64,000 nt of DNA. Origin: Thalia democratica. Its lineage: Eukaryota. A program made the translations under genes and the position numbers. The notes beneath the pieces were generated by a model. That model was not told the origin of the DNA and made no database searches. It saw only the letters and a program-made list of their open reading frames with translations. Of this stretch, positions 1-64,000 are shown in pieces; within the stretch, counting starts at the first letter, position 1, and the number at the start of each line of letters is the position of its first letter. Where the stretch lies: the NCBI GenBank assembly GCA_965202585.1, contig OZ241830.1, positions 434,001 through 498,000 on the forward strand, written 5' to 3'.

Positions 1-66
1 TTCATTTTTAAGTATTTTTATATAATATTTTTTGTTTAGTATCTAATTAATAAGTATTCTACTAAC

Positions 67-3000
67 CAATACATTGTGGAAAAAACTTCAATTTGAATCC
101 TTCATCCAAACAAACAGCAGATTCACTTCCCACAAACTTGTGCTTATCATCCGGACATCCGAAAAACACTTCCCTGTTGTACGCGAAAGTAGGGTTTTCC
201 CCACGATCGAGAACAACGCCCTGGTCGTCCAACACTTGCACTTTTTCGCCCAATCTCGGGTACAGACATCTTATTTCTATTGGTTTAAAGCTTTAGTTTT
301 AATCATATACTTACGTTTTTCTGTGTATGATTATGGCGGCGTCGGTGATATTAAATTTTATTACATATTGATTATATACAGTTTGAAACAAGTATAATGT
401 GTTAGTGGTTTACTGAATCAATATTTTTGGTTAGTTTTGACGTCAATTACAACATAAATATTAAACTCAACAAAACATTCGACTTGATTAGAAATTAGTC
501 AAAAATAATTAATTCGTTTTTAATTTTTTTATTACATTTTTTTTTTCTGCTTTAGTTTTATTCTTGTAGTTTTTCAAATCAGCCTATACAGCAACAAGTC
601 ACAAACAAAATCAGTTCAATCACATTCATTCCATGCATTTTAATAGAAAATTTCAAATAATTTGTGTTACAGAGGTCAAACAATTACACTTTTCTAAGTT
701 TTCTTACCTTTTTTGAAGTTCGTTGCAGTACTGTGATTCAAGTTTTTTTTTCAAGTTAAGTATCATTGAAATGTTAAGTTTCTTTACTTAAATTTTTTAA
801 CGAACGCTTCAAATGGTTACAACTTTAGGTTTGTAATTTTGGTTTATGTACATGTAAACTAATAAAAAAAGCTTTGAACATTAATAAGACGAAATAGATT
901 AAAAGGACAAAATTTGTAAAGCTTAAAGTTGTTTTTGTCGTATATTTTAATTTTAAAAGTAAACATTTAAAACCAAGTTAAGATTTTATGAAGAATCTAA
1001 TATGTGTTATATACCAGCACACTGGGGTAGATCCTGGTGGTGATAATCAAAATTCATGTCCTCATCGCACGACGCGTTCATGCTTCCGACCAATTCCCAT
1101 CCCTCATCATTACACTCGAACTTCACCACATCTCCATACTTGTAAGTGTCATCTTCACTCTGCACATTTCCATTTTCATCCACTACCACAACTCTATCAT
1201 CGACTAACACTGGGTACTTACACACTATTTCTGTTAAAGTTTGTTAATTTTTACGTAGTTACCTTTGAACGGTGAACAAAAATTTCTGCTGTTTTCTAGA
1301 TAAAATATGAAGTGTTTTTGAATTTCAAGAACACTGATTTATGTTGTGGTAACTAACTTTACTTGACTTTCCAAATAAGTGAAAACAAAGTTATTCGAAC
1401 AAATTTTTCTAAAAGTTTACTTTTGTAAGATTGATTACAGTTCTTTTACACATTCTAAACCAAAATGTAAAAAAACTCTTATAAATTGTCATACCTTCAC
1501 AACTGGGATACTCGTCAATATCAAAAACAGTTTCTTTAGTGCAATTATAAGGACCTGGATATCCATTTAACTTATATCCTTCATCACAGAAGTAAGTAAT
1601 GTTTGAATAAATATCATAAAATTCATTTAATGGTTCGTAATAACCATTTGTTATATTATTTGGTGGTTCGCAAAACTCGTCAGAGTAATCGTTACCAGTG
1701 AAATCGAAGTCTGGGTCTTCTGTTTTTGTAATGGTAATGGTTTTTCAAAATTTAGTATTTATACTAAAAAAATTATGAAGCTTAAAAAGCTGTTGATATG
1801 AAAAGGTAACTTATTATTCCAAAAAAGTATTATTTTAAAAACTAATTGAACGGTGTTTTCTTTTATACTGAAAAGAGCCCAACTAAGTAAGTAAAGATAC
1901 ATACGCTTTAAAAGTTTAACAAACGATTCAGAAACAAAAAGAAACAATGGGCCATACTCTTAATGAAATTTGTTATATGATTTTACATTTTACAAATTTA
2001 AATTTTACAAAAACAAACTTTCACATTTAGGCATATCATCCCCATTGTAGATGATTTTATTATTTTTACCGCATGTAGCTTTGTCACTTCCACTCAATTT
2101 AAATCCTTTCTTACATTTGAATTCAATTTCATTGTTGTAATTTATATAATCAACTTCATCAGTATTTATTTTAATGTTATCGGCTTCATCTTTATCAGTT
2201 TGATTAACATGAAATATTTCAACGTTGCTATCATCCAACATCGGTACTGGGCATTTTATTTCTGTTTTGAACATTGTTTGTGTTTGAAATTAGTGTTTAA
2301 TAAAAGCTAAAAACAGAACAACGAAATCGTTTTCTGTATCTTTTGAACTGACAAAATAACTTAAAAAGTCTGGAGTGTTTTCAAAATCACAGGATTGACG
2401 TTCAACGCCGGAAACGAAAACAACTGTTTAATTTCCAAGGAAACAAAAAGTAAAAGTATAAACAAACTATTTAATTTAGTGTTTTTATACATAATGATCA
2501 AACAAAAATACAAACTTTCACATGTTGGGTACTCTTCAATATCAAACTCTCCTTCTTCAGTGCAATTATAAGGACCTTCAAGACCCATCATGTAATACCC
2601 TTCATCACAATAATATGTAACATTCGAGTATATCTCATATAATTCATCTAATGGTTCGTAGTAACCATTTGTTATGTTGTTTGGCGGAAAGCAAATGTCG
2701 TCATTGTAATCGTTTCCCTCAAAATTGAAGTCTGGATCCTCTGTTTAATTTTTGCACTTTTATTTCAACTGATGTAATTTTTTCAACTACTTTAAAGACT
2801 TCTTACTAAGTTTAAAGTTTAAGAATATTATTAACCCTATAATTAGACTTTAGTTATTAAATTTTACTTCTCACAACTTTTACAAAAAAACAAACTTTCA
2901 CAGGTGGGCAACTCCTCATCGCTATACTGAAAAGAGCCATATTTTCCGCACTCAGCGTGTTTGCTTCCCGCCAATTTGTATCCCTTCTCGCATTTGAAGT

Positions 3001-6000
3001 GGACGTGATCTCCTGCATCGAACTGATCCTCTTCGCCCGATCTGTTTCCGTCGTCATCAACTACGTACAGTTTGTCGTCATCAACCATCGGGTGTGGACA
3101 CTTGACCCCTGTGGAAACAGTTGGTTAAATTTTGTATAAATAGCTTAAATAAATGGACATTTGATTTCTTTGAATTGAAGAAAATAATTGAGTAAAGCAT
3201 GTTATAGTAAAAATGCATTAATCTTATAAAAAACATGTTATACTAAAAATGACTAAAAATGGATGACTTTTTAAAAGTCACGGGTATAAACTTGTTTTTC
3301 ATTATTTGTAGAGGGAAATACTCTATGATAAGTCATACCCAGAGAACTAATGGAAATTTGATTTCTGTGATTTTAAAGAAGTGATAAATTTTGTATTTAA
3401 AGCTTAAATATAAAGTAGCAATGGAACACAACTATTGTTAGATAAAAAATTGTGGATTAAAATGTTCACTAAAACATTACTATTGGATGAAAACTTTTTG
3501 TGCTAATGAAATAATTTTTTTTTATACCTAAATAAGGTTTAAGTAGTATATAAACATTTATTTCTTGTTATTAAAACAATAAATTATATTGCTTATGTAA
3601 ATATAAAGCAATAATTAAATATAATTGTTTAAAACTCATCACAAATTTTTTACAAGTTCGTTTAATAGTGAGTTAAGAATGTATGTTTATTTCAATTAAA
3701 GAAAATTCAGAAACTATAAACAACTATAAGTAAAGTTTTTATAAAGAATAAAAATAAAATAAAAACTAAAATTATATAGGATTAATTTTGATAAATACTT
3801 TTTCTTATAGACTCATATTCAATAAAAAGTTTTTATACATTACAACTACAACAAACTTTCATTTATTTTTATTAGAAATTATTTAGGCTGCACTTAATCT
3901 ACTTAAAGTAAATGCATTATGTTTTAAAATCTTATCAGACCTTTCAACTTTGTCCTAAAAAAATCATTGTTAAAGTAACCTTAGTGAAAAGTATTTTAAA
4001 CAATAATTATAGAACTTATAAATTAAACTTATAAATAATATTGTACTAAACAAATAGAGTAGAAAATTATAAAATAAAACTTAAAATAAAAAGAAGTAAA
4101 ATGTTAGCCAATCAGAAGCCTAGATTTTGCAGATGACATTTTTATCAAAAAACTACGTAGTTAATTTAAACAATTTTAACAAGTTACATAGCAACCGATA
4201 GTTTTCAAGCATTGTTACGTACTACGCGAGTTTTACATTAAAACTGAAAAAGGAAATAAATTAAAAACCACAAACAATTTAGTTAACATGATAAAAATGT
4301 TTAACAATCGGATACTGAATGTCCCCGTATTTTTGGTCACGTTTCTCTGCTGTAGCGGTACTTTACCATGGATGTACCAACCAAGCAGTATGCCGACCAT
4401 GCCCCAGCTACCAATCAGCCAGGGCTACTTTTGGGCCACGCCCCAGCCAACATTGTACGAGTCAGTTTGGAACAAGGGAAGCGAACTGTACGAAGATGGA
4501 ATAGAAGCTCTGAGGAGCCATCTTGAAAAGCAGCTCCGAAATGAAGAAAAAGAAGAAGAGGAAAAGAGCTTCTACGAACTGCCGTGGAGTGAGATGCTAG
4601 AAAAGATCAACCCTTGGCACAAGCCGAAGAAGATGCCACTGGATGAGCTGATAATTAAAGTAGCAACGCTGAAATATAACGAGCTCAAAAATAATTTTGA
4701 GGAATTCATGAAGAGCAATGAAAACAAGAAACTTCTGGAGGAATTTTTCCTGTCGTTTCTCATTCTCTTCATTACACTTTATGAACTTGGGTCACAGTGA
4801 GTATTCTTATTTGTTCTTGTATTTTTTAAATGTAAAGTCAAATTTATAGGTTCAACTTTAAATTCATGGTTAAAAGCATTATTTTTACAAACCATTCTGT
4901 AATGGTAGTACTTGTAATGGTAAAACAATTTAGAAAATACTTTAAAGTAGTTTAGAGTTAAAAGTTTTATCAAAATATTTTCATCAACAGAATGAAATCA
5001 ATGGTTATAAGGCTGACCAGAACTATATTCAATGACATGAAGACTGCTGTTTGCTTCATATTTAGAATTCTGATGAGACCCTTTAGGTGGAAGAAAAATG
5101 TCAAAAAGGTGTCTGAAACAAATATCAGTAAAGCGAAAGAAGGACAAGAATCCGAGAAAGTAGTGAGTTCTTTTTTTGTGCATCTTTCAGCCAAAAATTT
5201 TAAGTAGCTTCTGCATTTTTATTAGTAGGTTGAAAAAGATTACCTCAAAACTATACTCGTTGAATTTTTTTAAAGGTTCAATCATTTTGTTTTGCATAAC
5301 AAAAACATAATTTTGAAAATATGCAAAGTTTTATTATTTTGCCAGATCTCGGCTGATAAGATACTGGAGGAGTCAAAATTTCTCCAGCCCGCAACTGACA
5401 AGGTGCAAGAGGAACCAAAGCCTCCGATTGAACAACCGAAGAAGGTTTTGAAAGTAGGCAGACCGAGACATGCCAAACCGAAGCCGAAACCTTTTCACGT
5501 GGACAACCCGGACTTTGACGTGTTTCCGAAAAGCAAGAGTCTGTACAAAAGAACCCTGAAGAAGAACCACGATAAGGCGCTGAAAAGGAGAACCACCAAA
5601 AGAAAATTTCAATATTAAGTTTGATTCAAGTAGTTTTTTTGAAAAAAAATGTTTTCCATCTTAAAACTATAAATATGCGTTACATTGTTTGCAATTAAAC
5701 TAACTTAATGATTTAAATACAATGTTATGTCGAGACATATGTAGTTTTAAGTTTGAGATCCAGTATTTAAATTTACAGTTTGTTTGTTTATAGTCTGTAC
5801 GATGTAGGTTTAAAAATTGGATTTATGACGATTTTGGCTGCATAAAACTTAGCATAACTTGTACTTTAAATACATTTTGTAGGTGTAAAAATCAAAAAAA
5901 GTTTTTTTTCAAAGATAAAACTAATAGCAAGAAGTATAAATGCATTTTAGAGTTTATAAAGTTGGAAACATAATTTTTTGACAAAAATCTACTTGGTTCT

Positions 6001-9000
6001 TTCTTACTGTTGATAATTAGAACATAAAACAAAAGAAAATAATTAAAATGGATGAAGACTACTTGGAAATAAAAAATTAAATTTGATTTTAAATAACTTA
6101 ATAAAATATAATTACAGAACTTTTGTGTTTTTATTGAATTATGTATAAAAAAAAAGTATGTTGGTAAATAATTAAAAAAAAATCTTTTGAATGACTTATT
6201 TATTATAATTTTATTCAAATAGTTATTTACTAACATCTTAAATCGACTTTATATATACTTATAGCTTCTTTTTGACTTAGGAAGGTTTAATTAAATAAAT
6301 AAAATCGGGTTTTGATAGTAAAAGTTAAGTAATTTCATACATCAGCTTTTATAAAAAAAATTTAATGTTTAAGTATTTGTGTCTGCAAAACTTTGTTTAA
6401 AAGAAATTCAGTCAGATATTCAAAAGTTTATTTTTGTTAAGCTATTAATTAATATTAACTACTAGGCTAATTGTTTAGCGAAGCCCAGTTGTTAACTACT
6501 TTAAGATAAAAATAAATACCTGTTTATTTTCTATGTCTATATTAACAGCTATATCAAAAATATCTAAATAAAATGAATATTAAAGTACTATTTGTTAAAA
6601 ATTAAAAACTTTATGTATTTTTTAACTATAATTTTCTTTTGTTTCATTAAATTTTTTTTTTGCATTTGATAATTCTTAAATTCAAAACTTTTTTTTTATT
6701 TTTAAAAACAGTTTTATGAACTCATTAAGATAAGTTGTGGTATACTTGATATAATCAATTTAAACTTTTTTTGTTAAGTTACTTTGCTCGTACTCAATTT
6801 AGGATATACCGTTGAAAGTATGATTTAGCTTTAATTGTGCTAAAAATAATCTAAAGAGTTTTAAAAAAGAACAAACTTGAATTACTAAGCTTAAATTTTA
6901 GACCATATGAATTTTTTTATTTTTAAGATCGACAGTTTTTAAAAACAATATTAGAATAATACTGTACATAAATTAACAATGTTAACTTGATTTACTTCAC
7001 GTTTTTATTATTTAATACAATAAAACTAATACCTGTTTTCTGTTCCATACAAGTAGGTTGATCTCCGTTCAAATTAAAATTTCCGTCCTCGCCGCAAACT
7101 GTAGAGTTCATGCCCTCAATCACGTGGTTGGTCGGACAAATGAAGTTGATCTTCGTGTTGACAGTGACGTCATCAATCACGATGTTGTCGCCGTCATCAA
7201 CGATCAAAACTCTGTCGTCGTTCACCATCGGTAGTGGGCATAAGATTTCTGTTGAAATATTATGAAAAGTGTGATAAGTTGTATGATGTTTTAATTGGGA
7301 ACAATTTTTGCACGAAAACTCTGTATTAGGTTTATCGGTTTGAACTATCACATGTTCGATTATAAACTTTATATTAAAAGAAATATGAATAAAACTCTGC
7401 AATTTTAAAGTTTTATGAACTTCAAGTAGAAAATGAATGTACTTTAAAAAGAGAATTAAGTACAAGACTCACAATAAAACTACTAATGATTAAGCTTGAT
7501 AACGTTTGCTTGAAAAATATGTTTTAATAAATTAATATAATAAATAAAAGATTTTAACAACCTTCGCATTGAGGTTTCTCATCGTTGATGAAAGTGAACA
7601 TTTCATTCCTGGAACAAATAGCATTTTCGCTCCCAATAAGTCTGTAGCCCACGTCACAATTGAACACTATGACGTCATTGTAGACATACTTCACCCCGTC
7701 ATCTAAAACATTTCCTTCTTCGTCTTTGAAGTTGATTCTTTTGTCGGCTAGTTTCGGGAACGGACACTCAATTTCTGATTGAAAAATTATAAATTTAGTA
7801 GAATAATTAGAATATCTAAACAAAAGAAAGTTAAAAAATATTTGCAAACATCTGTTCAAGAGTTTTATTAGAAAAAAAATTATTTTACCATTAACTTAAA
7901 AAAAAGGAAAAGTAAACGAAAAGCTTTATAAACAGAATAATTAGTTTCTATTTTAATTTGAATAAAGCGTAAAATATTAACTTATATAAACTCAAACTAA
8001 CTTTCACAACTAGGATACTCGTCAATATCAAAAACGGTTTCTTCAGTACAATTATAAGGACCTGGATACCCATTTAACTTATATCCTTCATCACAGAAAT
8101 AAGTAACGTTTGAATACACATCATAAAATTCATTTAATGGTTCGTAATAACCATTTGTTATATTATTTGGTGGTTCGCAAAATTCATCAGAGTAATCGTT
8201 ACCAGTAAAATCAAAGTCAAAATTTGGATCTTCTACAATATTTTAAGAGTTATTTTTTTGCTCAGCGTACTATTTAAATAATATATATGATGATACAGAG
8301 TTGTAGAAAGGATATAAAACATTTTTGAATGTGTTTTAGTTTAACTTTGTTTGTGTGACAAAAAATTCTTAATAACAGCTCTTCAGACTTTTATTGCTAA
8401 CAGGATAAAAATCATAAACTAGATAAATGAACTTGTTTTATAATGTCATGTCCACACTACGCTAAGGAAAGCTTAAAATTTGTTTTTAATGTGTGTTTTT
8501 TTGATTGTTATCGCCTTTTTTTGTCTACTTATATGCTTATTTTTATATATGTATGAGTTTTTGCGTTAAGTTTTTTTTAAAAAGCCATTTAAAAAAATAA
8601 ATCCCCGTTTTTAAATCTGATGTGTTTACAGCTTCTAAAGTCTAAACAAAAATGTATTAGATTTTAAAATGTTTAATGAGTAAAAACCTTTATATTATAC
8701 TTGTTTAAAGTTTTATAAACTACACTTAAGTTTAGTGTTTGTCTCACTTGAAGTTAGCTTACGTATTTTATCTCTCACTTAAAATTTATCATAGATTATT
8801 TTTTACAAAACATTAATGCTTAACTTTGTTTTGTTTTTATTTTTTATCATTGCTTTGTTTTATTTTTCACTTTTTTTTATGTCTGAAAAGCTTTTACCCA
8901 GCTTATTACATTATCAGATACTTTTTGTTTACAGTGAAATATACTTAGTCACATATAAATTTTTCAAAGACCTATAAAACAATAACAAGCAAGAGAAACA

Positions 9001-12000
9001 ATATATATGCGCTTAAAAGTTGTTTGTTATGTTAAAACCAACCTAAAACTCTTACAATACTTTAGCAATTTTATAGAAAATTATGGATAGAGTTGAGATA
9101 ATTCTTTTTTATATATTACAAAATGAAAAGTAAGTAACATATACAAACTTTCACATTCTGGTTCTTTTTCTTTATTAAATTTAAATTGTGATGATTTATC
9201 GCAAGTAGAATTTTCGCTTTCTTTCAACTTGTACCCCTTTTCACATTTGAAATTTATATTTTCTCCATACTTGAACTTTTCATCTGAAGTTCTATTTATT
9301 TCCTTGTAATTTTCATCGTAAATATGAATTTTGTCATCAGATATCATTGGGAGAGGACACAATATTTCTGAAAAAATGTATCAAAAGGTACATATGTACT
9401 AAAATTCTTATATAGATTTTAAAACTTAATTTTTGCTTTGTAACGCGGGTACCAGATCAAAAAGTTATTGATCAAACACCAACGCTATTTGAATTAGTAT
9501 TTTACTAATTATTTAATCGTAAGTGACGATGTAAATATATACTTTTAGTACCTTCACAATGAGGTTGCTCAATTTCATCAAAATAAAAGGTTTCCGAATC
9601 CCCACAAGTTGCATGCTCACTACCGACTAAATTGAAATCGTCAGGACATTTGAAGTTTAGTACTTGGTTTAATTTAAATTTCTCATCTTTATCAAGAATT
9701 ATGTTCTCGTCATCAAATGCAGTTACCCTGTAGTCTTGTAACATTGGAAATGGACAGAGAATCTCTGTATAATTTTTAGTTTTATTGTACTTTTAGTCAA
9801 TTACAATCTATGAAGGAAAAGTTTCATATTTAAATTCTCTCAATGTTCAAGTTTAGAAAAGTTTAGTTAGGACACCTTTGCATTTAGGTAGTTCATCTTT
9901 TAAATGGAAAAGTCCGTCTTGTTGACAAACTGCTTTTTCCGGTCCTTCTAACTTAAAACCTTCTTGGCATTTGAAGTATATCACTTCATTATACTTTGTT
10001 GGATCGAACAAAGCAATTCCACTATCATCTACAATGAAGACGAGTTTCATGAACTCTTCGACTGGCAGACCCTCATTCAACATGGGCAGAGGACACTCTA
10101 TCTCTGTAACATGAAGTATTAAGTTATATTAAGTTAGACAAACAAATTTTTATTTTCAATATGTATAAAGTTAAGTCAAGCTATTTTTATTTTAGTTAAG
10201 TTTAATGTTTGAAAAAGTACAAAATAAAACTTTAGCTCACAAATAAAGTAACACTATAGCTAGCTTTTTTTTGAAACAATAAGTTTATAAAGTTTATTAT
10301 ATATGATTTTAGTATTTATTTAATTAATTACCTTCACAAGTGGGCATATTACCATCCTCAGTTGATACCACTCCTGTTTCATCACAAACAGCTTCACTAT
10401 TACCATCTAATTTGTAACCTGGTTTGCATTCAAACTTGGCAACTTCCTCGTACTTCAACTTGTCACTTTCTTCCAACTCTACTCCATCGTTGTTTGTTAT
10501 GAGCAGGTTGTCATCCAAACCCATCGGGTACGAGCATTCTACTTCTGTAAAATGATAGTGACGTCACAATTAAATTTGAGTAAGCGCTTGGTAAGAACAA
10601 GTTTTATAAATCTTCAAGCTTAAAAGCATGTAAGAAACAAAACTATCGTTTTATAACTCAGTACATGTTTAAAGTAGTTAGCTGTATAAACATAGCATAT
10701 ACAACAATCTATATCTTGTTGGTTTTACTAACCATAACAGTTAGATTGCAAATTGTTTTCCAATTTTAGCTTTTTCATTAAAACCATTTTTAAGTGTATT
10801 TGAAGCACACCTATAACTAAAAAAAATAGGTTCTTTTACTTGTAACGATAAAATATTTTAGTTTGAAGCTTACGAGATTTGTTGTTTTATAGTATTTTGT
10901 AAAACGGGGATCTACCGAATCTTAATCATCTGTTACAAATGAAATCTGAACAACAAATCATGATCCTTTTAATTTACAATAAATTATGAAACAGTAAACC
11001 TCATAAATGCTGTGTTTAAACTTTTAGGTGGGAACTGTAGTTGCTTGATTTAAAATCAAAAGTAAAATTACAAAGATTAAATCAAACATTAATTTATTGA
11101 ATAAAAACTTTCAAATATAAAATAAATAACCTTCACAATGAGGGGGCTTATCATTTCCGTACATAAATTTCCCTTCCTTCTTACAAACAGCGTTTTCGCT
11201 ACCCACTAATTTGTACCCCTTCTCGCATTTGAAATTGATGGCGAAATTCAGTTTGAAGTCTCCATAGTCTTCCTGCTTCATCAGCTGCCTCGTTTGATCC
11301 ACAACCATCACATTAGAGTCCTCGAATGTCGGATACAAGCACTTTATTTCTGTGAAATGTTGAAATCAAATTATAAATTTATTAGCTCACAAATTCTTTC
11401 ATGAAACAATGTTACACTGAGTTGTTAAATGAGATTAATGAGATCTTTAGTGACACTTTAAATATTATTAAAAAAAAAATTAGATTAAAAAAGAATTTGA
11501 ACCGGTCTGTTATGTAACGAATCATGTATGTAATAAAATTACAGAAACAGTTCAAATAACCCAGATTTAAGAATTCTAGCAGCGTAGATTTTAATCGCCT
11601 TTTATGCTTGTACGAAGTTACAAAAGCAAGTTAAGTGATTTATTAACACTTTAAACCTTTACAGCTAGGAACACCATCAGAGAAGTGAAGTTGCTCATTC
11701 GGTAAACAAACTGATTCTTTAGATCCGTCCAAATAATACTCTTGAGGACAAGTAAAGTGGATGACTTCACTGAATCCTACGTCTTCGCCAATATACTTCT
11801 TGAAATTAGAATCAAGAATGTTTATGTTGTCATCCTCAATAATTTGTAATGAACATCTTATCTCTGTAAATTAAAAAAAAAACTGTTATAACATATTCCA
11901 TATTTTTTTATTATTATTGTATTTTATTTTATTGTTAATTGTGTTTGACGTTATAAAAAAGCTTTAAACAAACACGCTTGGTAAATGAGTTAGTTGGTAG

Positions 12001-15000
12001 ATTTTATAACTACTAAATAAAACTTAAAAAACTTTTTGTTGCTACTGAACTATAGCAATCTGCTAAAAAGTTCAAGGATTAAAAATAAACTATCATATTT
12101 TCTATATCATCGTTTAATCTATTTTATGATAAGTTGTTATAGTTTTTATAAATATGAACTACTAAATTGTTAGTGTTTTTATTGTTTTAAAAGTAAGTTC
12201 TTCTATTTGGTTATTAGAATGTAGTACTTAAAACTTTCTTAAAGTAAAACTGCTTACTAGTTTAAAAATATAAAACTTGTTAAAATTTATGCCCTGTTAA
12301 AGTTTTATCTGTATACAAAAAGTACTTTATGTTTCATTACTAAAAACTTTACTATAAAGTTTTATAACATTTTTTAGGACTTATTGTTTCACTAAACGAT
12401 TAAGAAATACTATCATGCCTCCTATAAAGTTAGTGTAAATTTAACGATAAAGTTAGTAATATATTAGTAGTGGTTTTTTGTTAGTGTTCCTACAAAATTA
12501 AATTCTACCAATAAAATTTCTTCTGCTGTCTGTACAATTTGGTTTATATAATTTGTCACCTTTGCATTTAGGTTCTTCCCCATCAATGAAAATAAACTCC
12601 CCACTGACGTCACAAACAGCTTCATCGGATCCCACTAATCTGTATCCGATGTTGCATTTGAAGTGTATGTTTGAATTAAAATTTAATGTTTCATCTACCG
12701 GGACAAGATCGTTGTTCTTGTCCAGAATCTTTACCATCTTGTTAGTTATTAGTGGTAGTTGACACTCAATTTCTGAAGATAAGTTGATGTTTGTCTTTAT
12801 GTGAACAGTTCAATAAAATTAGTTTAACAAAAAACTTGTTAACTTTCTAACAATGTAGGTTTAAAACAGAAAGTTATAAAAACTAAAAAAGAAATTTAAT
12901 AAACTCTCAAGCTTTAAAATCTGTTTTAAAGTTGATCATGTGAATTAGTTGCATGAGAACTTGTGTTTTTAAGTAAAACAAAAACTAACTTTCACAGCTA
13001 GGATACTCGTCAATATCAAAAACAGTTTCCTCAGTGCAATTATAAGGACCTGGATACCCATTTAACTTATATCCTTCATCACAAAAATAAGTAACATTTG
13101 AATATACATCATAAAACTCATTTAATGGTTCGTAATAACCATTTGTTATATTATTTGGTGGTTCGCAAAACTCATCAGAATAATCGTTACCGGTGAAATC
13201 AAAATCTGGGTCTTCTGTTTAAAAAATTCTTAGTTGTTTCAAAAGTTAAAAGCTGTCTGCTTTTGAGAAAATTATTATACAGTTTGTTATTTTGTAATGT
13301 ATTAAAAGTACTTATTGTACGCAGTTTGTTAACAGTTCAAAGCTTAAAATTGTGCAGGCTTTGATCAAATAACGCTTGCATTTGTTTGTTTTATGTTTCT
13401 ATGAACTCGGTCAAAACTTAGTCAATGTCAGTGAGTGGCAAGAGTTAATAAAATTAAAAAATTACTGAGTTGTTTATAAGAAAAGAAAAAAAAAGAACTA
13501 AATTATTTTATGACATTTTAGCAAATGCGTAGTTGAAAGAGTAAAAAAGTTGTTCAAGTTAACGAACAAAAGGAAATATTATTTTATATATCTTCTAATT
13601 GTAAATAAGCTTTATAAACAAGGTACAAAGTAACATGACAGTTTTAACTAAACAAAAAATCTAAATGATTTTAAAACTTTACAATAAAAACAAACTTTCA
13701 CATTCTGGTTCTTTTTCTTTGTTAAATTTAAATTGTGATGATTTATCGCAAGTAGAATTTTCACTTTCTTTCAACTTGTACCCCTTTTCACATTTGAAAT
13801 TTATATTCTGTCCATATTTAAACTTTTCATCTGAAGTTCTATTGACTTCTGTTCCATTTTCATCGTAAATATGAACTTTGTCGTCAGATATCATAGGAAG
13901 AGGACATAAAATTTCTGAACGTGCTTTTTATTATTATAAATTTGTACAGTGAGAACATTATTATACGTTACTTGCTTGTTTTCTTAATTTTAGTTTAAAA
14001 GTTTACTACGAAATTGTAAGCGAATATTTTGTCAAAATAATAAGTATTATGATAAAGTATATAATAAACAGAGATATCTAATAAGGCTGTTATTTTGTAA
14101 TGTTATATAATTCAACCTTCGCATTGTGGTAGTTCATCTGTGTCATACTCAATTGATCCGGACTTATTACAAATTGCCAATTCACTGCCAACTAAGTTGT
14201 ACCCTTCTGGACATTGGAAAGTCAACACTTTATTTACTTTTATTTTGTCTTCGAAGTTGATTATGTCGTCAATAATGTCAAAGACAATAACTTTTTCGTC
14301 TTGCAACATTGGGAAAGGACACAAAATTTCTGTTTGTTTATACAACTTATATTTTTTAAACTTAACAAACTGACTATAATTAAGTTTCATACTGTTTTAA
14401 AAAATCATTAAACATAATAAAAATTCAGTTTTTAAAAAAATATAAACTTGAGATATGTAAACTATAAATAAAAATCAAATAGTAGATATAACATTCAAAC
14501 TTTTACTAGGAGCTTAAAGCATTTCAATTAAAAAGAGGGTTTAATGAAGATACCTTTGCATTTAGGTAGTTCATCTTTTAAATGGAAAAGTCCATCTTTT
14601 TGACAAACTGCCTTTTCAACTCCTTCTAATTTAAAACCTTCTTGGCATTTGAAGTATATCACTTCATTATACTTAGTTGGATCAACAATGATAACTTTAT
14701 TGTTGTCCACAATTTCTACAGGACTTTCATCGTCTTGTAGATCATTATTTATCATAGGAAGGGGACATTTAACTTCTAAAGTAGTTCAAGTATAAGTGAA
14801 ATAAATTTGAAGTTTTTATTAAAAAATTAAACATTATACCTTCGCAAGTAGGAGTGAAGTCGTTTTCGAAATCGTACGACCCAAACTTATTACAAACAGC
14901 AGATCTACTACCAATTAGATTATACCCATCCGGACACTTGAAATTTAATTTGTCATTTGCTTTTATTTCGTCATCAAAGTTTACAACATCATCGTTCTTA

Positions 15001-18000
15001 TTAAACACTATTACTTTTTCGTCGTTTATCATTGGAAAGGGGCATACTATTTCTGATTAAGTTTAAAAATAAAACTCTTTAAAATAAGTTTTTCCGAAGT
15101 AGAAGACTAAAGAAAAGTAACAAGTTAAATTTTTTGTTTTATAGTCACTTAAAAAAGAATCTAACTTATTAAGTAACTTCTGTCAACATTTAAAAAAGAT
15201 TAATTAAATAAAAAAAAGTTTTCAAACTTAACTAACCCTCTGCATCTATGTTCTTTGTTTAAAGTTAGTTTTTAAACAAGCAAATCAAAATTTCAAAAAT
15301 TACTGATTTTAAACATGCAACAACAATTAAATTTTGATAAAGTTAGCGCAAAACAAGTCTTTGCATAATAAGTAACTGGCAGTTAAAATTATTTTCTTGT
15401 TTTGATTGTTTTGGTTCAATTAAGTCAGACAAGCAGTCAAAAGTTGTTATTTATTTAAGCTAACATACTCATTTTGGTTTGGTTAGTGTATAAATCACTT
15501 ATTAATACTTACTGAATTTAAATATTACAGTTTACAAAAGCATAATTTAAAAACATAACTTCTGTTTATTGCGTGTACAAGATTTAAGTAAAACAGTTTA
15601 TAAATTGCATAAAAGCAATATTAACTTTTATTTTTAAGTGTTAAAAAAGTTATTTAGTTTTCAAACTCCTTACCTACTCTTTATAGAAAAAAAACATACC
15701 TAAAAGTTTTAATTTCTCTGCATTGTTAGTTTTTTTTATGTTTTAAAGTAGAATTTTTAAACAGCTTTTGTTAAAAAAAGCCAGGTTTTAACAACAAATT
15801 AAAAACGTTAGACAACTATTTTGGAACAGTTTCTAAAGGAATTAAAGTTCCAGTATTTTTTTTTGCAGTAAGTTGAGTTTCTATTATGTTCTTTAAAATT
15901 GAAGTTCCATTGAATTAAGATTACTAATTTGCAGACTATGAGATAAATTGTTGGTTTCATTTAAGTTTTTATATTTCGTACTTATTGGTACAAAACATAT
16001 ACCAATTCGAATCGTAATAAAATTTAAAAAAAATTATTAAACGAACTTTATAACGAGACAATCGAAATAAATTATTATTTTTTCCTTAAATTCTCGTTTT
16101 CATTCGGATTATCATAATCATACCTGCACACGTGGGTATGACGTCATCATACTGTAGTTCCCCACTTTTAGTACAAACAGCACTGGTAGATCCCCCCATC
16201 ATGTAACCCTCCTCGCATCTGAAGTACACCTTGCTGTCGTACTTGATGACGTCATTCTTGTTGTATGTGATGACGTCATCAGTTGAAATGTCGTCGTTTG
16301 ATGTTGCGATGACGTTTGACATCATTGATATTTCGCATGTTATTTCTATTTTCAAGTTATTTACACAGTTAAACCTTACAACACCTTTCATAAAACCTAA
16401 AAAAATCTTCGAATTTGGAAAAGTATATCTCATTAAGGATTTCAAAAAACATATTTAATAAATCATCAGCTGTACTTTTATTTATATTAAATTTTTGTTT
16501 ACCATAAAAAAAAGTAACTTTTACGATTTACAACTTAGATCGTATAAAATAAAGTTGTTAGTTATTTAATGGTTTAGTATAAACCTAAACATCAGCATTG
16601 TTACGTCACAACTAACCGACGCACTGAGCTTGAGATAGGTCTGAGCTGAAGAGACCGTCAATCTGACAGTTCACCAAAGGATCCCCCTCAATCCTGAACC
16701 CCTCCTCACAGCTCAGGAGTACCTGGTCCCCAACCCTGAACTCCTGAATGTTACCCAGGGATCTCCCGTTCTCATCTGATAATATCACCCCTTCGTTCAT
16801 GTTTAATGGCATCACGCATTTGATTGCTGTTAAAAAGTTTATTATTTTTTGTTTTTTGTTTTAGAAAACAAAACTGCAAAGTTAATGTTTTTAAAATTTT
16901 GTTTTTATTCGAAAAATAAAATCTAACAAAAATAATTTCAAACCCTGATACTTGTGGAGTACTTAATTGTTTGATGTTTGAATAATTCGCATTTGCTTAC
17001 TTGATTACAACAAACAACTATAAAACTATATCAACATTCCAAGTTTACAAAATAGTAAGCAAAAAGTAGTTTGAATTTCATTCAATTGTTATCTTATATT
17101 TTTTTTTTGTTTAAAATTAACTGTACAAAAATCTTAAATAAATGTTATTTCTTTAAAGCTTTAAAATTTTCTTTAAACACAAGTTAGAATAACTAAAAAC
17201 AACATATTTTGTTGTCTGTTTAAAACTAAAAGAAAAGTTTATTGGAATTTTATTTTTTCAGATCAAAAGGTACTTTATAAACAACATTTTTTGTACATAA
17301 AAGGCATCAAAGTATTATTATTATTGATAGCTCAAAAAATTTATATGCAATTGCTATTCAGATTTGATGTTTTTTTATTAAAATATTTCACATTAAAAAA
17401 GCAAAATATTGAAACACAAGCAATAAAAATGAGCACGATAAACTATAAAAGAAAAAATCTATTTCAAAATAGGTTAGAAAGTGTAAGTAGTAGTTTTTCT
17501 AACATCAACCCATCTACAACACAAAACGCGACAAGTTACGAAACTTTAAAACTAAACTCTTTTTCAGCTTTGGATAGCAAAACTTATTGATCCAAAATAA
17601 CCGCAGTTTTCGGTTGAATAGCGAAGATTTACCTTTTAAATTTAGTAAGCATCAAATGACAAGCTCTTTTTGAAATATTTTCAGTAAAAGTACAATTGCA
17701 GCAATGTAGTACATTTTGAAGCACTGGCTATAAGCGCTAAATAACTTTAAGCAGTTTCAAAAGAATTATTTAAATCTAACCCCTGAATATTTCTAGAAAC
17801 TGAGTGAAACAGGCTGTGTCCAGGTTTTGTTGAGGTTGCTCCAACTTGATTTTATCTACAACAAGATAGTATATCACGTGGTTGTGATGTCACAAAAGAT
17901 GGATGGCACTTGAGGTCGAAACATGAAGTGACTGATGAGATTATGACGTCATAGAAAATGTTTTGAACTTGCAAACTACTTATATGGGTTTATATAATTG

Positions 18001-20475
18001 ATAATACTTTGAGATCAATAACTTTTATGCAGATTTCAAAATATGAGGTGAAAGTGACTAATGAGATTATGACGTCATATTGTCTGAATGAAGTTATGAA
18101 TGAACTCCGCGGTTTTGTACAACTGATAATGACCAGAGATGAAAGACTTTGTTGAGCTTAATTCAACATTCTTACAATACAATAAAAAACGTTTGAATGA
18201 AATTTGATTATACACTACAGTAGACTGTTTTTTTCTCCAGTTTAAGCTTTAAAATAAAAAAACACCTTTTCTGATAGTTTTGAATTAAAATCTCATGAAA
18301 AACACTAAATTATTTGAAGTTTGTAACCTGTGAAACAAAATACATTTGATGAAATGAAAGTTATATTGACCACTAATGACCTTATAATAGGATATATCTT
18401 TAAATAAAGATTAATTACACTGCACACGAAAGTAATTTGTAAAACAAACAACGTGTAAAGTTTAAATGATGTTTATAAATACTAAGAAAGAACTGACAAA
18501 GTAAATAATTGAAAAAGATTTTAATATTTTTAGAAACGTTCATTGCAACAAAATAATGCAATTATAACTATAAAACTATTTTTGTCTGTTGTCATAATGC
18601 AAAATACTAAAAAAACGACAAAAATACCTTGGTACAAGAACTTATCATTTCTTAATTAATTGAGTAGAATGAAAGATGCTCTACTAAAAGCTTAAGAATT
18701 TTATTTCAAACCACCATCTGAGCTATTTTTTTAGTTGCTAGAAACTTGCTTCAGACAATAAAAAAACAACAAACGTTTGCAACAAATGGTCGTTAAATGA
18801 GCATTTTTATGATAAAAATGAATGAAATTTCATAGAACTCCTGTTGTGACGGATAGATATAGTGAAAGTTGATGGTAACAAACCAATGCAGACGGGTCTA
18901 GTGGACCAGGTGTTGTCCTGCAGGCAAATAATTTCGAATTCGTCCTGCCTGTTGACGAATCCCTCATTGCATTGGTACATAATGGTCGTTGCGAACGTGT
19001 GCACTGACGTTTCAGTGACGTAATAACCATTTATTACCGGTGGCGGCTCCCCACAATTGGTTTCTTTTCACAAGCAATATAAAAGTAAAAATTCAAACTT
19101 TTATAAAACTAGTGTAGTTTATAGTCCGTTAATTAATAGCAAGCTTTTCAACAACATTTAAAAAGGTTATCTTCGTTGTGCAATAAGGATGCAAAGTCTT
19201 AATATTAATTAAGTTATTTAGCAAGAATAAAGCTTAAAGTTCAGTTGAAAAATTCATTAAACCACTGTTACATAAATTGCAGCCGGTATCAACAAATTTA
19301 TAAAATTCAAAATTTTAAACCAACCTTTACAATAAGGTATTTCCCCTAAATTGAACATGAAAACGCCATTGTCGCCACAAACAGCCTCATCGCTTCCGAC
19401 CAATGAATACCCAATGCTGCACTTGAAATTGATGACGTCACCATTGTAAAAAGTGTCCAGTGTGACGTAGTTATTGAGGTTGTCGAATATTTCAACTCCA
19501 TCTCCCACCATTGGTGATTGGCATTGCTTGGACTCTGTTAATAAAGCAGTTTCTATAATAACTCTTTTTTTTAGCTTAAGTTTGTTGAGTCATTATAAAT
19601 ATGATATGATCACAATTCATGAAACAAAAACCAAGTACTTGTTTAACAAAAGTTTTAGCCAAGTTCTTCTTAAAAAAGCTATTATTGCTAGTTTTGTAGG
19701 CTTTTTTTTAGCTTATATTGTAACTTTAAAAAAAATGATAACTTATTTAAGTTGACAAACAAAAATTAACTTTTACAGAATGGCATCTGTGTGAAGAAGT
19801 CCCAAGAACCGAACATCGTGCACTCTGCCTCATTAGTACCAATCAGCTGGTACCCCTTCATACAATCGAAATACACAAAATCCCCCGCCACGAAACTATC
19901 TTCTCCTTCTTGCATCAGGTCCCCTTCCTTGTTGAACACCTGAAGTCCTTCTGGGGTCATTGGGAACACGCAGCTTATTGTCGGTATCTCTGTTGTTGGT
20001 GAAAGTTTTTTTGTAATGTTTTTAAGTTCTAATTTAAAATAACGCTATTACACATTCTTTTAAAGTTTTTATCACAAAATATAAAAACATGAGTGTTTTA
20101 CACAGTTTGTAGTTTGGTATTTTATTCACATAGTAATTAAAGCTTTTATTTAATATTTTAACAAAAATAAAAGTTTACATACATAATTACCTATTCTGTT
20201 ACATTTTAAGTTTGTACCAATCAAGAACAACTAATACAAAAAATTAAATACTGAAAAGCCACAGCTTTTTATATCATGACGTAACAAACTTTGACAGGTG
20301 ACCCCTGTGACGTCAAACTTCCCGGTCGTTTGACAGGTTGCCGTGGTAACGCCCGGGGGGAACACCCTGTACCCATCGTTACATCTGAAGGTTATCTTGC
20401 TCATAATCCACCTGAATCCCATAAGTGGGGGAAATATTTCTCCATTTTCCAACTCCGGTTCCGCACATGCGAATG
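67..20475 (-). CDS. Gene A tandem array of 27 single-exon Sushi/CCP modules, all phase 1-1
   Basis: Exons 20290-20475, 19771-19989, 19325-19534, 18884-19063, 16617-16826, 16124-16345, 14840-15052, 14554-14775, 14117-14329, 13696-13914, 12990-13214, 12560-12772, 11657-11863, 11131-11349, 10332-10544, 9876-10103, 9552-9764, 9149-9367, 8002-8232, 7562-7774, 7033-7248, 2896-3108, 2516-2740, 2019-2261, 1495-1719, 1015-1230, 67-276. Each has four Cys, typically C-P..(F/Y).C..G(Y/F).L.G....C..G....P.C, and each length is a multiple of 3. Confidence 0.92.
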
Positions 20476-23400
20476 CTGGGAAGAAAATATGTTCGAACGA
20501 AAACTTTTTTATTATGTTTATTTTTTATCAAGTTTACAATAAACATTTTTAACTATTAATATGTATAGTTCTAGCTCACTTATATAATAAGTTTAGTTAT
20601 AGATACAACTCATAAATCACAACACATTATTTAGCTTTTTCTTTTATTTAAACATTAAGAAGTGTTTATATATAAGTGTATAACTGATCCTAGAAAAAAT
20701 AGTACATGTAAAAGAGGGTAAATAACCTTATTTCCCTGTACTGTTGGAACATTTTAAGGCATACTTAAGTTATCAGAAATAAATAATTTTAATTTATGGT
20801 TGATTGTGAACTACCTCGAATCAATACTTCTTATGACAAAGAACTTATTTTAACATTTAACAAACTATCCAAAGTTTTTACAAAATTTTACAACTTTTTT
20901 TCGAAACTCACGAAAACAGAAGAACCCGTTTCCATTGAATCCTTCGTTGCAAGTGCAAGTAAAACTGGAAGTCATTACGTCATTATCAATTGACGTCATT
21001 CTACCGTTGAAACTAGTCGTTATGACGTCATTAGCAGTGCATTTCGCGTTCTCATGACATGGATTCTCCTTGCACGGGTCTGGTTCTATTTTGATTTTGG
21101 GGATTTTTTAGTACTTAGAAACTTGCAGAGTTAGTTAAACCAAAAAGCAAAAAAAAAAAGAATTATATAGAAATATTACTATAAATGCATTAATTAAACA
21201 TAAAGTGTTTAAACTTTAAACTGAAACTTAAAGCGTTTATGTACTTGTCTAGTAAAAAGTCTAAAGCTTTTAATTTTACTATTGAACTTTTTCATTAGTT
21301 TACGATAGATTAACATTTGCGTTTATATATTTTTTCAAACATAAACAACAAACAAACAACGAACTAGTGCAAATACTGTTTTCGAGTTTATAACCATCCA
21401 AACAAATACATTTGTAACTTCCCTCCGTATTAACACATTGAGTATTCAACTCCTCCGAACAGGGTGACTCCTCACACTCATCTATATCTGTTAATATTAT
21501 TTATTATATTAGTAGTTGCAACACTATTAATAGTTTGAAAGATTGATCATAAGCTTATAAAAATTTAGAAGTTACTTTTTTTACTTAAAATAGTGTATGT
21601 ATTGATAAATAAAAATAAACTGTATATACAGTTGTAATGGTTATAATAAATTACTTCACAATATTCATTTAAAATGAAATTTTTTAAACAATTTAAAATA
21701 TTTGTCAAATACGCACAGAAAATGCAAGAAACTTTTGTAAAGAAAATAATTAATCATTATTACCGAAACAGTCTCCCTCCAACGGATAGAATCCTTCCCA
21801 ACATCCGACACAAATCCTGAAATCAGATCCCTGACACAAACATTTTTGATTTGCATCGTTTCTAAACTCTTTACCTGTTTATTAGATAGATGCAATTTAA
21901 AAAAAATATTATTATTTGCTGTTTTTGTTTAAAAAGTTTCTAGCTACAATAAATTTAGCTAAAAAATACTTTTACCTGTTTGCTTTAGAAAATTTATGCA
22001 TATTTATTACGAAGTTATTTTATATCAGACTTTGATAAAACAAGCTTTAACAGCTGTCGTATCAAAAACAACTACTTAAATATGTTTGTCTAATAGCTTA
22101 AAAACTTAGTCTAAAAAGTTAAAAACAAAATTAAGTTTTTACCACTAATGTTATTTAGAACAAATTAAAACAAACACACCAGCAGTATAGTAAGCGCCAC
22201 TGTTGGTTCTACATCCACACTCTGACTCCCTGACACAAACGTCTCCATCTTTCAAGTATCCCATGTCACAAACGCAATCTTCCGTAAATCCCTTCAACTC
22301 GCAACTGGAAGCAATAAAAAAAAAGCTTAATTTATAAGTTTTTCATTGTTGTTTGTTATAAATAACAATACAAACATTGACAAAGGAACTTTTTAGTTTT
22401 TTGATAATTTAAACATTAAAGTATTAATATTTAATCAAAATAACACATAAAAAACTTTAATAAACTTTAAGGTAAATTACAATTTAGTAGCGCAAAACAA
22501 TTAACAATACGAAACCAAAGTTCTACAAACTAAAAAAAAACGAACTTTTCGGCTGCAAAAGGGTCCTGGCACGTGTTTTGACATCTGGAGGTTTGAAATT
22601 TGAATGTTGAATGTTCAGGACAGGTAGTGTTGAGATCAGGGAGCATTATTGGTATGTCATTGTACAAACATTCAAGTCGGTAAGATGTTAGTGACTGTTA
22701 TAAAGTATAAAACTAATTAGATATTAATAAGCATATAAGCACATTGATTATTATTTTTTGATTAGTAACAATAAGCAAAATAAAGTAGTGTTGCTCAAAA
22801 TAAAAAGTAACTTAAAATAAGTAAGGAGAAATGAGTAGTTAGAATAGAGTGTTTGGAGGTGCTGTTATATAAAACCTTAACATTTTTTGATTATTGTTTT
22901 ACTTACCATATGTCAAGTATTAATTATAATTTGAATGATTTTTGATAAATTTATGAATAAATATAAAACTTCAATTATTTATAAGTCTAATTTGGTAATA
23001 TTAACATAAAAACACATTAACTAAAAAACAGGTGTTTAAAATAAAATTCACTAATTAATAACGTGTTTGATAACTTGCTAATATTTACGAGTTCAAAAAC
23101 GCTTTGAACAGTACCATAACTACTTGTAAACAGATAACAACCTCAGTGAGAGATTCTTCCATTCCTTTTGTGGCACATACGTCATAAACACAAGATTCAA
23201 AGAAGCTCTCGGGATCAACTGCTCCGTGGCAAATTGCAAAGTCACCATCAGGATCTGTTATTTGTCCGCAGTAATCTGTCTTACTCCTGGTGAGGAAAAA
23301 TCAGTATGATAAAAGGATACGTTAAATAAAAGTTAATTAAAAGTTGTCTAAAATAATATAAATCATTAACAGTTTTTCAAACAAATACAGGTTTAATAAG

Positions 23401-26400
23401 TAAAGAAACGGTTTCATTATGTAAGAGTAAATTGAAAAAATTACAAAAATAATCTTCTTTTGCTTTTTACATAAAAAGCGTAAAAACACGAATGTCAGCT
23501 AAAATATGAATCTTACAACTAAAACAAGAACTTCATTAAATTAAAAAAGAAGATTTACAAAAGTTTTAAAAATAAAAATAAAGTAATATTTTCTATACAA
23601 ACCACTTTTGATTGGGGTTGTTGTCACAATTTGGTGATTTTGGTACATTAGTGTCCTCACAAGTGTCATCAGTCTTGTAATGAACAGCAAAATCGTCATA
23701 ATTGTCGAACAACAAACCTGATGACGTCATCAAATCGTCATCCGGGTCATCGTTGAAGTTTCCGCATAACCCCTCAACCTGCAAAATTTCGAATATAGTT
23801 TTGTTTTTAATATTATTAACTCATACACTTTGTGGTTTGCATGTTGCTTTTTTTTTAAATTTCTTTAACTAAATGCAGCATATGATATATTTCGAACCAT
23901 GTATTTGTTTTTAAGTTGTTTTACTCGCGATTCCAATAAGTTACAGAATACATATAATAGACCTAATATACATAACAAGTCTATTAAAAAAACATATTGA
24001 GACTTAAGAACCTAAGGTACTTATTTAAACATTTTACTTGACAAAACATTCAAAATTTCTTCAACAAACCTTGGTTTTGTAGAATTCAGGTAGTAATATT
24101 CTCAATTTATTTTCATTGAATTGAACTTCAACACCGTGTTTAGTTGTTAATACTGCCGAGCTTCCTGAAGGTTGAACTTTGAAGTTTGGTGATTCAAATC
24201 CTTCTACTTCTTCGCCGTTTATCTGGAAAAAAGTTTAAAATCATTTTATTTATTTCGGCTAGCTTTTATTGTTAATTTAATCCTGATTCCTGTTGTTAGT
24301 TCAGATACTTTATAACTTTTAATATTATTTGTTTGTAGAATTATACTTTAAAATTACTACACTGAGTACTGTGAGTTATTATGATTTATTGTTTGAATTT
24401 GGTTCTTAGTACTCGATCTTAAAACTTAGAGCAGAGCCTATTGTAGTTTGAGGATAAAAACAAACACCGTTTTAAGTTTAATCGCTATCAATCAAACTGT
24501 CTTTATAAACATTTGAGACGGTTTGATTGACAAAATTCAAACCTGAAACGGTAGTTAAACAGTATTTGTTTTAGTACTTAACTTGAAATAGTTTTATAAA
24601 AACACCTGTTACGTTTTGTATTAAACTAACAACAATAAAAAAACAAACTTATATATTTATATCGGTTTTTAAAATGGTAAATCTAAGTTGTCTAATAAAC
24701 AGTTTTTCTGTAAGGTTGTTACTTTTATCAACTAAACCCACAATGATTCGTTTTTGTTGCAGCAGTTCAACACTTGTCTCTCCGCCCTGCAGCTCAACCC
24801 GGACTTTCCCCAAATAAGAAACTTGTTTGAACCCGTGCCTCCGCTCATTGGTGGTGACAATTCTCAGCCACTTGGGGTGCTCTGGCGGCAAGTCAACCGT
24901 TTCAACCATGACATAGCTGCACGCCCCCATGAAATCGTACTTCTGTCCAATCCTGTCGAAGGTCTGGTAGTGCGGGTCGCCCCACGACATGCATTTGCCC
25001 GTTGCTAGGGGCTCGCATTTGTACCTGTAGAATTATAAAATTTGAATTATTACCTTATTGTTTTATTTTTAGTATTCATTTTAACAGTTAAAACCTTACA
25101 TAGGCAAAAAACACAAAAAATTTTCACCCTGTAAAGTACAAAGTACCATAATATCCTTTGTTTGACTTTAGTTATGTAATTTATCATTAAACTAATATGT
25201 TTAAATTTCAGAACTTAGTTACACCATTAAAGTAATTAAATTTTTACTAGCTTTGAAAACTTTAATAGATCTTAAAGCCGTTTTAATCATTGAAGGTATT
25301 AATAGTTTAAGCTTTTGAAGTGTTTAGTGTTCAGCTACTTACAACACTACGTAATGTATATAAAATCAGCACATCTCATACCTTCCATGTTCGGATTTTT
25401 CACAAATTTCTCCTTCTTCACAGCCCCTTCTACTCCTGCAAGCGAGCTTACCCCTGTCGCATTTACACTCCAACTTGCAGTCGTTCAACATGAAGAAGGA
25501 CTTGTCCTTAATTATTAATACTTGTACATTTCATGTTTGTAAATATCAAACAAAGTTTTCAAACCATTTATTAAAACTTTGCTTCAGCTTTAAGAAAAAC
25601 TGTAAAGTTCAATTTTTTTTAAAAGAGTACAGAAAACCTTCTATTTTGGTTTTAAAGTTAAATACGACTTTTTATGTTTTTTTTGCGCTAAAAAACATAA
25701 TCATACTTATAACTCACTTTATAGTATTTAGCACCACGGAAGCAGCCACATTCCTCCTGTCTGACGCAATCCGTCCCGGACATGACGTAACCCTCCTCAC
25801 AGACGCATCCCTCTATACACCGGTCGCATGGGGGCGATATCGAGTCCATCTTCGCTTGGTTCAACAGGTAGAAATTTGAAATCGAAGAGCAGTCTCTGAT
25901 GTCACAATGCGAGTAGCATGACGAGTAGTAAGCGTTTGGTCCGCATCGTTGCGCTGTTTCGCGGATAATGTAGCTTTTTAGTTCAAAATTATAATAGTTT
26001 GTTTTTATCTAGTATTATTAATAACATTTTATTTACTTAATTTCGTTTGTTTTCATAAATTTACTTGGTATAACAAAATAAAGAAAGTCTGTAAGTCGGT
26101 AAGTTTGTCGTAAAAATCGCGTCCGATTGAAAATTTTAACAAACGCTAAATAGAAAAAATATTTTTGTAGTTTCGCTTGAACTTTGCGTTTTACAAGTTT
26201 GTTATTTATTGTATTGTAATTCTATAGCATCAGTTTTACGAACATTTTCAAACATATTCTAAAGTTAATGCTTTTGTTTTTGAACAGTGAATAATATATT
26301 ATTGTTGTTATTATTGACACACCATAAAAATTTTGTTGCTATCAACTTTAGAATGCTTTCACATACTTGAATTTTACATCAAATCAACAAATGTTGTTTT

Positions 26401-29400
26401 AAACTTAACAGAAATATTAGTTGATTATTACAAAATAGATTATAGTTCCAACTAAAAAGCTTTTGAATTTTTAAAGATAGTAATGTTAGTTTAATCTTAT
26501 AATTGCTATTTTGGATACTTGTTTTATCTACATGCTAATCAGTTACATAAAATATTTAGATTTTATTGCCTTGTGGGATGTTAAGGAATTTTAATACTGT
26601 TATTATATCTAATGTCAAATATGAAAACTTGAACAAAAGTTAAATAAAAAACTTAGAAATGTTGACATTTAAATATGAGATTACTCACCTCATTTTGTTC
26701 TAATAGAAAATATTTAAATTTTAAACTTAAGTCGAACTTAAAACTAAAGATAGTATAACTTTCCAGTAAAGCTGTAAATTTAAATATTTGTGGTTTTTGG
26801 ATTAAAAGAATAAATATAGTATATTTTGTTCTTAATTTAGTTTTGAAACTTTTAATAAAACTATCTTGATTTAAAAAAACTATTTATTGACAAGATAATA
26901 GTTCTTAGAAATGTATTAGAATTTATTTTTTACTAAAAAAACTCTAAAAACTTGTACTTTTAGTATAAGTTTTGAAATTTAAAAGAAATTTTTTATTATA
27001 AATAAACAAAATATAAGACTTAATAGACAATTATGTTTAGTTGCAATTTTAATTTAAGTTGAAAAATTAACAAAAAATAACTAGGTGAGAAATTGGTCCT
27101 AATTACAGCATTGAAAACTGTATTGTTGTTGTAATACCCTACAATCAACAAACATAAAAAGAAAAATAAACAAACAAGTCAGAGTGTTTTCTCTCCAATA
27201 ATCACAAACTTCAGCCCCATTTTCCTGACACAATCTTGTGTACAGTGTCACTGTTGATTTGATTGCGGTTTGAATGTCTTTGTGAGCACATGCATCTTCT
27301 ACACAACTCTATATAGTTTGAATTTGTGTAATTTTTTGATTGTTTAATTCAGTAGATATTTTTTTAATATTTTAAGACTAATAAAGGCACTAAACTGTTA
27401 ATTTTATTTTGTATAAATTTAAAAAGTTTGTCTGTTTTGGTAGAAAGTCAAGTTTGCTAAAAAGTTTGTTTTTTAAATCATAAACTTAAATAACATCATT
27501 CTTGTAATAAAGTAACTAGTCAACTAATTAAGCAAACATAAACCACAAAACGTCTTCAGTAAAATCTTACATCAAAAAAGAAGTCAGGGTTGATATTTTC
27601 ATGGCACTTATGAAAGCAGCCATTTTCAGCAGTAAGAACCATGCAGGCTTCTATGTATTCATTTCTTTCTTCAGAAGAGCAACTGTCTTCAATGTCATCA
27701 GATTGCACAAAATCATGATTTTCACATCTGATTTAAAATTTTAAGATGAAACAGATACTTATGCATTTTTCACTATAAAAAAAGATGGAATTTATTCTTC
27801 AAGACTTTATTTTACAAACTAAGTTTTGGTCAAAGACCTTGTCAGTGCTTAAATAAATCTTATTCAAATAGAAACTTAAAAAAACTGTTTTGTAAACAAT
27901 TTATTAGTATTTACATGGTACTTAATGTTACTTATTTAACTGTATTCTTTTTTGCAAAATTTTGTAGTATAAGTACTATTTACTTGTTTTTATAAAATTT
28001 TTAACTAAGCAGTTATACATATAAAGCTAATTTTTGTGATTGGGGTTTTAATGTAAATTTTGTACGGTCTTATTAAAACAATTTTAAAATTACTAATTAA
28101 ACTGTATGAAATCTTAACTAACAATTTTAACTCTTCTTAGTAGATATGGTTGCATAGCAAGTAGTTGATTGTGCAGTCATGCATTTTTGTAAATATTATG
28201 TTAAACAACATTAAAATGTCAAATTTGTCCCAAACTAATTTAAGCCTGTCACTTGAAAAATCAAGCTTTGAAACAACTGATCCAACCATCAATTCATTTG
28301 TGAAAGTAATTTATGATGATCAAATTGAAGAAGTTTGTAATGAACATTCAAGTTCTGTAGACCCAACTAAATGCAATTTAGATTCATCAGTAGACCCCTG
28401 TGTTACTTCACCTTTGAAGCAAGACACCAATGCTGAACTCCTTGATATATCAAAACTGACATCAGCTAAAATATTCTGTGACAAGAGCAACATCAAAAAG
28501 CAAGCTTACAAGATCAAAGTGAGACTGCCAAGATTGGAAGCAAACTTTTGCAATTCGGATTCAATTGCTTTCAGCAACCCTTATCATAAGATTCAAGCAG
28601 AAAAATCTAACTTCACATTTACCAAAGCTGCCAAATCAGCAGAAAAAATTCAATTAAACGATGTGTTTGAGGTAAAAAAGTCGTCTTCTTCTTTATGTTT
28701 AAAAAAATCAACTCTGTTTAAAAAAGTTTCAAGGATTTATCAGACAATCAAATCTAAAATAAGTCTGTTCAAACCTTCTAGTTGTGAGCTTAGATTTCAC
28801 AAGCAATATCTTGAAAATGTTACAGATTGGACTAAAAATAAACAGAAAAATTTCAGTGACAACCAAAAGTCTAAATCCTTGTACTGTGTAACAAATGAAG
28901 TGTTGACCCAAAATAGAGATGTTAATAAAGAAAAACTTGGAGTGCCTATTAATTTGATTAATAAAAGTTTGTCAAACTACAGTACAATTACTTGTATTAG
29001 TTCTGTTTTCAGTGAAGTTTCATCTAAATGCTCTTTTGAAAACTATGAAAAAAACAAAACATTTATAAAATCATTTGTTCAAAATAAAATAGAACCTTGC
29101 AAAAATCAAGAGTCAGGCATAGCTTTAGATTTGTCAGTAAGAAGTAATAAACTTCGCGTAAGTACACAAGTTGAAAATGATAACAAAAATACCACTTGTG
29201 GTACTTATAAGGAGAAATATGAAAGTCAAAGTTTATTAAGTGAACATTGTGGTGAAGGTGTTTTGTTTGTTGTTAAACAGTTGAGTGAGCAGGTTTTGTC
29301 GCAACAAATTACTTGTAATAATCAACAGAGCTCTGAATATCCTGATAAACCTCTAGATTTAAGTGTTAAAAAAATGGGTGCTCAGCAATCTACAAGTGCA

Positions 29401-32400
29401 AAGTTGTGTGACAAAAGTTTGATAAACAACAATGAAAATGTTGATGGTCTTATGTTAAAAATGAACAAACATCAGTTAGTAGTGCATAAAAGTTTCACAG
29501 ATGCTCTGGAAAAAAGTCCTTTAGACCTGTCCTTTAATTCATCTCATTCACAAAAATCACAAGAGAACAGTTTATCCACAAAAGTCACTTCTCAAAGTTT
29601 TGCTTCTACAAATGATGAATCTCAGCTTAGCAACAATCTTACTAAGATAGAAAATCATATAAGTTGTTTAGATTTGTCTTATAACTCAAAAAAAGATTAT
29701 ATAAAATCATCAACAAACCTTGAACAGAACTATCATATGGAGAAAAGTATCAATCAAAGTTTTACTAACAAAACAACTTCACAAAACTTTTACAGCATTG
29801 TAAATGAGTCTGAACTGGGAAATGTAAATTGCTTCACAAATAGTGACAAAAATTTGTTTGAAAATCAAATAATCTCGTCCAACTTATCAAATGTAAGAAA
29901 TAAGAATAAAGTTGATTCACCAAAAATTGAAGGTAATTATTTTTCAACAAATTGTTTCAATGAATTTACTCCCCCACTTTGTAACAACCTAAAAAATAAG
30001 TCACAAGCTACAATTGAAACTGATTTGTTTAATAATTGTTACAGTAAGTTTGTTGCTGATAAGTTGGCAAATAGAAATGATAACTATATTGATTGTAAAA
30101 TAACAGACAAAAACAAAACTTTTATACGGCCTGCTGCAGCTATTGTTAGTGAAAATTCAGAACATGAAAATCTTACCAGAAATGATAACAATTTGAATAC
30201 TACATCCAAAAAACTTAAAAAGCTTACTAAATCTAGACAAAGTGTAATTAATATTTCTTCTGAGAACAATTCAAAAAGTGTAACTAATTCACCTAAAACA
30301 GGAGTTTTAGATGACCAAAAGACATCATTAAAATTGAAAAAAGTTAAAATGATTAAAAATAAAAATAGATCAAATTTTAATATTCCAACACCTTACAAAA
30401 GATTAAATGGTTCAATCTCATCAATAAGCTCATCAGAAGGTGAACAAACAATTTCAAACATTTCCTTCAAGACAATTTACACTTCGCCTAGAGTAGCTCC
30501 ATCAACAAAATCAATTTCCTCTGATTCTTTCAAATCATTCACTGATAACAAGCCAGCTGATAAAAAGAAAACCAAAACTGTGATGAAGGGAAATTATGAT
30601 GATGATTTGTCAAGTTTAGGTGCCTCAACTTTGGTTTATTTGAATCAACACTTTTCCAACAACACTATTGACTCAAATATAAGCAATTAAAAGTTTTGAT
30701 ATATTCAGTTTGCTAGTTTTCATTGTTTAATAAATATGTAACTAAAACTTGGTGCTGTATGTAAATTTAATAGTGTAACTGCGATTTTTATATCTAATGT
30801 TTTAAATTTTACAGATTCTTTAGAACTTAGATTTTTATTTAAAGCCTATGATTTCATAAAACCACTATTTACCAGTGAAGATAATTTTTGCAGAAAGTTT
30901 TATAGAAACTTGAACTTTCAACTCCAACCGATCTCTAAGAATATGAAGTAAACTTATGTCATCTGATGGTATTCAGCAAAGAACTTATAAACAATATATT
31001 AAAAAAACTGTTGACTTCATATATACTATTTTACTGAGAATTTAAATCTTTGAGATTTGTGTGGATAAAATTTTAAGTGATAAGCAAATTTCATGATAAA
31101 GTCTAATGTTTATTTTGAGTATGGCAGAATTATGCTTGATTTTCAGATGAAGATTTAAGTTAGGTTTTTAACTAACTAAAATTAGAAGAAAAGTTTTTGT
31201 TTGTAAATTTAAAAAAAGTTCTTATTTGTTGGTTTGTTTTGATTAATTTTATTATGTTTTTATATCTTGTTTTTGTTTTTATTGTTATTTTAAAGATCAG
31301 ATACTTCTATTATCTTATATTTTTATTAGGAAAATAAACTCTGATTATTCAGTAAGTCATGATTATTATTATACTAAAATATTTATTATTTAATAAAATT
31401 TAGCATTTTTTAAACTTGAAAAAAAAATTAAGCTTGAATTGTATGAAAATTTTTAGATAAAATGTTATAAACTCTTTATTTGGCGTATTTTATAAATTTT
31501 TAAAAACAATTTAAAAAAAGTCTGAAATAGAATATCAGATTATTCTATTATACTAAGTACTTTGTTTGAAAATTATAATTAGTCCCATGTAAAGTTTTCA
31601 AAACTATTTATGTATTTTTAAATTAAGTTTTAATAGCTGAAGTTTGATAAATTTTTTTTGTTCTGCTTTGTATTTAAAACCAGTTTGTAATGCCTAATTT
31701 AAGGTTTTAAAATCGTTATTGTAATTAAAAGTAATTTATATATTTCAACTTCTATTTTAGGAAGTAAACGGCTTTAAAATATTTTTATAATACTTTCTAA
31801 ACATGTAATTTTTATTATTTAGTTTTTTAATGTTTTAAGTTTGTTTCAAAATATCAAATCGTTCCATTATACAAAGGCGGTTGTTTAAAAATGCTCAATA
31901 AAAAGTTTAGGATGGGAATTTTTGATGTACATTAAATTGAATTTATTTCAACTAAATAAACTAACTCATAGAGCAGTGGTCTTCAAGGTATGCACCCGTG
32001 CACACTAGTGTGCATAGAATTTATTTAACTGTGCACAGAAAATTTAGTAAGATTAAATAATATTTTGTAAATGATGTTTGCTTGATCTTTTTATATTATA
32101 AAAAACTTCATATAAGGTTGATTAATAGTTCTTAACACGTTAACTATATATTATGACGCTTAAAACTATAAAAAGGTAAAGCTTTTAATAGTAGTTTATA
32201 AACTCGATAGTCTAGTGTGCATGTAATTCTTTTCGATTAAATTACTGTGTACACTTGTTGAAAACCACTGTTCTAGAGCAATCATCAATTGGAAAATATT
32301 GTTGTGTTTTGATTTTATAGTTTCTTTTATTTCTTCACTTTGCTATTTAACTTTATTGGTTTGTTGATATTTTAATGTTTTTTCAGTGATAAACAATTTA

Positions 32401-35400
32401 TAACTCCGTAGAATTGTGTTATTAATTTAAAGATTTTTTAGTTAAAGAAAGTAACTTCTTGAGTTGTTACCAATTAAAGTATTTTATTGTATTTTGTTTG
32501 TATAGTTTCATTTATTAGCTTTATTCCTTCAATTTGTTGTTATTAATTTCTGAATGTTTTATATTTTTGATGATAAGCAATTTATAACTCCGTAGAATTG
32601 TGTTATTAAATTAATACAGTACAGTTTGATTAATGGTTTCTTTAAAGCATTAGTTTTTGCATATTTTTACTAAAACAGTTCAAATATTTAGTTACATTAA
32701 GGTTTTTGTTTTTGAAATGTGTAATTTTAATCAAATATGTTTTCATAGAAGTTTTTAACTTTTGATGTTTTATCAAATTGAATTTTATAGAGTTTATTTA
32801 TTGTAGAAATCAATATGCATTTTCAGAAATAGCTTATAAATTATTTTAAGTGTTTTATAAACTTTGTCAAACTGCAAATTGTTTTTAGTTTTGAAAGTTG
32901 AGTTTTTTTTTTGTTGGTGTCTTTTTAAAACAAAAAAAAAGTTGAAATATGTACAATAAAGTATTACTTTTTTAAATAAAATTTATTTATGAAATTACTG
33001 GTTTTAAACTTTAGTTACCTGGTTTAAACTAGTTTACTATGACAGAATAAGTATTTTCTGGAATAAGGTTTTACTTATGAAAAAATTAAAAACATAAAAA
33101 AAAAACATAACCAGTAAAGTTTATTAACTAAGTTTTAACCATGGTATTATTATATTACAACTGCTATTGAAAGCTTATTGTTTAAATAAAATAAACTTTA
33201 AAAGAGTATCTAATAATTTGATAGAGCTTGTTTTAAGGATTTAAACCCTTATATTATAAGTTATAACAGAAAGTAAAATAAACTAGTTGGAAAGACATAG
33301 ATTCCACAATACTTTTTTTTACCTTATAATTATCAATTCAATTCCATATCCGCTTTTCAATTGCCTTTTTAGTTTGGGAACTACTGGTTTAAATAAAGAT
33401 ATAGTACTAAAGCTATTCTTTAAATATGTGTTTTTCGAAAAAAAAAACTATATGAATTTATAATAGTATTAGTCATTTGATCCTTAGTATGTCAATATTT
33501 TCTAAACATTTATAATTTTATTAGTAGTGTTTTATTTAAAAGTTTCCTAAAGAATGAACAGTGTTTTGTAATAAATCAATTTTAACTGGGACAAAAATAT
33601 ATTGGTAATATTTTGTTTTGAACTTATCATATTATTGTAATTTAATTGTTATACTTATGATAATTTTATTTAAAAAAAAATAATTAAAACACAATGGAAA
33701 ATTTGTTACTAATTTTTTTTACCAAACTTGATATCACAAGGTTTTGATTTTAATGATAAGTTGTGAAAATTTTGGCTTTACTGCATTTTCGGGTTTATAA
33801 AGGTAGTGGAGTCATAAAGCTTAAAATATCAGTTTCCATTAGGTGCTTGTTTTGAAGTTTAAATTTTTTAAAGCCTTTGAATATTATTCAATTAGGTATT
33901 TTTAAAGTTCTTAACTAAAAATAATGACTTTTTTGTAGGAAACTAAGAACTTTTATTCAAAAAATTTAAAATGCATAAAAACTCCAAACTATTAAAACAA
34001 AATATGTAATAAAAATATATAAACTAACTGTTTAGTTCTAGTAATGAACTGATTAGCAAATTGAACAGAATCTTGTAGTGATTCTTGACTTCCATGTAAA
34101 ATCATGTCATTATCTCCATTTCCGTCGTAATTTCCACATAATCCTGTTTATTAAAAATGAATTATTTTCGGTTTATTTTCACCTTAATGTTTTATTAGTA
34201 GATGATTTAAATTTTAATTTACAAAAGGAAGAGTTTTGTAATGTTTTAGGGTTTCTCACCAAATTTTTATTAATACCTCTTTAGTAGAAAACTAAGAATA
34301 TAATAGTCCCTTTTAGTTAGTCATCGCCCCTTTACTAGCTATTACTTTTACAACCCCTTACTAGTTAATGCCCTAACATAACAATAGTAATCGCCCAATC
34401 AAGGAAACATTGTATAATAATTAGATAAAGCTTCAGTTTGAAAAAATCTCAAAAAACAAAAATTTAATCCCAAGTTGTTTATTTGGTACTAGTTTCAGTT
34501 AGCACAGCTGTACGTATATTCAGTTTTATTTATTTATATAAGTATACTAGAAAAAATATATTTGTAGTTTATTAAAAACTATTAATATATAAGATATTTT
34601 TACTATTTAAACGTTGTATGTTAGTAAATAAAAAAACTAGTAATAAATTTGATTAACAATATTCTTTAAAAGAACATTTATAATTAAAATTTAAGTATCT
34701 ATTTGAAAGTATTTTAAATAAAAATAGCTAATTTTTAGGCTATAATCATCTAAAACGTCTTAACTACTGTAAAGTTTAGTTTAAGACAGAAAAAGCAGAA
34801 TCTAATATAAAATTTTAAAATCATACTTTTATGAAAAAGGCAAAAATTTTTTAGAAAAAAAAAATGTTATTGTTCTATATAACTGAAACGTAATACAAAG
34901 CAAGGTACAAACAAAACTTAAAATATATTTTTAATATTTACTGAAGCTGTTTCAATTAACTATTGAATATAAAATAATAATTAAAAGTAGACAAATATCG
35001 ACATACAATCTTTAGAAACAACTTTTCAAAAAAATTACTTTGGAACTTTGATGAGTAATAAAAGTGCCAATAATCCAAATTGTACGATTAAACCACATTG
35101 ATATGTGGTTTTTAAAGTGTTTATGATTATTACTATAGCTGATCTCGCGGTCAAATAACATAATTAAACGTGTTTAATAATTTTACAAGTTCTTTTGACA
35201 TATTGTTAAAAATCTAATATTTGTGTGATAATTTAGGCTTTTAAATTATTTAAATAAAACATGTTTCTTATAGCACTCAAAATACCATTTCTACAAAAGT
35301 TCTGATGAACAATTTTAATTATAAACAAATATTTTACATATTAATACTTCATATGGACTAAAACCGGTTTAAACGTTTGAGTTTTAACAAAGTTATTATG

Positions 35401-38400
35401 AGAAAAAAGATAGTAAATATTTATTTCCTTACATTGTCGTAATGTCAGTTTTGTTAATTTAATTTATACATATTTTTAGTCAAATTTTTGACAAACAAGA
35501 GCTTCAAGAACTGATATTTCAGGTTACAAAATTTAATAATAAATCATTAAAAGCTTTTTAATGAAAAGCAAAGTTTATATACTTAAAGGTGGAAGTTGAT
35601 AAGTTAATAGTTTTTATTGAAAAATTTATGCAGTCACTGAGTTTTAAAACGGATGTTAAAACTATGGTATTCATAAAAATTAAAAATTAAAATGACAGTA
35701 TTTTTAATTATTGAATGTCAGTTTTAAAATATGTTCGCGGTGAAGCTAAGTAACTGCATAAATTTTTCATCAAATACTTTTGATCCCTAAACTTTCAACT
35801 TAAATTGGTTTCTTTGTTCAACCTGTTTCAACCACATAAAAAAATAAAAAATTACACATAAAAAATATGTTCGTATTATCTTTTAAAGATTAGTTTGTAA
35901 TAAAAAAGTTTAGTTTTGTAGAACAAACGTTTTTGAATTCTGTTGTTAAATTCAAAACTAAAAAAAATATTGTCACTAATTCTAAAACATTTGAAAAAGT
36001 TTTACATTTTTTTAAACAACATATTTGCTTTGTATTATACAATTTAAGGAATTTTATGGTTTTAGATTTTATAAAATGGTACAACTTTTCCAAAAAGTAT
36101 TATTAAACAAACTATAGTACTTACTTTATCTCTTAAACTAAAATTTTAAAATATTAAAACAAAACTTTACTTAAGAAGTCTCAAAAATGTAATCATCAGA
36201 TTAAAAAAAAAAAATGAAAATAGTATCTTTTTCCGACAATAAAACGTTTTTAAATCACGATTGAATAGTTCGAAAACCACAAAAATGAAAATAAAAATTT
36301 GATTTTTATTTCTAGACAACAATGTTTCATCATTAATTTGAAATTCAAGTAGTTATGATTGAACAAAGTCAGCTGTTTATAAATTTTATTAATTTTAGTA
36401 AACAAAAGTTTTTTTGTTGAAACACATTCCCTAAGATTATTATAAACGTATGTATAAAGCGGCTTTAAAGTTTTGCTACTGTTTTATTGAAAACTTTGAA
36501 AATAAGTTTATAGATATTCATAAAACTAGGTTGTGATAAAAAAAGAAGCTTTCAACTACAAAACACCATACAAATATTCTTCAAGGCTCTAAAATAGATC
36601 GCAATCATATTTAATTGTTTGAACCTTTTATATTAACACTCTTTCAGTAGCATTGAACGAAAACCACAAACATTTTATTGTTATCTATAATTAAAAAACT
36701 CATTTTTTTCTCATGATAATTAGACAAGGTTATTAATACCTACAACTTTTTTTTTCTCATAATCGTATTAAAGCCACAACTTTACACCTTGAGTTCTAAT
36801 AATTTTGTCACACAAACTTAAAATTTTTTCTCACTATTTTTATTCACAATTTTAGCAACATTTTATTTCAGTTATACTGTTGAGATTTATATAACTGAAA
36901 CAACAAATCAACAGACCTTCAATTTTACCCATGAAAAACTGGGGAAGTGTAACGGTGAACGAGTACAACCCATCGTACTGAACGATAAGCCCGTCCCTGG
37001 AAAGTTGAACGAAGTTACCAGAATGTTCGATTTTCAACCCGCTCACAGTGTTCAGGTAGGGAAGTTCTATCAGTTCGTCGTTTATCTGTGAAAATAATAA
37101 AAACTTTGTGAATTTGTTATATAAAAAATTAATGAACTAAAGTGTTTGTTTTAAAAGTCTGTACATTTAAAACAGTTGGCCTCAAAAATTTGAAAAACTT
37201 TGGGTGATAAAATACTTGAGTAATTATGATACACATTTATCACTTTATATACAGTAAAATACATAGCTTTTAGAAATGAGTTATATAATTTGGTAAAGCT
37301 GTAATGTAAAATTTAATGTAGAAACTAGCCAATTCAGCTTTTTATTTGAGTAATTACTGTTAAATGACGTAATAACTGCTTATAATAGCTAAATTATTTG
37401 AAACATATACAAAACCAACGTAAAGAACACACAAATCAACTTTTAAATACTAGTAAGCACGTTTTTAGATAAAAGAAAAGCACTTATTTATTTTAGTTTT
37501 AAACAGCTAAACATTGATAAATTAAAGTTAGAAAAAGCAGCTACATATACTAGTAAGTCAGGGAAAACATGACTAAAATAAATCAACAATAAAACAAAAC
37601 ATTTATATTTTTAAAACATGACGAGAACTAATACTTCAATAGAAATACACATGTTAATATTTCAGAGTTTTTTGTAATCTTTTGTCCATTTAGTTGTAAT
37701 TACAAGCCTTGTCAACATTGTTTACTAAACAAATTTCAGTAAATTCCCTTATACCTCTTCCTTGAAAATATTTACATAAAACTATTTTAGAAATAAATGA
37801 CAAATATATGAGTTATTGTCGTAACAAGCTTGGAAAATGTTTTGAATTTAATAAACTACGACTAAACTAAACGTTGTTAATACGAACTAAACAAACTTGT
37901 TATTCAATAAAAATAAGTATAATAATCTGTTAAAAGCTCTCATTTGAAATATAATGTTACATTTAAAAATCTTACAAATAATTATAATATATGTTTCCAC
38001 ATTAACAGAAAACTAACAAGACTTTTCAACAGTTTTAAATTTTTAACTTTTGATAAAAAAGGGTTTTTTACTATACTTATAATAAAATTTATAGTTAAAA
38101 CTATGCACAAAAACAAAATACCAAAAATTTATATAAAGAATAACAATAAAAAGTAGACAAAAAACATAGCAGAAAAGTACAAGTTTCTAATCAACATTTA
38201 GAACATTTGGTTTTAGGTTTGTAAATCTGTTGTAAGTTGTTTGGATTGCGTCAACCAATTGTTTCCGCTCAAGATTTATTTTTCATAAAAACAGTTGAAA
38301 AGTTACAATCATCATATTAAGTCATCAAAATTCACGTGCTCTTATAAGCTCAATGTTTATATACAAACTCTAATCACGTGTTAAATTGTAAGTTCGATGA

Positions 38401-41400
38401 GATCACGTGTTTAGTTTTCTTTTTCGGTTTTGATGTGATTCACTGTTTTTCATTGTAATTTGCAAAGAGCTTCACAAACTTTCTTTGAAGTTACAGAAAG
38501 GAAGTGTTTCCAAAAACTAAAAAAACTAGTTTTTTTAGTGCTTTAATTATAGGAGAAAAAAAAAAGCTTTTTACTTAACAAAAAACTAATAATACATAAA
38601 AAAGATTTTAAACTAAAACTTTCTCGATAAGTTTTTATTTACTATTAGATTTTTGTTGTCAAAACTTTTGTAGTAAAAAAAAAAATGATTAAAACTGTAC
38701 CGTTTAGTGGAAAACTGTATTAGGTACGGCAAATTAGAAGCTAGTAGCTATTTACTAATGATTGCAATAAGTAAATACAGTATACAAGAAACAAACACTG
38801 TAGAACAAAACAAGCTTTACAGCATCCAGTTATAATTTTTTCAACAAGTAGATGTTATTACTAAATATCTATCTTAATCAATAAATTACTAATTGTAAAA
38901 TAGTAGCTATTAGCTAGTTATTGGTCATCGCAATAACTAGCTACAAAAAAAAAAGCAAAAAGTTTACAAGTAAATATAATTACTCACCACAACTTTTCTC
39001 CCCTTCTTAAGTGTGACGACATACCTGTGGAATCTGACGACAATACTCGATACCCAACTTCTGTCACCTGAACCATCGCGTTTCTCTTTTACTACCTGAA
39101 CAAACATATTTAAATTAAGTTTAAGTAGATTAGTTGGTGTTTTAAAAATTGGTTAGTACAAAAAACTTGCTTGTATGATAATTCAAACTTTATTTAAAGT
39201 AAAAATAATTCAACAGAAAATGCAATTGAAATGTTTAAAAAGCTGTGATTAGAGTTTAAAACTTTATTTGTAAACGTTTATGTTGTCTTTCTGTAAAATT
39301 TTCAAAAAAAAAACATTTATTAAGTATGTCAAAAAATTATAACATCTGTTTAAACTACAATTAAATTTTTAGCAGAATATAGTTATAAAACCTATGTTCA
39401 AAACAGCATTGAGAATTTCAATCAAACTGATTGTTTTTTCAAAAAATTATCATGTAAGAAAAAATTAAAAAAAAAAACATTATTCTCTTAGATTTCTTGA
39501 AATTATTATTTTACCATTAATCAATAAAAAAATCAGATAAAGTGTTTAAAAAAAAACTGCAAAATTAACGCTAGTAGATGTAGCTAAAGATTAATTTTAA
39601 CTTACAAGAAATTTAATTTAAGGTTAATATTGTACTAAAAATAAACTCAAAAAAGAAATGTTTAAACGCAACTAAAGTTTTAACTTCTGTATATTCGAAA
39701 ATGTATAATCGAAAATGCCATAATCTCACCAACTAAGCATAAACACAATAAATTTCACACTTTAATTAAAACACCATTCTAATTATTTACTGTAAACTTT
39801 CGCGTCCGTTTATCTATATGAGATATATTTAAGCTGTAAGTTTTGAAAACACAAGCAAGATTTTGAAACTGATTATAATATTTTTCATTATAAGTACAAT
39901 GTACTACTGGTTCTTAATACACGTTTAATAAGCTTAATGTTAAGTTTTACCGGATTTGGTAGTTAGTTTTTGTTTAAGTGTATACAAATTAGAAGCACTA
40001 GAGAATAGACATTTAGTCTACAAAATTTCATTAGACCATGCATTAAACCAAATTATTACAAGATAAAGGTTTTATCATAACTTAAACCTACAATATCGGC
40101 ACATTATTAATTAGTTTTAAATTTATAATAAAAAAAAACAAACTGCACAAAATCATAAACGGCATATTTTTTTCTATTAGTAAATATTTTGTTACACTTT
40201 GATTGTAAAAAACAAAACAAAACATAATTTTTAAAACTAGTTATTAGATAAAGACATATTATCAATTACATATTATCAATATCTTACCTCAACAACGAAA
40301 GGTTTTTTAGTTTTAGCGGAAATTTTCGTTCGAGCGAGTACGTAACTGCAATCTCCCGGGAAGTTAACTTGGCTTCCATCAAAAGTTGAAAAATGAGACT
40401 GACCCATTCCGTAACATGTTTTTGGCTCATCTGTTATTAGTATATTGATAAAGCTTTCACAATTTTTGACTAATTCCTTAATATATCTTTTTTAACTTTG
40501 AGCTAAAAATTTTGTTGTAAATTTATTATAATGCATGTATAGATTATAAAAGTTTTGTTCCGTCGAATGTATTAATCTACTATCAAATTACGACAAATTA
40601 ACCTTATATATTTGTTATAATGTTAAAAAAAAATACTTTCTGCATTTTATGCTAAACATTTAACAGCTATTGATAACTAAATTTATTCTAAAATAATAAA
40701 TGCTTTAGAAACGGTGCTATACCTGACAGCTTTAAGATACTTCAACATAGTTTAAAAGTGTTGAAAAAAACTCAAATTTTATGTCTACAAAAAAAAAAGT
40801 TAATCTTACCATCTCTGCCTTTAATTTCCCTGATTTTAACAACGAATCCCTTTCCAGTAGTTCTATCATCAGAATGGAAATTAATAGTCATGATATTTTC
40901 GTTGCTCGTAAAAACAGATTCTTTTACGGGGCCGCATATTTTGTGAACAACCCCAGAGTTTGATTTTGTTCCGTTAAACAGCTGAAATGTATTTTAAATT
41001 AAAAACACAACGTCTGTGGTTGTCATTATTACGCTAGGAACACACGTTTTAAAGCCACAAAAACAAAGATTTAAAGTTCAAAAGTTTATACAAGTTTTTT
41101 TTTTACTATTATAAGTAACTGCGGTGTGTTTTAAACTTTTCAAAAAAGGTGTGAAAATTTTCGAAAATTGTTAAAAAGACTATCTTCACACTGAGTAATG
41201 TTTTAAAAATATTTTTGTGGTAAGAAAATCCAACAGATTAAACAAATTTACAGACCGCAGAAGTAAAAGTAATTAAAATAAAAAACTAAAACTCCAAAGG
41301 TTTTCGTTTGACCAAAATAAGGAATTTTAACGTGATTTATTTTTATTTTCATGATGAAATAAATTTCTGATGTAAATTTTATTTTTCCTTAACAGTGAAA

Positions 41401-44400
41401 GTATTGTATGAATATTAAATTTTTAAATAGACTAAAAGCCCTACAAGTATTCACGTGTTTTTAAACGTATTTTTTCAGTTTTAATCTTATAATTGCAAGT
41501 TTTAAAAATAAAAAGTTCAATTTCATTGACCAAATGAAAAACTTTGTGGCTTTTGGGTAGCTTAGAAAAAATAATAAATCCTAAAGCATAGATACAGTAG
41601 CTTTATAATTAATATATAACTTTCGAAAAGGTGGAAATTAATTTATATAAACAGCTTATCAGTCATTATAATCAGTTAGTAGTACGTAAAAAGAAGATAT
41701 TGTGCAAAAACTTAGAAATAAAGCTGTAACTTTAATGATAAAAAAATTACACTTTTAGAACAAAGTCAAGAAAACATCGGCGATAGTCTACAGAGCCTAA
41801 GCTTGGAATCTCGTATGCCGTGAGACAAGCTTAAGATAGGGTTGATCATACCAATTCGATCATCAGACCACAAGTTTCGGTAGACTGAGATCGGTTTCGT
41901 TTTTATTAGGACTCATCAGTCAGTCACAACCGAAAAACCTGCAGTCGTCAATCTACAAACGGTTTATCATGCTTTACCATGAGGCAACCGTTTGTAAGTA
42001 ATATTAGAATAACGTAAAAAAAAATAGAACAAAAACTATTTGTATTTTAGGTAATATTCTAATGTTTTAAATTTTATTCGAGAAAAAAACTTATTTTATA
42101 AAAAAAAATTAATTGTTTTAGTAATTTCAGAAAAAACGAACAAAGATAGTCGTAACATAAGTAACCATTTTTTTTGTAAAATAAATTAAATAAGTATAAA
42201 TAAAATTGTATGAATAATCATTACAAATCAGTATTAATTTACTAAATAAAAAATTAAAAAAAGAAAACAAACAAGTTCTCACCATAAGATAATCGTTCAT
42301 GCACCTCACATTAGCCTGGACGTCCATATTGACCACTTTGGCCTCAATAAACATGTTGGGACCCCCAACTACCTGCCAACTGCAGTCCTTGTTGCTAGGA
42401 TACAGGTGGGGGTGGTTTGGGGAGAATATTTCCTCCACCTCCGATGCCATCACTATTCCCCCGCACACTGAAAAATATTAAAACTCTCTCCAAGTACAGT
42501 ATGTAGTTTTGAACTATAATGACTCGTTGGAATATATTTGACTAAAACCCAATATTTTAAAAGTTTTGTAAAAGTTTTAAGCAAACAATATGTATATTAA
42601 AATAAAGTTGTTTTAAGTTAATCTAAAAAGTAAACAAATAGTAGAACTAAACTAGTTAATATGTACATAAAAACTTGTATATGTAGATGTAGCTACTGTT
42701 CTTAATAAAATATTCAAAAATTTTTAAAACGTTTTAAAACCTTGATTTATTTCTTAAGCACAAAATTACGCTTTAAACGGTTTTAAAAAGTGTAGAAAAA
42801 TAAAATAGAACAACAGAAAAAGAACATTTAATGAAAATGAAAGAGAAAACGAACAAAATAGTTAAGATTTTAATGGTTACAGTTTTGTTAATTGTGGTTG
42901 TGGTTTGTTGATACAAATTAGTACCAAAGTCAGTTACAAGATAACTGTCAAGTAAAATGGTTTTGTTTTAGACGTTTAATAAGTTTGTTGTCAGTAATTT
43001 ACAACGGTATTATTAGTGTCGTTGACATTTGGAATGATAAATATTTTATGGTTTTTTTGTGGTTTTAAATAAGTTCTGGCTCCTAATTTAAATTGTTTGG
43101 TCCTATATGCGTAAATTTGGAAAAAAAAGTCCTTTATGATGTTTAAATAGTGTATAAAAGTACCAAAGTTCCACTAATGTAAATGTTTTATTGAAACATG
43201 CTACAAAAGTCTGTTAAAATATACTATACACAATTTTTAAATGGCAAATGAGTTCATAAAGGTTGCCGAGGAAAAATAATTGCCCTTTTAACGTGTTTTA
43301 AGATTTCGCAATGGTGAATATAATTCAAACATAAGATACTTTAAGTATAATGTCATCAGCATAGTGTAATAATAACGTATGTATATTTATAAATTAAATG
43401 AAATTATCACCATAAAAACACTTGAAGACTCTAAATACTCTTTCTTAGCATCCAAGATATATATGTTATTAAGAAAATTATAATTTGAATTTTTTATAGT
43501 AGAATTTGCACTCAGGTTTTTAAAGTTAGATAATATCATTAGTGGCTTGAAAAGTTTACATTTAGTTTGAAAACTACTTACTTGTCATTTTTTACTAGCA
43601 TAATGTAAACAAAAAGCCAAAACACTGGTACTACGTACTAGTTTTATCAAAACACTCATATGACGTAACAAGCTAGTTTTATGAAAACACTGTTATGACG
43701 TACCAATTTTATTAATACTTCAAAATGAAGTAACAAACCAGATTAATCAAAACAGTATTATGACGTGCGAGTTTTATTGAAACACTTTTATGATGTTACA
43801 GAATGGTTTATCAAATTTTTTATGACATAGCAACTTTATCAATACAGTTTTATAACAAACCAGTTTTATCAATACATCATTATGACGTAACAAACCAGTT
43901 TTATCCAGTCTGCAACTTGGTTTTCTTCCACTGTACTGTCCTGACAACTGGCATATCAGTTTATCGTCCCCATCAATCACGAACCCTGGTAAGCAATCGA
44001 ACTGGGTCATTCCCCCGAACCTGTGAGACTTGCGACCAACTATCAGGCCGTTGGCTGGCGCTGTTAGTACTCTGCAACCTGGAATAAGTTCGAATGTTGA
44101 ATGTTTTTTAGTTTGAAGTTGTTTTGTACAATTTGTTGTTACAGTTTTATGAATGTGTTTTTTATTTGATTTGTTAGGAAAGTGTACGAGTTTTGTTAAT
44201 ATGTTAAATGATTAGTATTGAATGAAATATATTAAGAGAAAGTAGTTAGAACTATTCACCATATAATTTATGATTAAATTTTGAAAATATAAAAAGTAAA
44301 TTGAAATAAAAAATTAATAAATAGTACTACAGTATCAGGTGAATTGTACATAAACAATGTGCTTATAAGTAAAAAGTTTATAGTCTTTTTTATAAAACTG

Positions 44401-47400
44401 CTTTTGAAAGTATAAATCAAAATTAATCAATTTTTTGTACTATTTAAGTAAAACAGTTCAACATATATAAAACACAAAATAACGTAAAAAAAAAATTAAA
44501 GTCAGAACTTTTAAACTTTACGAAAACCAATTACGAACTGCAATTCGAAAAAGCCTATAATAAGAAAAAAAGTTTAAGTTACAAAACTAGACACAACTTA
44601 AGACTTTTGACAAACAGTCTAAGAAAAAGGTAAATTTGCAAACTTTTATACCGAGCTAAAGTTCAAAATAGTTTTCAAATGTTTTTTTAATTGAACGTAA
44701 AACGAAAGAATTTCATTCTAAAAAAATTAGCAACTTAAATTACACTAATACAGTGAAACTAAGCCCTATAATTTAAAATTTACAATAAAATTTTTGTTGA
44801 GGTTACGTATGGAATTTAATTTAATAATTAGTGGTTTTCCTACAAAACAATAAAATTTAATTTGGTTGAAATAAACTTTGGTTAAAGTATGAGCTATAAA
44901 TCTTTATAAAAGCTTATTTTAATTTTGTTTTAGTACTAATTTCTTGTTTAAAACTATTACGTTGATAAAACGACCAAGTTGATAAACTTTTAAGCGTTTG
45001 GAAACTAAAGTATTTACTACGTTTTAGTTTTTAAAAAAGCGTAATACCATTAATTACAATAAAATACTATTAACGCGATTATTAGTGTAAGTCTGATAAT
45101 CCAATTAAATAATTTCATGGTAACTATACTGGTTTTGTTCTACTAAAATGTAAACAAAAATATGAAATTATTGGTTTTTAATCTTGTATACACTCTTATA
45201 CTTTTTGTAGTGGTAGTTTTCTGGGTTTGAATAAAAAATATAGAGTTACATTTTTAGCTATCGAAATTAAGCTTATTTAGAACTTGCCATTTATATTTTA
45301 ATTAAAACGTAAGCTCTTAAGTTTTACTTTTTGACGTTTAAGTTGTTTCTAAAACAAGCAACAAAATCTGTAAAAGGTAATATAAAAAATTAAGTATTAT
45401 TTACGTAAACTATTTTATTTATAATAGTATCACTAAAAATAGACTATATATGTTGTTGCTATTATATTGTTATGAAATAAACAAGTAAAATAAGCAGTTA
45501 TAAAACAAAAATAATAGTATTTACTAATAACAAAAATTGAAACGATATCAACAAGTTTAATGTCAAAATTTGTAATTTATTTCTAACGCGGTAAATTGAT
45601 TGAAGTAAAATTATATATATATGTATAAAACTGATTTAACCTTTAACTTATTGTCATTAGAGTTTACTCTATTCAAAAAATAAAAAGCTTACAAATGTAT
45701 AAACAGATTTGTGTAACTCTATTGAATTAAACTATTTATTAGTATTATATAAGATATAAATAGCTATTTTTTTGAATTTTATATCTATACTAATGAGGAA
45801 TGTTTTATAGATTTTTTAATTTCGTTTTTTTTTCAAAATAATAACAATATATAAATTTGCAAAATTCAAGAACTTAAAACACAGCTTATAACATACTTTT
45901 TTATATACTGTTTTTATAAAAGTTGAACTAGTTTTACAAACGTTAAGAAAATTCTATATTTATAAAAAATGAAAGTGTACTAACAAAAAATTTTCGTATC
46001 TTGCGTGACAGATTAAAATTGAACTTAAAAGCTACAATTAAACACACTTATTGCCTTTTTTAACATTTAAAAAGTTTTTAATCTGCAAAATAGACCTATT
46101 TGGTGAATCATGGGTATAATTAGGAGTTGTTATTTGTAATTATTGCAAACATTTCTTAAATATTGAAAATAGTGAAAACTTTTCTAAGCATGGAAATTTT
46201 TTTAGCTTGCAGTTTAATCAAACAATTAAAAAAAAATATTTTTGTGTTTTTTTCAAAAACAAACAGTTTAACTTTGAAAAAAGAGTAAAAGTATTGAAAA
46301 TAAATTTATATTTACAATTGTACATTTACATAGTATTACTACGCCAGTAATAGTTATATTTTTAAGCACTAAAAATTAAAAAAGAGCACCTACTGACTTA
46401 ATAAATGCTCTTTTAAAACAACACTGGGTACAAACAATTTCAAAGAAGGGAAATAACCTGTTTTGATGCACTTTGGGGGAGTGCCGAGCCAGCCTTCTGA
46501 CCCGCATAACAGTTCGATGGGCCCCACGACAACTTCTGTGGGGTCCGAACACTCGAACCTGACCGTGGTCCCTTCCGTCCAGGCTTTCTGGTCACTTGGG
46601 ACGGGTAAGACGTTTGTGTCGGTTTGCGGTATCGAACATATTATGTCCGTTTCTGTAAACGTTTGTGAGGAATTTTAATGAGTATTGAAATTAATATTCT
46701 ATTTTGAAAAGAAGCTTTAGTGTTTAAAATTTTGAAAATTAAATTTAAACAGTACAAATAACTTTTATTATGAGAACTTAGTTTAATTTAAGTTTTTAAG
46801 TACAGGTTGTAGATGTATATAAATTAAATAGAGATACTAAAAGACAGAAAAAAACGAACTAAATAGCATGACTATAAAGTACTTAGTTGTTTCTTCAAAA
46901 CTATAATGACGGAAAATTCTAAAATTATTTGAAACTCATAAACAAACATAGATGAACTGTTTTATAAATACTAATTAAACAAACAAACCCGCATGCATGC
47001 AACAGTATCTGACTTTGTAATCGTCACACTTCCCCCCTTCAACTTGATCCTCATCCAAGCATGACACTCCGTACGTCAGACTGTTCCTCACAGCTTGCTT
47101 TGTGACGTCATAACCACCTTGCGTAGTGCTTATCTGCATGCCAACAGGGTGCTCGCATATGGACGGGTTGTTGTTGCGGTGGTCTGACAGCAGTTCCCTG
47201 TTTCCATTGGATAGAAGCTCCTGATTGGTTGATTGGGTGTCCACATTGTTCCATGGTCCCCATGAGTTTGACGGACAGTGACCAACCGTGTCAAGGCCTG
47301 GTAGAAATAAAACTATTTGATAAAATACTTTACAGTTTGTCGATGTTATATGTGCTAGTGTGGTAGAATTAGTTAAAAAGAGTATTTTCAAAACAGTTTA

Positions 47401-50400
47401 TTTTGTACATTTCAAGTATTATTATTGTTGTGTATCTTTAAACTGTATAAAGATTTTAAAGTGTAATTTGACTAATATTTCTAATACAGTACATTAAGTA
47501 TTCGTTGATATTTTTGCTTTTCTTTTACTAGAAGTTGAGACTAGTACAAAAGTTTTTGAGAGCTTTTGTCTTATTTTTATAAAAACTTGAAAATATAATT
47601 AAGTTCAACAGTTTGGATTAAGTTTTTCCTAATAAAGTATATTTCAAAAAAATTAACTTTACAATTTTAAATACGCTTATCAATCTTAAAGTTATCAAAG
47701 TTTAAAATTTTTTATTTATTCATTATACTTCCTTACGAAGGTGTTTAATTATTCATCGTGTTAACTCTTTGCTTTGGGTTATGCCACATACTTTTAGAAA
47801 CACAAGCTATTAGATATTTAAGCACAAAAATTAAGTGTTTACTTTTATTACAGTTTGAAAGTATAATATATGAACTTTTTTTTGATAAAATCATTTTTAA
47901 TACTTTTTCAAAAAAAAACATTAAATTTAGATGTGAACGAGTCGTTTCTATGAAGTCAACGAAACTTAAAGGTCAAAATGCATGAAATTTAAATGATATG
48001 TTTGTTTTCTAAATAATATAGACCAAACTTTTCTGAAAACTTTAGTTGTAAAAAAAACTGATACTTACGTGTACTAAGTTTTTTATTCATTTTTTATATA
48101 ATGAAATGGAAGCTATCTATCATTATATCGATCAGATGAAAAAACTATATATAGCTTTTAAAATGCAGCTTACAATGTATTTCACACTTTCTAAATGATT
48201 GATTATTTTATGCTATTTTTCTTAACAAAAACAAAAACATTATTTAATTTGAAACTGACAAAACTTTACATAAACTAAAGTTCTAGCTCTTTCTTAAAAT
48301 CTTGCTTTTAGCTTTTTTATCAATATAAGTCAAAAATATTTTCAATCAGTAGGTTGTTTTTTAAATAATGTAACGTTAATAATTATGTATTTAAAAGAAA
48401 TGTTTTAAATTATTTACATAAGGTTTGAACAATCAACACGATTTATTTTTAAACAAAAAAAATTGTTAAACAAAACAAAAAAAGTGTTCAACAGTTTTAG
48501 AGTACAAACAAAGCTTATTAATAAACTTATTATGACGTCACAACGTACCGGGAGGGGCGCATCTGAAATGTAGGTCGATGTACTTTTCAGTACCGGGACA
48601 CGGGTCGCCTAATTGTGACGTAATAGCACGTAATGTGCACATCTGTTTACCCTGGCACTCCCCCCAAATTTGTTTGAACGCTGTTTGCGATTTGCATCGC
48701 GTGTTCATTGTGACGTCATTATCGGCTCTGCATCTGTGTGAAATAATTGGTATCAGTGCAAAGAAATTTTTTTAAAGTAAAAGTTATGAACTTGCTACAA
48801 AAGTTTGAAAAAATCTATAATTAAAAAAATGAAACATAACTTAAGTATTTTGCTTAAAACTATAAATTTTATTTCATTAAACTTATAAACACTTTATTAT
48901 AGCAAAAATAAAAAAAAGTATACTATTCAACTCAAGGTTACAAAATAATCTCACGTATGTGAGTCGGATCTCCCCCAGAAAGCATCTTCAATGTAAATAA
49001 CAGATCCCCTGTTCTTACAAGACACCCTGTTACCCACTCCTTCACAGATCTTCGTCACAAAAGTGTAAGGTGATCCTGGGATCATCAAGTCGTTCCCAAA
49101 CTGGATCTCCTCTGTTTGTTTTAATTAATAATTTTTAGCTTTTAATAGCTTTAATGACTTTGTTTTTATTTATTGGCTACTTAGATAGCACAAAAAAAGA
49201 GTGACATGAATCTCCTCTAAAAAATGTATTTTCCGTTTTTAATACATCAAGTATCAATGACCAAACTCTTAATGGTATTATAGCAAGTTTCTATGACAAA
49301 AGGCATCAAAATTTTTTTATAAAGTTATTAATTTTTTCTTTTCTATTATTTGTTTTTACGAACGAAAATAATAAAAGCGCAACTATTTTTTTATTTTTTA
49401 CGTGGTTTACTAAATAAAAGCACCTCAGGAGTTTATTGTTACTTTTTACTACTTTACTGCTTCAAAAGTCAGGTAAAAGTTTAGATTTTTTATATTGTAA
49501 GCATACTTAAAACTTGTAGTAAAGAGTTGACTTAAATTATCTATTTTTGAATAATAACTCTAGCGATTCGTACTTAGAATCATCAAAATAATGTTTGCAA
49601 GGAATTTAAAAACAAGTTTAATGTAAAAAAAATAAATATAAAATGTATTTTAAGCTTAACAGTATTATTTCTTGTGAACATTAAAAAAGTTATTTAAAAG
49701 CCGCAAAAAGTAATTAGAATATTAAACTTGAGCAACTAAAATTTGAGTAAAGTATATTCTAGTAATAATTAACTTTTACATGATAACATCTAGTAAGCGC
49801 GTAAACCGGTACATATAGGTACAGACATGTATTAAAACTTGTATTTTGGAATACAAGCTCATTTGTATGTTGACTTTAAAATACTTGGTGCACTTTTTAA
49901 AGTTGGAAATTTTTCAATTTAATTATCTGTTTATAAATATCCCTTTGTGTAATCACTGTAGGTATAAGAACAAATTTAGGTAAATTGTTAAGTTTCAGTT
50001 AAAATGCTTTATACGACTTTAATTTTCTTCACAGTTAAGAAAATTGTTACTTAATTAAAGTTAAAAAAAAGCTTTCCCAAAAACTAACTGTACCTAACTT
50101 TAGTTCAAAGCAGTAGTTCAAATACTTTAAGTGGTTTTTAATGTTTATAGTGGAAGTGAAAGTTTTCAGCAACTTTCAAACAAATCATAATATTTACGAA
50201 ATTCGAAGATAAATTCACCGCAAGCAAGTAGCCTCGCACGCGTTTAAAGTTAAACATCAAACTTTTAACTTCTAAAACTTGTAAGTTCTATTTGTTTTAC
50301 TTTGATGTTTACTTTATTCAGTTGTGATATTTCTTTTGTTTTATAAGGTTTTTGATATAAAAGTTTTAAGTTATTATAAATGAACATTGCTTATTGCTTC

Positions 50401-50846
50401 TAAAAATTTATACTAGTCTCGTTCTATTACATATTTAATTATATAAAGTAGTAATTTTCGTCTTTTTTTGTAAAGAAAACTTTTTTTTTAGATGCTTGAA
50501 GCTCATAGTATTCTTATTAAAAAGGTTCAATAGTCATTTTAAGTCAGAAACTTATTTACAAATATTTAATAAAAATATTTACACACAAAAATGTTACAAT
50601 CTCTCTAACTATCTACCTAATTTCTCTAAATACATTAACTTTCTACTTTTTGAAATTGAAACATTTTTTGTCATATAGAAGTATTTTAGGTACACTGTAA
50701 TCTGCGACTAACAAGTCATAATTTTATCATTATTATTAAATGAACAAAATTTCTATACAACATACAATATTACCTCTGTCTCCAGCTCTCAAAGTACATC
50801 TGCAGGCTTGAACAAACAAAAGGAGCAAGCAACAAGTCGAAAGCAT
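67..50846 (-). CDS. Gene A: giant secreted mosaic protein (SUEL lectin-WxxW-2xSushi-CUB-VWD/C8/TIL x2-EGF x2-at least 27 Sushi); 52 coding exons in window, 3' end beyond position 1
   Basis: Manual exon chain with GT-AG boundaries and consistent phases from ATG 50846 to exon 67-276; 9907 coding nt (~3302 aa) with no in-frame stop. Exon coordinates are given in the sub-features. FCGBP/zonadhesin-like VWD core, but no orthologue is recognised. Confidence 0.9.
4106..4195 (+). promoter_or_regulatory. Candidate promoter of gene C: CCAAT box, 12-bp palindrome and RFX X-box-like motif
   Basis: agCCAATcag 4106-4115; aactacgtagtt 4151-4162; GTTACATAGCAAC 4183-4195; all within 200 nt upstream of ATG 4288. 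Confidence 0.5.
4288..5618 (+). CDS. Gene C: nested antisense 3-exon gene, 317-aa protein with predicted signal peptide, possible TM helix and basic C-terminus; function unknown
   Basis: Exons 4288-4796 (CA|gtgagt), 4991-5162 (aacag|A ... GTA|gtgagt), 5346-5618 (gccag|ATC ... TAA) join in frame (954 nt). Lies in gene A intron 3109-7032. Confidence 0.8.
8002..14775 (-). repeat. Duplicated four-exon Sushi block: 14554/14117/13696/12990 vs 9876/9552/9149/8002
   Basis: Same order of module types in both blocks (PTKYNEVIYF type, FPMLQD type, NRTSDEKFKYG type, FDFTGNDY type). Confidence 0.85.
17926..18079. repeat. 28-bp direct repeat containing TGACGTCA (17926-17953 and 18052-18079)
   Basis: aagtgact(g/a)atgagattatgacgtcata, one mismatch. 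Confidence 0.8.
20912..21487 (-). CDS. Gene A calcium-binding EGF (21365-21487) and EGF with internal insertion (20912-21085)
   Basis: DIDECEESPC..TQCVNTEGSYKCICLDGY..C; DPCKENPCHENAKC[insert]FTCTCNEGFNGNGFFC. Confidence 0.88.
21764..23286 (-). CDS. Gene A C8, TIL and TILa-like domains (set 2), exons 23142-23286, 22546-22694, 22180-22304, 21764-21874
   Basis: YCGQITDPDGDFAICHGAVDPESFFESCVYDVC; CPEHSTF..SRCQNTCQDP..C..FTEDCVCDMGYLKDGDVCVRESECGC. Confidence 0.87.
23603..25024 (-). CDS. Gene A VWD domain 2 with GDPH site, exons 24742-25024, 24070-24222, 23603-23778
   Basis: CMSWGDPHYQTFD..KYDFMGACSYVM ... INGEEV ... LPEFYKTKVEGLCGNFNDDPDDD. Confidence 0.92.
25382..27727 (-). CDS. Gene A C8, TIL and TILa domains (set 1), exons 27571-27727, 27176-27308, 25718-25953, 25382-25506
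   Basis: C...CH..INPDFFFDSCVEDAC (C8); CGPNAYYSSC..C..C...[26 protein letters not shown] (TIL); NDCKLECKC..GKLAC..GC (TILa). Confidence 0.88.
28198..30690 (+). CDS. Gene D: nested antisense single-coding-exon gene, 830-aa Ser/Asn/Lys-rich, probably disordered protein with PLDLS (CtBP-binding-type) motifs
   Basis: 2.5-kb ORF in very AT-rich DNA. First in-frame ATG is 28198, with an in-frame TAG upstream at 28162. PLDLS at 29350 and 29518; variants ALDLS (~29122) and CLDLS (29665). Lies in gene A intron 27728-34028; pyrimidine-rich acceptor ending at 28140. Confidence 0.8.
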   Translation: MLNNIKMSNLSQTNLSLSLEKSSFETTDPTINSFVKVIYDDQIEEVCNEHSSSVDPTKCNLDSSVDPCVTSPLKQDTNAELLDISKLTSAKIFCDKSNIKKQAYKIKVRLPRLEANFCNSDSIAFSNPYHKIQAEKSNFTFTKAAKSAEKIQLNDVFEVKKSSSSLCLKKSTLFKKVSRIYQTIKSKISLFKPSSCELRFHKQYLENVTDWTKNKQKNFSDNQKSKSLYCVTNEVLTQNRDVNKEKLGVPINLINKSLSNYSTITCISSVFSEVSSKCSFENYEKNKTFIKSFVQNKIEPCKNQESGIALDLSVRSNKLRVSTQVENDNKNTTCGTYKEKYESQSLLSEHCGEGVLFVVKQLSEQVLSQQITCNNQQSSEYPDKPLDLSVKKMGAQQSTSAKLCDKSLINNNENVDGLMLKMNKHQLVVHKSFTDALEKSPLDLSFNSSHSQKSQENSLSTKVTSQSFASTNDESQLSNNLTKIENHISCLDLSYNSKKDYIKSSTNLEQNYHMEKSINQSFTNKTTSQNFYSIVNESELGNVNCFTNSDKNLFENQIISSNLSNVRNKNKVDSPKIEGNYFSTNCFNEFTPPLCNNLKNKSQATIETDLFNNCYSKFVADKLANRNDNYIDCKITDKNKTFIRPAAAIVSENSEHENLTRNDNNLNTTSKKLKKLTKSRQSVINISSENNSKSVTNSPKTGVLDDQKTSLKLKKVKMIKNKNRSNFNIPTPYKRLNGSISSISSSEGEQTISNISFKTIYTSPRVAPSTKSISSDSFKSFTDNKPADKKKTKTVMKGNYDDDLSSLGASTLVYLNQHFSNNTIDSNISN
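31974..32270. mobile_element. hAT-superfamily (Charlie-like) MITE, 297 bp
   Basis: TIRs cagtggtcttcaa / ttgaaaaccactg (12/13); 8-bp flanks tcatagag and ttctagag (6/8, resembling the NTCTAGAN target preference); subterminal gtgcac-type repeats. Confidence 0.75.
32387..32609. repeat. 39-bp direct repeat (32387-32425 and 32571-32609)
   Basis: tgataa(a/g)caatttataactccgtagaattgtgttattaa, one mismatch. Confidence 0.8.
34029..40430 (-). CDS. Gene A VWD domain 1, exons 40288-40430, 38988-39095, 36917-37085, 34029-34143
   Basis: CYGMGQSHFSTFDG..FPGDCSYVLAR ... INDELIELP ... VQYDG..VTLPQFFMGKIEG|LCGNYDGNGDND; phases 1-0-0-1-2 join in frame. Confidence 0.88.
40810..42467 (-). CDS. Gene A CUB domain, exons 42283-42467 and 40810-40981
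   Basis: CGG...IFSPNHPHLYPSNKDCSWQV...CMNDYLM / LFNG..KICG..SNENIMTINFHSDDRTTGKGF (canonical CUB). Confidence 0.9.
41788..41996 (-). mobile_element. Structured ~210-nt GC-richer intronic element around the hammerhead (probable Penelope-like or retrozyme remnant)
   Basis: Hairpins 41954-41996 (11-bp plus 5-bp stems) and 41798-41833 (8-bp plus 4-bp stems); possible closing helix CUGCAG 41944-41939 with CUGUAG 41793-41788; no ORF. Confidence 0.5.
41875..41936 (-). ncRNA. Degenerate minimal type I hammerhead ribozyme motif (Penelope/retrozyme-like)
   Basis: Minus strand: UUUCGGU-UGU-GACUGA (stem I 5') CUGAUGA GUCCU-AAUA-AAAAC (stem II with two C.A mismatches) GAAA CCGA UC (minimal stem III, cleavage after C41889) UCAGUC-U-ACCGAAA (stem I 3'). 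Confidence 0.7.
43638..43910. repeat. Degenerate minisatellite (~30-36 bp unit, agttttatcaa.acac..tatgacgtaacaa.c) overlapping a Sushi exon donor
   Basis: About 8 imperfect copies; the last copy runs into the exon end at 43896-43910. Confidence 0.75.
43896..46652 (-). CDS. Gene A two N-terminal Sushi/CCP domains, exons 46458-46652 and 43896-44078
   Basis: CSIPQ..VRFECSD..VVGPIELLCGSEGWLGTPPKC and CRVLTAPANG..TQFDCLPGFVIDGDDKLICQLSGQYSGRKPSC; both phase 1-1. Confidence 0.88.
46989..47297 (-). CDS. Gene A WxxW (mucin/CILP-type) domain exon
   Basis: CPSNSWGPWNNVD...E....R...P.ICEHPVGM...GVSCLDEDQVEGGKCDDYKVRYCC; phase 1-1 exon, 309 nt. Confidence 0.85.
48549..49111 (-). CDS. Gene A SUEL-type (rhamnose/galactose-binding) lectin domain, exons 48955-49111 and 48549-48733
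   Basis: KICEGVGNRVSCKNRGSVIYIEDAFWGRSD..C...ECQGKQMCTLRAITSQLGDPCPGTEKYIDLHFRC matches the SUEL pattern CEG..(Y/W)GR..C.GK..C...GDPCPGT.KY....C. Confidence 0.88.
50774..50846 (-). CDS. Gene A exon 1: start codon and signal peptide
   Basis: caaaATG then MLSTCCLLLLFVQACRCTLRAGDR (hydrophobic core); phase-1 donor G|gtaat joins the next exon in frame. Confidence 0.8.
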
Positions 50847-53800
50847 TTTGCTCAGTATGATTTCAAACGTCTCATTTCGGCTAATATACCTGAAATCTTC
50901 AAATACCTCCTCGGGCGATTTCAGCGCAATTTGTTAATATTTTCCGATTACCGTAATTATAAGCCACCACACTCATCTAAGTAGGTAGTTTTTCGCAAAC
51001 TTAACTTTATTTTGAGTTATAAAATTTTCTATTTCTATTCTTAAAGCTATGTTTTAAATTTCACACTTAAAGAAAACTTACTTTTGTTTTGAACACCGTA
51101 ATTATAAACCAAAACATTTATCTAGTTTTCTAGGTAATTTTTCATAAACTAGACTTTCTTTAATTTTTTTTTTGGGCCTAATATTTTTTTTAAATTCCAG
51201 AACTAAAGTAAACTTTTTATTTGATTAAAGTACTGTAATAAAAATACGGATTTTTTCAAAATTTCGTTTGTTAAAACATCTTTTTGTACTGAAAATTTTT
51301 TAATTACTTTTTTTTTTTTGATTTTATGAATGCTTGTATTATACTTGATATCTTTAAGTACTCTTTTTTTTTACAAAGTTTTAAAGTTATTTGAAAAAGA
51401 TTTCTTAAACATAAAACTAAACCTGGTAGAAGTTAAAATGTGATAGTAAACAAGGTAAATATTTCAACCAACTTTAATTTTATTTTTCTCAATTTCTTTG
51501 AATTGGAAACGTTTTTCACTTTTGAATACTTCTTTTGGTAGTATTTGAGTTTATAATAATACAAACTTCTTTTTGTTTTGTTAACTTTGTCAAACAAGTT
51601 TAAATTTCTACTACTCATTGAAGTGTTTTGACTATTAATATGTTTTCTAAAAGCATTTTACTAAAAGTTTCAAAATACCGATTTTCATATACAAAAAAAA
51701 ACTTATAAAACTAATTAAAAAGTTATTGAAGTATAAATTTTTTGATGGTAGGCTTTAGTTTGTAATAGGTAAGAGTATAAAATTATCTACGACCAAAAGT
51801 TATTTTAGTTTTCTTATAATGGTTAGTTAATATAACTGTATTTATCTTCGAGTGTACCTTAAGTATTTAAAAAAAGACTAAAAAACTTTAATCTTTGACT
51901 AGGTAGTACATACCTTATTTAATTTAGAAAACTCAAAAAAAAGTTCTAAACAATCATTTTGTATGCTTATCATAACTAAAACTGTTTTTACATAATAACT
52001 CTTTTATACAATACAACCATTTCAAAATATGGAGCAGAAAGTTATCGAAATAACTTCGCAGCAATTAAAACAAAGTAAACAAACTAAATGTTTATAAACT
52101 TAACTGTAGTAAGCATATAACTTTAATCAATTGTCTAATTTAATAGACTTTATAGTATATTAGTTTGATATAATATGTGTAAGCTCATACTTTTTGACCG
52201 AAAAGTCTTGTTTTAGTAAGTATGTGTTAAAAAAAAAAATTAATAAAATTTTTTGAACAACTTAAACATTATGTTTAGGTGATTTTTATGGTTTACATTT
52301 AATTGTCAAAACAAAAAAAAATCATTCAAAAACAAAAAATAAAACAAGCAACAAAATATTTAAACAAACGAGAAAATTATACAATTAAAAATTAAAAATT
52401 TATTTATAAAAGTAAAATATATACTTTTTAGAATATTAATTGTATTAGTTTCAATGAAGAAATATCTTTTTTTGAACTTCTAACAAAACGTAAAAAAGAC
52501 ATTACAAAATAAACATATATAGTATCAAAGTTTACGCTTAAAATAAAAACGTAATTTTTAATTTTCATAGAATTTTTGATTAATCATTACTAAAGGATTA
52601 CACAAACAAATATGAATAATAAAAGTAGCGAACACATGTATAAATAAATTAACAAATAGCGTCTTTTGTTTGAATAAATTGTTAACTATGTTGTAATAAC
52701 AAACGTGAAATTTTTATGTTACAGAAAATTTATTTTTGTTCGTTTAAAGTTTCATCTTACATTGTAAATTTTTTTACGACATAGGGAGACATACTCTACA
52801 TACTTTATCAGAAAAATAAGAAGTACATGAATTCGAGGTGTATTGAATTTTGATTTTTTTTGGTTTTTTATGTTTTTTATAAAAAAACGTATTTATCAGA
52901 GGTTAAACAAATGTTAGAGTTTAATATTTGTTTAGAAGCAGATATGAAAAATAGAAAGTAAAAATAACAAATATAAATGTATAAAAACTTGTAAGTTTAA
53001 TAATAACTTATTATAAATTTCTTTTTTAAGTTAAACCGTAAAAAAACATTGAATAAACGATAAAAACAAAATTAAAACTATAGTTTGTACAACTTATCGT
53101 ATTTAAACCAGAATAAACTTTTTTTTCTTTTTTCTTTTGTATCTTTTATAACAGCTAAACTTTATTATAATACAACATTAAAAGTTGTGGAATACAATTT
53201 GTTTTTAAAAGCTCACTATATACAACAAAAACTATTTAAATTTGTTTTATTTTAACCACAATATACATAAAAGTATATCCGATTTTAATTTTCATAGCTA
53301 ACTTTTGTCTGTTATACGATTACAGTAATTAACTAAAATAACAATATAATTTTTTAAATTATGTTGCATTTAAATTTGGTGTTTTAACTGGCTGTAATTC
53401 AAAGTGCACTTTATAATACTAGAAGCACTTAAACTCAACAAGTTACTGTAATAACAATTAAGCAGATTAGAACAGCAAATCTGATTATCTAGTAGGAAGT
53501 ATCTAGTCACTTAAAGCAACAATGTGTGATTGTAACTATAGAAACTGCTAATTGCTGCAAACTAATAAGGGAGTTTTTTTTGTGTCTAGCCTGAAAATAC
53601 TGGCAACTTATAATTGATGCTGTTAATAACATAGTATAAACTTAATATTTATCTTTTGAAAATCAATTTAGTAACCTTAAAACAAATATTAGATTTAAAA
53701 CAGTTCACGTAAAAAAAATGCATCAGAAAAACTTTTCAGGGTTAAAACTTAATACCATATAGTGTTACAGTTAAGTTATTTAATCAAGTTATACAAAACG

Positions 53801-54604
53801 TAAAAACATTAAAAAACAGCTAATAAAAGGCTAAATTTATAAATGCACCACAAAAAATAGGCCGTAATTAAAATAATGCTTTGTTAATATAAAAGATATT
53901 AAAAGCGTCATTCTAATATACAAAAATATTTAGTTTTTTTTCAATGATAACAAATTGAATTAACTATTTGTAAAGCTTTTACTTAAAAAAATCGATTTTA
54001 TATGTATCATAATTGAGTTATTTTTTTGTTTATAAACATGCTAGACTTCCATAAATAAAAAGAATTGCTAAAGTTTTTTCAATCACAAACAATGTACTTA
54101 AATAATTTTACTAAGGTACTTTTTACAACGCTATAATTGCCTAAGTCTTTTTTTCATTAGTATTATAAATTGTTATAGGTGTATAATGTGTTTGTTCGAT
54201 ATTTACATGTTCAACTTTTTATAAACTTGAAAAAATCCAAGTTGAAAATAACTTTCAAAAAGTTTTAATCAAAAGTAAACAAAAAGTTAAATACAACTTT
54301 GTTTTAACATATTTCTACCAATTTACAACGTCTTTAAAGTTTTAAAATTTGTAAGTGAATTCGAATCATGAAAAGTGCTTAGAAACGACTTTTTAAATAA
54401 TTTTACTTCGTAATTTAGTAAGTTATCATTCAAAATTGTAAAAAAAGTGAAACTAAATTTCTAACAGAGTTTATTAGTTTGAAAAATTTCGTTAAAAAAT
54501 GTCCAAACAAACTTTACTTAAATTGTTTTTACAAGTAATTAGTTTTCAAGTGTTGGTGCAGCAATCAATAACTGACAACGGCCATATTGTTGTTACAACC
54601 AAAG

Positions 54605-54612
54605 TATAAAAG
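54605..54612 (+). promoter_or_regulatory. TATA box of gene B
   Basis: TATAAAAG ~60 nt upstream of ATG 54666. Confidence 0.6.
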
Positions 54613-54665
54613 CCCCAACTTCAAAACTTTTGTCATCAAACTTACTTGTCAACTCAAGTTGAATC

Positions 54666-57600
54666 ATGAAGTTTATCGTGTTGTTCTCACTCTTGGGACT
54701 TTCCCTAGCTAACACTTTCAACAGCCTTGATGGCGGTATTGTCGGACCAGGTATGTTGAATAGTATTTATTCATTGGACTGTAAATGAATCAAACTGTTT
54801 TTGCAATTGTTTAGTGTAGATCTACTATCAATTAATAATGTTTATAGATAGTTCGGTTTTCTTCTTACTATTTTAAGTAGTAAAATAAACATGCAAATAG
54901 TTATGGGTTTAAGCTGCAATTTTCAGAAAAATATTCAAACCTTTAGGAAATGGTTTTGCTCAAACTTTTTTTTTTTACCATATACCATCTTTAAAGTAAA
55001 TTAAGCAACTATCTGAAAAATTTAATAAAAAATATGAAAGTTGCACTGGTATTTATAAATGTTATAGAAATATTTATTGAAACAAAAAACTCATTATGAA
55101 CTTGCTTGTTTGATCAAGTAACAAATAATAAGTTGGATTAAGTCGATATCATAAATGTTTATTAAACTACACATAAACTAACTTCGGAAAAACTAACTTT
55201 TAATTCATTGTATCTAAAACTTTTATTTTTGAAAACTTTTGTATTTAAATCATTGTTATAACAAAAATATTTCTAATTTTTAGGACAACGTCAAGGTCAA
55301 GTGATAGGAAGAGGTAAATTAAATTTTATTTAATATTTATTTAGTTTTTATTTTGCTTTTTGTTTTGTTTTATTTTTATAACTGTTTCAATATCAGCTTC
55401 AAAAGTCAAAGTATTTTGTCAGCCTCATTAAATAAACAGCTCTATGAAGTATTTTAATTTGCTTTAATACTTATAATAAAAAAATATTTTTGTTTCTTTT
55501 AGTCACAAGACATTAAAGATAATATGTTTTGACTTGCATATTTTTGTTTTAGTTGTAACCAAGTTAAAAACTCCAAAGTTGTTTTTTTTTAGTTTATTTA
55601 CTACAATATGAAAAAAAACCTAAATAATCAAAATTTTATAAATTTCAGGAATCTACTCACCAACACCAGTTGCTAGAAAAGGAACCGGTTAGTTTTTATT
55701 TGTTTTAAATGTTTTGTAATGACACTTTTAAACATAAACGGTGAAAATGTGTAAACATCATAACTTATAAAAGCGAACCCTGTCCCTGTCTATGTTTTAT
55801 TTTTTACCATGTTAAATGTTTACAACTTAAACAAAAAACTTTTGTATTAGAGTTTCTACTTGTATGTGGTCAATAAGTACAAACAAAGTTAGTAAAATCG
55901 TACAGACGGCAGAAAACAAAATCGTACTTATTACTGAACAGTTTTTCACAAGAATGGAGGGTGCTTATAAAAAAGGCGACATTTGAATTTTCAGCTGAAA
56001 GCTCTTTTACATTTGGTCATTACCACAAAAAAAAATATTGTGAAAAATCTTAATTGATCTAAAGAACAGTAAAAAGGGGGGTAAAAATTTTTCTTGAAAC
56101 AACCCGATGTAAAATGTATGGGACCTTATAAATTCGATGTTCAATTTTTTGGCTTGAAATTGTTCTACACGTAAGAATTATCACAAAACACATTCTGCAA
56201 AATTTTAGACGATATAGGTAAGTTTCAAAAAGGCATTTTTTTACTTTCTATAATTTTTTATAACTTTTCGTAACTTTAAGTTATTTTGAAATGATCAAGA
56301 AATGTCTTCGTAAACTATTTTCAAATCGTCTAAAATTTTGCAGAATGTGTTTTGTGATAATTCTTACGTGTAGAACAATTTCAAGCCAAAAAATTGAAGA
56401 TCGGATTTATAAGGTCCAATACATTTTACATCGGGTTGTTTCCAGAAAAATTTTTTCCCCCCCTTTTTACTGTTCTTTAGATCAATTAAGATTTTTCACA
56501 ATATTTTTTTTGTGGTAATGACCAAATGTAAAAGAGCTTTCAGCTGAAAATTCAAAGGTCGCATTAGTTGTAAGCATCCTATTTAGCATATTCACATCAT
56601 TTTACTAAATATGTTTACTGCAGCTTACTAAACTTCTTCTAATAATTTTACTATATATATTTTTTACAGGAACTTACTAAAACTATTTTCACAGGTACTT
56701 ACTACAACCCACCACAAAAGAGAGGTGCTTACGTCCCACCATACGCTCCACACTACAACCCAACCCCACAAAAATCAACCGGGTATGTTCCAGCCCCACA
56801 AAAGAGAGGTGCTTACGTTCCCCCATACGCCCCACACTACAACCCAACCCCACAAAAATCAACCGGGTATTACCCACAACCAACAAAGACCCCTACCTAC
56901 GGTGGTTAGTTTTGTGGTATATAAAAGTCTTCAGTTCACTTACTTGTAAATGTTCAAGGAAGGTTTAAAAAACTTTAAAAAAAGTTATAACTTTGGTTTT
57001 CTAAACACAGAGAATAGCTCTTTACAACTAGTATGTACTGGGTAATAAGTTGATAAAGTTGTTTGTACAACAAGGTCTTTAAGCTTTAAATTAAGGTTGA
57101 AAAACATGCAGTACAAGGTCATACTGAGATAAAAGATACCTTTATGCCTAAATGCACAAAATTACCATGTAAAACAGTAGTAAAAGCAAATTAAAATTTT
57201 ACGAAAGCTTAACCTTCCTTTTGGAACTCAATATACTACTTTAACTTTAATTAAAAGCCCATAAACTTATGATTATCGCATAAGCTGCTGTTGTAATAAA
57301 GTTTTTAGAAGCATTTATATAGTTTGTATTGAAGAATTTATAACAATACTTATGCAGTATTTTATTGATTGTTATTTTGCTATTTAATGATTATTAAAGT
57401 ATAAAAGTAAACTAAAAACTGCTATGTGTATAAAAATATGTAAACTTAAACAATGATTACTTAAAATTTTTAAGATCACTTTTTTTACTACTGTTAAAAT
57501 CAGACAAGGAAAAAAAAAACTGTTTTTATTTTCAAAAATTTTAATAAAAACAAACTACTCCACTCATTATGTTTAAAAATGTGACGTCATAAAATAACTA

Positions 57601-60600
57601 TAGGCAAGACCTACGGAGGCAGAACTTACACCCCAACCTACGGAAAGAAGACCTACACTCCATCATACGGAAAGAAGACTTACACCCCAACTTATGGTGG
57701 TAAGGCGTTCGCTAATATTTTTGTTTGATTTCTTAACATCGTGTTGTTGAACTGTTTCAAACTGTTATCAAGTTTACTAAATTTTTTTCTAACGAGATCG
57801 TTAATGTTTTACTATGACTTAATAATCATACTATTCTTTGTTTAACTTTATTTGTATTACCTCGTTTAACTGCAGAACAGCTCATCTGACACAAAAAACC
57901 CTGAAAGCAAAATATAAATTTTGTAATTATTAAAAATGATCGAAATAGGTTTTAGTCAAAAAACAAAATCTATGTTGTAATCTGAATTCATACGACGTAA
58001 TTGATGATATTTTCCATAGGTAAGACTTATGGAGGCAAGACCTACGGCGGAAACACTTACACCCCATCATATGGTAAGAAGACCTACACTCCATCATACG
58101 GAGGTATTTTCTAATATACATAAATTTGTCATATTGGTGTTGTTACATATCATGGTTTATTATATATAAACACACTTTCAAAAATAACTTTTAAAATTTT
58201 TGAAATATGTGATTGACACCTTTTGGTATTTGAAAACTAAAATTTGAAAAAAGTGAACATATTACGTACAACCATCTTCTTTTAATTATGACGTCATAAC
58301 ACAGGTAAGACTTACGGAGGCAAGACCTACGGTGGAAACACTTACACTCCATCATACGGTAAGAAGACTTACACCCCAACCCCAACCTATGGAGGTATTA
58401 ATTTAAATTGTTTAACATTTAATATCAAATTTAATGCTATTTTTTGGTTTTGTTCTAAGAAAAGCGTTACAAGTGAAACCTATTACTAGCGATTTAAAAA
58501 ATATGTATTTTTGTACATCATTAGTGACAACCAGATAAATGATGATTTAAAAGTAAAAGAAAATATGTTGTTGACAATGGTTACATGACAATCTAAATTT
58601 AGAAAAAAAATGTTAAGTGGCAATATCTTAAAAAGTAATACACATTTAAAAAGAACAAAAAAAACAGTTTTAGATCTTATTTATAAGACTTTGATATAAA
58701 AAAAAACATGTATATTTCCTAAAGGATGATTTTTGAAATTAATAAAAATAAATATATCTAAACAAATTTTAGCCATAACTCATAAAATATTTAAAACTTT
58801 GCAATCCCTTTTTAAACAATTTTTTTCTTCGAGATAAGACCTTTTATAAAACACTTAATTGTCCGAATTTGAATGGTCGTGCACCTATAAAAAACCACAA
58901 AACTTACAAAAAAATATTTAAGGAAGTTATGCTGTACTTACACTATTAAATTATCAGCTTTAACCTTCCAAATAAATGCATATTGAAAAAAAAATTGAAC
59001 AAAAACTAAACATATTGAGCATGAACATTTATTCAGTCAAAATAATGCGGTATTTTTTTGTTTTTAATAGAAAAGATATACTAGCATATAAATACTTGCG
59101 GTCAATTATTTTTTCAAGAGCAATCTTGCAAAATCATCTTATAGGATTTGCATAACTATTTAATTCAAACATTACACATGAAAATAATTGTGATGCTAAA
59201 AGCATGTGTCAACACATGCATTTATTTCTGTTTTATTTTAAAATTTTAGCAAATAAATGCACTGGTTGGCAAATTGTTTTCGTTTTCATTAAACGCACTG
59301 TATCTACGGTTAAGTTAAGTTTTTACATTTTTCTAGTTATTTTTAGATACAGACACCTTTTGTGAATCTACGCACATTGTAATACAGCATAAGTGCGTAA
59401 CTAAACGAGAGGTAGCAAATATATTTGCTGTATTGACTGTTTTTTAACAATGCATTTGATTAAATCAATTTTTGGACTTTCCTACTTTTAATCACTTGTT
59501 TAATCAACTAGTTTTCATTTAAGTTGCATTTATGAATGTAGTTTAGTGTTGTAATGGCTGTCTTTATTTGAAAAAACAGTGGTTGAATGCAAAAAAGTTT
59601 ATTGATAAAAATTGTTTTTGTGTAGACTTTTTTTTCTAATTTGTTACTTGCCCAAATAAAATTAAACCTTTTTGCATGGTATTATAAAAAATTTGGAGTT
59701 TTATAGAGTTGAAATAACATTGTATGCTATAAATATTGTAAAGAAATGAACATTGTACCTTATTTAATTCATTTAAATACATAAAGGGGGGTTAAGACAC
59801 TTAAGATATAAAGGGCGAAGTCATAGAGTTCAATAGGTTCCAAATGGAAGGCACAAACTAAAAATGCAAATTTCTAAATTTTATAAAAAATACATTTCTT
59901 CCTATATATTTAAAAATATTTAATTAAAACTTTTATATTTCTTGAGAACTCTAAAATGCGTAATTAAACGAGAATGCGTAACCAAATTAGTACGTAGATT
60001 CGCAAGAGGTGACTGTAATGTCCTAATTTGATCAAAATGTTTTACGAAAATTTCTTCGAAATGATACTAAATTGTACAAAAGTCTAACAAGAATTTTAAG
60101 TTAAGCTTTTCTAAATTACTTTGTTAATGTTTGACTGTGCTTTAATAATCATAAATAAAGTTCAAGGTAAATTTAAGTCAAAAAATATAAATCTTTTGAC
60201 GTTATAAAAAAAATTTAAAAGGTAAAACTTACGGAGGAAAGACCTACGGCGGAAACACTTACACCCCATCATACGGTAAGAAGACCTACACTCCAACTCC
60301 AACTTACGGAGGTATTTTATTTATGAGTATAAATTCGTCATATTGATGTGATTGCGTGATATACGGTTTATTATATACAAAAACACTTTCAAAACTAACT
60401 TTTTAAATTTTTGAAATATGTGATAGACACCTTTTGGTATTTGAAAACTCAAATTTGAAAAAAGTGAACATATTACGTACAACCATCTTCTTTTAATTAT
60501 GACGTCATAATACAGGTAAGACTTACGGAGGCAAGACCTACGGTGGAAACACTTACACTCCATCATACGGAAAGAAGACCTACACCCCAACCTACGGAGG

Positions 60601-61271
60601 TTTGAATTTACATTTATAATTTCTTCATACTAATAGGTTTATACAAAAAAAAAAAAAAAACTAAAATGTCTTTCAACAAAGTTTTACAATAGAGTTTTAC
60701 TGTTATATATAATAACTAAATTCCGAGTTTAAAAGTACAACTAACGTCTTATAAAATTTGCTTATATTTAAAAAAACTTATAAAAAAGAAATATGTTGAA
60801 AAATAAACGGTTTTTAATACCATAAATTAGTATAAAAACTTTGTTTTTTACTTAAAATACTTAATAAAAAGTGTATATGTATTTACATATGCTCTAAGTA
60901 TCAGCTTTTTGACGTCACTATGTATTTCCAGGTAAAACTTACGGAGGAAGAAACTACGGAGGTGAATATTGTTTAAACTACTTTCCGTGAAAGGAAACAA
61001 TTTTTATATAAATTACTTAAAATTATCATTTTTGATTGTTTTAAAATATATCAGCAATATGTCAAAAATTACTTAAAAAAAAAAATGTCGTAAAAAAGTA
61101 AGTTTAAAGTATGAACATTGAAAATAAGTATCTGCCTTACAACGTACAAACAAATACAGCTACCAAGGTCTTTCAAAGTTACAAAAATAAGTAAATAGTA
61201 AACTTTGCTATATTTTATACAGATACTTTGAAATCATAATATAAATTTCAGGTAAACAATACGGTTACTAG
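54666..61271 (+). CDS. Gene B: secreted Tyr/Gly/Thr/Pro/Lys-rich repeat protein, 285 aa, 11 coding exons
   Basis: Exons 54666-54750 (MKFIVLFSLLGLSLA signal), 55284-55313, 55649-55687, 56695-56904, 57604-57699, 58020-58103, 58305-58394, 60222-60311, 60516-60599, 60932-60961, 61252-61271 (TAG). All introns are phase 1 and GT-AG; 858 nt. Repeats KTYGG, KKTYTPSYG, TPTYG. Confidence 0.88.
55958..56580. mobile_element. Foldback/MITE-like element with ~256-bp inverted arms and ~110-bp spacer in gene B intron 3
   Basis: 55958-56213 is the reverse complement of 56325-56580 with few mismatches; no clear TSD. Confidence 0.8.
58020..60599 (+). repeat. Duplicated exon-intron-exon block of gene B: 58020-58394 vs 60222-60599
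   Basis: The ~200-bp introns 58104-58304 and 60312-60515 align nearly end to end, sharing long identical tracts such as gaaaaaagtgaacatattacgtacaaccatcttcttttaattatgacgtcataa. Confidence 0.9.
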
Positions 61272-61725
61272 ACGTGAAAATCAAGTTGATTACTTTGCAA
61301 AATTATTTGAAGGTTAGTAGTATTGTTTGTTGATTAATAAAATTAGTTGCTAATTTACTTCTATAAGGTTTAAGTAATTATTATTTAAATTAATAGGCTT
61401 AGCTAAAGTCTCTACACTAAAATAACTTGTTTTATATTTTTTTATGGATATTAAAAAATAATACTTTATTTAGTTACACATTTTTTATATATTGTTTAAT
61501 CAAATAGACATTATTGAATTAATCTTTCTATTCAAAAATAAAGACGATTTGATGTTAAAAATTGTTAACTTTTGTTTTTGCTTATAGCTTGAGACTAAAA
61601 TATGAATTAAATATGTATCTTAATTTCTATTACTAATTTTTGCAGATCATCAAATACCAAAAAAGAATTCCAACATAGATAACTTTGTTTTGTTTTTAAT
61701 TTGTGTCTTCGATATTTTCAATAAA
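61272..61725 (+). other. Gene B 3' UTR with probable intron 61313-61645 and AATAAA signal at 61720
   Basis: gaag|gttagt donor 41 nt after the stop; tactaatttttgcag| acceptor; AATAAA 61720-61725. Confidence 0.5.
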
Positions 61726-64000
61726 CTGCATTAAATCATCTTTATGTTAATTGTTTTAATAAACAGAATTTTAACATTTTTATGCGATCGTTCTGGGTTG
61801 TAATTACTAAGAAATAATAATTAACTTCAGTATTAATCTTATTGAAAAGATAAGTAAAATTTTTAAACAAAGCTTACGAAAAATCAGCAAAGCTACTTTT
61901 AAGTATGAGACAAATAAGGTGGAAAATTAAATCTTTTTTTTTTAATATAATCGTGAACAGTAAGTATCTTGTTATAAACTATTGGTGTAATTATAAGAGC
62001 AAATGTTTTTAGTGCAGTTACTGCATTTTCTATATATTTCGGTTTAAATACATGCAAACTTAAAACAAATTTAAATACATTTATGTAAAAAACATCAACA
62101 TAAAAAGTTGAATTAGCATATATAATTTAATTAAAGATAATAAAACGCTCAAAATATTTGTTTCTAGGACCTGGTGAGCAAAAAAAAAAACTTTTAGCTA
62201 TCGATTCGCACATCACGGATACTTTTTAATGTCTTATCTTGATAAGATAACTAAGTAAAAAAAAGAAAGACCTATCGTTTTTAAGTTGCTTAAATGCTGA
62301 CTTTCTTAGAAAAATTATTTAGTACGACTTTATAAAACACAACACTTCAAATATTTTTGACTATAAACATTTTATAGCCTAATAAGTATGATTGAAATTT
62401 TTAAAAGTTAACTTAGTGTTATTGTCTAGGTCAGTGAATGTAAAATGTTCACCCTCCATTAAATGATATAATAGTAAATACAAAAAAGTGCCCTGAACCT
62501 ATAAATCATCTTTAGTTTTTAAAATACACTTTTAAGTTATTTACATAGTTACTATGTAGTACATCATAAACATAAAGTTAGATTTTAATATTTTGTTTTC
62601 TATGTTAGTTCTAAAATTATCTGTGTTAGCAAAGTAAGAGTGTTATTTTATTTTCAAGTCTAAATTATTTCAGTATTTTTTTGTTAAAATGGTTGTATAT
62701 ATTTTTTATTATAAACCAAAAGCTACTTCAATCTTAATGATAATTTTTAAGAATTGCTAAAATAAAATAAACTTCTTATTTAAAACTCATAAGTTTTAAT
62801 TTAAAACACTTTTAGTATTTAAGTTCACCTACAAACTTTTATCTTACATCTAATTGTTGAAAAATATATTTCCATAAAATTCTGTATTAATTTGTTGGGT
62901 TGAGAGTAGTTTCAGATGTCAGGATTTATTAATTTAAAAAAAGGTCACAAACAAATTTTACAGAAAAATCGTTAATTAAATGCAGTATATAATTTGAAAA
63001 ATCTATATAGTATTTTATATAAAGTTTATTGAAAAAGAGGAATCAAAAAGTTCAGTTCTAAGACCTGGCGCACGAAGAATCATTTGGTTATTGAGTCGCA
63101 CACCACGGATACATTTTAACGATTTGTCCAGGATTTGAATTGTAGGTTAATGTATCTAAAACTATGCACACCAATAACTCGCTTTTAGTTTTTAACAAAC
63201 AAGAGAGCCAAATATAATTCTAGATTAAAAAAAGCTTAAATTGCAAGAATTATTACTTTCAAAGTAATTAAACCATGTCTAAAAAAGTAAACTACTCCTT
63301 CCTAACAAACATTTTACGCTTAATATTACTTTAATTGAGATAGCAAAAAAATTCAACCAAGCTATAACATACAGTTATAAAAAATTACTACTAAAATGTC
63401 ATTAACCGAAGATTAGTAGGCCTACAATTTGGGTTAAGAAAGTTAATTTTAGGTCATATGGGTATATGTTACTGATTACTTTGGTGTTACAGCTGCGTAC
63501 CAAGCAGCATCGCAAAAATAAAAAATGTTAACATCAAGCAAAGTTCTTTTACTCCTAACTAGAAAATTAATATTTTTTGTCATTTTATTTGATTTGCAAC
63601 GAACAAAACTTAAACTGAGCTCTACTGTATAATTTTCAGGGGCAACAGACGCACCCTATAAAGTACAAAAACTAGTAAATATTCACTTATAGCTACTAGG
63701 GTTTGTTTAACATTTTGTGTACAATGAGTTTTTAAAAAAATAATAATGGATTGAATTTAAAACCCTATATATTCTTATGTACAACTGATCTGACTGATTG
63801 AAATAATTAAATTTAAAGTTTGCAGTTCAATATTGTGACACCTACAAAACTTGATTCAGATTATAAACAATTCTGTATTATTGAAGACTTCAAAGTCAAT
63901 TTAAGATCCTTTTTATATCGTAATCTTTGCAATTATACCTACATTAACATTGTCTGTTATATTCAAGTTAATGTTTTTATTTTTGAAATATGGTTATCAA

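Follow-up and report, generated by a model that had tools for sequence, protein, structure and literature searches.

What kind of protein does this stretch of the Thalia democratica genome encode, and does one of the same design exist elsewhere? The window, which is the whole 64,000-nucleotide stretch of DNA analysed here, contains most of a single minus-strand gene, whose coding sequence starts with an ATG (50846) and whose last exon within the window ends at 67. The gene runs a further ∼17 kb beyond the left edge of the window to its stop codon, spanning ∼68 kb in all (about 416,966–484,846 of the contig), and comprises at least 83 exons encoding ∼4,980 amino acids. In order, the predicted protein consists of a signal peptide, a SUEL lectin domain, a WxxW domain, two CCP modules, a CUB domain, a VWD-C8-TIL-TILa assembly, a VWD-C8-TIL assembly and three EGF-type modules, followed by 29 CCPs, a cbEGF, seven CCPs, a second cbEGF, one CCP, another VWD-C8-TIL-TILa assembly and a CILP-type tail. 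We consider it probable that this is a single secreted, strongly acidic giant, the salp member of a tunicate-wide family, and that, bearing a lectin head, it cross-links matrix or mucus outside the cell. Features below are on the minus strand and in window positions unless otherwise given.

The gene model is our own dynamic-programming exon chain, with some doubt over a few of its small exons, mostly those of the CILP region (L010:6926–5862; L009 and L010 are the sequences holding the exons left of the window). In a first version ∼25 micro-exons had been inserted to mend phases, among them five that used “INECET” decoy acceptors and others that lay within the nested plus-strand ORF. A stricter run removed them and lost one real VWD1 exon, which was restored by hand. 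Open stretches on the plus strand show no domain pattern, and the gene was therefore assigned to the minus strand. Domains were called with Pfam on stop-free exon stretches and all database searches were made exon by exon, the spliced protein being assembled for length, phase, composition and motif counts only. The 82-exon chain has no internal stops, compatible splice phases and a single signal peptide. This is encoded, with the start codon, by the initial exon of the chain (exon 1, 50774–50846; MLSTCCLLLLFVQACRC...), which contains the 19-residue stretch of highest hydrophobicity in the model and the sole one at a terminus; a scan of the whole model found no other hydrophobic segment. The predicted protein has a pI of 4.43, with D+E at 17% of all residues and 20% of those in the CCP array. 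The whole model contains 38 N-x-S/T sequons, and S+T+P amount to just 16%.

The head of the protein begins with a SUEL/RBL lectin domain divided between two exons. Exon 2 (48955–49111), placed by the exon chain, encodes the N-terminal half with the YGR-type motif AFWGRSD; alone it has no Pfam match, and it is 56% identical to residues 38–78 of a Ciona protein model (P0289, see below). Exon 3 (48549–48733) encodes the C-terminal half with the DPC motif DPCPGTEKYI, and matches Pfam SUEL_Lectin (3.1e-12, on the open stretch 48771–48541). The best solved relatives are SUL-I (5H4S, 3e-24) and CSL3 (2ZX0). Eight cysteines lie across the two exons and both RBL signature motifs, YGR and DPC (DPCxGTxKYL; PMC3269628), are kept, with Trp in place of the YGR Tyr. 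Because the YGR motif is altered (AFWGR), sugar binding by the head is not assured. Exon 4 (46989–47297) encodes a CysD-like WxxW domain (Pfam Mucin2_WxxW 7.3e-15, stretch 47397–46978), with the WGPW motif at about 47251–47262 and 47.5% identity to Ciona P0289 residues 144–238.

Two CCP/Sushi modules and a CUB domain complete this part. Exon 5 (46458–46652) gives no Pfam match and was assigned by fold prediction: an AlphaFold model, computed from an alignment of the gene's own CCPs, has a pLDDT of 86.6 and a Foldseek TM score of 0.85 to factor H CCP10-11, so that the first CCP is predicted to fold as a CCP. The second (exon 6, 43896–44078) matches Pfam Sushi (9.7e-8, stretch 44211–43777), with its acceptor set to 44078 (phase 1, ttattccag|GT TGC). 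Exons 7 (42283–42467) and 8 (40810–40981) encode the two halves of the CUB domain, matching profile positions 1–62 (1.2e-9) and 62–108 (2e-7), respectively.

Three VWD-C8-TIL(-TILa) assemblies are present in the gene, two in the window and the third to its left. VWD1 is spread over four exons: part a (40288–40430; Pfam VWD 6.3e-9), part b (38988–39095), part c (36917–37085; Pfam VWD 2.2e-4, profile positions 78–138), which matches Ciona P0289 residues 639–695, and part d (34029–34143), which comes from the exon chain, reads EGLCGNYDG and is 51% identical to P0289 residues 697–733. Part b is the exon restored by hand after its splice sites were read; alone it has no Pfam match, and its size and phase (108 nt, 0-0) equal those of its VWD3 counterpart. 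C8-1 follows in two exons (27727–27571 and 27308–27176; Pfam C8 4.4e-4 for the second), both colinear with P0289 residues 744–827, and then TIL-1 (25718–25953; Pfam TIL 2.6e-8) and TILa-1 (25382–25506; Pfam TILa 2.8e-5, slightly under the family cut-off).

The second assembly opens with VWD2 part a (24742–25024; Pfam VWD 2.5e-11), which carries a GDPH motif at about 24970–24981, model residue 855. Parts b and c (24222–24070 and 23778–23603; Pfam VWD 1.2e-6 for the last) are colinear with P0289 residues 1028–1134, and the C8-2 and TIL-2 exons (23286–23142, 22694–22546 and 22304–22180; Pfam C8 9.1e-11, TIL 4.5e-3) with residues 1136–1275. GDPH recurs in VWD3, whereas part a of VWD1 reads GQSH instead. 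Three EGF-type exons lead into the array: a Cys-rich EGF-like exon without a Pfam match (21874–21764), a cbEGF (21487–21365; EGF_CA 1.7e-9) and an EGF (21085–20912; EGF_3 2.7e-7).

The most extensive feature of the gene is its set of 39 CCP-like exons, 29 within the window (27 of them after the EGFs) and 10 to its left; 36 of the 39 match Pfam Sushi at E ≤ 0.01, and every one is phase 1-1. CCPs 3–8 (20475–20290, 19989–19771, 19534–19325, 19063–18884, 16826–16617 and 16345–16124) were placed by phase and CCP alignment, and the remainder in the window by the exon chain and CCP alignment. CCPs 9–16 (15052–14840, 14775–14554, 14329–14117, 13914–13696, 13214–12990, 12772–12560, 11863–11657 and 11349–11131) and 17–23 (10544–10332, 10103–9876, 9764–9552, 9367–9149, 8232–8002, 7774–7562 and 7248–7033) together occupy 7033–15052, a region that includes a duplicated four-exon cassette, and CCPs 24–29 (3108–2896, 2740–2516, 2261–2019, 1719–1495, 1230–1015 and 276–67) lead to the edge of the window. 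The array is acidic, its modules are joined by four-residue linkers, and most of the 39 CCPs lack the canonical Trp. Paralogous CCP exons share 91–94% DNA identity. Their introns do not align, and a recent segmental duplication of the array was rejected because the alignment is limited to exons. The differences between paralogous exons are concentrated in the third base of codons (in one example, 13 synonymous versus 2 non-synonymous codons), which shows that the duplicated exons are under purifying selection. Considered together, the uniform phase of the CCP exons, the stop-free chain and these mostly third-position differences confirm that the domain order at these positions is real and more than chance.

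Left of the window lie 10 CCPs, two cbEGFs, the GDPH-containing VWD3-C8-TIL-TILa assembly and the tail modules CILP_5th (1.2e-10), CILP_8th (1.7e-7 and 1.6e-5) and CILP_C (1e-5, slightly below the cut-off on a single exon). Pfam did not detect PF23591 (CILP) in the salp exons. The protein ends ...SLVFSCE, with the stop codon adjoining the last coding base (L010:2966). Two possible further exons in the CILP region (L010:6443–6592 and 6140–6241) have no Pfam match. Exon-wise searches with CILP_8th and CILP_C matched this gene alone; from these we make no claim that it is the sole CILP-like gene in the genome.

An earlier note on this DNA had described one large secreted mosaic in which a lectin head is combined with VWD assemblies of FCGBP type and an extremely long rod of CCPs. 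This description stands, and Pfam applied to each exon agrees with the note's domain order, gene limits and counts, including that of the CCP exons following the EGFs. Its list of domains was right in overall order and missed the TILa after the first TIL, the Cys-rich EGF-like exon and the separate SUEL exon at 49111–48955. Extension into the adjacent sequence, which it had proposed as a way to the C terminus, did reveal it, in the form of the CILP-type tail. The suggestion that the protein might be tethered is not supported, since neither a transmembrane segment nor a hydrophobic end of GPI type nor a cystine knot was found at the modelled C terminus. The protein contains no PTS/mucin region and so is not itself a mucin.

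In comparison with named families, the two ends of the protein resemble CILP, a cartilage protein of vertebrates, and its VWD assemblies are of FCGBP type. A WxxW domain near the N terminus and a CILP_5th...CILP_C tail are common to the salp protein and vertebrate CILP-1 and CILP-2, CILP being a secreted matrix protein. Vertebrate CILP is a protein of ∼1,200 amino acids with TSP1 and Ig domains between these ends, and has no lectin, VWD or CCP array, all of which are present in the salp protein. Conversely, neither TSP_1 nor Ig gave a match in the salp exons scanned, all but a few small ones, and the WxxW domain and CILP tail are ∼4,100 residues apart, with CCP, CUB, VWD and EGF modules between them. 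For the VWD assemblies, FCGBP, zonadhesin and alpha-tectorin are the nearest relatives, at 27–31% identity to the VWD part of the Styela orthologue. The GDPH motif, the VWD-C8-TIL(-TILa) assemblies and the absence of a PTS region are FCGBP-type features. However, FCGBP has 12–13 successive assemblies after FCGBP_N, while the salp protein has only three, spread among lectin, CUB, CCP, EGF and CILP modules; ∼40 other modules separate them, and no salp exon scanned matched FCGBP_N (PF17517) or MAM.

A mucin reading was rejected. There is no PTS region or exon and no cystine knot, and all three VWD sites read EGLCGN rather than CGLC; with the CGLC motif, PTS region and cystine knot all absent, mucin-style polymerization is not expected. 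Three other likenesses are of design. Selectins carry a lectin head on a CCP/EGF stalk, but the salp protein has no C-type lectin or membrane anchor. SVEP1 contains a giant Sushi/EGF array, accompanied by VWA, pentraxin and HYR domains that the salp protein lacks. Insect hemolectin/hemocytin combines lectin-like domains with VWD in a secreted giant, with discoidin domains and a cystine knot that again are missing here.

Predicted orthologues in Ciona intestinalis and Styela clava, identified by domain order and colinear exon-by-exon similarity, support the reading of the family as tunicate-wide. In Ciona, XP_078495955 (“IgGFc-binding protein-like”, P0284, 1,458 amino acids) has the N-terminal domain order of the salp protein, as does an older model (UPI00052148B7, P0289, 6,372 amino acids) that continues into a huge Sushi/EGF array. 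The order common to Ciona and salp is SUEL, WxxW, CCP, CUB, VWD-C8-TIL-TILa, VWD-C8-TIL, EGF and a giant CCP-containing array, and residues 38–1351 of P0289 are matched in order by salp exons 2–24 at 33–59% identity. The Ciona protein is likewise acidic (pI 4.66). It differs in having an extra CCP between CUB and VWD1, GDPH in both VWD domains (lost from salp VWD1) and an array of ∼49 EGFs alternating with ∼49 Sushi modules, where the salp array is nearly pure CCP. The Ciona models show neither a third VWD module nor a CILP tail, and may be truncated or split. Because the newest RefSeq annotation divides the older 6,372-residue model into several genes, continuity of the Ciona array is not certain.

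In Styela, XP_039251867 (“zonadhesin-like isoform X1”, LOC120329335, P0112, 2,185 amino acids) unites the SUEL-WxxW head and the CILP tail within a single RefSeq model, comprising SUEL, WxxW, two VWDs with C8/TIL/TILa, six Sushi modules, EGFs, a TILa-like module, CILP, CILP_8th and CILP_C. The salp exons match it colinearly; identity in the head is 32–43%, below that with Ciona. The protein is under half the length of the salp one, with 6 CCPs versus 39, and has no CUB and no third VWD assembly. It also has no GDPH, so GDPH self-cleavage is not a conserved feature of the family. A second Styela protein (“cartilage intermediate layer protein 1-like”, P0131, 1,010 amino acids) has SUEL-WxxW, CUB, Sushi and a CILP_5th/CILP/CILP_8th/CILP_C tail as in salp, with a single CCP and no VWD assemblies, a minimal head-plus-tail design. 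The exon order of the salp gene also recurs in two other eukaryotic contigs (L013 and L014).

Word-based protein searches with the two Styela proteins returned no non-tunicate protein with this combination; an exhaustive WxxW search covered cluster representatives only, and hence missed the Ciona orthologue. In the literature searched, including two Styela endostyle transcriptome papers, we found no description of the salp, Ciona or Styela proteins. The claim of the earlier note that the architecture is lineage-specific is correct at the level of tunicates and not for salps, given the colinear predicted orthologues in Ciona, Styela and the two further contigs. The combination, which the note could not match to any named protein, is already in RefSeq under automatic names, none of them characterized in the literature searched. 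What the note said would refute it, an annotated orthologue that is widespread and already characterized, holds only by half, since the orthologues are annotated but confined to tunicates and uncharacterized. The salp gene is an additional member of an annotated yet undescribed family.

As to function, this architecture suggests an exported protein of great length that would cross-link a gel or matrix outside the cell, most likely the pharyngeal feeding mucus or the tunic. To judge from its sequence, the lectin head may bind glycans of galactose or rhamnose type that are carried by partner glycoproteins, particles or microbes. CysD/WxxW domains form non-covalent cross-links in MUC2, and FCGBP and mucins undergo autocatalytic cleavage at the GDPH of their VWD domains. 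In the salp protein, association nodes would by analogy be formed by the WxxW domain together with the three VWD assemblies of FCGBP type, two of which carry the GDPH self-cleavage motif. CCP arrays are extended rods. That of the salp protein could form a stiff, acidic, N-glycosylated spacer, estimated from CCP module dimensions at somewhat over 100 nm, and the CILP tail would anchor the protein to the matrix. The literature searched gave no description of the molecular make-up of the tunicate pharyngeal mucous filter. A bolder proposal, which we regard as improbable, is that the family is a principal structural or cross-linking protein of that filter, that the expansion to 39 CCPs and the third VWD node in salps tune mesh geometry for high-throughput pelagic filtration, and that vertebrate CILP is tied to an ancestral chordate pharyngeal secretion through its WxxW and tail domains.

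The same modules would also suit a factor in humoral immunity or clotting, a soluble agglutinin for pattern recognition whose head binds microbes, whose VWD assemblies build a clot or trap as in insect hemolectin/hemocytin, and whose CCP and CUB modules engage complement-like partners. SUEL/RBL lectins bind bacterial glycans that contain rhamnose and galactose and have defensive roles in the innate immunity of fish, bivalves and horseshoe crab; hemocytin, itself a lectin-plus-VWD giant, is among the distant VWD relatives of the Styela orthologue; and CCP and CUB are typical of complement, the Foldseek matches of CCP1 being complement regulators. However, the exons scanned yielded no protease or thioester domain and no other effector domain of complement, the tail belongs to a type found in matrix proteins (CILP), and 39 acidic CCPs, mostly without the canonical Trp, resemble a spacer more than a regulator. 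We therefore regard an immune role as possible but unlikely. That the protein is a matrix cue for development or cell adhesion, and not a structural component in bulk, seems to us hardly credible. A possible example would be the Sushi protein Ci-sushi of Ciona (KH.C11.274), if it acts in tail regression or tissue remodelling; it is regulated at metamorphosis (PMC8495957; PMC13225635) and annotated P-selectin-like, as a piece of the Ciona array (P0288, equal to P0289 residues 2134–2586) is now annotated. This link is only a generic automatic name borne by many Ciona Sushi proteins, and salps have no tailed larva.

Alternatively, the 68-kb model might fuse two or more neighbouring genes, encoding lectin-VWD, CCP-array and VWD-CILP parts. 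Phase 1-1 exons can chain across gene borders without a frame break, and the equivalent Ciona locus is split in the newest annotation. Yet the non-1-1 phases of the VWD and CILP parts are also continuous; no second signal peptide, in-frame terminal exon or gap in the exon series was found across the region; and the Styela RefSeq model unites SUEL-WxxW and the CILP tail in one protein. Such a fusion is accordingly very unlikely, and a single secreted cross-linker remains our preferred reading.

None of the domains is out of the ordinary and the function is still unproven, which makes the finding one of moderate value. It does uncover a conserved tunicate family whose members go by three unrelated automatic names (IgGFc-binding protein-like, zonadhesin-like and P-selectin-like), which unites a rhamnose/galactose-type lectin head, FCGBP-type assemblies and both ends of CILP. 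Its array has been remodelled among relatives, from 6 CCPs in Styela to the alternating EGF/Sushi array of ∼49 in Ciona and the 39 near-pure CCPs, with an extra VWD node, of the salp. This remodelling proceeds via duplication of phase 1-1 exons, which stay under purifying selection once duplicated. The family may contribute to the abundant material that tunicates secrete outside their cells, as feeding mucus or as tunic, and as a candidate it can be tested in Ciona, where genetics is available.

On the minus strand of the window, which is AT-rich (∼27% GC; C6:434,001-498,000 of an assembly of 802 Mb), Cys-rich stretches follow one another in regular series from ∼50,900 down to base 65; the plus-strand open stretches of the window show no pattern of domains. 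Pfam scans, run exon by exon on stop-free stretches, as were all searches with the salp protein, identify SUEL_Lectin (3e-12), Mucin2_WxxW (7e-15), Sushi (1e-7), the two halves of a CUB domain (1e-9 and 2e-7), VWD in several exons (to 2.5e-11), C8 (9e-11), TIL (3e-8), TILa (3e-5), EGF_CA (2e-9) and EGF_3 (3e-7) on this strand. The first CCP (Sushi) module after WxxW has no Pfam match; its predicted fold (pLDDT 86.6) aligns with factor H CCP10-11 at a TM score of 0.85, in a prediction that used an alignment of the gene's own CCP modules and is biased by it towards a CCP-like result. The Pfam matches and this fold together therefore bear out the string read in the earlier note, SUEL-WxxW-Sushi2-CUB-(VWD-C8-TIL)2-EGF2-Sushi27+, to which we add a TILa behind the first TIL, an extra Cys-rich EGF-like exon and a separate exon that encodes the N-terminal half of SUEL.

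To model the whole gene, splice-site and codon scores trained on the CCP exons were combined in a dynamic-programming chain over the window and the adjoining 20 kb on its left (L009, L010). Under strict settings the chain comprises 82 exons (4,940 codons), is free of internal stops and extends on the minus strand from the ATG at 50846 to a stop codon immediately after L010:2966. Two changes were made by hand: the second-CCP acceptor was set to 44078, and a VWD1 exon of 108 nt (39095-38988, phase 0-0), with the size and phase of its VWD3 counterpart, was added. The exon total could grow, as the strict chain leaves out two small candidate exons of the CILP region. Left of the window, 10 further CCPs, two cbEGF (EGF_CA-type) modules and a third VWD-C8-TIL-TILa assembly precede CILP-family exons, which match CILP_5th (Pfam 1.2e-10), CILP_8th (1.7e-7 and 1.6e-5) and CILP_C (1e-5). 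The last exon ends in ...SLVFSCE, so that the C-terminus, which the earlier note had proposed to seek in adjacent DNA, is reached in a CILP-type tail. None of the transmembrane segment, GPI-like tail or cystine knot suggested there is present in the model, in which strong hydrophobicity over 19 residues is confined to the signal peptide.

Copies of the peptide INECET, treated as micro-exons in a first gene model, were set aside; they sit upstream of the real cbEGF exon. These copies belong to four tandem extra units of ∼130 bp, 87-91% identical, at L009:3480-4140 (window ∼-5860 to -6520, minus strand), each comprising a splice acceptor and the opening 21 nt of the cbEGF exon. Within the window, the 6.3-kb intron from the last VWD1 exon to the first C8 exon holds an 841-aa ORF on the opposite strand (28165-30687, plus) for which no Pfam match was found. 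The 3.9-kb intron between the CCP exons at 7033 and 3108 includes a segment of higher GC (4000-6300; 33% versus ∼26%). Its two strands hold 100-200-aa open frames that gave no Pfam match, and the segment may represent a degraded mobile element or a further nested gene. About 3.8 kb (50846-54666) separates the gene start from the plus-strand neighbor that it faces.

The CCP exons are genuine coding sequence and evolve under selection. Aligned together, 36 of the 39 CCP-like exons match Pfam Sushi, and all share the same boundaries, with two codon-completing bases after ...ag at the start and "C-x-G|gt" at the end. This 1-1 phase results in four-residue linkers between modules. Most CCPs of the central array have Phe in place of the canonical, near-universal Trp between Cys3 and Cys4, together with an insertion of 2-4 residues between the same cysteines. 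A distinct subtype of five copies bears an acidic, Tyr-containing N-terminal extension, DPDFDFTGNDYSDEF, which we take to resemble tyrosine-sulfation contexts. At the DNA level, identity between paralogous CCP exons is 91-94%, with no alignment whatever between the introns that flank them; the changes fall mainly at third codon positions, and two copies of the acidic subtype, for example, differ by 13 synonymous and 2 non-synonymous codons.

The model is acidic (pI 4.43), with 17% D+E in the whole protein (20% within the CCP array), and contains 38 N-x-S/T sequons and a single WxxW motif (WGPW). VWD2 and VWD3 carry GDPH, and GQSH stands at the VWD1 site. The modelled gene has no PTS exon, S+T+P make up just 16% of the model, and all three VWD assemblies carry EGLCGN rather than CGLC; the protein does not class with the mucins or VWF. 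The lectin head classes with SUEL domains. The best structural-database alignments of the SUEL exon are to sea-urchin SUL-I (5H4S, 3e-24) and salmon CSL3 (2ZX0), and the domain retains eight Cys and both signature motifs of rhamnose-binding lectins, (AN)YGR(TD) and DPCxGTxKYL (PMC3269628), as AFWGRSD and DPCPGTEKYI. SUEL exons also adjoin WxxW exons elsewhere in the salp genome, in tandem clusters at C10:18.15-18.57 Mb and C8:36.09-36.18 Mb, which makes the head a recurring cassette of two domains. A separate WxxW-only cluster, with stops in some copies, lies at C10:31.96-32.11 Mb, and the genome's best WxxW match (C9:44395894-44396151) is inside a 1,240-aa open frame.

An exhaustive HMMER search with the WxxW exon against 1.84 billion representative proteins returns mostly multi-WxxW proteins, plus three from Styela clava. 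The "CILP 1-like" P0131 (1,010 aa) reads SUEL-WxxW-CUB-Sushi-CILP_5th...CILP_C, and the "zonadhesin-like" P0121 (1,395 aa) has WxxW, two Sushi, VWD/C8/TIL/TILa and EGFs, without a SUEL match. The third, "zonadhesin-like" P0112 (XP_039251867, LOC120329335, 2,185 aa), is colinear with the salp exons; one model unites SUEL, WxxW, six Sushi, two VWD with C8/TIL/TILa, EGFs, CILP, CILP_8th and CILP_C, which speaks against a merger of separate genes in our own model. A word-based search from P0131 leads to Ciona intestinalis XP_078495955 ("IgGFc-binding protein-like", 1,458 aa), whose 90% cluster includes an older 6,372-aa model, UPI00052148B7, with the same head followed by ∼49 Sushi and ∼49 EGF modules; salp exons 2-24 match its residues 38-1351 in order at 33-59% identity. 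The current Ciona RefSeq annotation divides this model into pieces, 96-97% identical to it, named "IgGFc-binding protein-like" and "P-selectin-like". Two further eukaryotic contigs, one from an ENA assembly (36% GC) and one from a JGI metagenome (41% GC), have the same exon order SUEL, WxxW, CCP, CUB, with VWD in one of the two. On the ENA contig (L013), hAT-type and piggyBac-type (DDE_Tnp_1_7) transposase frames (3400-5900 and 15400-17000) adjoin the gene and sit within its introns. Among the best 150 WxxW matches, SUEL and WxxW are combined only in the Styela proteins and one such contig. The next relatives in the P0112 search (FCGBP, zonadhesin, tectorin, mucins, otogelin) align with it only in the VWD region, where identity is 23-31%.

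The modelled protein begins with a signal peptide and a lectin-type head, ends in a CILP-type tail and has no membrane anchor; in between lie three FCGBP-type assemblies, of which two have GDPH, and a long acidic rod of CCPs joined by short linkers. We infer that the protein is secreted and serves as a long cross-linker in an extracellular gel or matrix, its working likened to that of a lectin-headed FCGBP/CILP hybrid. The head would bind Gal/Rha-type glycans, WxxW and the VWD assemblies would act as association nodes, the tail may bind matrix, and the rod would set the spacing, presumably at somewhat >100 nm by our estimate from CCP module dimensions. An immune agglutinin or a clotting factor of the hemolectin type is a rival reading, as is a developmental adhesion cue like Ci-sushi, a link that consists of a shared automatic name only. 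A third rival is that the gene model merges neighboring genes. For the cross-linker, the obvious candidate destinations would be the tunic or the feeding nets, which tunicates secrete from the endostyle (PMC6109156); the Styela endostyle papers searched do not mention the gene.

The salp protein shares its assemblies with FCGBP but not the overall make-up, and only both ends with vertebrate CILP; it belongs with the predicted Ciona and Styela proteins. Three features are specific to the salp: an array of 39 CCPs that is nearly pure, a third VWD node and a VWD1 that has lost GDPH. Since predicted orthologs are already annotated, though mis-named and unstudied, the salp gene adds a new member to an existing, undescribed tunicate family, which merits a name of its own.

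Follow-up and report, generated by a model that had tools for sequence, protein, structure and literature searches.

The 64,000-nt stretch of the Thalia democratica genome analyzed here (the window) contains two genes in head-to-head orientation, A on the minus strand (ATG at 50846-50844) and B on the plus strand (ATG at 54666). The start codons were read directly from the sequence and lie 3,820 nt apart, in agreement with the first-pass annotation, which had described two ATGs diverging at 3.8 kb and signal peptides on both products. The latter also held up, as both proteins have signal-peptide-like N termini in which the core is hydrophobic and the residues at -3 and -1 are small; by inspection, putative cleavage would follow MLSTCCLLLLFVQA in A, leaving CRC at the mature N terminus, and MKFIVLFSLLGLSLA in B, leaving NTF. 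The features of the locus are listed in Table 1.

Table 1. Coordinates of the features of genes A and B and of the spacer between them, numbered from the first position of the window.
Feature	Position	Strand	Description and evidence
A acidic Sushi array, ~27 domains in the window	1-20524	-	Pfam Sushi (sampled exons), Cys census
A two EGF exons, one calcium-binding	20868-21500	-	Pfam PF07645, PF12947
A second VWD-C8 module	23088-25032	-	Pfam PF00094 (E 2.5e-11, 1e-6), PF08742 (E 9e-11)
A first VWD-C8-TIL module	25691-40491	-	Pfam PF00094, PF08742, PF01826
A first module, TIL	25691-26008	-	PF01826
A first module, C8	27102-27308	-	PF08742
A first module, VWD-like GLCGNYDG motif	33995-34147	-	read from ORF translation only
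A first module, VWD pieces	36855-37136, 40279-40491	-	Pfam PF00094
A CUB domain, two exons	40775-42477	-	the two halves match Pfam PF00431 at profile positions 1-62 and 60-108
A Sushi exon	43777-44211	-	Pfam PF00084, E 1e-7
A second Sushi-like exon	46393-46674	-	4-Cys pattern, without Pfam match
A mucin-2/CILP-type WxxW exon	46996-47292	-	Pfam PF13330, E 7e-15
A SUEL-type galactose/rhamnose-binding lectin exon	48541-48771	-	Pfam PF02140, E 3e-12
A exon 1	50774-50846	-	ATG and signal-peptide-like MLSTCCLLLLFVQA, then CRCTLRAGDR, phase-1 GT donor; sequence
A/B divergent spacer	50847-54665		3,819 nt, 22-25% GC, AT-rich
TATA box of B, TATAAAAG	54605-54612	+	61 nt 5' of the B ATG; sequence
B exon 1	54666-54750	+	signal peptide and NTFNSLDGGIVGP; matched by P0002, P0003, P0004
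B exon 1b (GIYSPTPVARKGT)	55649-55687	+	AG/GT, phase 1-1; tblastn of orthologous transcript proteins, and sequence
B exon 2	56695-56904	+	two 28-aa repeats PQKRGAYVPPYAPHYNPTPQKSTGY; 84-nt tandem repeat at 96%; kept in orthologues
B exon 3	57604-57699	+	first repeat exon, KTYGG / TYTP[ST]YGKK type
B exons 4 and 5 with intron	58020-58394 (58020-58103, 58305-58394)	+	
B exons 6 and 7	60222-60599 (60222-60311, 60516-60599)	+	duplicate of the exon 4-5 block
B last two exons	60932-61271 (60932-60961, 61252-61271)	+	end in GKQYGY and stop

Gene A encodes a giant mosaic protein and runs ~17 kb past the start of the window. Domains were called by Pfam scans of single exons, the Sushi array being scanned on sampled exons and by a census of cysteine patterns. 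The domain order is SUEL lectin, WxxW, Sushi, CUB, two VWD-C8-TIL modules, EGF, and then an array of ~36 Sushi domains, which, as judged from the ORFs beyond the window, extends upstream of it to approximately -7,100; beyond the array come VWD-C8-TIL and a tail that reaches approximately -17,000. The array had been described as strongly Asp/Glu-rich, and its composition bears this out: among 38 Cys1-Cys4 segments (~36 of them genuine), D+E account for 18.1% and K+R for 7.8% of the residues, with a net charge of -249 and a pI of 4.2, and 35 of the 38 segments are net negative. This charge amounts to approximately -10 per 100 residues and is spread over four-cysteine folded Sushi domains. Among the ORFs in the window, the A strand includes no Ser-rich or acid-run exon and no PTS-like ORF; the C terminus of A lies beyond the window. 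Searches with exon-sized pieces of A yielded only short ENA DNA fragments, at 67 to 97% identity, a search length range that is uninformative on full-length relatives; the WxxW exon has a 96%-identical fragment in an ENA metagenome contig. A plus-strand ORF (28165-30687) is nested inside an intron of the first VWD-C8-TIL module.

Gene B consists of 10 exons coding for 275 aa, with AG/GT sites throughout, every intron in phase 1, and a stop codon at the end. Exon 1b is newly recognized here and adds one exon to the simple reading of the gene. The repeats have the consensus KTYGGKTYGGNTYTPSYGKKTYTPTYG, and the repeat exons expand through block duplication, with 90.7% identity between 58018-58381 and 60220-60592. 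Three orthologous proteins from ocean metatranscriptomes, P0002, P0003, and P0004 (runs ERR1712168, ERR1712183, and ERR1712202), reproduce the junctions of exons 1-1b-2-3 and retain the signal peptide. Because ocean metatranscriptomes contain orthologous mRNAs, B is a real, spliced, and expressed gene. It is also lineage-restricted: a profile of the repeat exons compared against 1.84 billion proteins produced only two matches, both in the salp gene family of B, and B has neither a Pfam family nor a look-alike in the Atlas. Two metagenome scans, one with exon 2 and the other with the repeat-exon profile, found no related locus; the other relatives consist of one contig of 653 bp and proteins derived from transcripts. 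A search of sequencing runs for the locus returned DNA-type runs from one study and no RNA. In its own genome, B is single-copy. The search for a paralogue gave only weak matches, to an acidic repeat that is unrelated to B and lies on a different contig.

The mature B protein (260 aa) consists mainly of Gly (19.6%), Thr (19.2%), Tyr (18.5%), Pro (12.7%), and Lys (11.2%), with a net charge of +33 and a pI of 9.85. The first-pass annotation had called it Lys-rich with almost no acidic residues; the near absence of acidic residues was confirmed (1 Asp, 0 Glu), but the protein is Gly/Thr/Tyr-rich first and Lys-rich second. Codon usage in B is extreme, with 42 TAC to 6 TAT, 24 AAG to 6 AAA, and CCA for 31 of the 33 Pro codons, counts that are inflated by recent exon duplication; the corresponding Tyr and Lys ratios in the A Sushi array are 61:61 and 63:85, and the genes nearby are AT-biased. 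Such a bias suggests an abundant product. An AlphaFold2 model of orthologue P0002, obtained from the single sequence of a fragment, has a pLDDT of 56, a pTM of 0.12, no helices, and two 3-residue strands, and B is accordingly predicted to be intrinsically disordered.

The spacer between the two genes is unique, with no second copy in the genome, and its ORF list includes no coding-looking ORF. Scans for repeats and inverted repeats returned only AT-rich low-complexity matches, with no notable mirrored or shared elements; a sigma-70 promoter scan, the model of which is irrelevant for an animal, stayed at background, and Rfam had no match within 40000-64000. The sequence TGACGTCA, of which 22 copies occur in the window versus 0.35 expected, was considered as a regulatory mark common to A and B and rejected, given that it is a genome-wide oddity of the salp and is absent from the spacer. 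B has a TATA box of its own, and the 5' UTR 3' of this box is colinear with an orthologous transcript; when translated in frame, it includes SNLLV, which, by our own reading of the sequence, is common to P0003. Bidirectional-promoter pairs are characterized by divergent transcription starts less than ~1 kb apart and one promoter region in common; with start codons separated by the entire spacer and a separate TATA box for B, the A/B pair falls outside this class. For a genome of 802 Mb, the two genes are fairly close, so that shared enhancers are possible; the distance from B to the next gene is ~10 kb. The head-to-head orientation, a 1-in-4 arrangement, is statistically uninformative.

These observations are probably best explained by two genuine salp genes that lie head to head by chance and are independent as far as shown, with B coding for a structural or adhesive protein. 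A would be a giant secreted matrix or mucus-type protein, with a lectin and WxxW head, CUB, multimerizing VWD-C8-TIL modules, EGF domains, and the acidic Sushi array. The two VWD-C8-TIL assemblies in the window are of the kind found in gel-forming mucins, VWF, FCGBP, and CILP, and WxxW occurs in mucin-2 and CILP; gel-forming mucins also have a central Pro/Thr/Ser-rich, O-glycosylated domain and a C-terminal cystine knot. No Pro/Thr/Ser mucin domain was seen in the part of A inside the window, where the protein instead carries acidic Sushi domains (~36 in the whole array) and begins with SUEL lectin and CUB domains. B is a small, lineage-restricted polycation of short Tyr-Gly-Lys-Thr-Pro repeats, predicted to be secreted and disordered. 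It would most likely be deposited in extracellular material, possibly the tunic or cuticle, the attachment sites of the zooids, or the mucous net, where its lysines may bind anionic polymers and its tyrosines, purely by analogy, may undergo DOPA oxidation or cross-linking. Each gene would be driven by its own proximal promoter.

In composition, exon structure, and codon bias, B resembles the abundantly made proteins with structural or adhesive roles that are typified by mfp-1 of mussels and Pc-1 of tubeworms. The mfp-1 decapeptide has regularly spaced Tyr beside Lys, Pro, Thr, and Ser. As judged from its consensus and composition, B is likewise a secreted basic protein of short tandem Tyr/Lys/Pro/Thr repeats, with regular Tyr in such a context (KTYTPSYGK), and it shares with mfp-1 a signal peptide, a pI near 10, the near absence of acidic residues, the lack of cysteine, and disorder. 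Homology between the two sequences was not found in the profile search of 1.84 billion proteins, in Pfam, or in the Atlas. Furthermore, Gly and Thr are far more abundant in B, each of its repeat blocks is a phase-1 exon of its own, its DOPA is only putative, and the salp is pelagic and does not attach to a substrate. For its part, mfp-1 can coacervate on its own (PMC12817120).

The first-pass annotation had instead proposed that A and B are regulated and secreted together, as a pair whose products associate by charge, through complex coacervation or matrix assembly, to form a glue or matrix, which we regard as improbable. The net charges are truly opposite (approximately -249 for the A array versus +33 for B), both proteins are predicted to be secreted, the genes are divergent neighbors, and the SUEL lectin of A could, we infer, bind O-glycans of the Thr-rich B. 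The precedents invoked are sound: reviews document both the condensation of oppositely charged proteins in sandcastle-worm cement (PMC12817120) and the recurrence of lectin/EGF/VWD/C8/TIL proteins in invertebrate adhesives (PMC9229212). By analogy, the closest functional counterpart is the temporary glue of flatworms, in which a giant cohesive protein, ap1 (C-type lectin-EGF-VWD-C8-TIL-EGF array), is accompanied by separate Lys-rich, low-complexity repetitive proteins, ap2 and ap3 (PMC9229212). A similarly unites lectin, EGF, VWD, C8, and TIL domains in one secreted giant, but its lectin is of the SUEL rather than the C type; in flatworms, the cationic part is the low-complexity partner (ap3, and the ap1 flanks in Macrostomum), without a polyanion scaffold, ap2 and ap3 run to thousands of residues, Tyr-rich chemistry is not central, and co-expression has been demonstrated. 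With respect to Phragmatopoma cement, B is a polycationic secreted protein with ~20% Gly, ~19% Tyr, and ~11% Lys, much like the Gly/Tyr/Lys-rich cement proteins, and an acidic secreted protein is encoded beside it. However, the polyanion of the tubeworm is disordered, highly charged, and rich in phosphoserine, whereas A is a mosaic of folded Sushi and VWD domains with a modest charge density, and gene linkage is not known to be part of that cement system. The acidity of A, only approximately -0.10 charge per residue, is distributed over disulfide-bonded, folded Sushi domains and falls far short of that of a polyanion that drives complex coacervation. The length of the spacer, the TATA box of B, the lack of shared or mirrored elements, the sharply different codon bias of the two genes, and the absence of a B paralogue that would repeat the pairing also argue against a joint function. 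The proposed coupling derives solely from adjacency and opposite charge, and the evidence that bears on shared regulation and co-secretion leans against them. Functional coupling of any kind appears unlikely. Quite unlikely, too, is an elaborate version in which B would be the first protein of the mfp-1 type, cross-linking or adhering through its tyrosines, in a pelagic tunicate. The cells that make A would also make B, through a shared 3.8-kb control region, and the two would assemble extracellularly, through charge, through binding of the galactose-binding lectin of A to O-glycans of B, or both, into a salp-specific material such as chain-zooid pads or the tunic surface.

Two further possibilities concern B itself. 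B includes QKR at two sites and YGKK repeatedly, and it could be a polyprotein precursor from which cleavage at dibasic sites (QKR/G, GKK/T) releases numerous small peptides rich in Tyr, a subset of them having a C-terminal Gly for amidation, comparable to the DOPA/TOPA peptides of tunicate blood cells; indeed, tunicates produce many small DOPA-containing peptides with roles that include defense and adhesion (PMC3039461; PMC13079984). Nevertheless, B lacks the acidic spacers usual between bioactive peptides, cleavage would yield products of uneven size (7 to ~25 aa), the lysines are evenly spaced as in mfp-1-type repeats, and the Halocynthia holdfast peptides, which are Glu/Gln-, Ser-, and Gly-rich with ~50% catechol residues, are unlike B, making such processing very improbable. 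Alternatively, B could be a cationic part of the mucous feeding net or other mucus that binds acidic polymers other than A, as its polycationic, Thr-rich composition and a codon bias suggestive of continuous massive production would allow; this reading, which we also consider unlikely, is a variant of the preferred explanation of two independent neighbors with a structural or adhesive B, differing from it in site and partner only.

What is gained at present is a gene model of B, a Tyr/Lys/Gly/Thr/Pro repeat protein, and a map of the domains of A, the giant acidic protein encoded beside it. If A and B were co-expressed and assembled together, a chordate would have an extracellular material of two components with linked genes. 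It would also be a further instance, unrelated in sequence to those known, in which Tyr/Lys repeats serve to adhere under water or to cure a matrix, here in an animal without a settled stage.

Gene A, a giant acidic secreted mosaic on the minus strand, and gene B, which encodes a basic Tyr-rich protein on the plus strand, lie in an AT-rich part (GC, 22 to 34%) of an 802-Mb assembly, where introns of 0.2 kb up to several kb split the genes of the window. Gene models were therefore assembled manually, on the basis of stop-to-stop reading frames and of splice sites. A starts at a minus-strand ATG at 50846 (MLSTCCLLLLFVQA|CRCTLRAGDR, phase-1 GT donor at 50774) and B at a plus-strand ATG at 54666 (MKFIVLFSLLGLSLA|NTFNSLDGGIVGP, phase-1 donor at 54750), so that the head-to-head geometry proposed in the first-pass annotation, with the ATGs 3,820 nt apart, is borne out. 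Both N termini, as read from the sequence, have the hydrophobic core and the small residues at positions -3 and -1 that are typical of signal peptides, again as proposed, and the leader of B is conserved in orthologous transcripts. The original observation is thus confirmed, with two additions, namely, a new exon in B and the extension of A past the window.

The domain order of A was obtained from Pfam scans of single exons. Beyond the window, on the same strand of the neighboring DNA, further Sushi and EGF exons are followed by VWD, C8, and TIL-like exons and by a tail that reaches about -17,000 (negative coordinates precede the window start).

Domains of gene A within the window, 5' to 3' on the minus strand
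Feature	Position	Strand	Source
SUEL lectin	48541-48771	-	Pfam
WxxW	46996-47292	-	Pfam
Sushi	43777-44211	-	Pfam
CUB split over two exons	42130-42477 and 40775-40993	-	Pfam
VWD pieces, C8, TIL	40491 down to 25691	-	Pfam
Second VWD-C8	25032-23088	-	Pfam
Two EGF exons	21500-20868	-	Pfam
Sushi exons	20524 to window edge	-	Pfam

A census of the Sushi array counted 38 Cys1-to-Cys4 segments, of which about 36 are true Sushi domains, with 18.1% D+E versus 7.8% K+R, a net charge of -249 over 2,414 residues, and a pI of 4.2; 35 of the 38 segments are net negative. The array had been described as strongly Asp/Glu-rich. It is clearly acidic, but the excess negative charge amounts to only about one per ten residues and sits on disulfide-bonded, folded modules. 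Within the array, four or five Sushi types recur in the same order as higher-order blocks (8006-10095 versus 12994-14767, minus strand), and a very acidic 58-residue type (CEPPNNITNGYYEPL...) occurs at least six times. An 841-codon open frame (28165-30687, plus strand; GC3, 0.24), to which Pfam assigns no family, is nested in an intron of the first VWD-C8-TIL module.

B was initially modeled with nine exons; a tenth (55649-55687, GIYSPTPVARKGT, AG/GT, phase 1-1) was recognized by aligning orthologous transcript-derived proteins with the window. All nine introns are in phase 1, and a split Gly codon opens every exon except exon 1. The product has 275 amino acids, 260 of them in the mature part, which consists largely of G (19.6%), T (19.2%), Y (18.5%), P (12.7%), and K (11.2%). 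With a single Asp, no Glu, no Cys, a net charge of +33, and a pI of 9.85, mature B is indeed nearly free of acidic residues, as had been claimed. Exon 2 comprises two 28-residue repeats (PQKRGAYVPPYAPHYNPTPQKSTGY), and exons 3 to 7 are variants of KTYGGKTYGGNTYTPSYGKKTYTPTYG; the block of exons 4 and 5 with their intron is 90.7% identical to the block of exons 6 and 7, which indicates that the array grows by block duplication.

Codon bias differs between the two genes. B uses TAC over TAT (42 versus 6), AAG over AAA (24 versus 6), AAC over AAT (10 versus 0), and CCA in 31 of its 33 Pro codons, although duplicated exons make these counts nonindependent, whereas the Sushi array of A is balanced or AT-leaning (TAC:TAT, 61:61; AAG:AAA, 63:85). 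A codon repertoire this narrow, in a genome of 25% GC, is the pattern shown by abundantly made structural proteins. The nested frame and the next gene downstream of B, a putative BTB/BACK-type intracellular protein, have AT-biased codons. The latter gene (about 505000-506850 of the contig, window equivalent 70989-72844, plus strand) has a 482-codon exon and was assigned from its translation by eye alone; as it seems to be intracellular, B appears to lie outside any secreted-protein gene cluster apart from A.

A search of 1.84 billion representative proteins with a profile of the B repeat exons yielded no more than two matches, an exon-plus-intron frame on a 653-bp ENA contig and a spliced transcript-derived protein from a marine eukaryote catalogue (run ERR1712168); a further search added two transcript proteins, from ERR1712183 and ERR1712202. 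In these orthologous proteins, the signal peptide, SLDGGIVG motif, exon 1b, exon 2, and first KTYGG repeats all share one reading frame, which confirms the splice junctions 1-1b-2-3 in a relative and the expression of the gene in wild animals. Where B of this genome has one 13-codon exon, the three orthologues (P0002, P0003, and P0004) have one or two additional short modules (VQHPDSPRVGRG, VQYGPRPVARKGTG), located after the signal peptide and ahead of the first long repeat; the tails of two of the three are frame-shifted, probably because of misassembly within the repeats. No paralogue of B and no paralogous A-B pair was found in its own genome, metagenome scans with exon 2 and with the repeat-exon profile gave no related locus, no Pfam family matched B, and the Atlas gave no look-alike. 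The AlphaFold2 model of P0002 (pLDDT, 56; pTM, 0.12), with no helices and only two 3-residue strands, is as expected for a disordered chain.

The spacer between the two ATGs (50847-54665) is single copy in the genome and contains no coding-looking ORF, and Rfam at the gathering threshold gave no family across window positions 40000-64000, spacer included. Direct and inverted matches within the spacer were limited to AT-rich low-complexity sequence and a diverged duplication of about 145 nt adjoining the start of A. There, a 30-nt element (ACCGTAATTATAA...) occurs at 50950-50979 and 51095-51124, 145 nt apart, just upstream of the ATG; the element, which includes a TATA-like TATAAT on the strand of A, appears to stem from a diverged tandem duplication of the proximal upstream region of that gene. 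Upstream of the ATG of B, a TATAAAAG box is found at 54605-54612, and the translated 5' untranslated region of one orthologous transcript shares SNLLV with the genomic sequence immediately preceding that ATG, which would place the transcription start of B close behind the box.

The window contains 22 copies of the octamer TGACGTCA, 18 of them in A and 4 in B, where 0.35 would be expected. The exact copies in B (57582-57589, 58289-58296, 60500-60507, and 60910-60917; degenerate copies near 57995 and 60196), usually as ATGACGTCAT, lie 10 to 20 nt upstream of the 3' splice sites of repeat exons, the expected place of a branch point or pyrimidine tract, and are carried along by exon-block duplication. 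Those in A (438-48718) are mostly coding, as x-Asp-Val-x and in a few cases Met-Thr-Ser; one precedes an acceptor (10559) by about 20 nt, and another follows a donor (48533) by 9 nt. As the spacer has no copies, the octamer was rejected as a mark common to A and B and has no bearing on their coupling.

The two genes had been proposed to form a co-regulated, charge-complementary glue or matrix pair, and the background to this proposal is sound: proteins of opposite charge condense within the gland of tubeworms (PMC12817120), and invertebrate glues repeatedly feature lectin/EGF/VWD/C8/TIL proteins (PMC9229212). The nearest analogue of such a pair is the flatworm glue, in which a lectin-EGF-VWD-C8-TIL cohesive protein acts with separate lysine-rich low-complexity proteins (PMC9229212). 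In composition and repeat design, B resembles mussel mfp-1 and the Gly/Tyr/Lys cement proteins of tubeworms, by analogy and not by homology. DOPA/TOPA peptides and proteins are known from tunicate blood cells and holdfasts (PMC3039461; PMC13079984), but those described so far are small and unlike B in composition. Because the next neighbor of B is about 10 kb away, the spacer is fairly short for this genome, and enhancers may therefore be common to both genes. However, at 3.8 kb the spacer is too long for a bidirectional promoter of the classical kind, B has a core promoter of its own, and A has neither the charge density nor the disorder of a coacervating polyanion. Given the spacer length, the separate promoter of B, the differing codon bias, and the modest charge density of A, the indirect evidence leans towards A and B being two independently regulated neighbors. 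B is an expressed, lineage-restricted Tyr/Lys repeat protein that is of interest on its own.

Follow-up and report, generated by a model that had tools for sequence, protein, structure and literature searches.

A phase-1 multi-exon gene for a secreted tyrosine-rich repeat protein in a salp genome

Results

Organization of the gene

The stretch of Thalia democratica DNA analysed here (64,000 nucleotides, referred to as the window) carries a gene of 11 exons, bounded by GT-AG introns, which join into a reading frame of 858 nt (Table 1). All introns are in phase 1 and a Gly codon is consequently rebuilt at each junction. This joined arrangement, with exons of 20-210 nt, had originally been predicted and was borne out when we rebuilt the model from the window. 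The accompanying description of the gene as microexon-encoded is appropriate for four of the 11 exons (exons 2, 3, 10 and 11; 20-39 nt), which together account for 119 of the 858 nt, but not for the other seven, of 84-210 nt, which hold the bulk of the coding sequence.

All internal exons are symmetric (phase 1-1). This organization, with one repeat block in each exon, lets exon duplication lengthen or shorten the gene. Indeed, the block formed by exon 8, intron 8 and exon 9 is a duplicate of that formed by exon 6, intron 6 and exon 7. Exon 4 includes an 84-nt repeat (96% matches). Schistosome micro-exon genes (MEGs) also encode secreted proteins and include runs of symmetric exons which maintain the frame when an exon is skipped or duplicated. 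The salp gene resembles them in its secreted product and symmetric exons, but most of the coding sequence of MEGs is found in exons of 6-36 nt, which is not the case here, and there is no homology. We therefore rejected its assignment to this type of gene.

Table 1. Coordinates of the exons and associated sequence elements (window positions)
Feature	Position	Strand	Remarks
TATA box (TATAAAAG)	54605..54612	+	54 nt 5′ of the ATG
Exon 1	54666-54750	+	85 nt; ATG, signal peptide MKFIVLFSLLGLSLA and first residues of the mature chain; 3′ end in phase 1; alignable with P0003 and P0004
Exon 2	55284-55313	+	30 nt; QRQGQVIGR
Exon 3	55649-55687	+	39 nt; IYSPTPVARKGT
Tandem 25-nt duplicate of the acceptor junction of exon 4	56661..56694	+	decoy acceptor 56669/56670; tandem repeat 56661-56708, period 25
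Exon 4	56695-56904	+	210 nt; module rich in Pro, Tyr, Gln and Lys; includes two units of 28 aa (PQKRGAYVPPYAPHYNPTPQKSTGYV) and the first TPTYG
TGACGTCA octamer	57582..57589		15 nt before the exon-5 acceptor
Exon 5	57604-57699	+	96 nt; repeat exon KTYGGRTYTPTYGKKTYTPSYGKKTYTPTYG
Exon 6	58020-58103	+	84 nt; repeat exon
Exon 7	58305-58394	+	90 nt; repeat exon
Exon 8	60222-60311	+	90 nt; repeat exon
Exon 9	60516-60599	+	84 nt; repeat exon
Exon 10	60932-60961	+	30 nt; KTYGGRNYG; placed from splice signals and phase only
Exon 11	61252-61271	+	20 nt; KQYGY and TAG; placed from splice signals and phase only; least certain exon
AATAAA polyadenylation signal	61336..61341	+	65 nt past the stop codon

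Homologues in marine plankton

Database searches were carried out using the exon pieces, a profile of the repeat exons and homologues such as P0002 as queries. Three homologous protein fragments, P0002, P0003 and P0004 (61-73% identical), have been assembled from three Tara Oceans eukaryotic metatranscriptome runs (for the definition of MERC, see bioRxiv 10.1101/386110). These cDNA-derived proteins cross junctions E1/E2, E2/E3, E3/E4 and E4/E5. The junction KGTG|TYYNPP and the exon-4 stretch TYYNPPQKRGAYVPPYAPHYNPTP are identical in all three, while the E4/E5 junction (PTYGG|KTYGGRTY) is present in P0002. An equivalent of exon 2 (VQHPDSPRVGR) is located between the same junctions in P0003 and P0004. 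It is missing from P0002, which also lacks one of the 28-aa units. Junctions 5-10 were assigned from splice signals, phase and composition only.

A metagenome contig, L001, includes an equivalent of exon 8 together with its upstream intron (81% identity), and has a single exon in place of exons 8 and 9 of the window. The number of exons thus varies between copies of the gene. The only match in metagenomes to a degenerate DNA pattern for KTYGGKTYGG was on another contig, L002, and was rejected as due to chance: it is a 15-bp tandem repeat on a GC-rich contig of bacterial, perhaps cyanobacterial, appearance. None of 186 pattern matches in the JGI metagenomes was confirmed as a related locus and no contig encoding P0002 is on record.

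A search of 1.84 billion proteins with the repeat-exon profile (E<=0.001) returned only two plankton-derived fragments, and neither the mussel protein Mfp-1 nor the sabellariid Pc-1/Sa-1 proteins. Searches for homologous proteins with P0002 and with exon 4 retrieved P0002 and P0003 only. No Pfam domain was found in the exon peptides or their homologues, P0002 gave no match to PDB sequences (E<=10), and a full-text literature search for the repeat motifs found no paper. The ESM Atlas, queried with exon 4, exon 5 and P0002, yielded no relatives; the look-alikes (viral glycoprotein G, coagulase repeats), with top scores of 0.55-0.73, were dismissed as low-complexity noise. Since no characterized family was matched by the protein profile or in Pfam, PDB and the ESM Atlas, both the suggestion that the protein is undescribed and that of a convergence in composition with proteins of the Mfp-1/Pc-1 type can be retained. 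Judged from these searches, it appears to be a lineage-restricted orphan, seen so far only in salp-like plankton.

Transcription and splicing signals

The 5′ UTR of P0003 (SNLLV) is colinear with positions 54636-54650 of the window, indicating that transcription begins after the TATA box but before 54636. There is an in-frame stop just 5′ of the exon 1 ATG. Use of the decoy acceptor (Table 1) for exon 4 would shift the frame and lead to a TAA codon, and the downstream acceptor is supported by homologous cDNA; the decoy was therefore rejected. The TGACGTCA octamer is also found before exons 7, 9 and 10 (at 58289, 60500 and 60910) and is present in 22 copies in the window compared to the 0.35 expected. 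It may represent a branch site or another splicing signal. Rfam gave no match over positions 54000-62000.

Codon usage and selection

The exons have a GC content of 0.484 compared to 0.244 for the introns, and codon use is strongly skewed (TAC for 42 of 48 Tyr, AAG for 24 of 30 Lys, CCA for 31 of 33 Pro and AAC for all 10 Asn). The other coding ORFs of the window favour TAT, AAA and AAT. The codon bias, together with exon GC, may reflect a high level of expression.

Exons 7 and 8 encode an identical 29-residue peptide and differ by nine synonymous and no non-synonymous changes. Among the repeat exons, pS ranges from 0.15 to 0.72 and pN from 0 to 0.09. Divergence is thus almost exclusively at synonymous sites, a pattern which points to purifying selection on the peptide. 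Alternative frames of the repeat exons were considered and rejected: both this pattern and the cDNA favour the KTYGG frame. In view of these features and of its spliced homologues in plankton, the gene is genuine and transcribed.

Properties of the product

The product of 285 aa is composed of a signal peptide and a chain of 270 aa (~29 kDa, pI 9.9). Signal-peptide cleavage, according to the -3/-1 rule, would occur after SLA. The product includes no Cys, Glu or Trp, and the mature chain contains 54 Gly (20%), 50 Thr (18.5%), 48 Tyr (17.8%), 33 Pro (12.2%), 29 Lys (10.7%) and 1 Asp, so that 36 Lys and Arg residues face one acidic residue. The 48 Tyr, absence of Cys and single acidic residue of the original prediction were exact on recount, and the secretion signal and the KTYGG, KKTYTPSYG and TPTYG repeat units it described are indeed present in the rebuilt product.

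The N-terminal third is rich in Pro, Tyr, Gln and Lys, and the next 170 residues are built from (K/N/R)-T-Y-G-G and T-Y-T-P-(S/T)-Y-G-K-K units. KTYGG occurs 10 times, TYTP[ST]YG nine times and PSY and PTY six times each. As a consequence of the KTYGG- and TYTPSYGKK-type units, Tyr recurs at intervals of 4-5 residues and is in each case preceded by Thr or Ser. The predicted structure of a homologue shows no fold (pLDDT 56, pTM 0.12).

Comparison with known Tyr-rich proteins

Mfp-1, a repeat protein whose Tyr residues are converted to DOPA (10-15 mol%), forms the byssal cuticle over a softer core (PMC12817120). Both it and the salp protein are secreted, basic and Cys-free, are composed of tandem repeats rich in Tyr, Lys, Pro, Thr and Ser with Pro-Ser-Tyr and Pro-Thr-Tyr motifs, and have no predicted fold. 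No sequence homology was detected, however, and there is no decapeptide of the AKPSYPPTYK type. The salp units are five to nine residues long, with ~20% Gly and 18.5% Thr, whereas that of Mfp-1 is a Pro-rich decapeptide; the salp protein is only 29 kDa compared to the 86 repeats of Mfp-1, and each of its repeat blocks is a phase-1 exon. Tubeworm cement includes basic Gly/Tyr-rich DOPA proteins which pair with acidic partners (PMC12817120). Pc-1/Sa-1 of sabellariids, like the salp protein, are basic Gly/Tyr(/Lys) repeat proteins, but no Pc-1-homologous repeats were detected (E<=0.001) and the composition differs, with more Thr and Pro in the salp protein (18.5% and 12.2%); moreover, salps build no tube.

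Among tunicates, DOPA peptides of Halocynthia roretzi are built into the cuticular layer of the tunic and are oxidatively cross-linked, and the halogenated-DOPA peptides of its holdfast are of 1.5-2 kDa with ~50% DOPA/catecholic residues and are rich in Glx, Ser and Gly (PMC13079984). The salp protein shares their tunicate origin but belongs to a pelagic animal and is a Lys/Thr/Pro/Gly chain of 270 residues, of which 18% are Tyr.

A further resemblance, by analogy only, is to plant cell-wall proteins (PPVYK proline-rich proteins, glycine-rich proteins, extensins and the Tyr/Lys-rich TLRP), whose Tyr residues are cross-linked by peroxidase and which become insoluble within a cellulose matrix. 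Like the salp protein they are secreted, basic and repetitive, with Tyr, Lys, Pro and Gly, but there is no homology, the salp protein has no Ser-Pro(n) arabinosylation motif, and the two belong to different kingdoms.

Discussion

The gene was originally placed in an ascidian setting, with papillae, a stolon or a holdfast. This setting is weakened by the present results. The genome is very AT-rich and looks like that of a pelagic thaliacean, most likely a salp: the GC content of the window is ~27%, the published genomes of Thalia democratica and Pegea having values of 25.3% and 28.0% (PMC13746493), and the known homologues come only from open-ocean plankton metatranscriptomes and a metagenome. 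A substrate glue is unlikely since the animal is free-swimming. Of the adhesive or tunic-hardening role first proposed, it is the second half that we regard as the best guess.

The role we favour, tentatively and with somewhat less than even confidence, is that of an unfolded secreted polycation which would condense with acidic partners and become insoluble once its Tyr residues are oxidized, the tunic being the likeliest location. A secretory epithelium would make the protein in bulk and condensation would occur through Tyr-Tyr, Tyr-Lys (cation-pi) and charge contacts with polyanionic partners. A phenoloxidase or peroxidase would then oxidize Tyr, to DOPA-quinone or dityrosine and with Lys as a partner, leaving a thin, dense and insoluble extracellular layer, whose likeliest site would be the electron-dense cuticle or the matrix of the cellulose tunic. 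The protein would in this way be a convergent counterpart of Mfp-1 in the byssal cuticle coat and of the Tyr/Lys/Pro/Gly-rich proteins of the plant cell wall. Apart from the tunic, animals are not known to make a cellulose matrix. Genes for a tyrosinase, peroxidase or laccase are absent from the window. The tunic of salps is bounded by an electron-dense outer cuticle of ~0.7 um, and that of Pegea is soft and almost transparent over 280-800 nm (PMC5896079). These properties of the Pegea tunic speak against heavy tanning by quinones, or a bulk matrix rich in Tyr, and are compatible only with a thin layer. Tunicate matrix proteomes include many lineage-specific orphans and peroxidasin-like enzymes (PMC3390340).

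Composition alone cannot separate a role in the tunic from one in the feeding net or as an elastomer. The main rival to the tunic reading is that of a sticky polycation in the feeding net, a mucous product of the endostyle. The protein would bind giant acidic mucin-like polymers into insoluble, particle-catching threads, and an endostyle peroxidase might act on its Tyr (dityrosine or iodination). The excess of Lys and Arg in a Thr/Pro-rich chain would fit such a partner, as would the codon bias, which, if it reflects high expression, would suit a product secreted continuously, and basic/acidic protein pairs have a precedent in tubeworm cement (PMC12817120). Furthermore, the head-to-head neighbour encodes a net-acidic, Cys-rich multidomain protein with VWD, CUB, Sushi, WxxW and SUEL-lectin-like parts; the neighbouring genes are, however, separated by 3.6 kb or more and have separate promoter regions, and we consider this reading unlikely. 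There is a slimmer chance that this cationic partner, in turning acidic mucin-like polymers into net threads, also provides Tyr as an acceptor for dityrosine formation or iodine, a consequence of secretion in the peroxidase-rich endostyle; if true, it would be a protochordate stand-in for the missing thyroglobulin-type iodoprotein. An elastomer resembling resilin, with light dityrosine or lysyl-oxidase cross-links and acting in elastic recoil of the body wall during jet propulsion, would be consistent with a Gly/Pro/Tyr repeat chain without predicted secondary structure in which Tyr and Lys are regularly spaced, and colourless cross-links would suit a transparent tunic. This is nevertheless improbable: the Tyr content is several times that of resilin, one Tyr per five residues predicts a stiff network and 29 kDa is small for an elastomer.

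The resemblance of the Tyr, Lys and Gly content and of the PSY/PTY motifs to Mfp-1 and Pc-1/Sa-1, and the DOPA peptides made by tunicates, would also suit a strict catechol (DOPA/TOPA) glue bonding surfaces such as the attachment plaques which join the zooids of a chain. This is quite unlikely in a pelagic animal with no holdfast, and the tunicate adhesive proteins described are either domain proteins (vWA, EGF-like, VWC-like) or tiny peptides with ~50% DOPA, of different composition. The Thr-Pro motifs raise another issue, since they could also be those of a mainly glycosylated mucin, which counts against the cuticle reading. About 34% of the residues in the mature chain are Thr, Ser or Pro and there are 18 [ST]P sites, TPTP among them, as might be expected of an O-glycosylated lubricant or barrier protein with chemically idle Tyr. 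However, the strict location of Tyr after Thr or Ser, at positions conserved under purifying selection, argues for a role of Tyr itself, and a chain of 270 aa without Cys or VWD/CK domains is very small for a mucin, making this very unlikely. The least probable of the alternatives is a polyprotein precursor. Its six GKK and two KR sites would then be cleaved to release short Tyr-containing peptides, which would be either amidated or akin to tunichromes or antimicrobial peptides. Although tunicates make many small DOPA/TOPA peptides, most Lys residues here are single (GGK), there are no acidic spacers, adjacent Tyr-Tyr pairs as in tunichromes are absent and the predicted products would be of uneven length.

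Whichever the site of action, the gene illustrates how repeat proteins grow, symmetric phase-1 exons and the adjoining intron sequence having been duplicated as a unit. Salps rank among the major grazers of the ocean, and few animals grow faster. The secreted Tyr/Lys/Gly/Thr repeat protein described here, which is probably abundant, is a candidate for a material of the salp tunic, nano-patterned cuticle or feeding net, materials with scarcely any described proteins. If its Tyr residues are oxidized, as in the tunic-coat role we favour, a chordate would have arrived independently at the strategy of mussels and tubeworms, and within a matrix of cellulose, which would be relevant both to the evolution of biological materials and to the design of bio-inspired coatings.

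Structure of the Tyr-rich gene

The region 54000-62000 was inspected and eleven AG/GT-bounded segments were joined, with the end of exon 1 set at 54750, giving an 858-nt frame. The original prediction of eleven phase-1 exons joining into one frame was thus reproduced from the window: 10/10 introns are GT..AG and 10/10 are in phase 1. At every junction a Gly codon is split, G ending one exon and GN opening the next. An in-frame stop lies immediately upstream of the ATG and AATAAA is found 65 nt downstream of the stop codon. Exons have a GC content of 48.4% vs 24.4% for introns, and codon bias is strong (TAC 42/48, AAG 24/30, CCA 31/33, AAC 10/10); elsewhere in the window, coding ORFs show about equal use of TAT and TAC and a preference for AAA and AAT. 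Comparison of the repeat exons (exons 5-9) and the metagenome homologue gives pS of 0.15-0.72 and pN of 0-0.09, and exons 7 and 8 encode 29 identical residues with 9 synonymous differences between them. The repeat exons are under purifying selection at the protein level. Several independent lines (GC, codons, selection, flanking signals and the transcripts of relatives) show that this is a real gene.

Positions of the Tyr-rich gene and associated features (window numbering)
Feature	Position	Strand	Description
TATA box	54605	+	54 nt upstream of the Tyr-rich gene ATG
Tyr-rich gene	54666-61271	+	11 exons
Putative foldback element	55958-56580		Intron 3; ~620 bp; nested inverted repeats 89-93% complementary, 55-nt centre
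MITE-like insertion	about 59345-60017		Intron 7; inverted ends ..cagacaccttttgtgaatctacgcac / gtacgtagattcgcaagaggtgactg..
Octamer TGACGTCA	57582, 58289, 60500, 60910		8-15 nt upstream of exon 5, 7, 9 and 10 acceptors
Neighbour gene	about 7-50 kb	-	Large Cys-rich, net-acidic multidomain extracellular protein

The exon-4 acceptor junction is copied in tandem (25 nt, 56661-56708), so that a decoy acceptor lies 25 nt before the true one; the decoy was rejected, since its use would give a frame shift and a stop. Exons 6, 7 and 9 open with AG/GTAAGA (58018-58026, 58303-58311 and 60514-60522), so that their acceptors double as consensus donor look-alikes, and more donor-like sites, GGTAAGAAG (Gly-Lys-Lys), occur within exons 6-8. 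Since all are phase-1 compatible, putative alternative or recursive splicing would preserve the frame. Exons of 39 nt or less hold just 119/858 coding nt, and the gene is therefore not of the schistosome micro-exon type.

Relatives, transcript support and exon turnover

A profile of 27 positions from exons 5-9, searched against 1.84 billion representative proteins, returned two matches, P0001 and P0002 (accession MERC, ERR1712168). A further search added P0003 and P0004 (runs ERR1712183 and ERR1712202). MERC comprises 775 Tara Oceans eukaryotic metatranscriptomes assembled at the protein level with Plass (bioRxiv 10.1101/386110); repeats can make such assemblies chimeric, and both P0003 and P0004 have tails that appear frame-shifted. 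The three MERC fragments share 61-73% identity with the window protein and derive from a related gene or species rather than from the window locus. They run unbroken over the positions of introns 1, 2, 3 and 4 (533, 335, 1007 and 699 nt in the window), with the junction texts ..KGTG/TYYNPP.. and ..PTYGG/KTYGGRTY.. the same in fragments and window protein, so that junctions 1-4 of 10 are covered, with junctions 5-10 and the terminal exon of 20 nt lying outside this support. P0003 also includes residues read from the 5'UTR (SNLLV), which are colinear with positions 54636-54650.

P0001 is a genomic homologue: an ORF called on L001, a 653-bp ENA metagenome contig which is 81% identical to window 59990-60320, and hence spans exon 8 and the intron upstream of it. 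L001 starts inside the equivalent right end of the intron-7 insertion. Its exon-10-like segment (503-533) has AA for the acceptor AG and GA for the donor GT, so that both splice sites look disrupted; this reflects either decay of the exon or errors in L001, whose coverage is 3x.

In the window, the block made up of exons 6 and 7 with intron 6 between them has been duplicated as a whole, giving exons 8 and 9 with intron 8, and exon 4 contains an 84-nt internal duplication. P0002 is without exon 2 and one 28-aa unit, and L001 has a single repeat exon at the place of exons 8 and 9. Together, these differences indicate that the family changes as symmetric exons are gained and lost.

No other relative was found in Pfam, PDB, ESM Atlas or word-based protein searches, nor any in JGI metagenomes; text searches of the literature for the repeat motifs gave no match and annotated tunicate proteins among the matches numbered 0. 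This bears out the suggestion that the protein was undescribed. Within the reach of these collections, the family is confined to salp-like plankton.

Composition of the predicted protein

The 285-aa product contains 48 Tyr, 55 Gly, 50 Thr, 33 Pro, 30 Lys and 1 Asp and is devoid of Cys, Glu and Trp. The counts put forward earlier (48 Tyr, no Cys, one acidic residue and a mature chain of ~270 aa) are the same in the rebuilt product. Removal of the predicted signal peptide MKFIVLFSLLGLSLA, at a presumed cleavage point, would leave a mature chain of 270 aa (~29.2 kDa, pI 9.9, basic:acidic residues 36:1). The C-terminal 170 residues (Thr 24%, Gly 24%, Tyr 21%, Lys 14%) are composed of (K/N/R)TYGG and TYTP(S/T)YG(K)K units. 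Tyrosines are 5 (n=23) or 4 (n=13) residues apart and, in the repeat region, Thr or Ser precedes nearly every one. A single-sequence structure prediction for a homologue gave a pLDDT of 56 and a pTM of 0.12. What the sequence shows is a secreted polycation, unfolded and with tyrosines at even intervals.

Genomic environment

GC across the window is 22-34%, which fits published salp genomes (T. democratica 25.3%, Pegea 28.0%, the lowest tunicate values, coding GC being much higher; PMC13746493); the open-ocean origin of the homologues likewise fits a salp. The window encodes metazoan extracellular domains (VWD, CUB, Sushi, Mucin2_WxxW). The neighbour gene carries many Sushi repeats, VWD (several exons), CUB, Mucin2_WxxW, a SUEL-lectin-like exon and one exon that is EGF-like by Cys pattern alone; its product has 14.2% D+E vs 8.3% K+R (roughly 2,050 residues, provisional exons). 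This gene and the Tyr-rich gene are arranged head-to-head across a gap of at least 3.6 kb, measured from the neighbour's first recognisable coding exon (to about 50.97 kb) to the TATA box. The element in intron 3 probably represents an insertion of the foldback or MITE type.

The palindromic CRE-like octamer occurs in 22 copies in 64 kb vs 0.35 expected. Around its copies in the Tyr-rich gene the intron flanks are otherwise diverged, and the L001 counterpart at the octamer position is TGACGTAA. It is also found within coding exons of the neighbour gene, as DDVI/NDVI/NDVT codons, and directly after the donor of that gene at 48533. Other copies, for example at 23722, appear to be in a different frame (MTS). 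If copies do differ in frame, the octamer would be a nucleic acid-level signal and not a protein motif, possibly a branch-site or splicing element.

Possible functions

The plant wall proteins PRP, GRP, extensin and TLRP, set in a cellulose matrix, are a possible analogue of the Tyr-rich protein. Among animal proteins, the Tyr-rich protein resembles mussel Mfp-1 and Pc-1-type tubeworm cement proteins in composition and could act similarly. Its repeat units differ from theirs, however, and the profile search of 1.84 billion representative proteins found no homology to either, so that membership of these families was rejected. It is also dissimilar to the tunicate adhesives ASP-1 (vWA domain) and APAP-1/-2 (EGF-like/VWC-like domains), and to tunicate holdfast peptides of 1.5-2 kDa (PMC13079984). 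A make-up like that of the Tyr-rich protein is tied to materials which first condense and then cure via tyrosine oxidation. The repeat protein Mfp-1, in which DOPA accounts for 10-15 mol%, makes the byssal cuticle, and in tubeworm cement the basic, Gly/Tyr-rich Pc-1 and Sa-1 are paired with acidic proteins (PMC12817120). In the ascidian Halocynthia, DOPA peptides reach the cuticular layer of the tunic and are cross-linked in place (PMC13079984). Peroxidasin-like enzymes are present in the larvacean house proteome, in which 44% of proteins are orphans (PMC3390340). On its outside, the salp tunic carries an electron-dense cuticle, ~0.7 um thick, with a nipple array described in Thalia democratica too (PMC5896079).

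By analogy with these precedents, the reading we tentatively favour is a tunic coating or matrix protein, most likely of the cuticle. The protein would be secreted and, in the later steps, all of which we infer, cross-linked oxidatively into this layer. The Pegea tunic is near-transparent down to 280 nm (PMC5896079), which speaks against brown quinone tanning or a bulk matrix rich in Tyr and favours a thin layer, leaving the cuticle reading compatible with either DOPA or dityrosine. Of the earlier proposal of a catechol-type adhesive or tunic-hardening protein, the Mfp-1/Pc-1-like composition and the tunic role are retained; the adhesive role suits poorly a salp, a pelagic animal with no holdfast, papillae or stolon attachment. 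A true catechol glue, for example in chain attachment plaques, is accordingly improbable, somewhat more so than a polycation of the feeding net, itself unlikely. A resilin-like elastomer seems slightly more doubtful again than the glue, and we give little credence to a mucin-like glycoprotein and least of all to a peptide polyprotein. The Tyr-rich protein is a new lineage-restricted form of a known protein type, and its gene offers a good and concrete candidate for a salp biomaterial.
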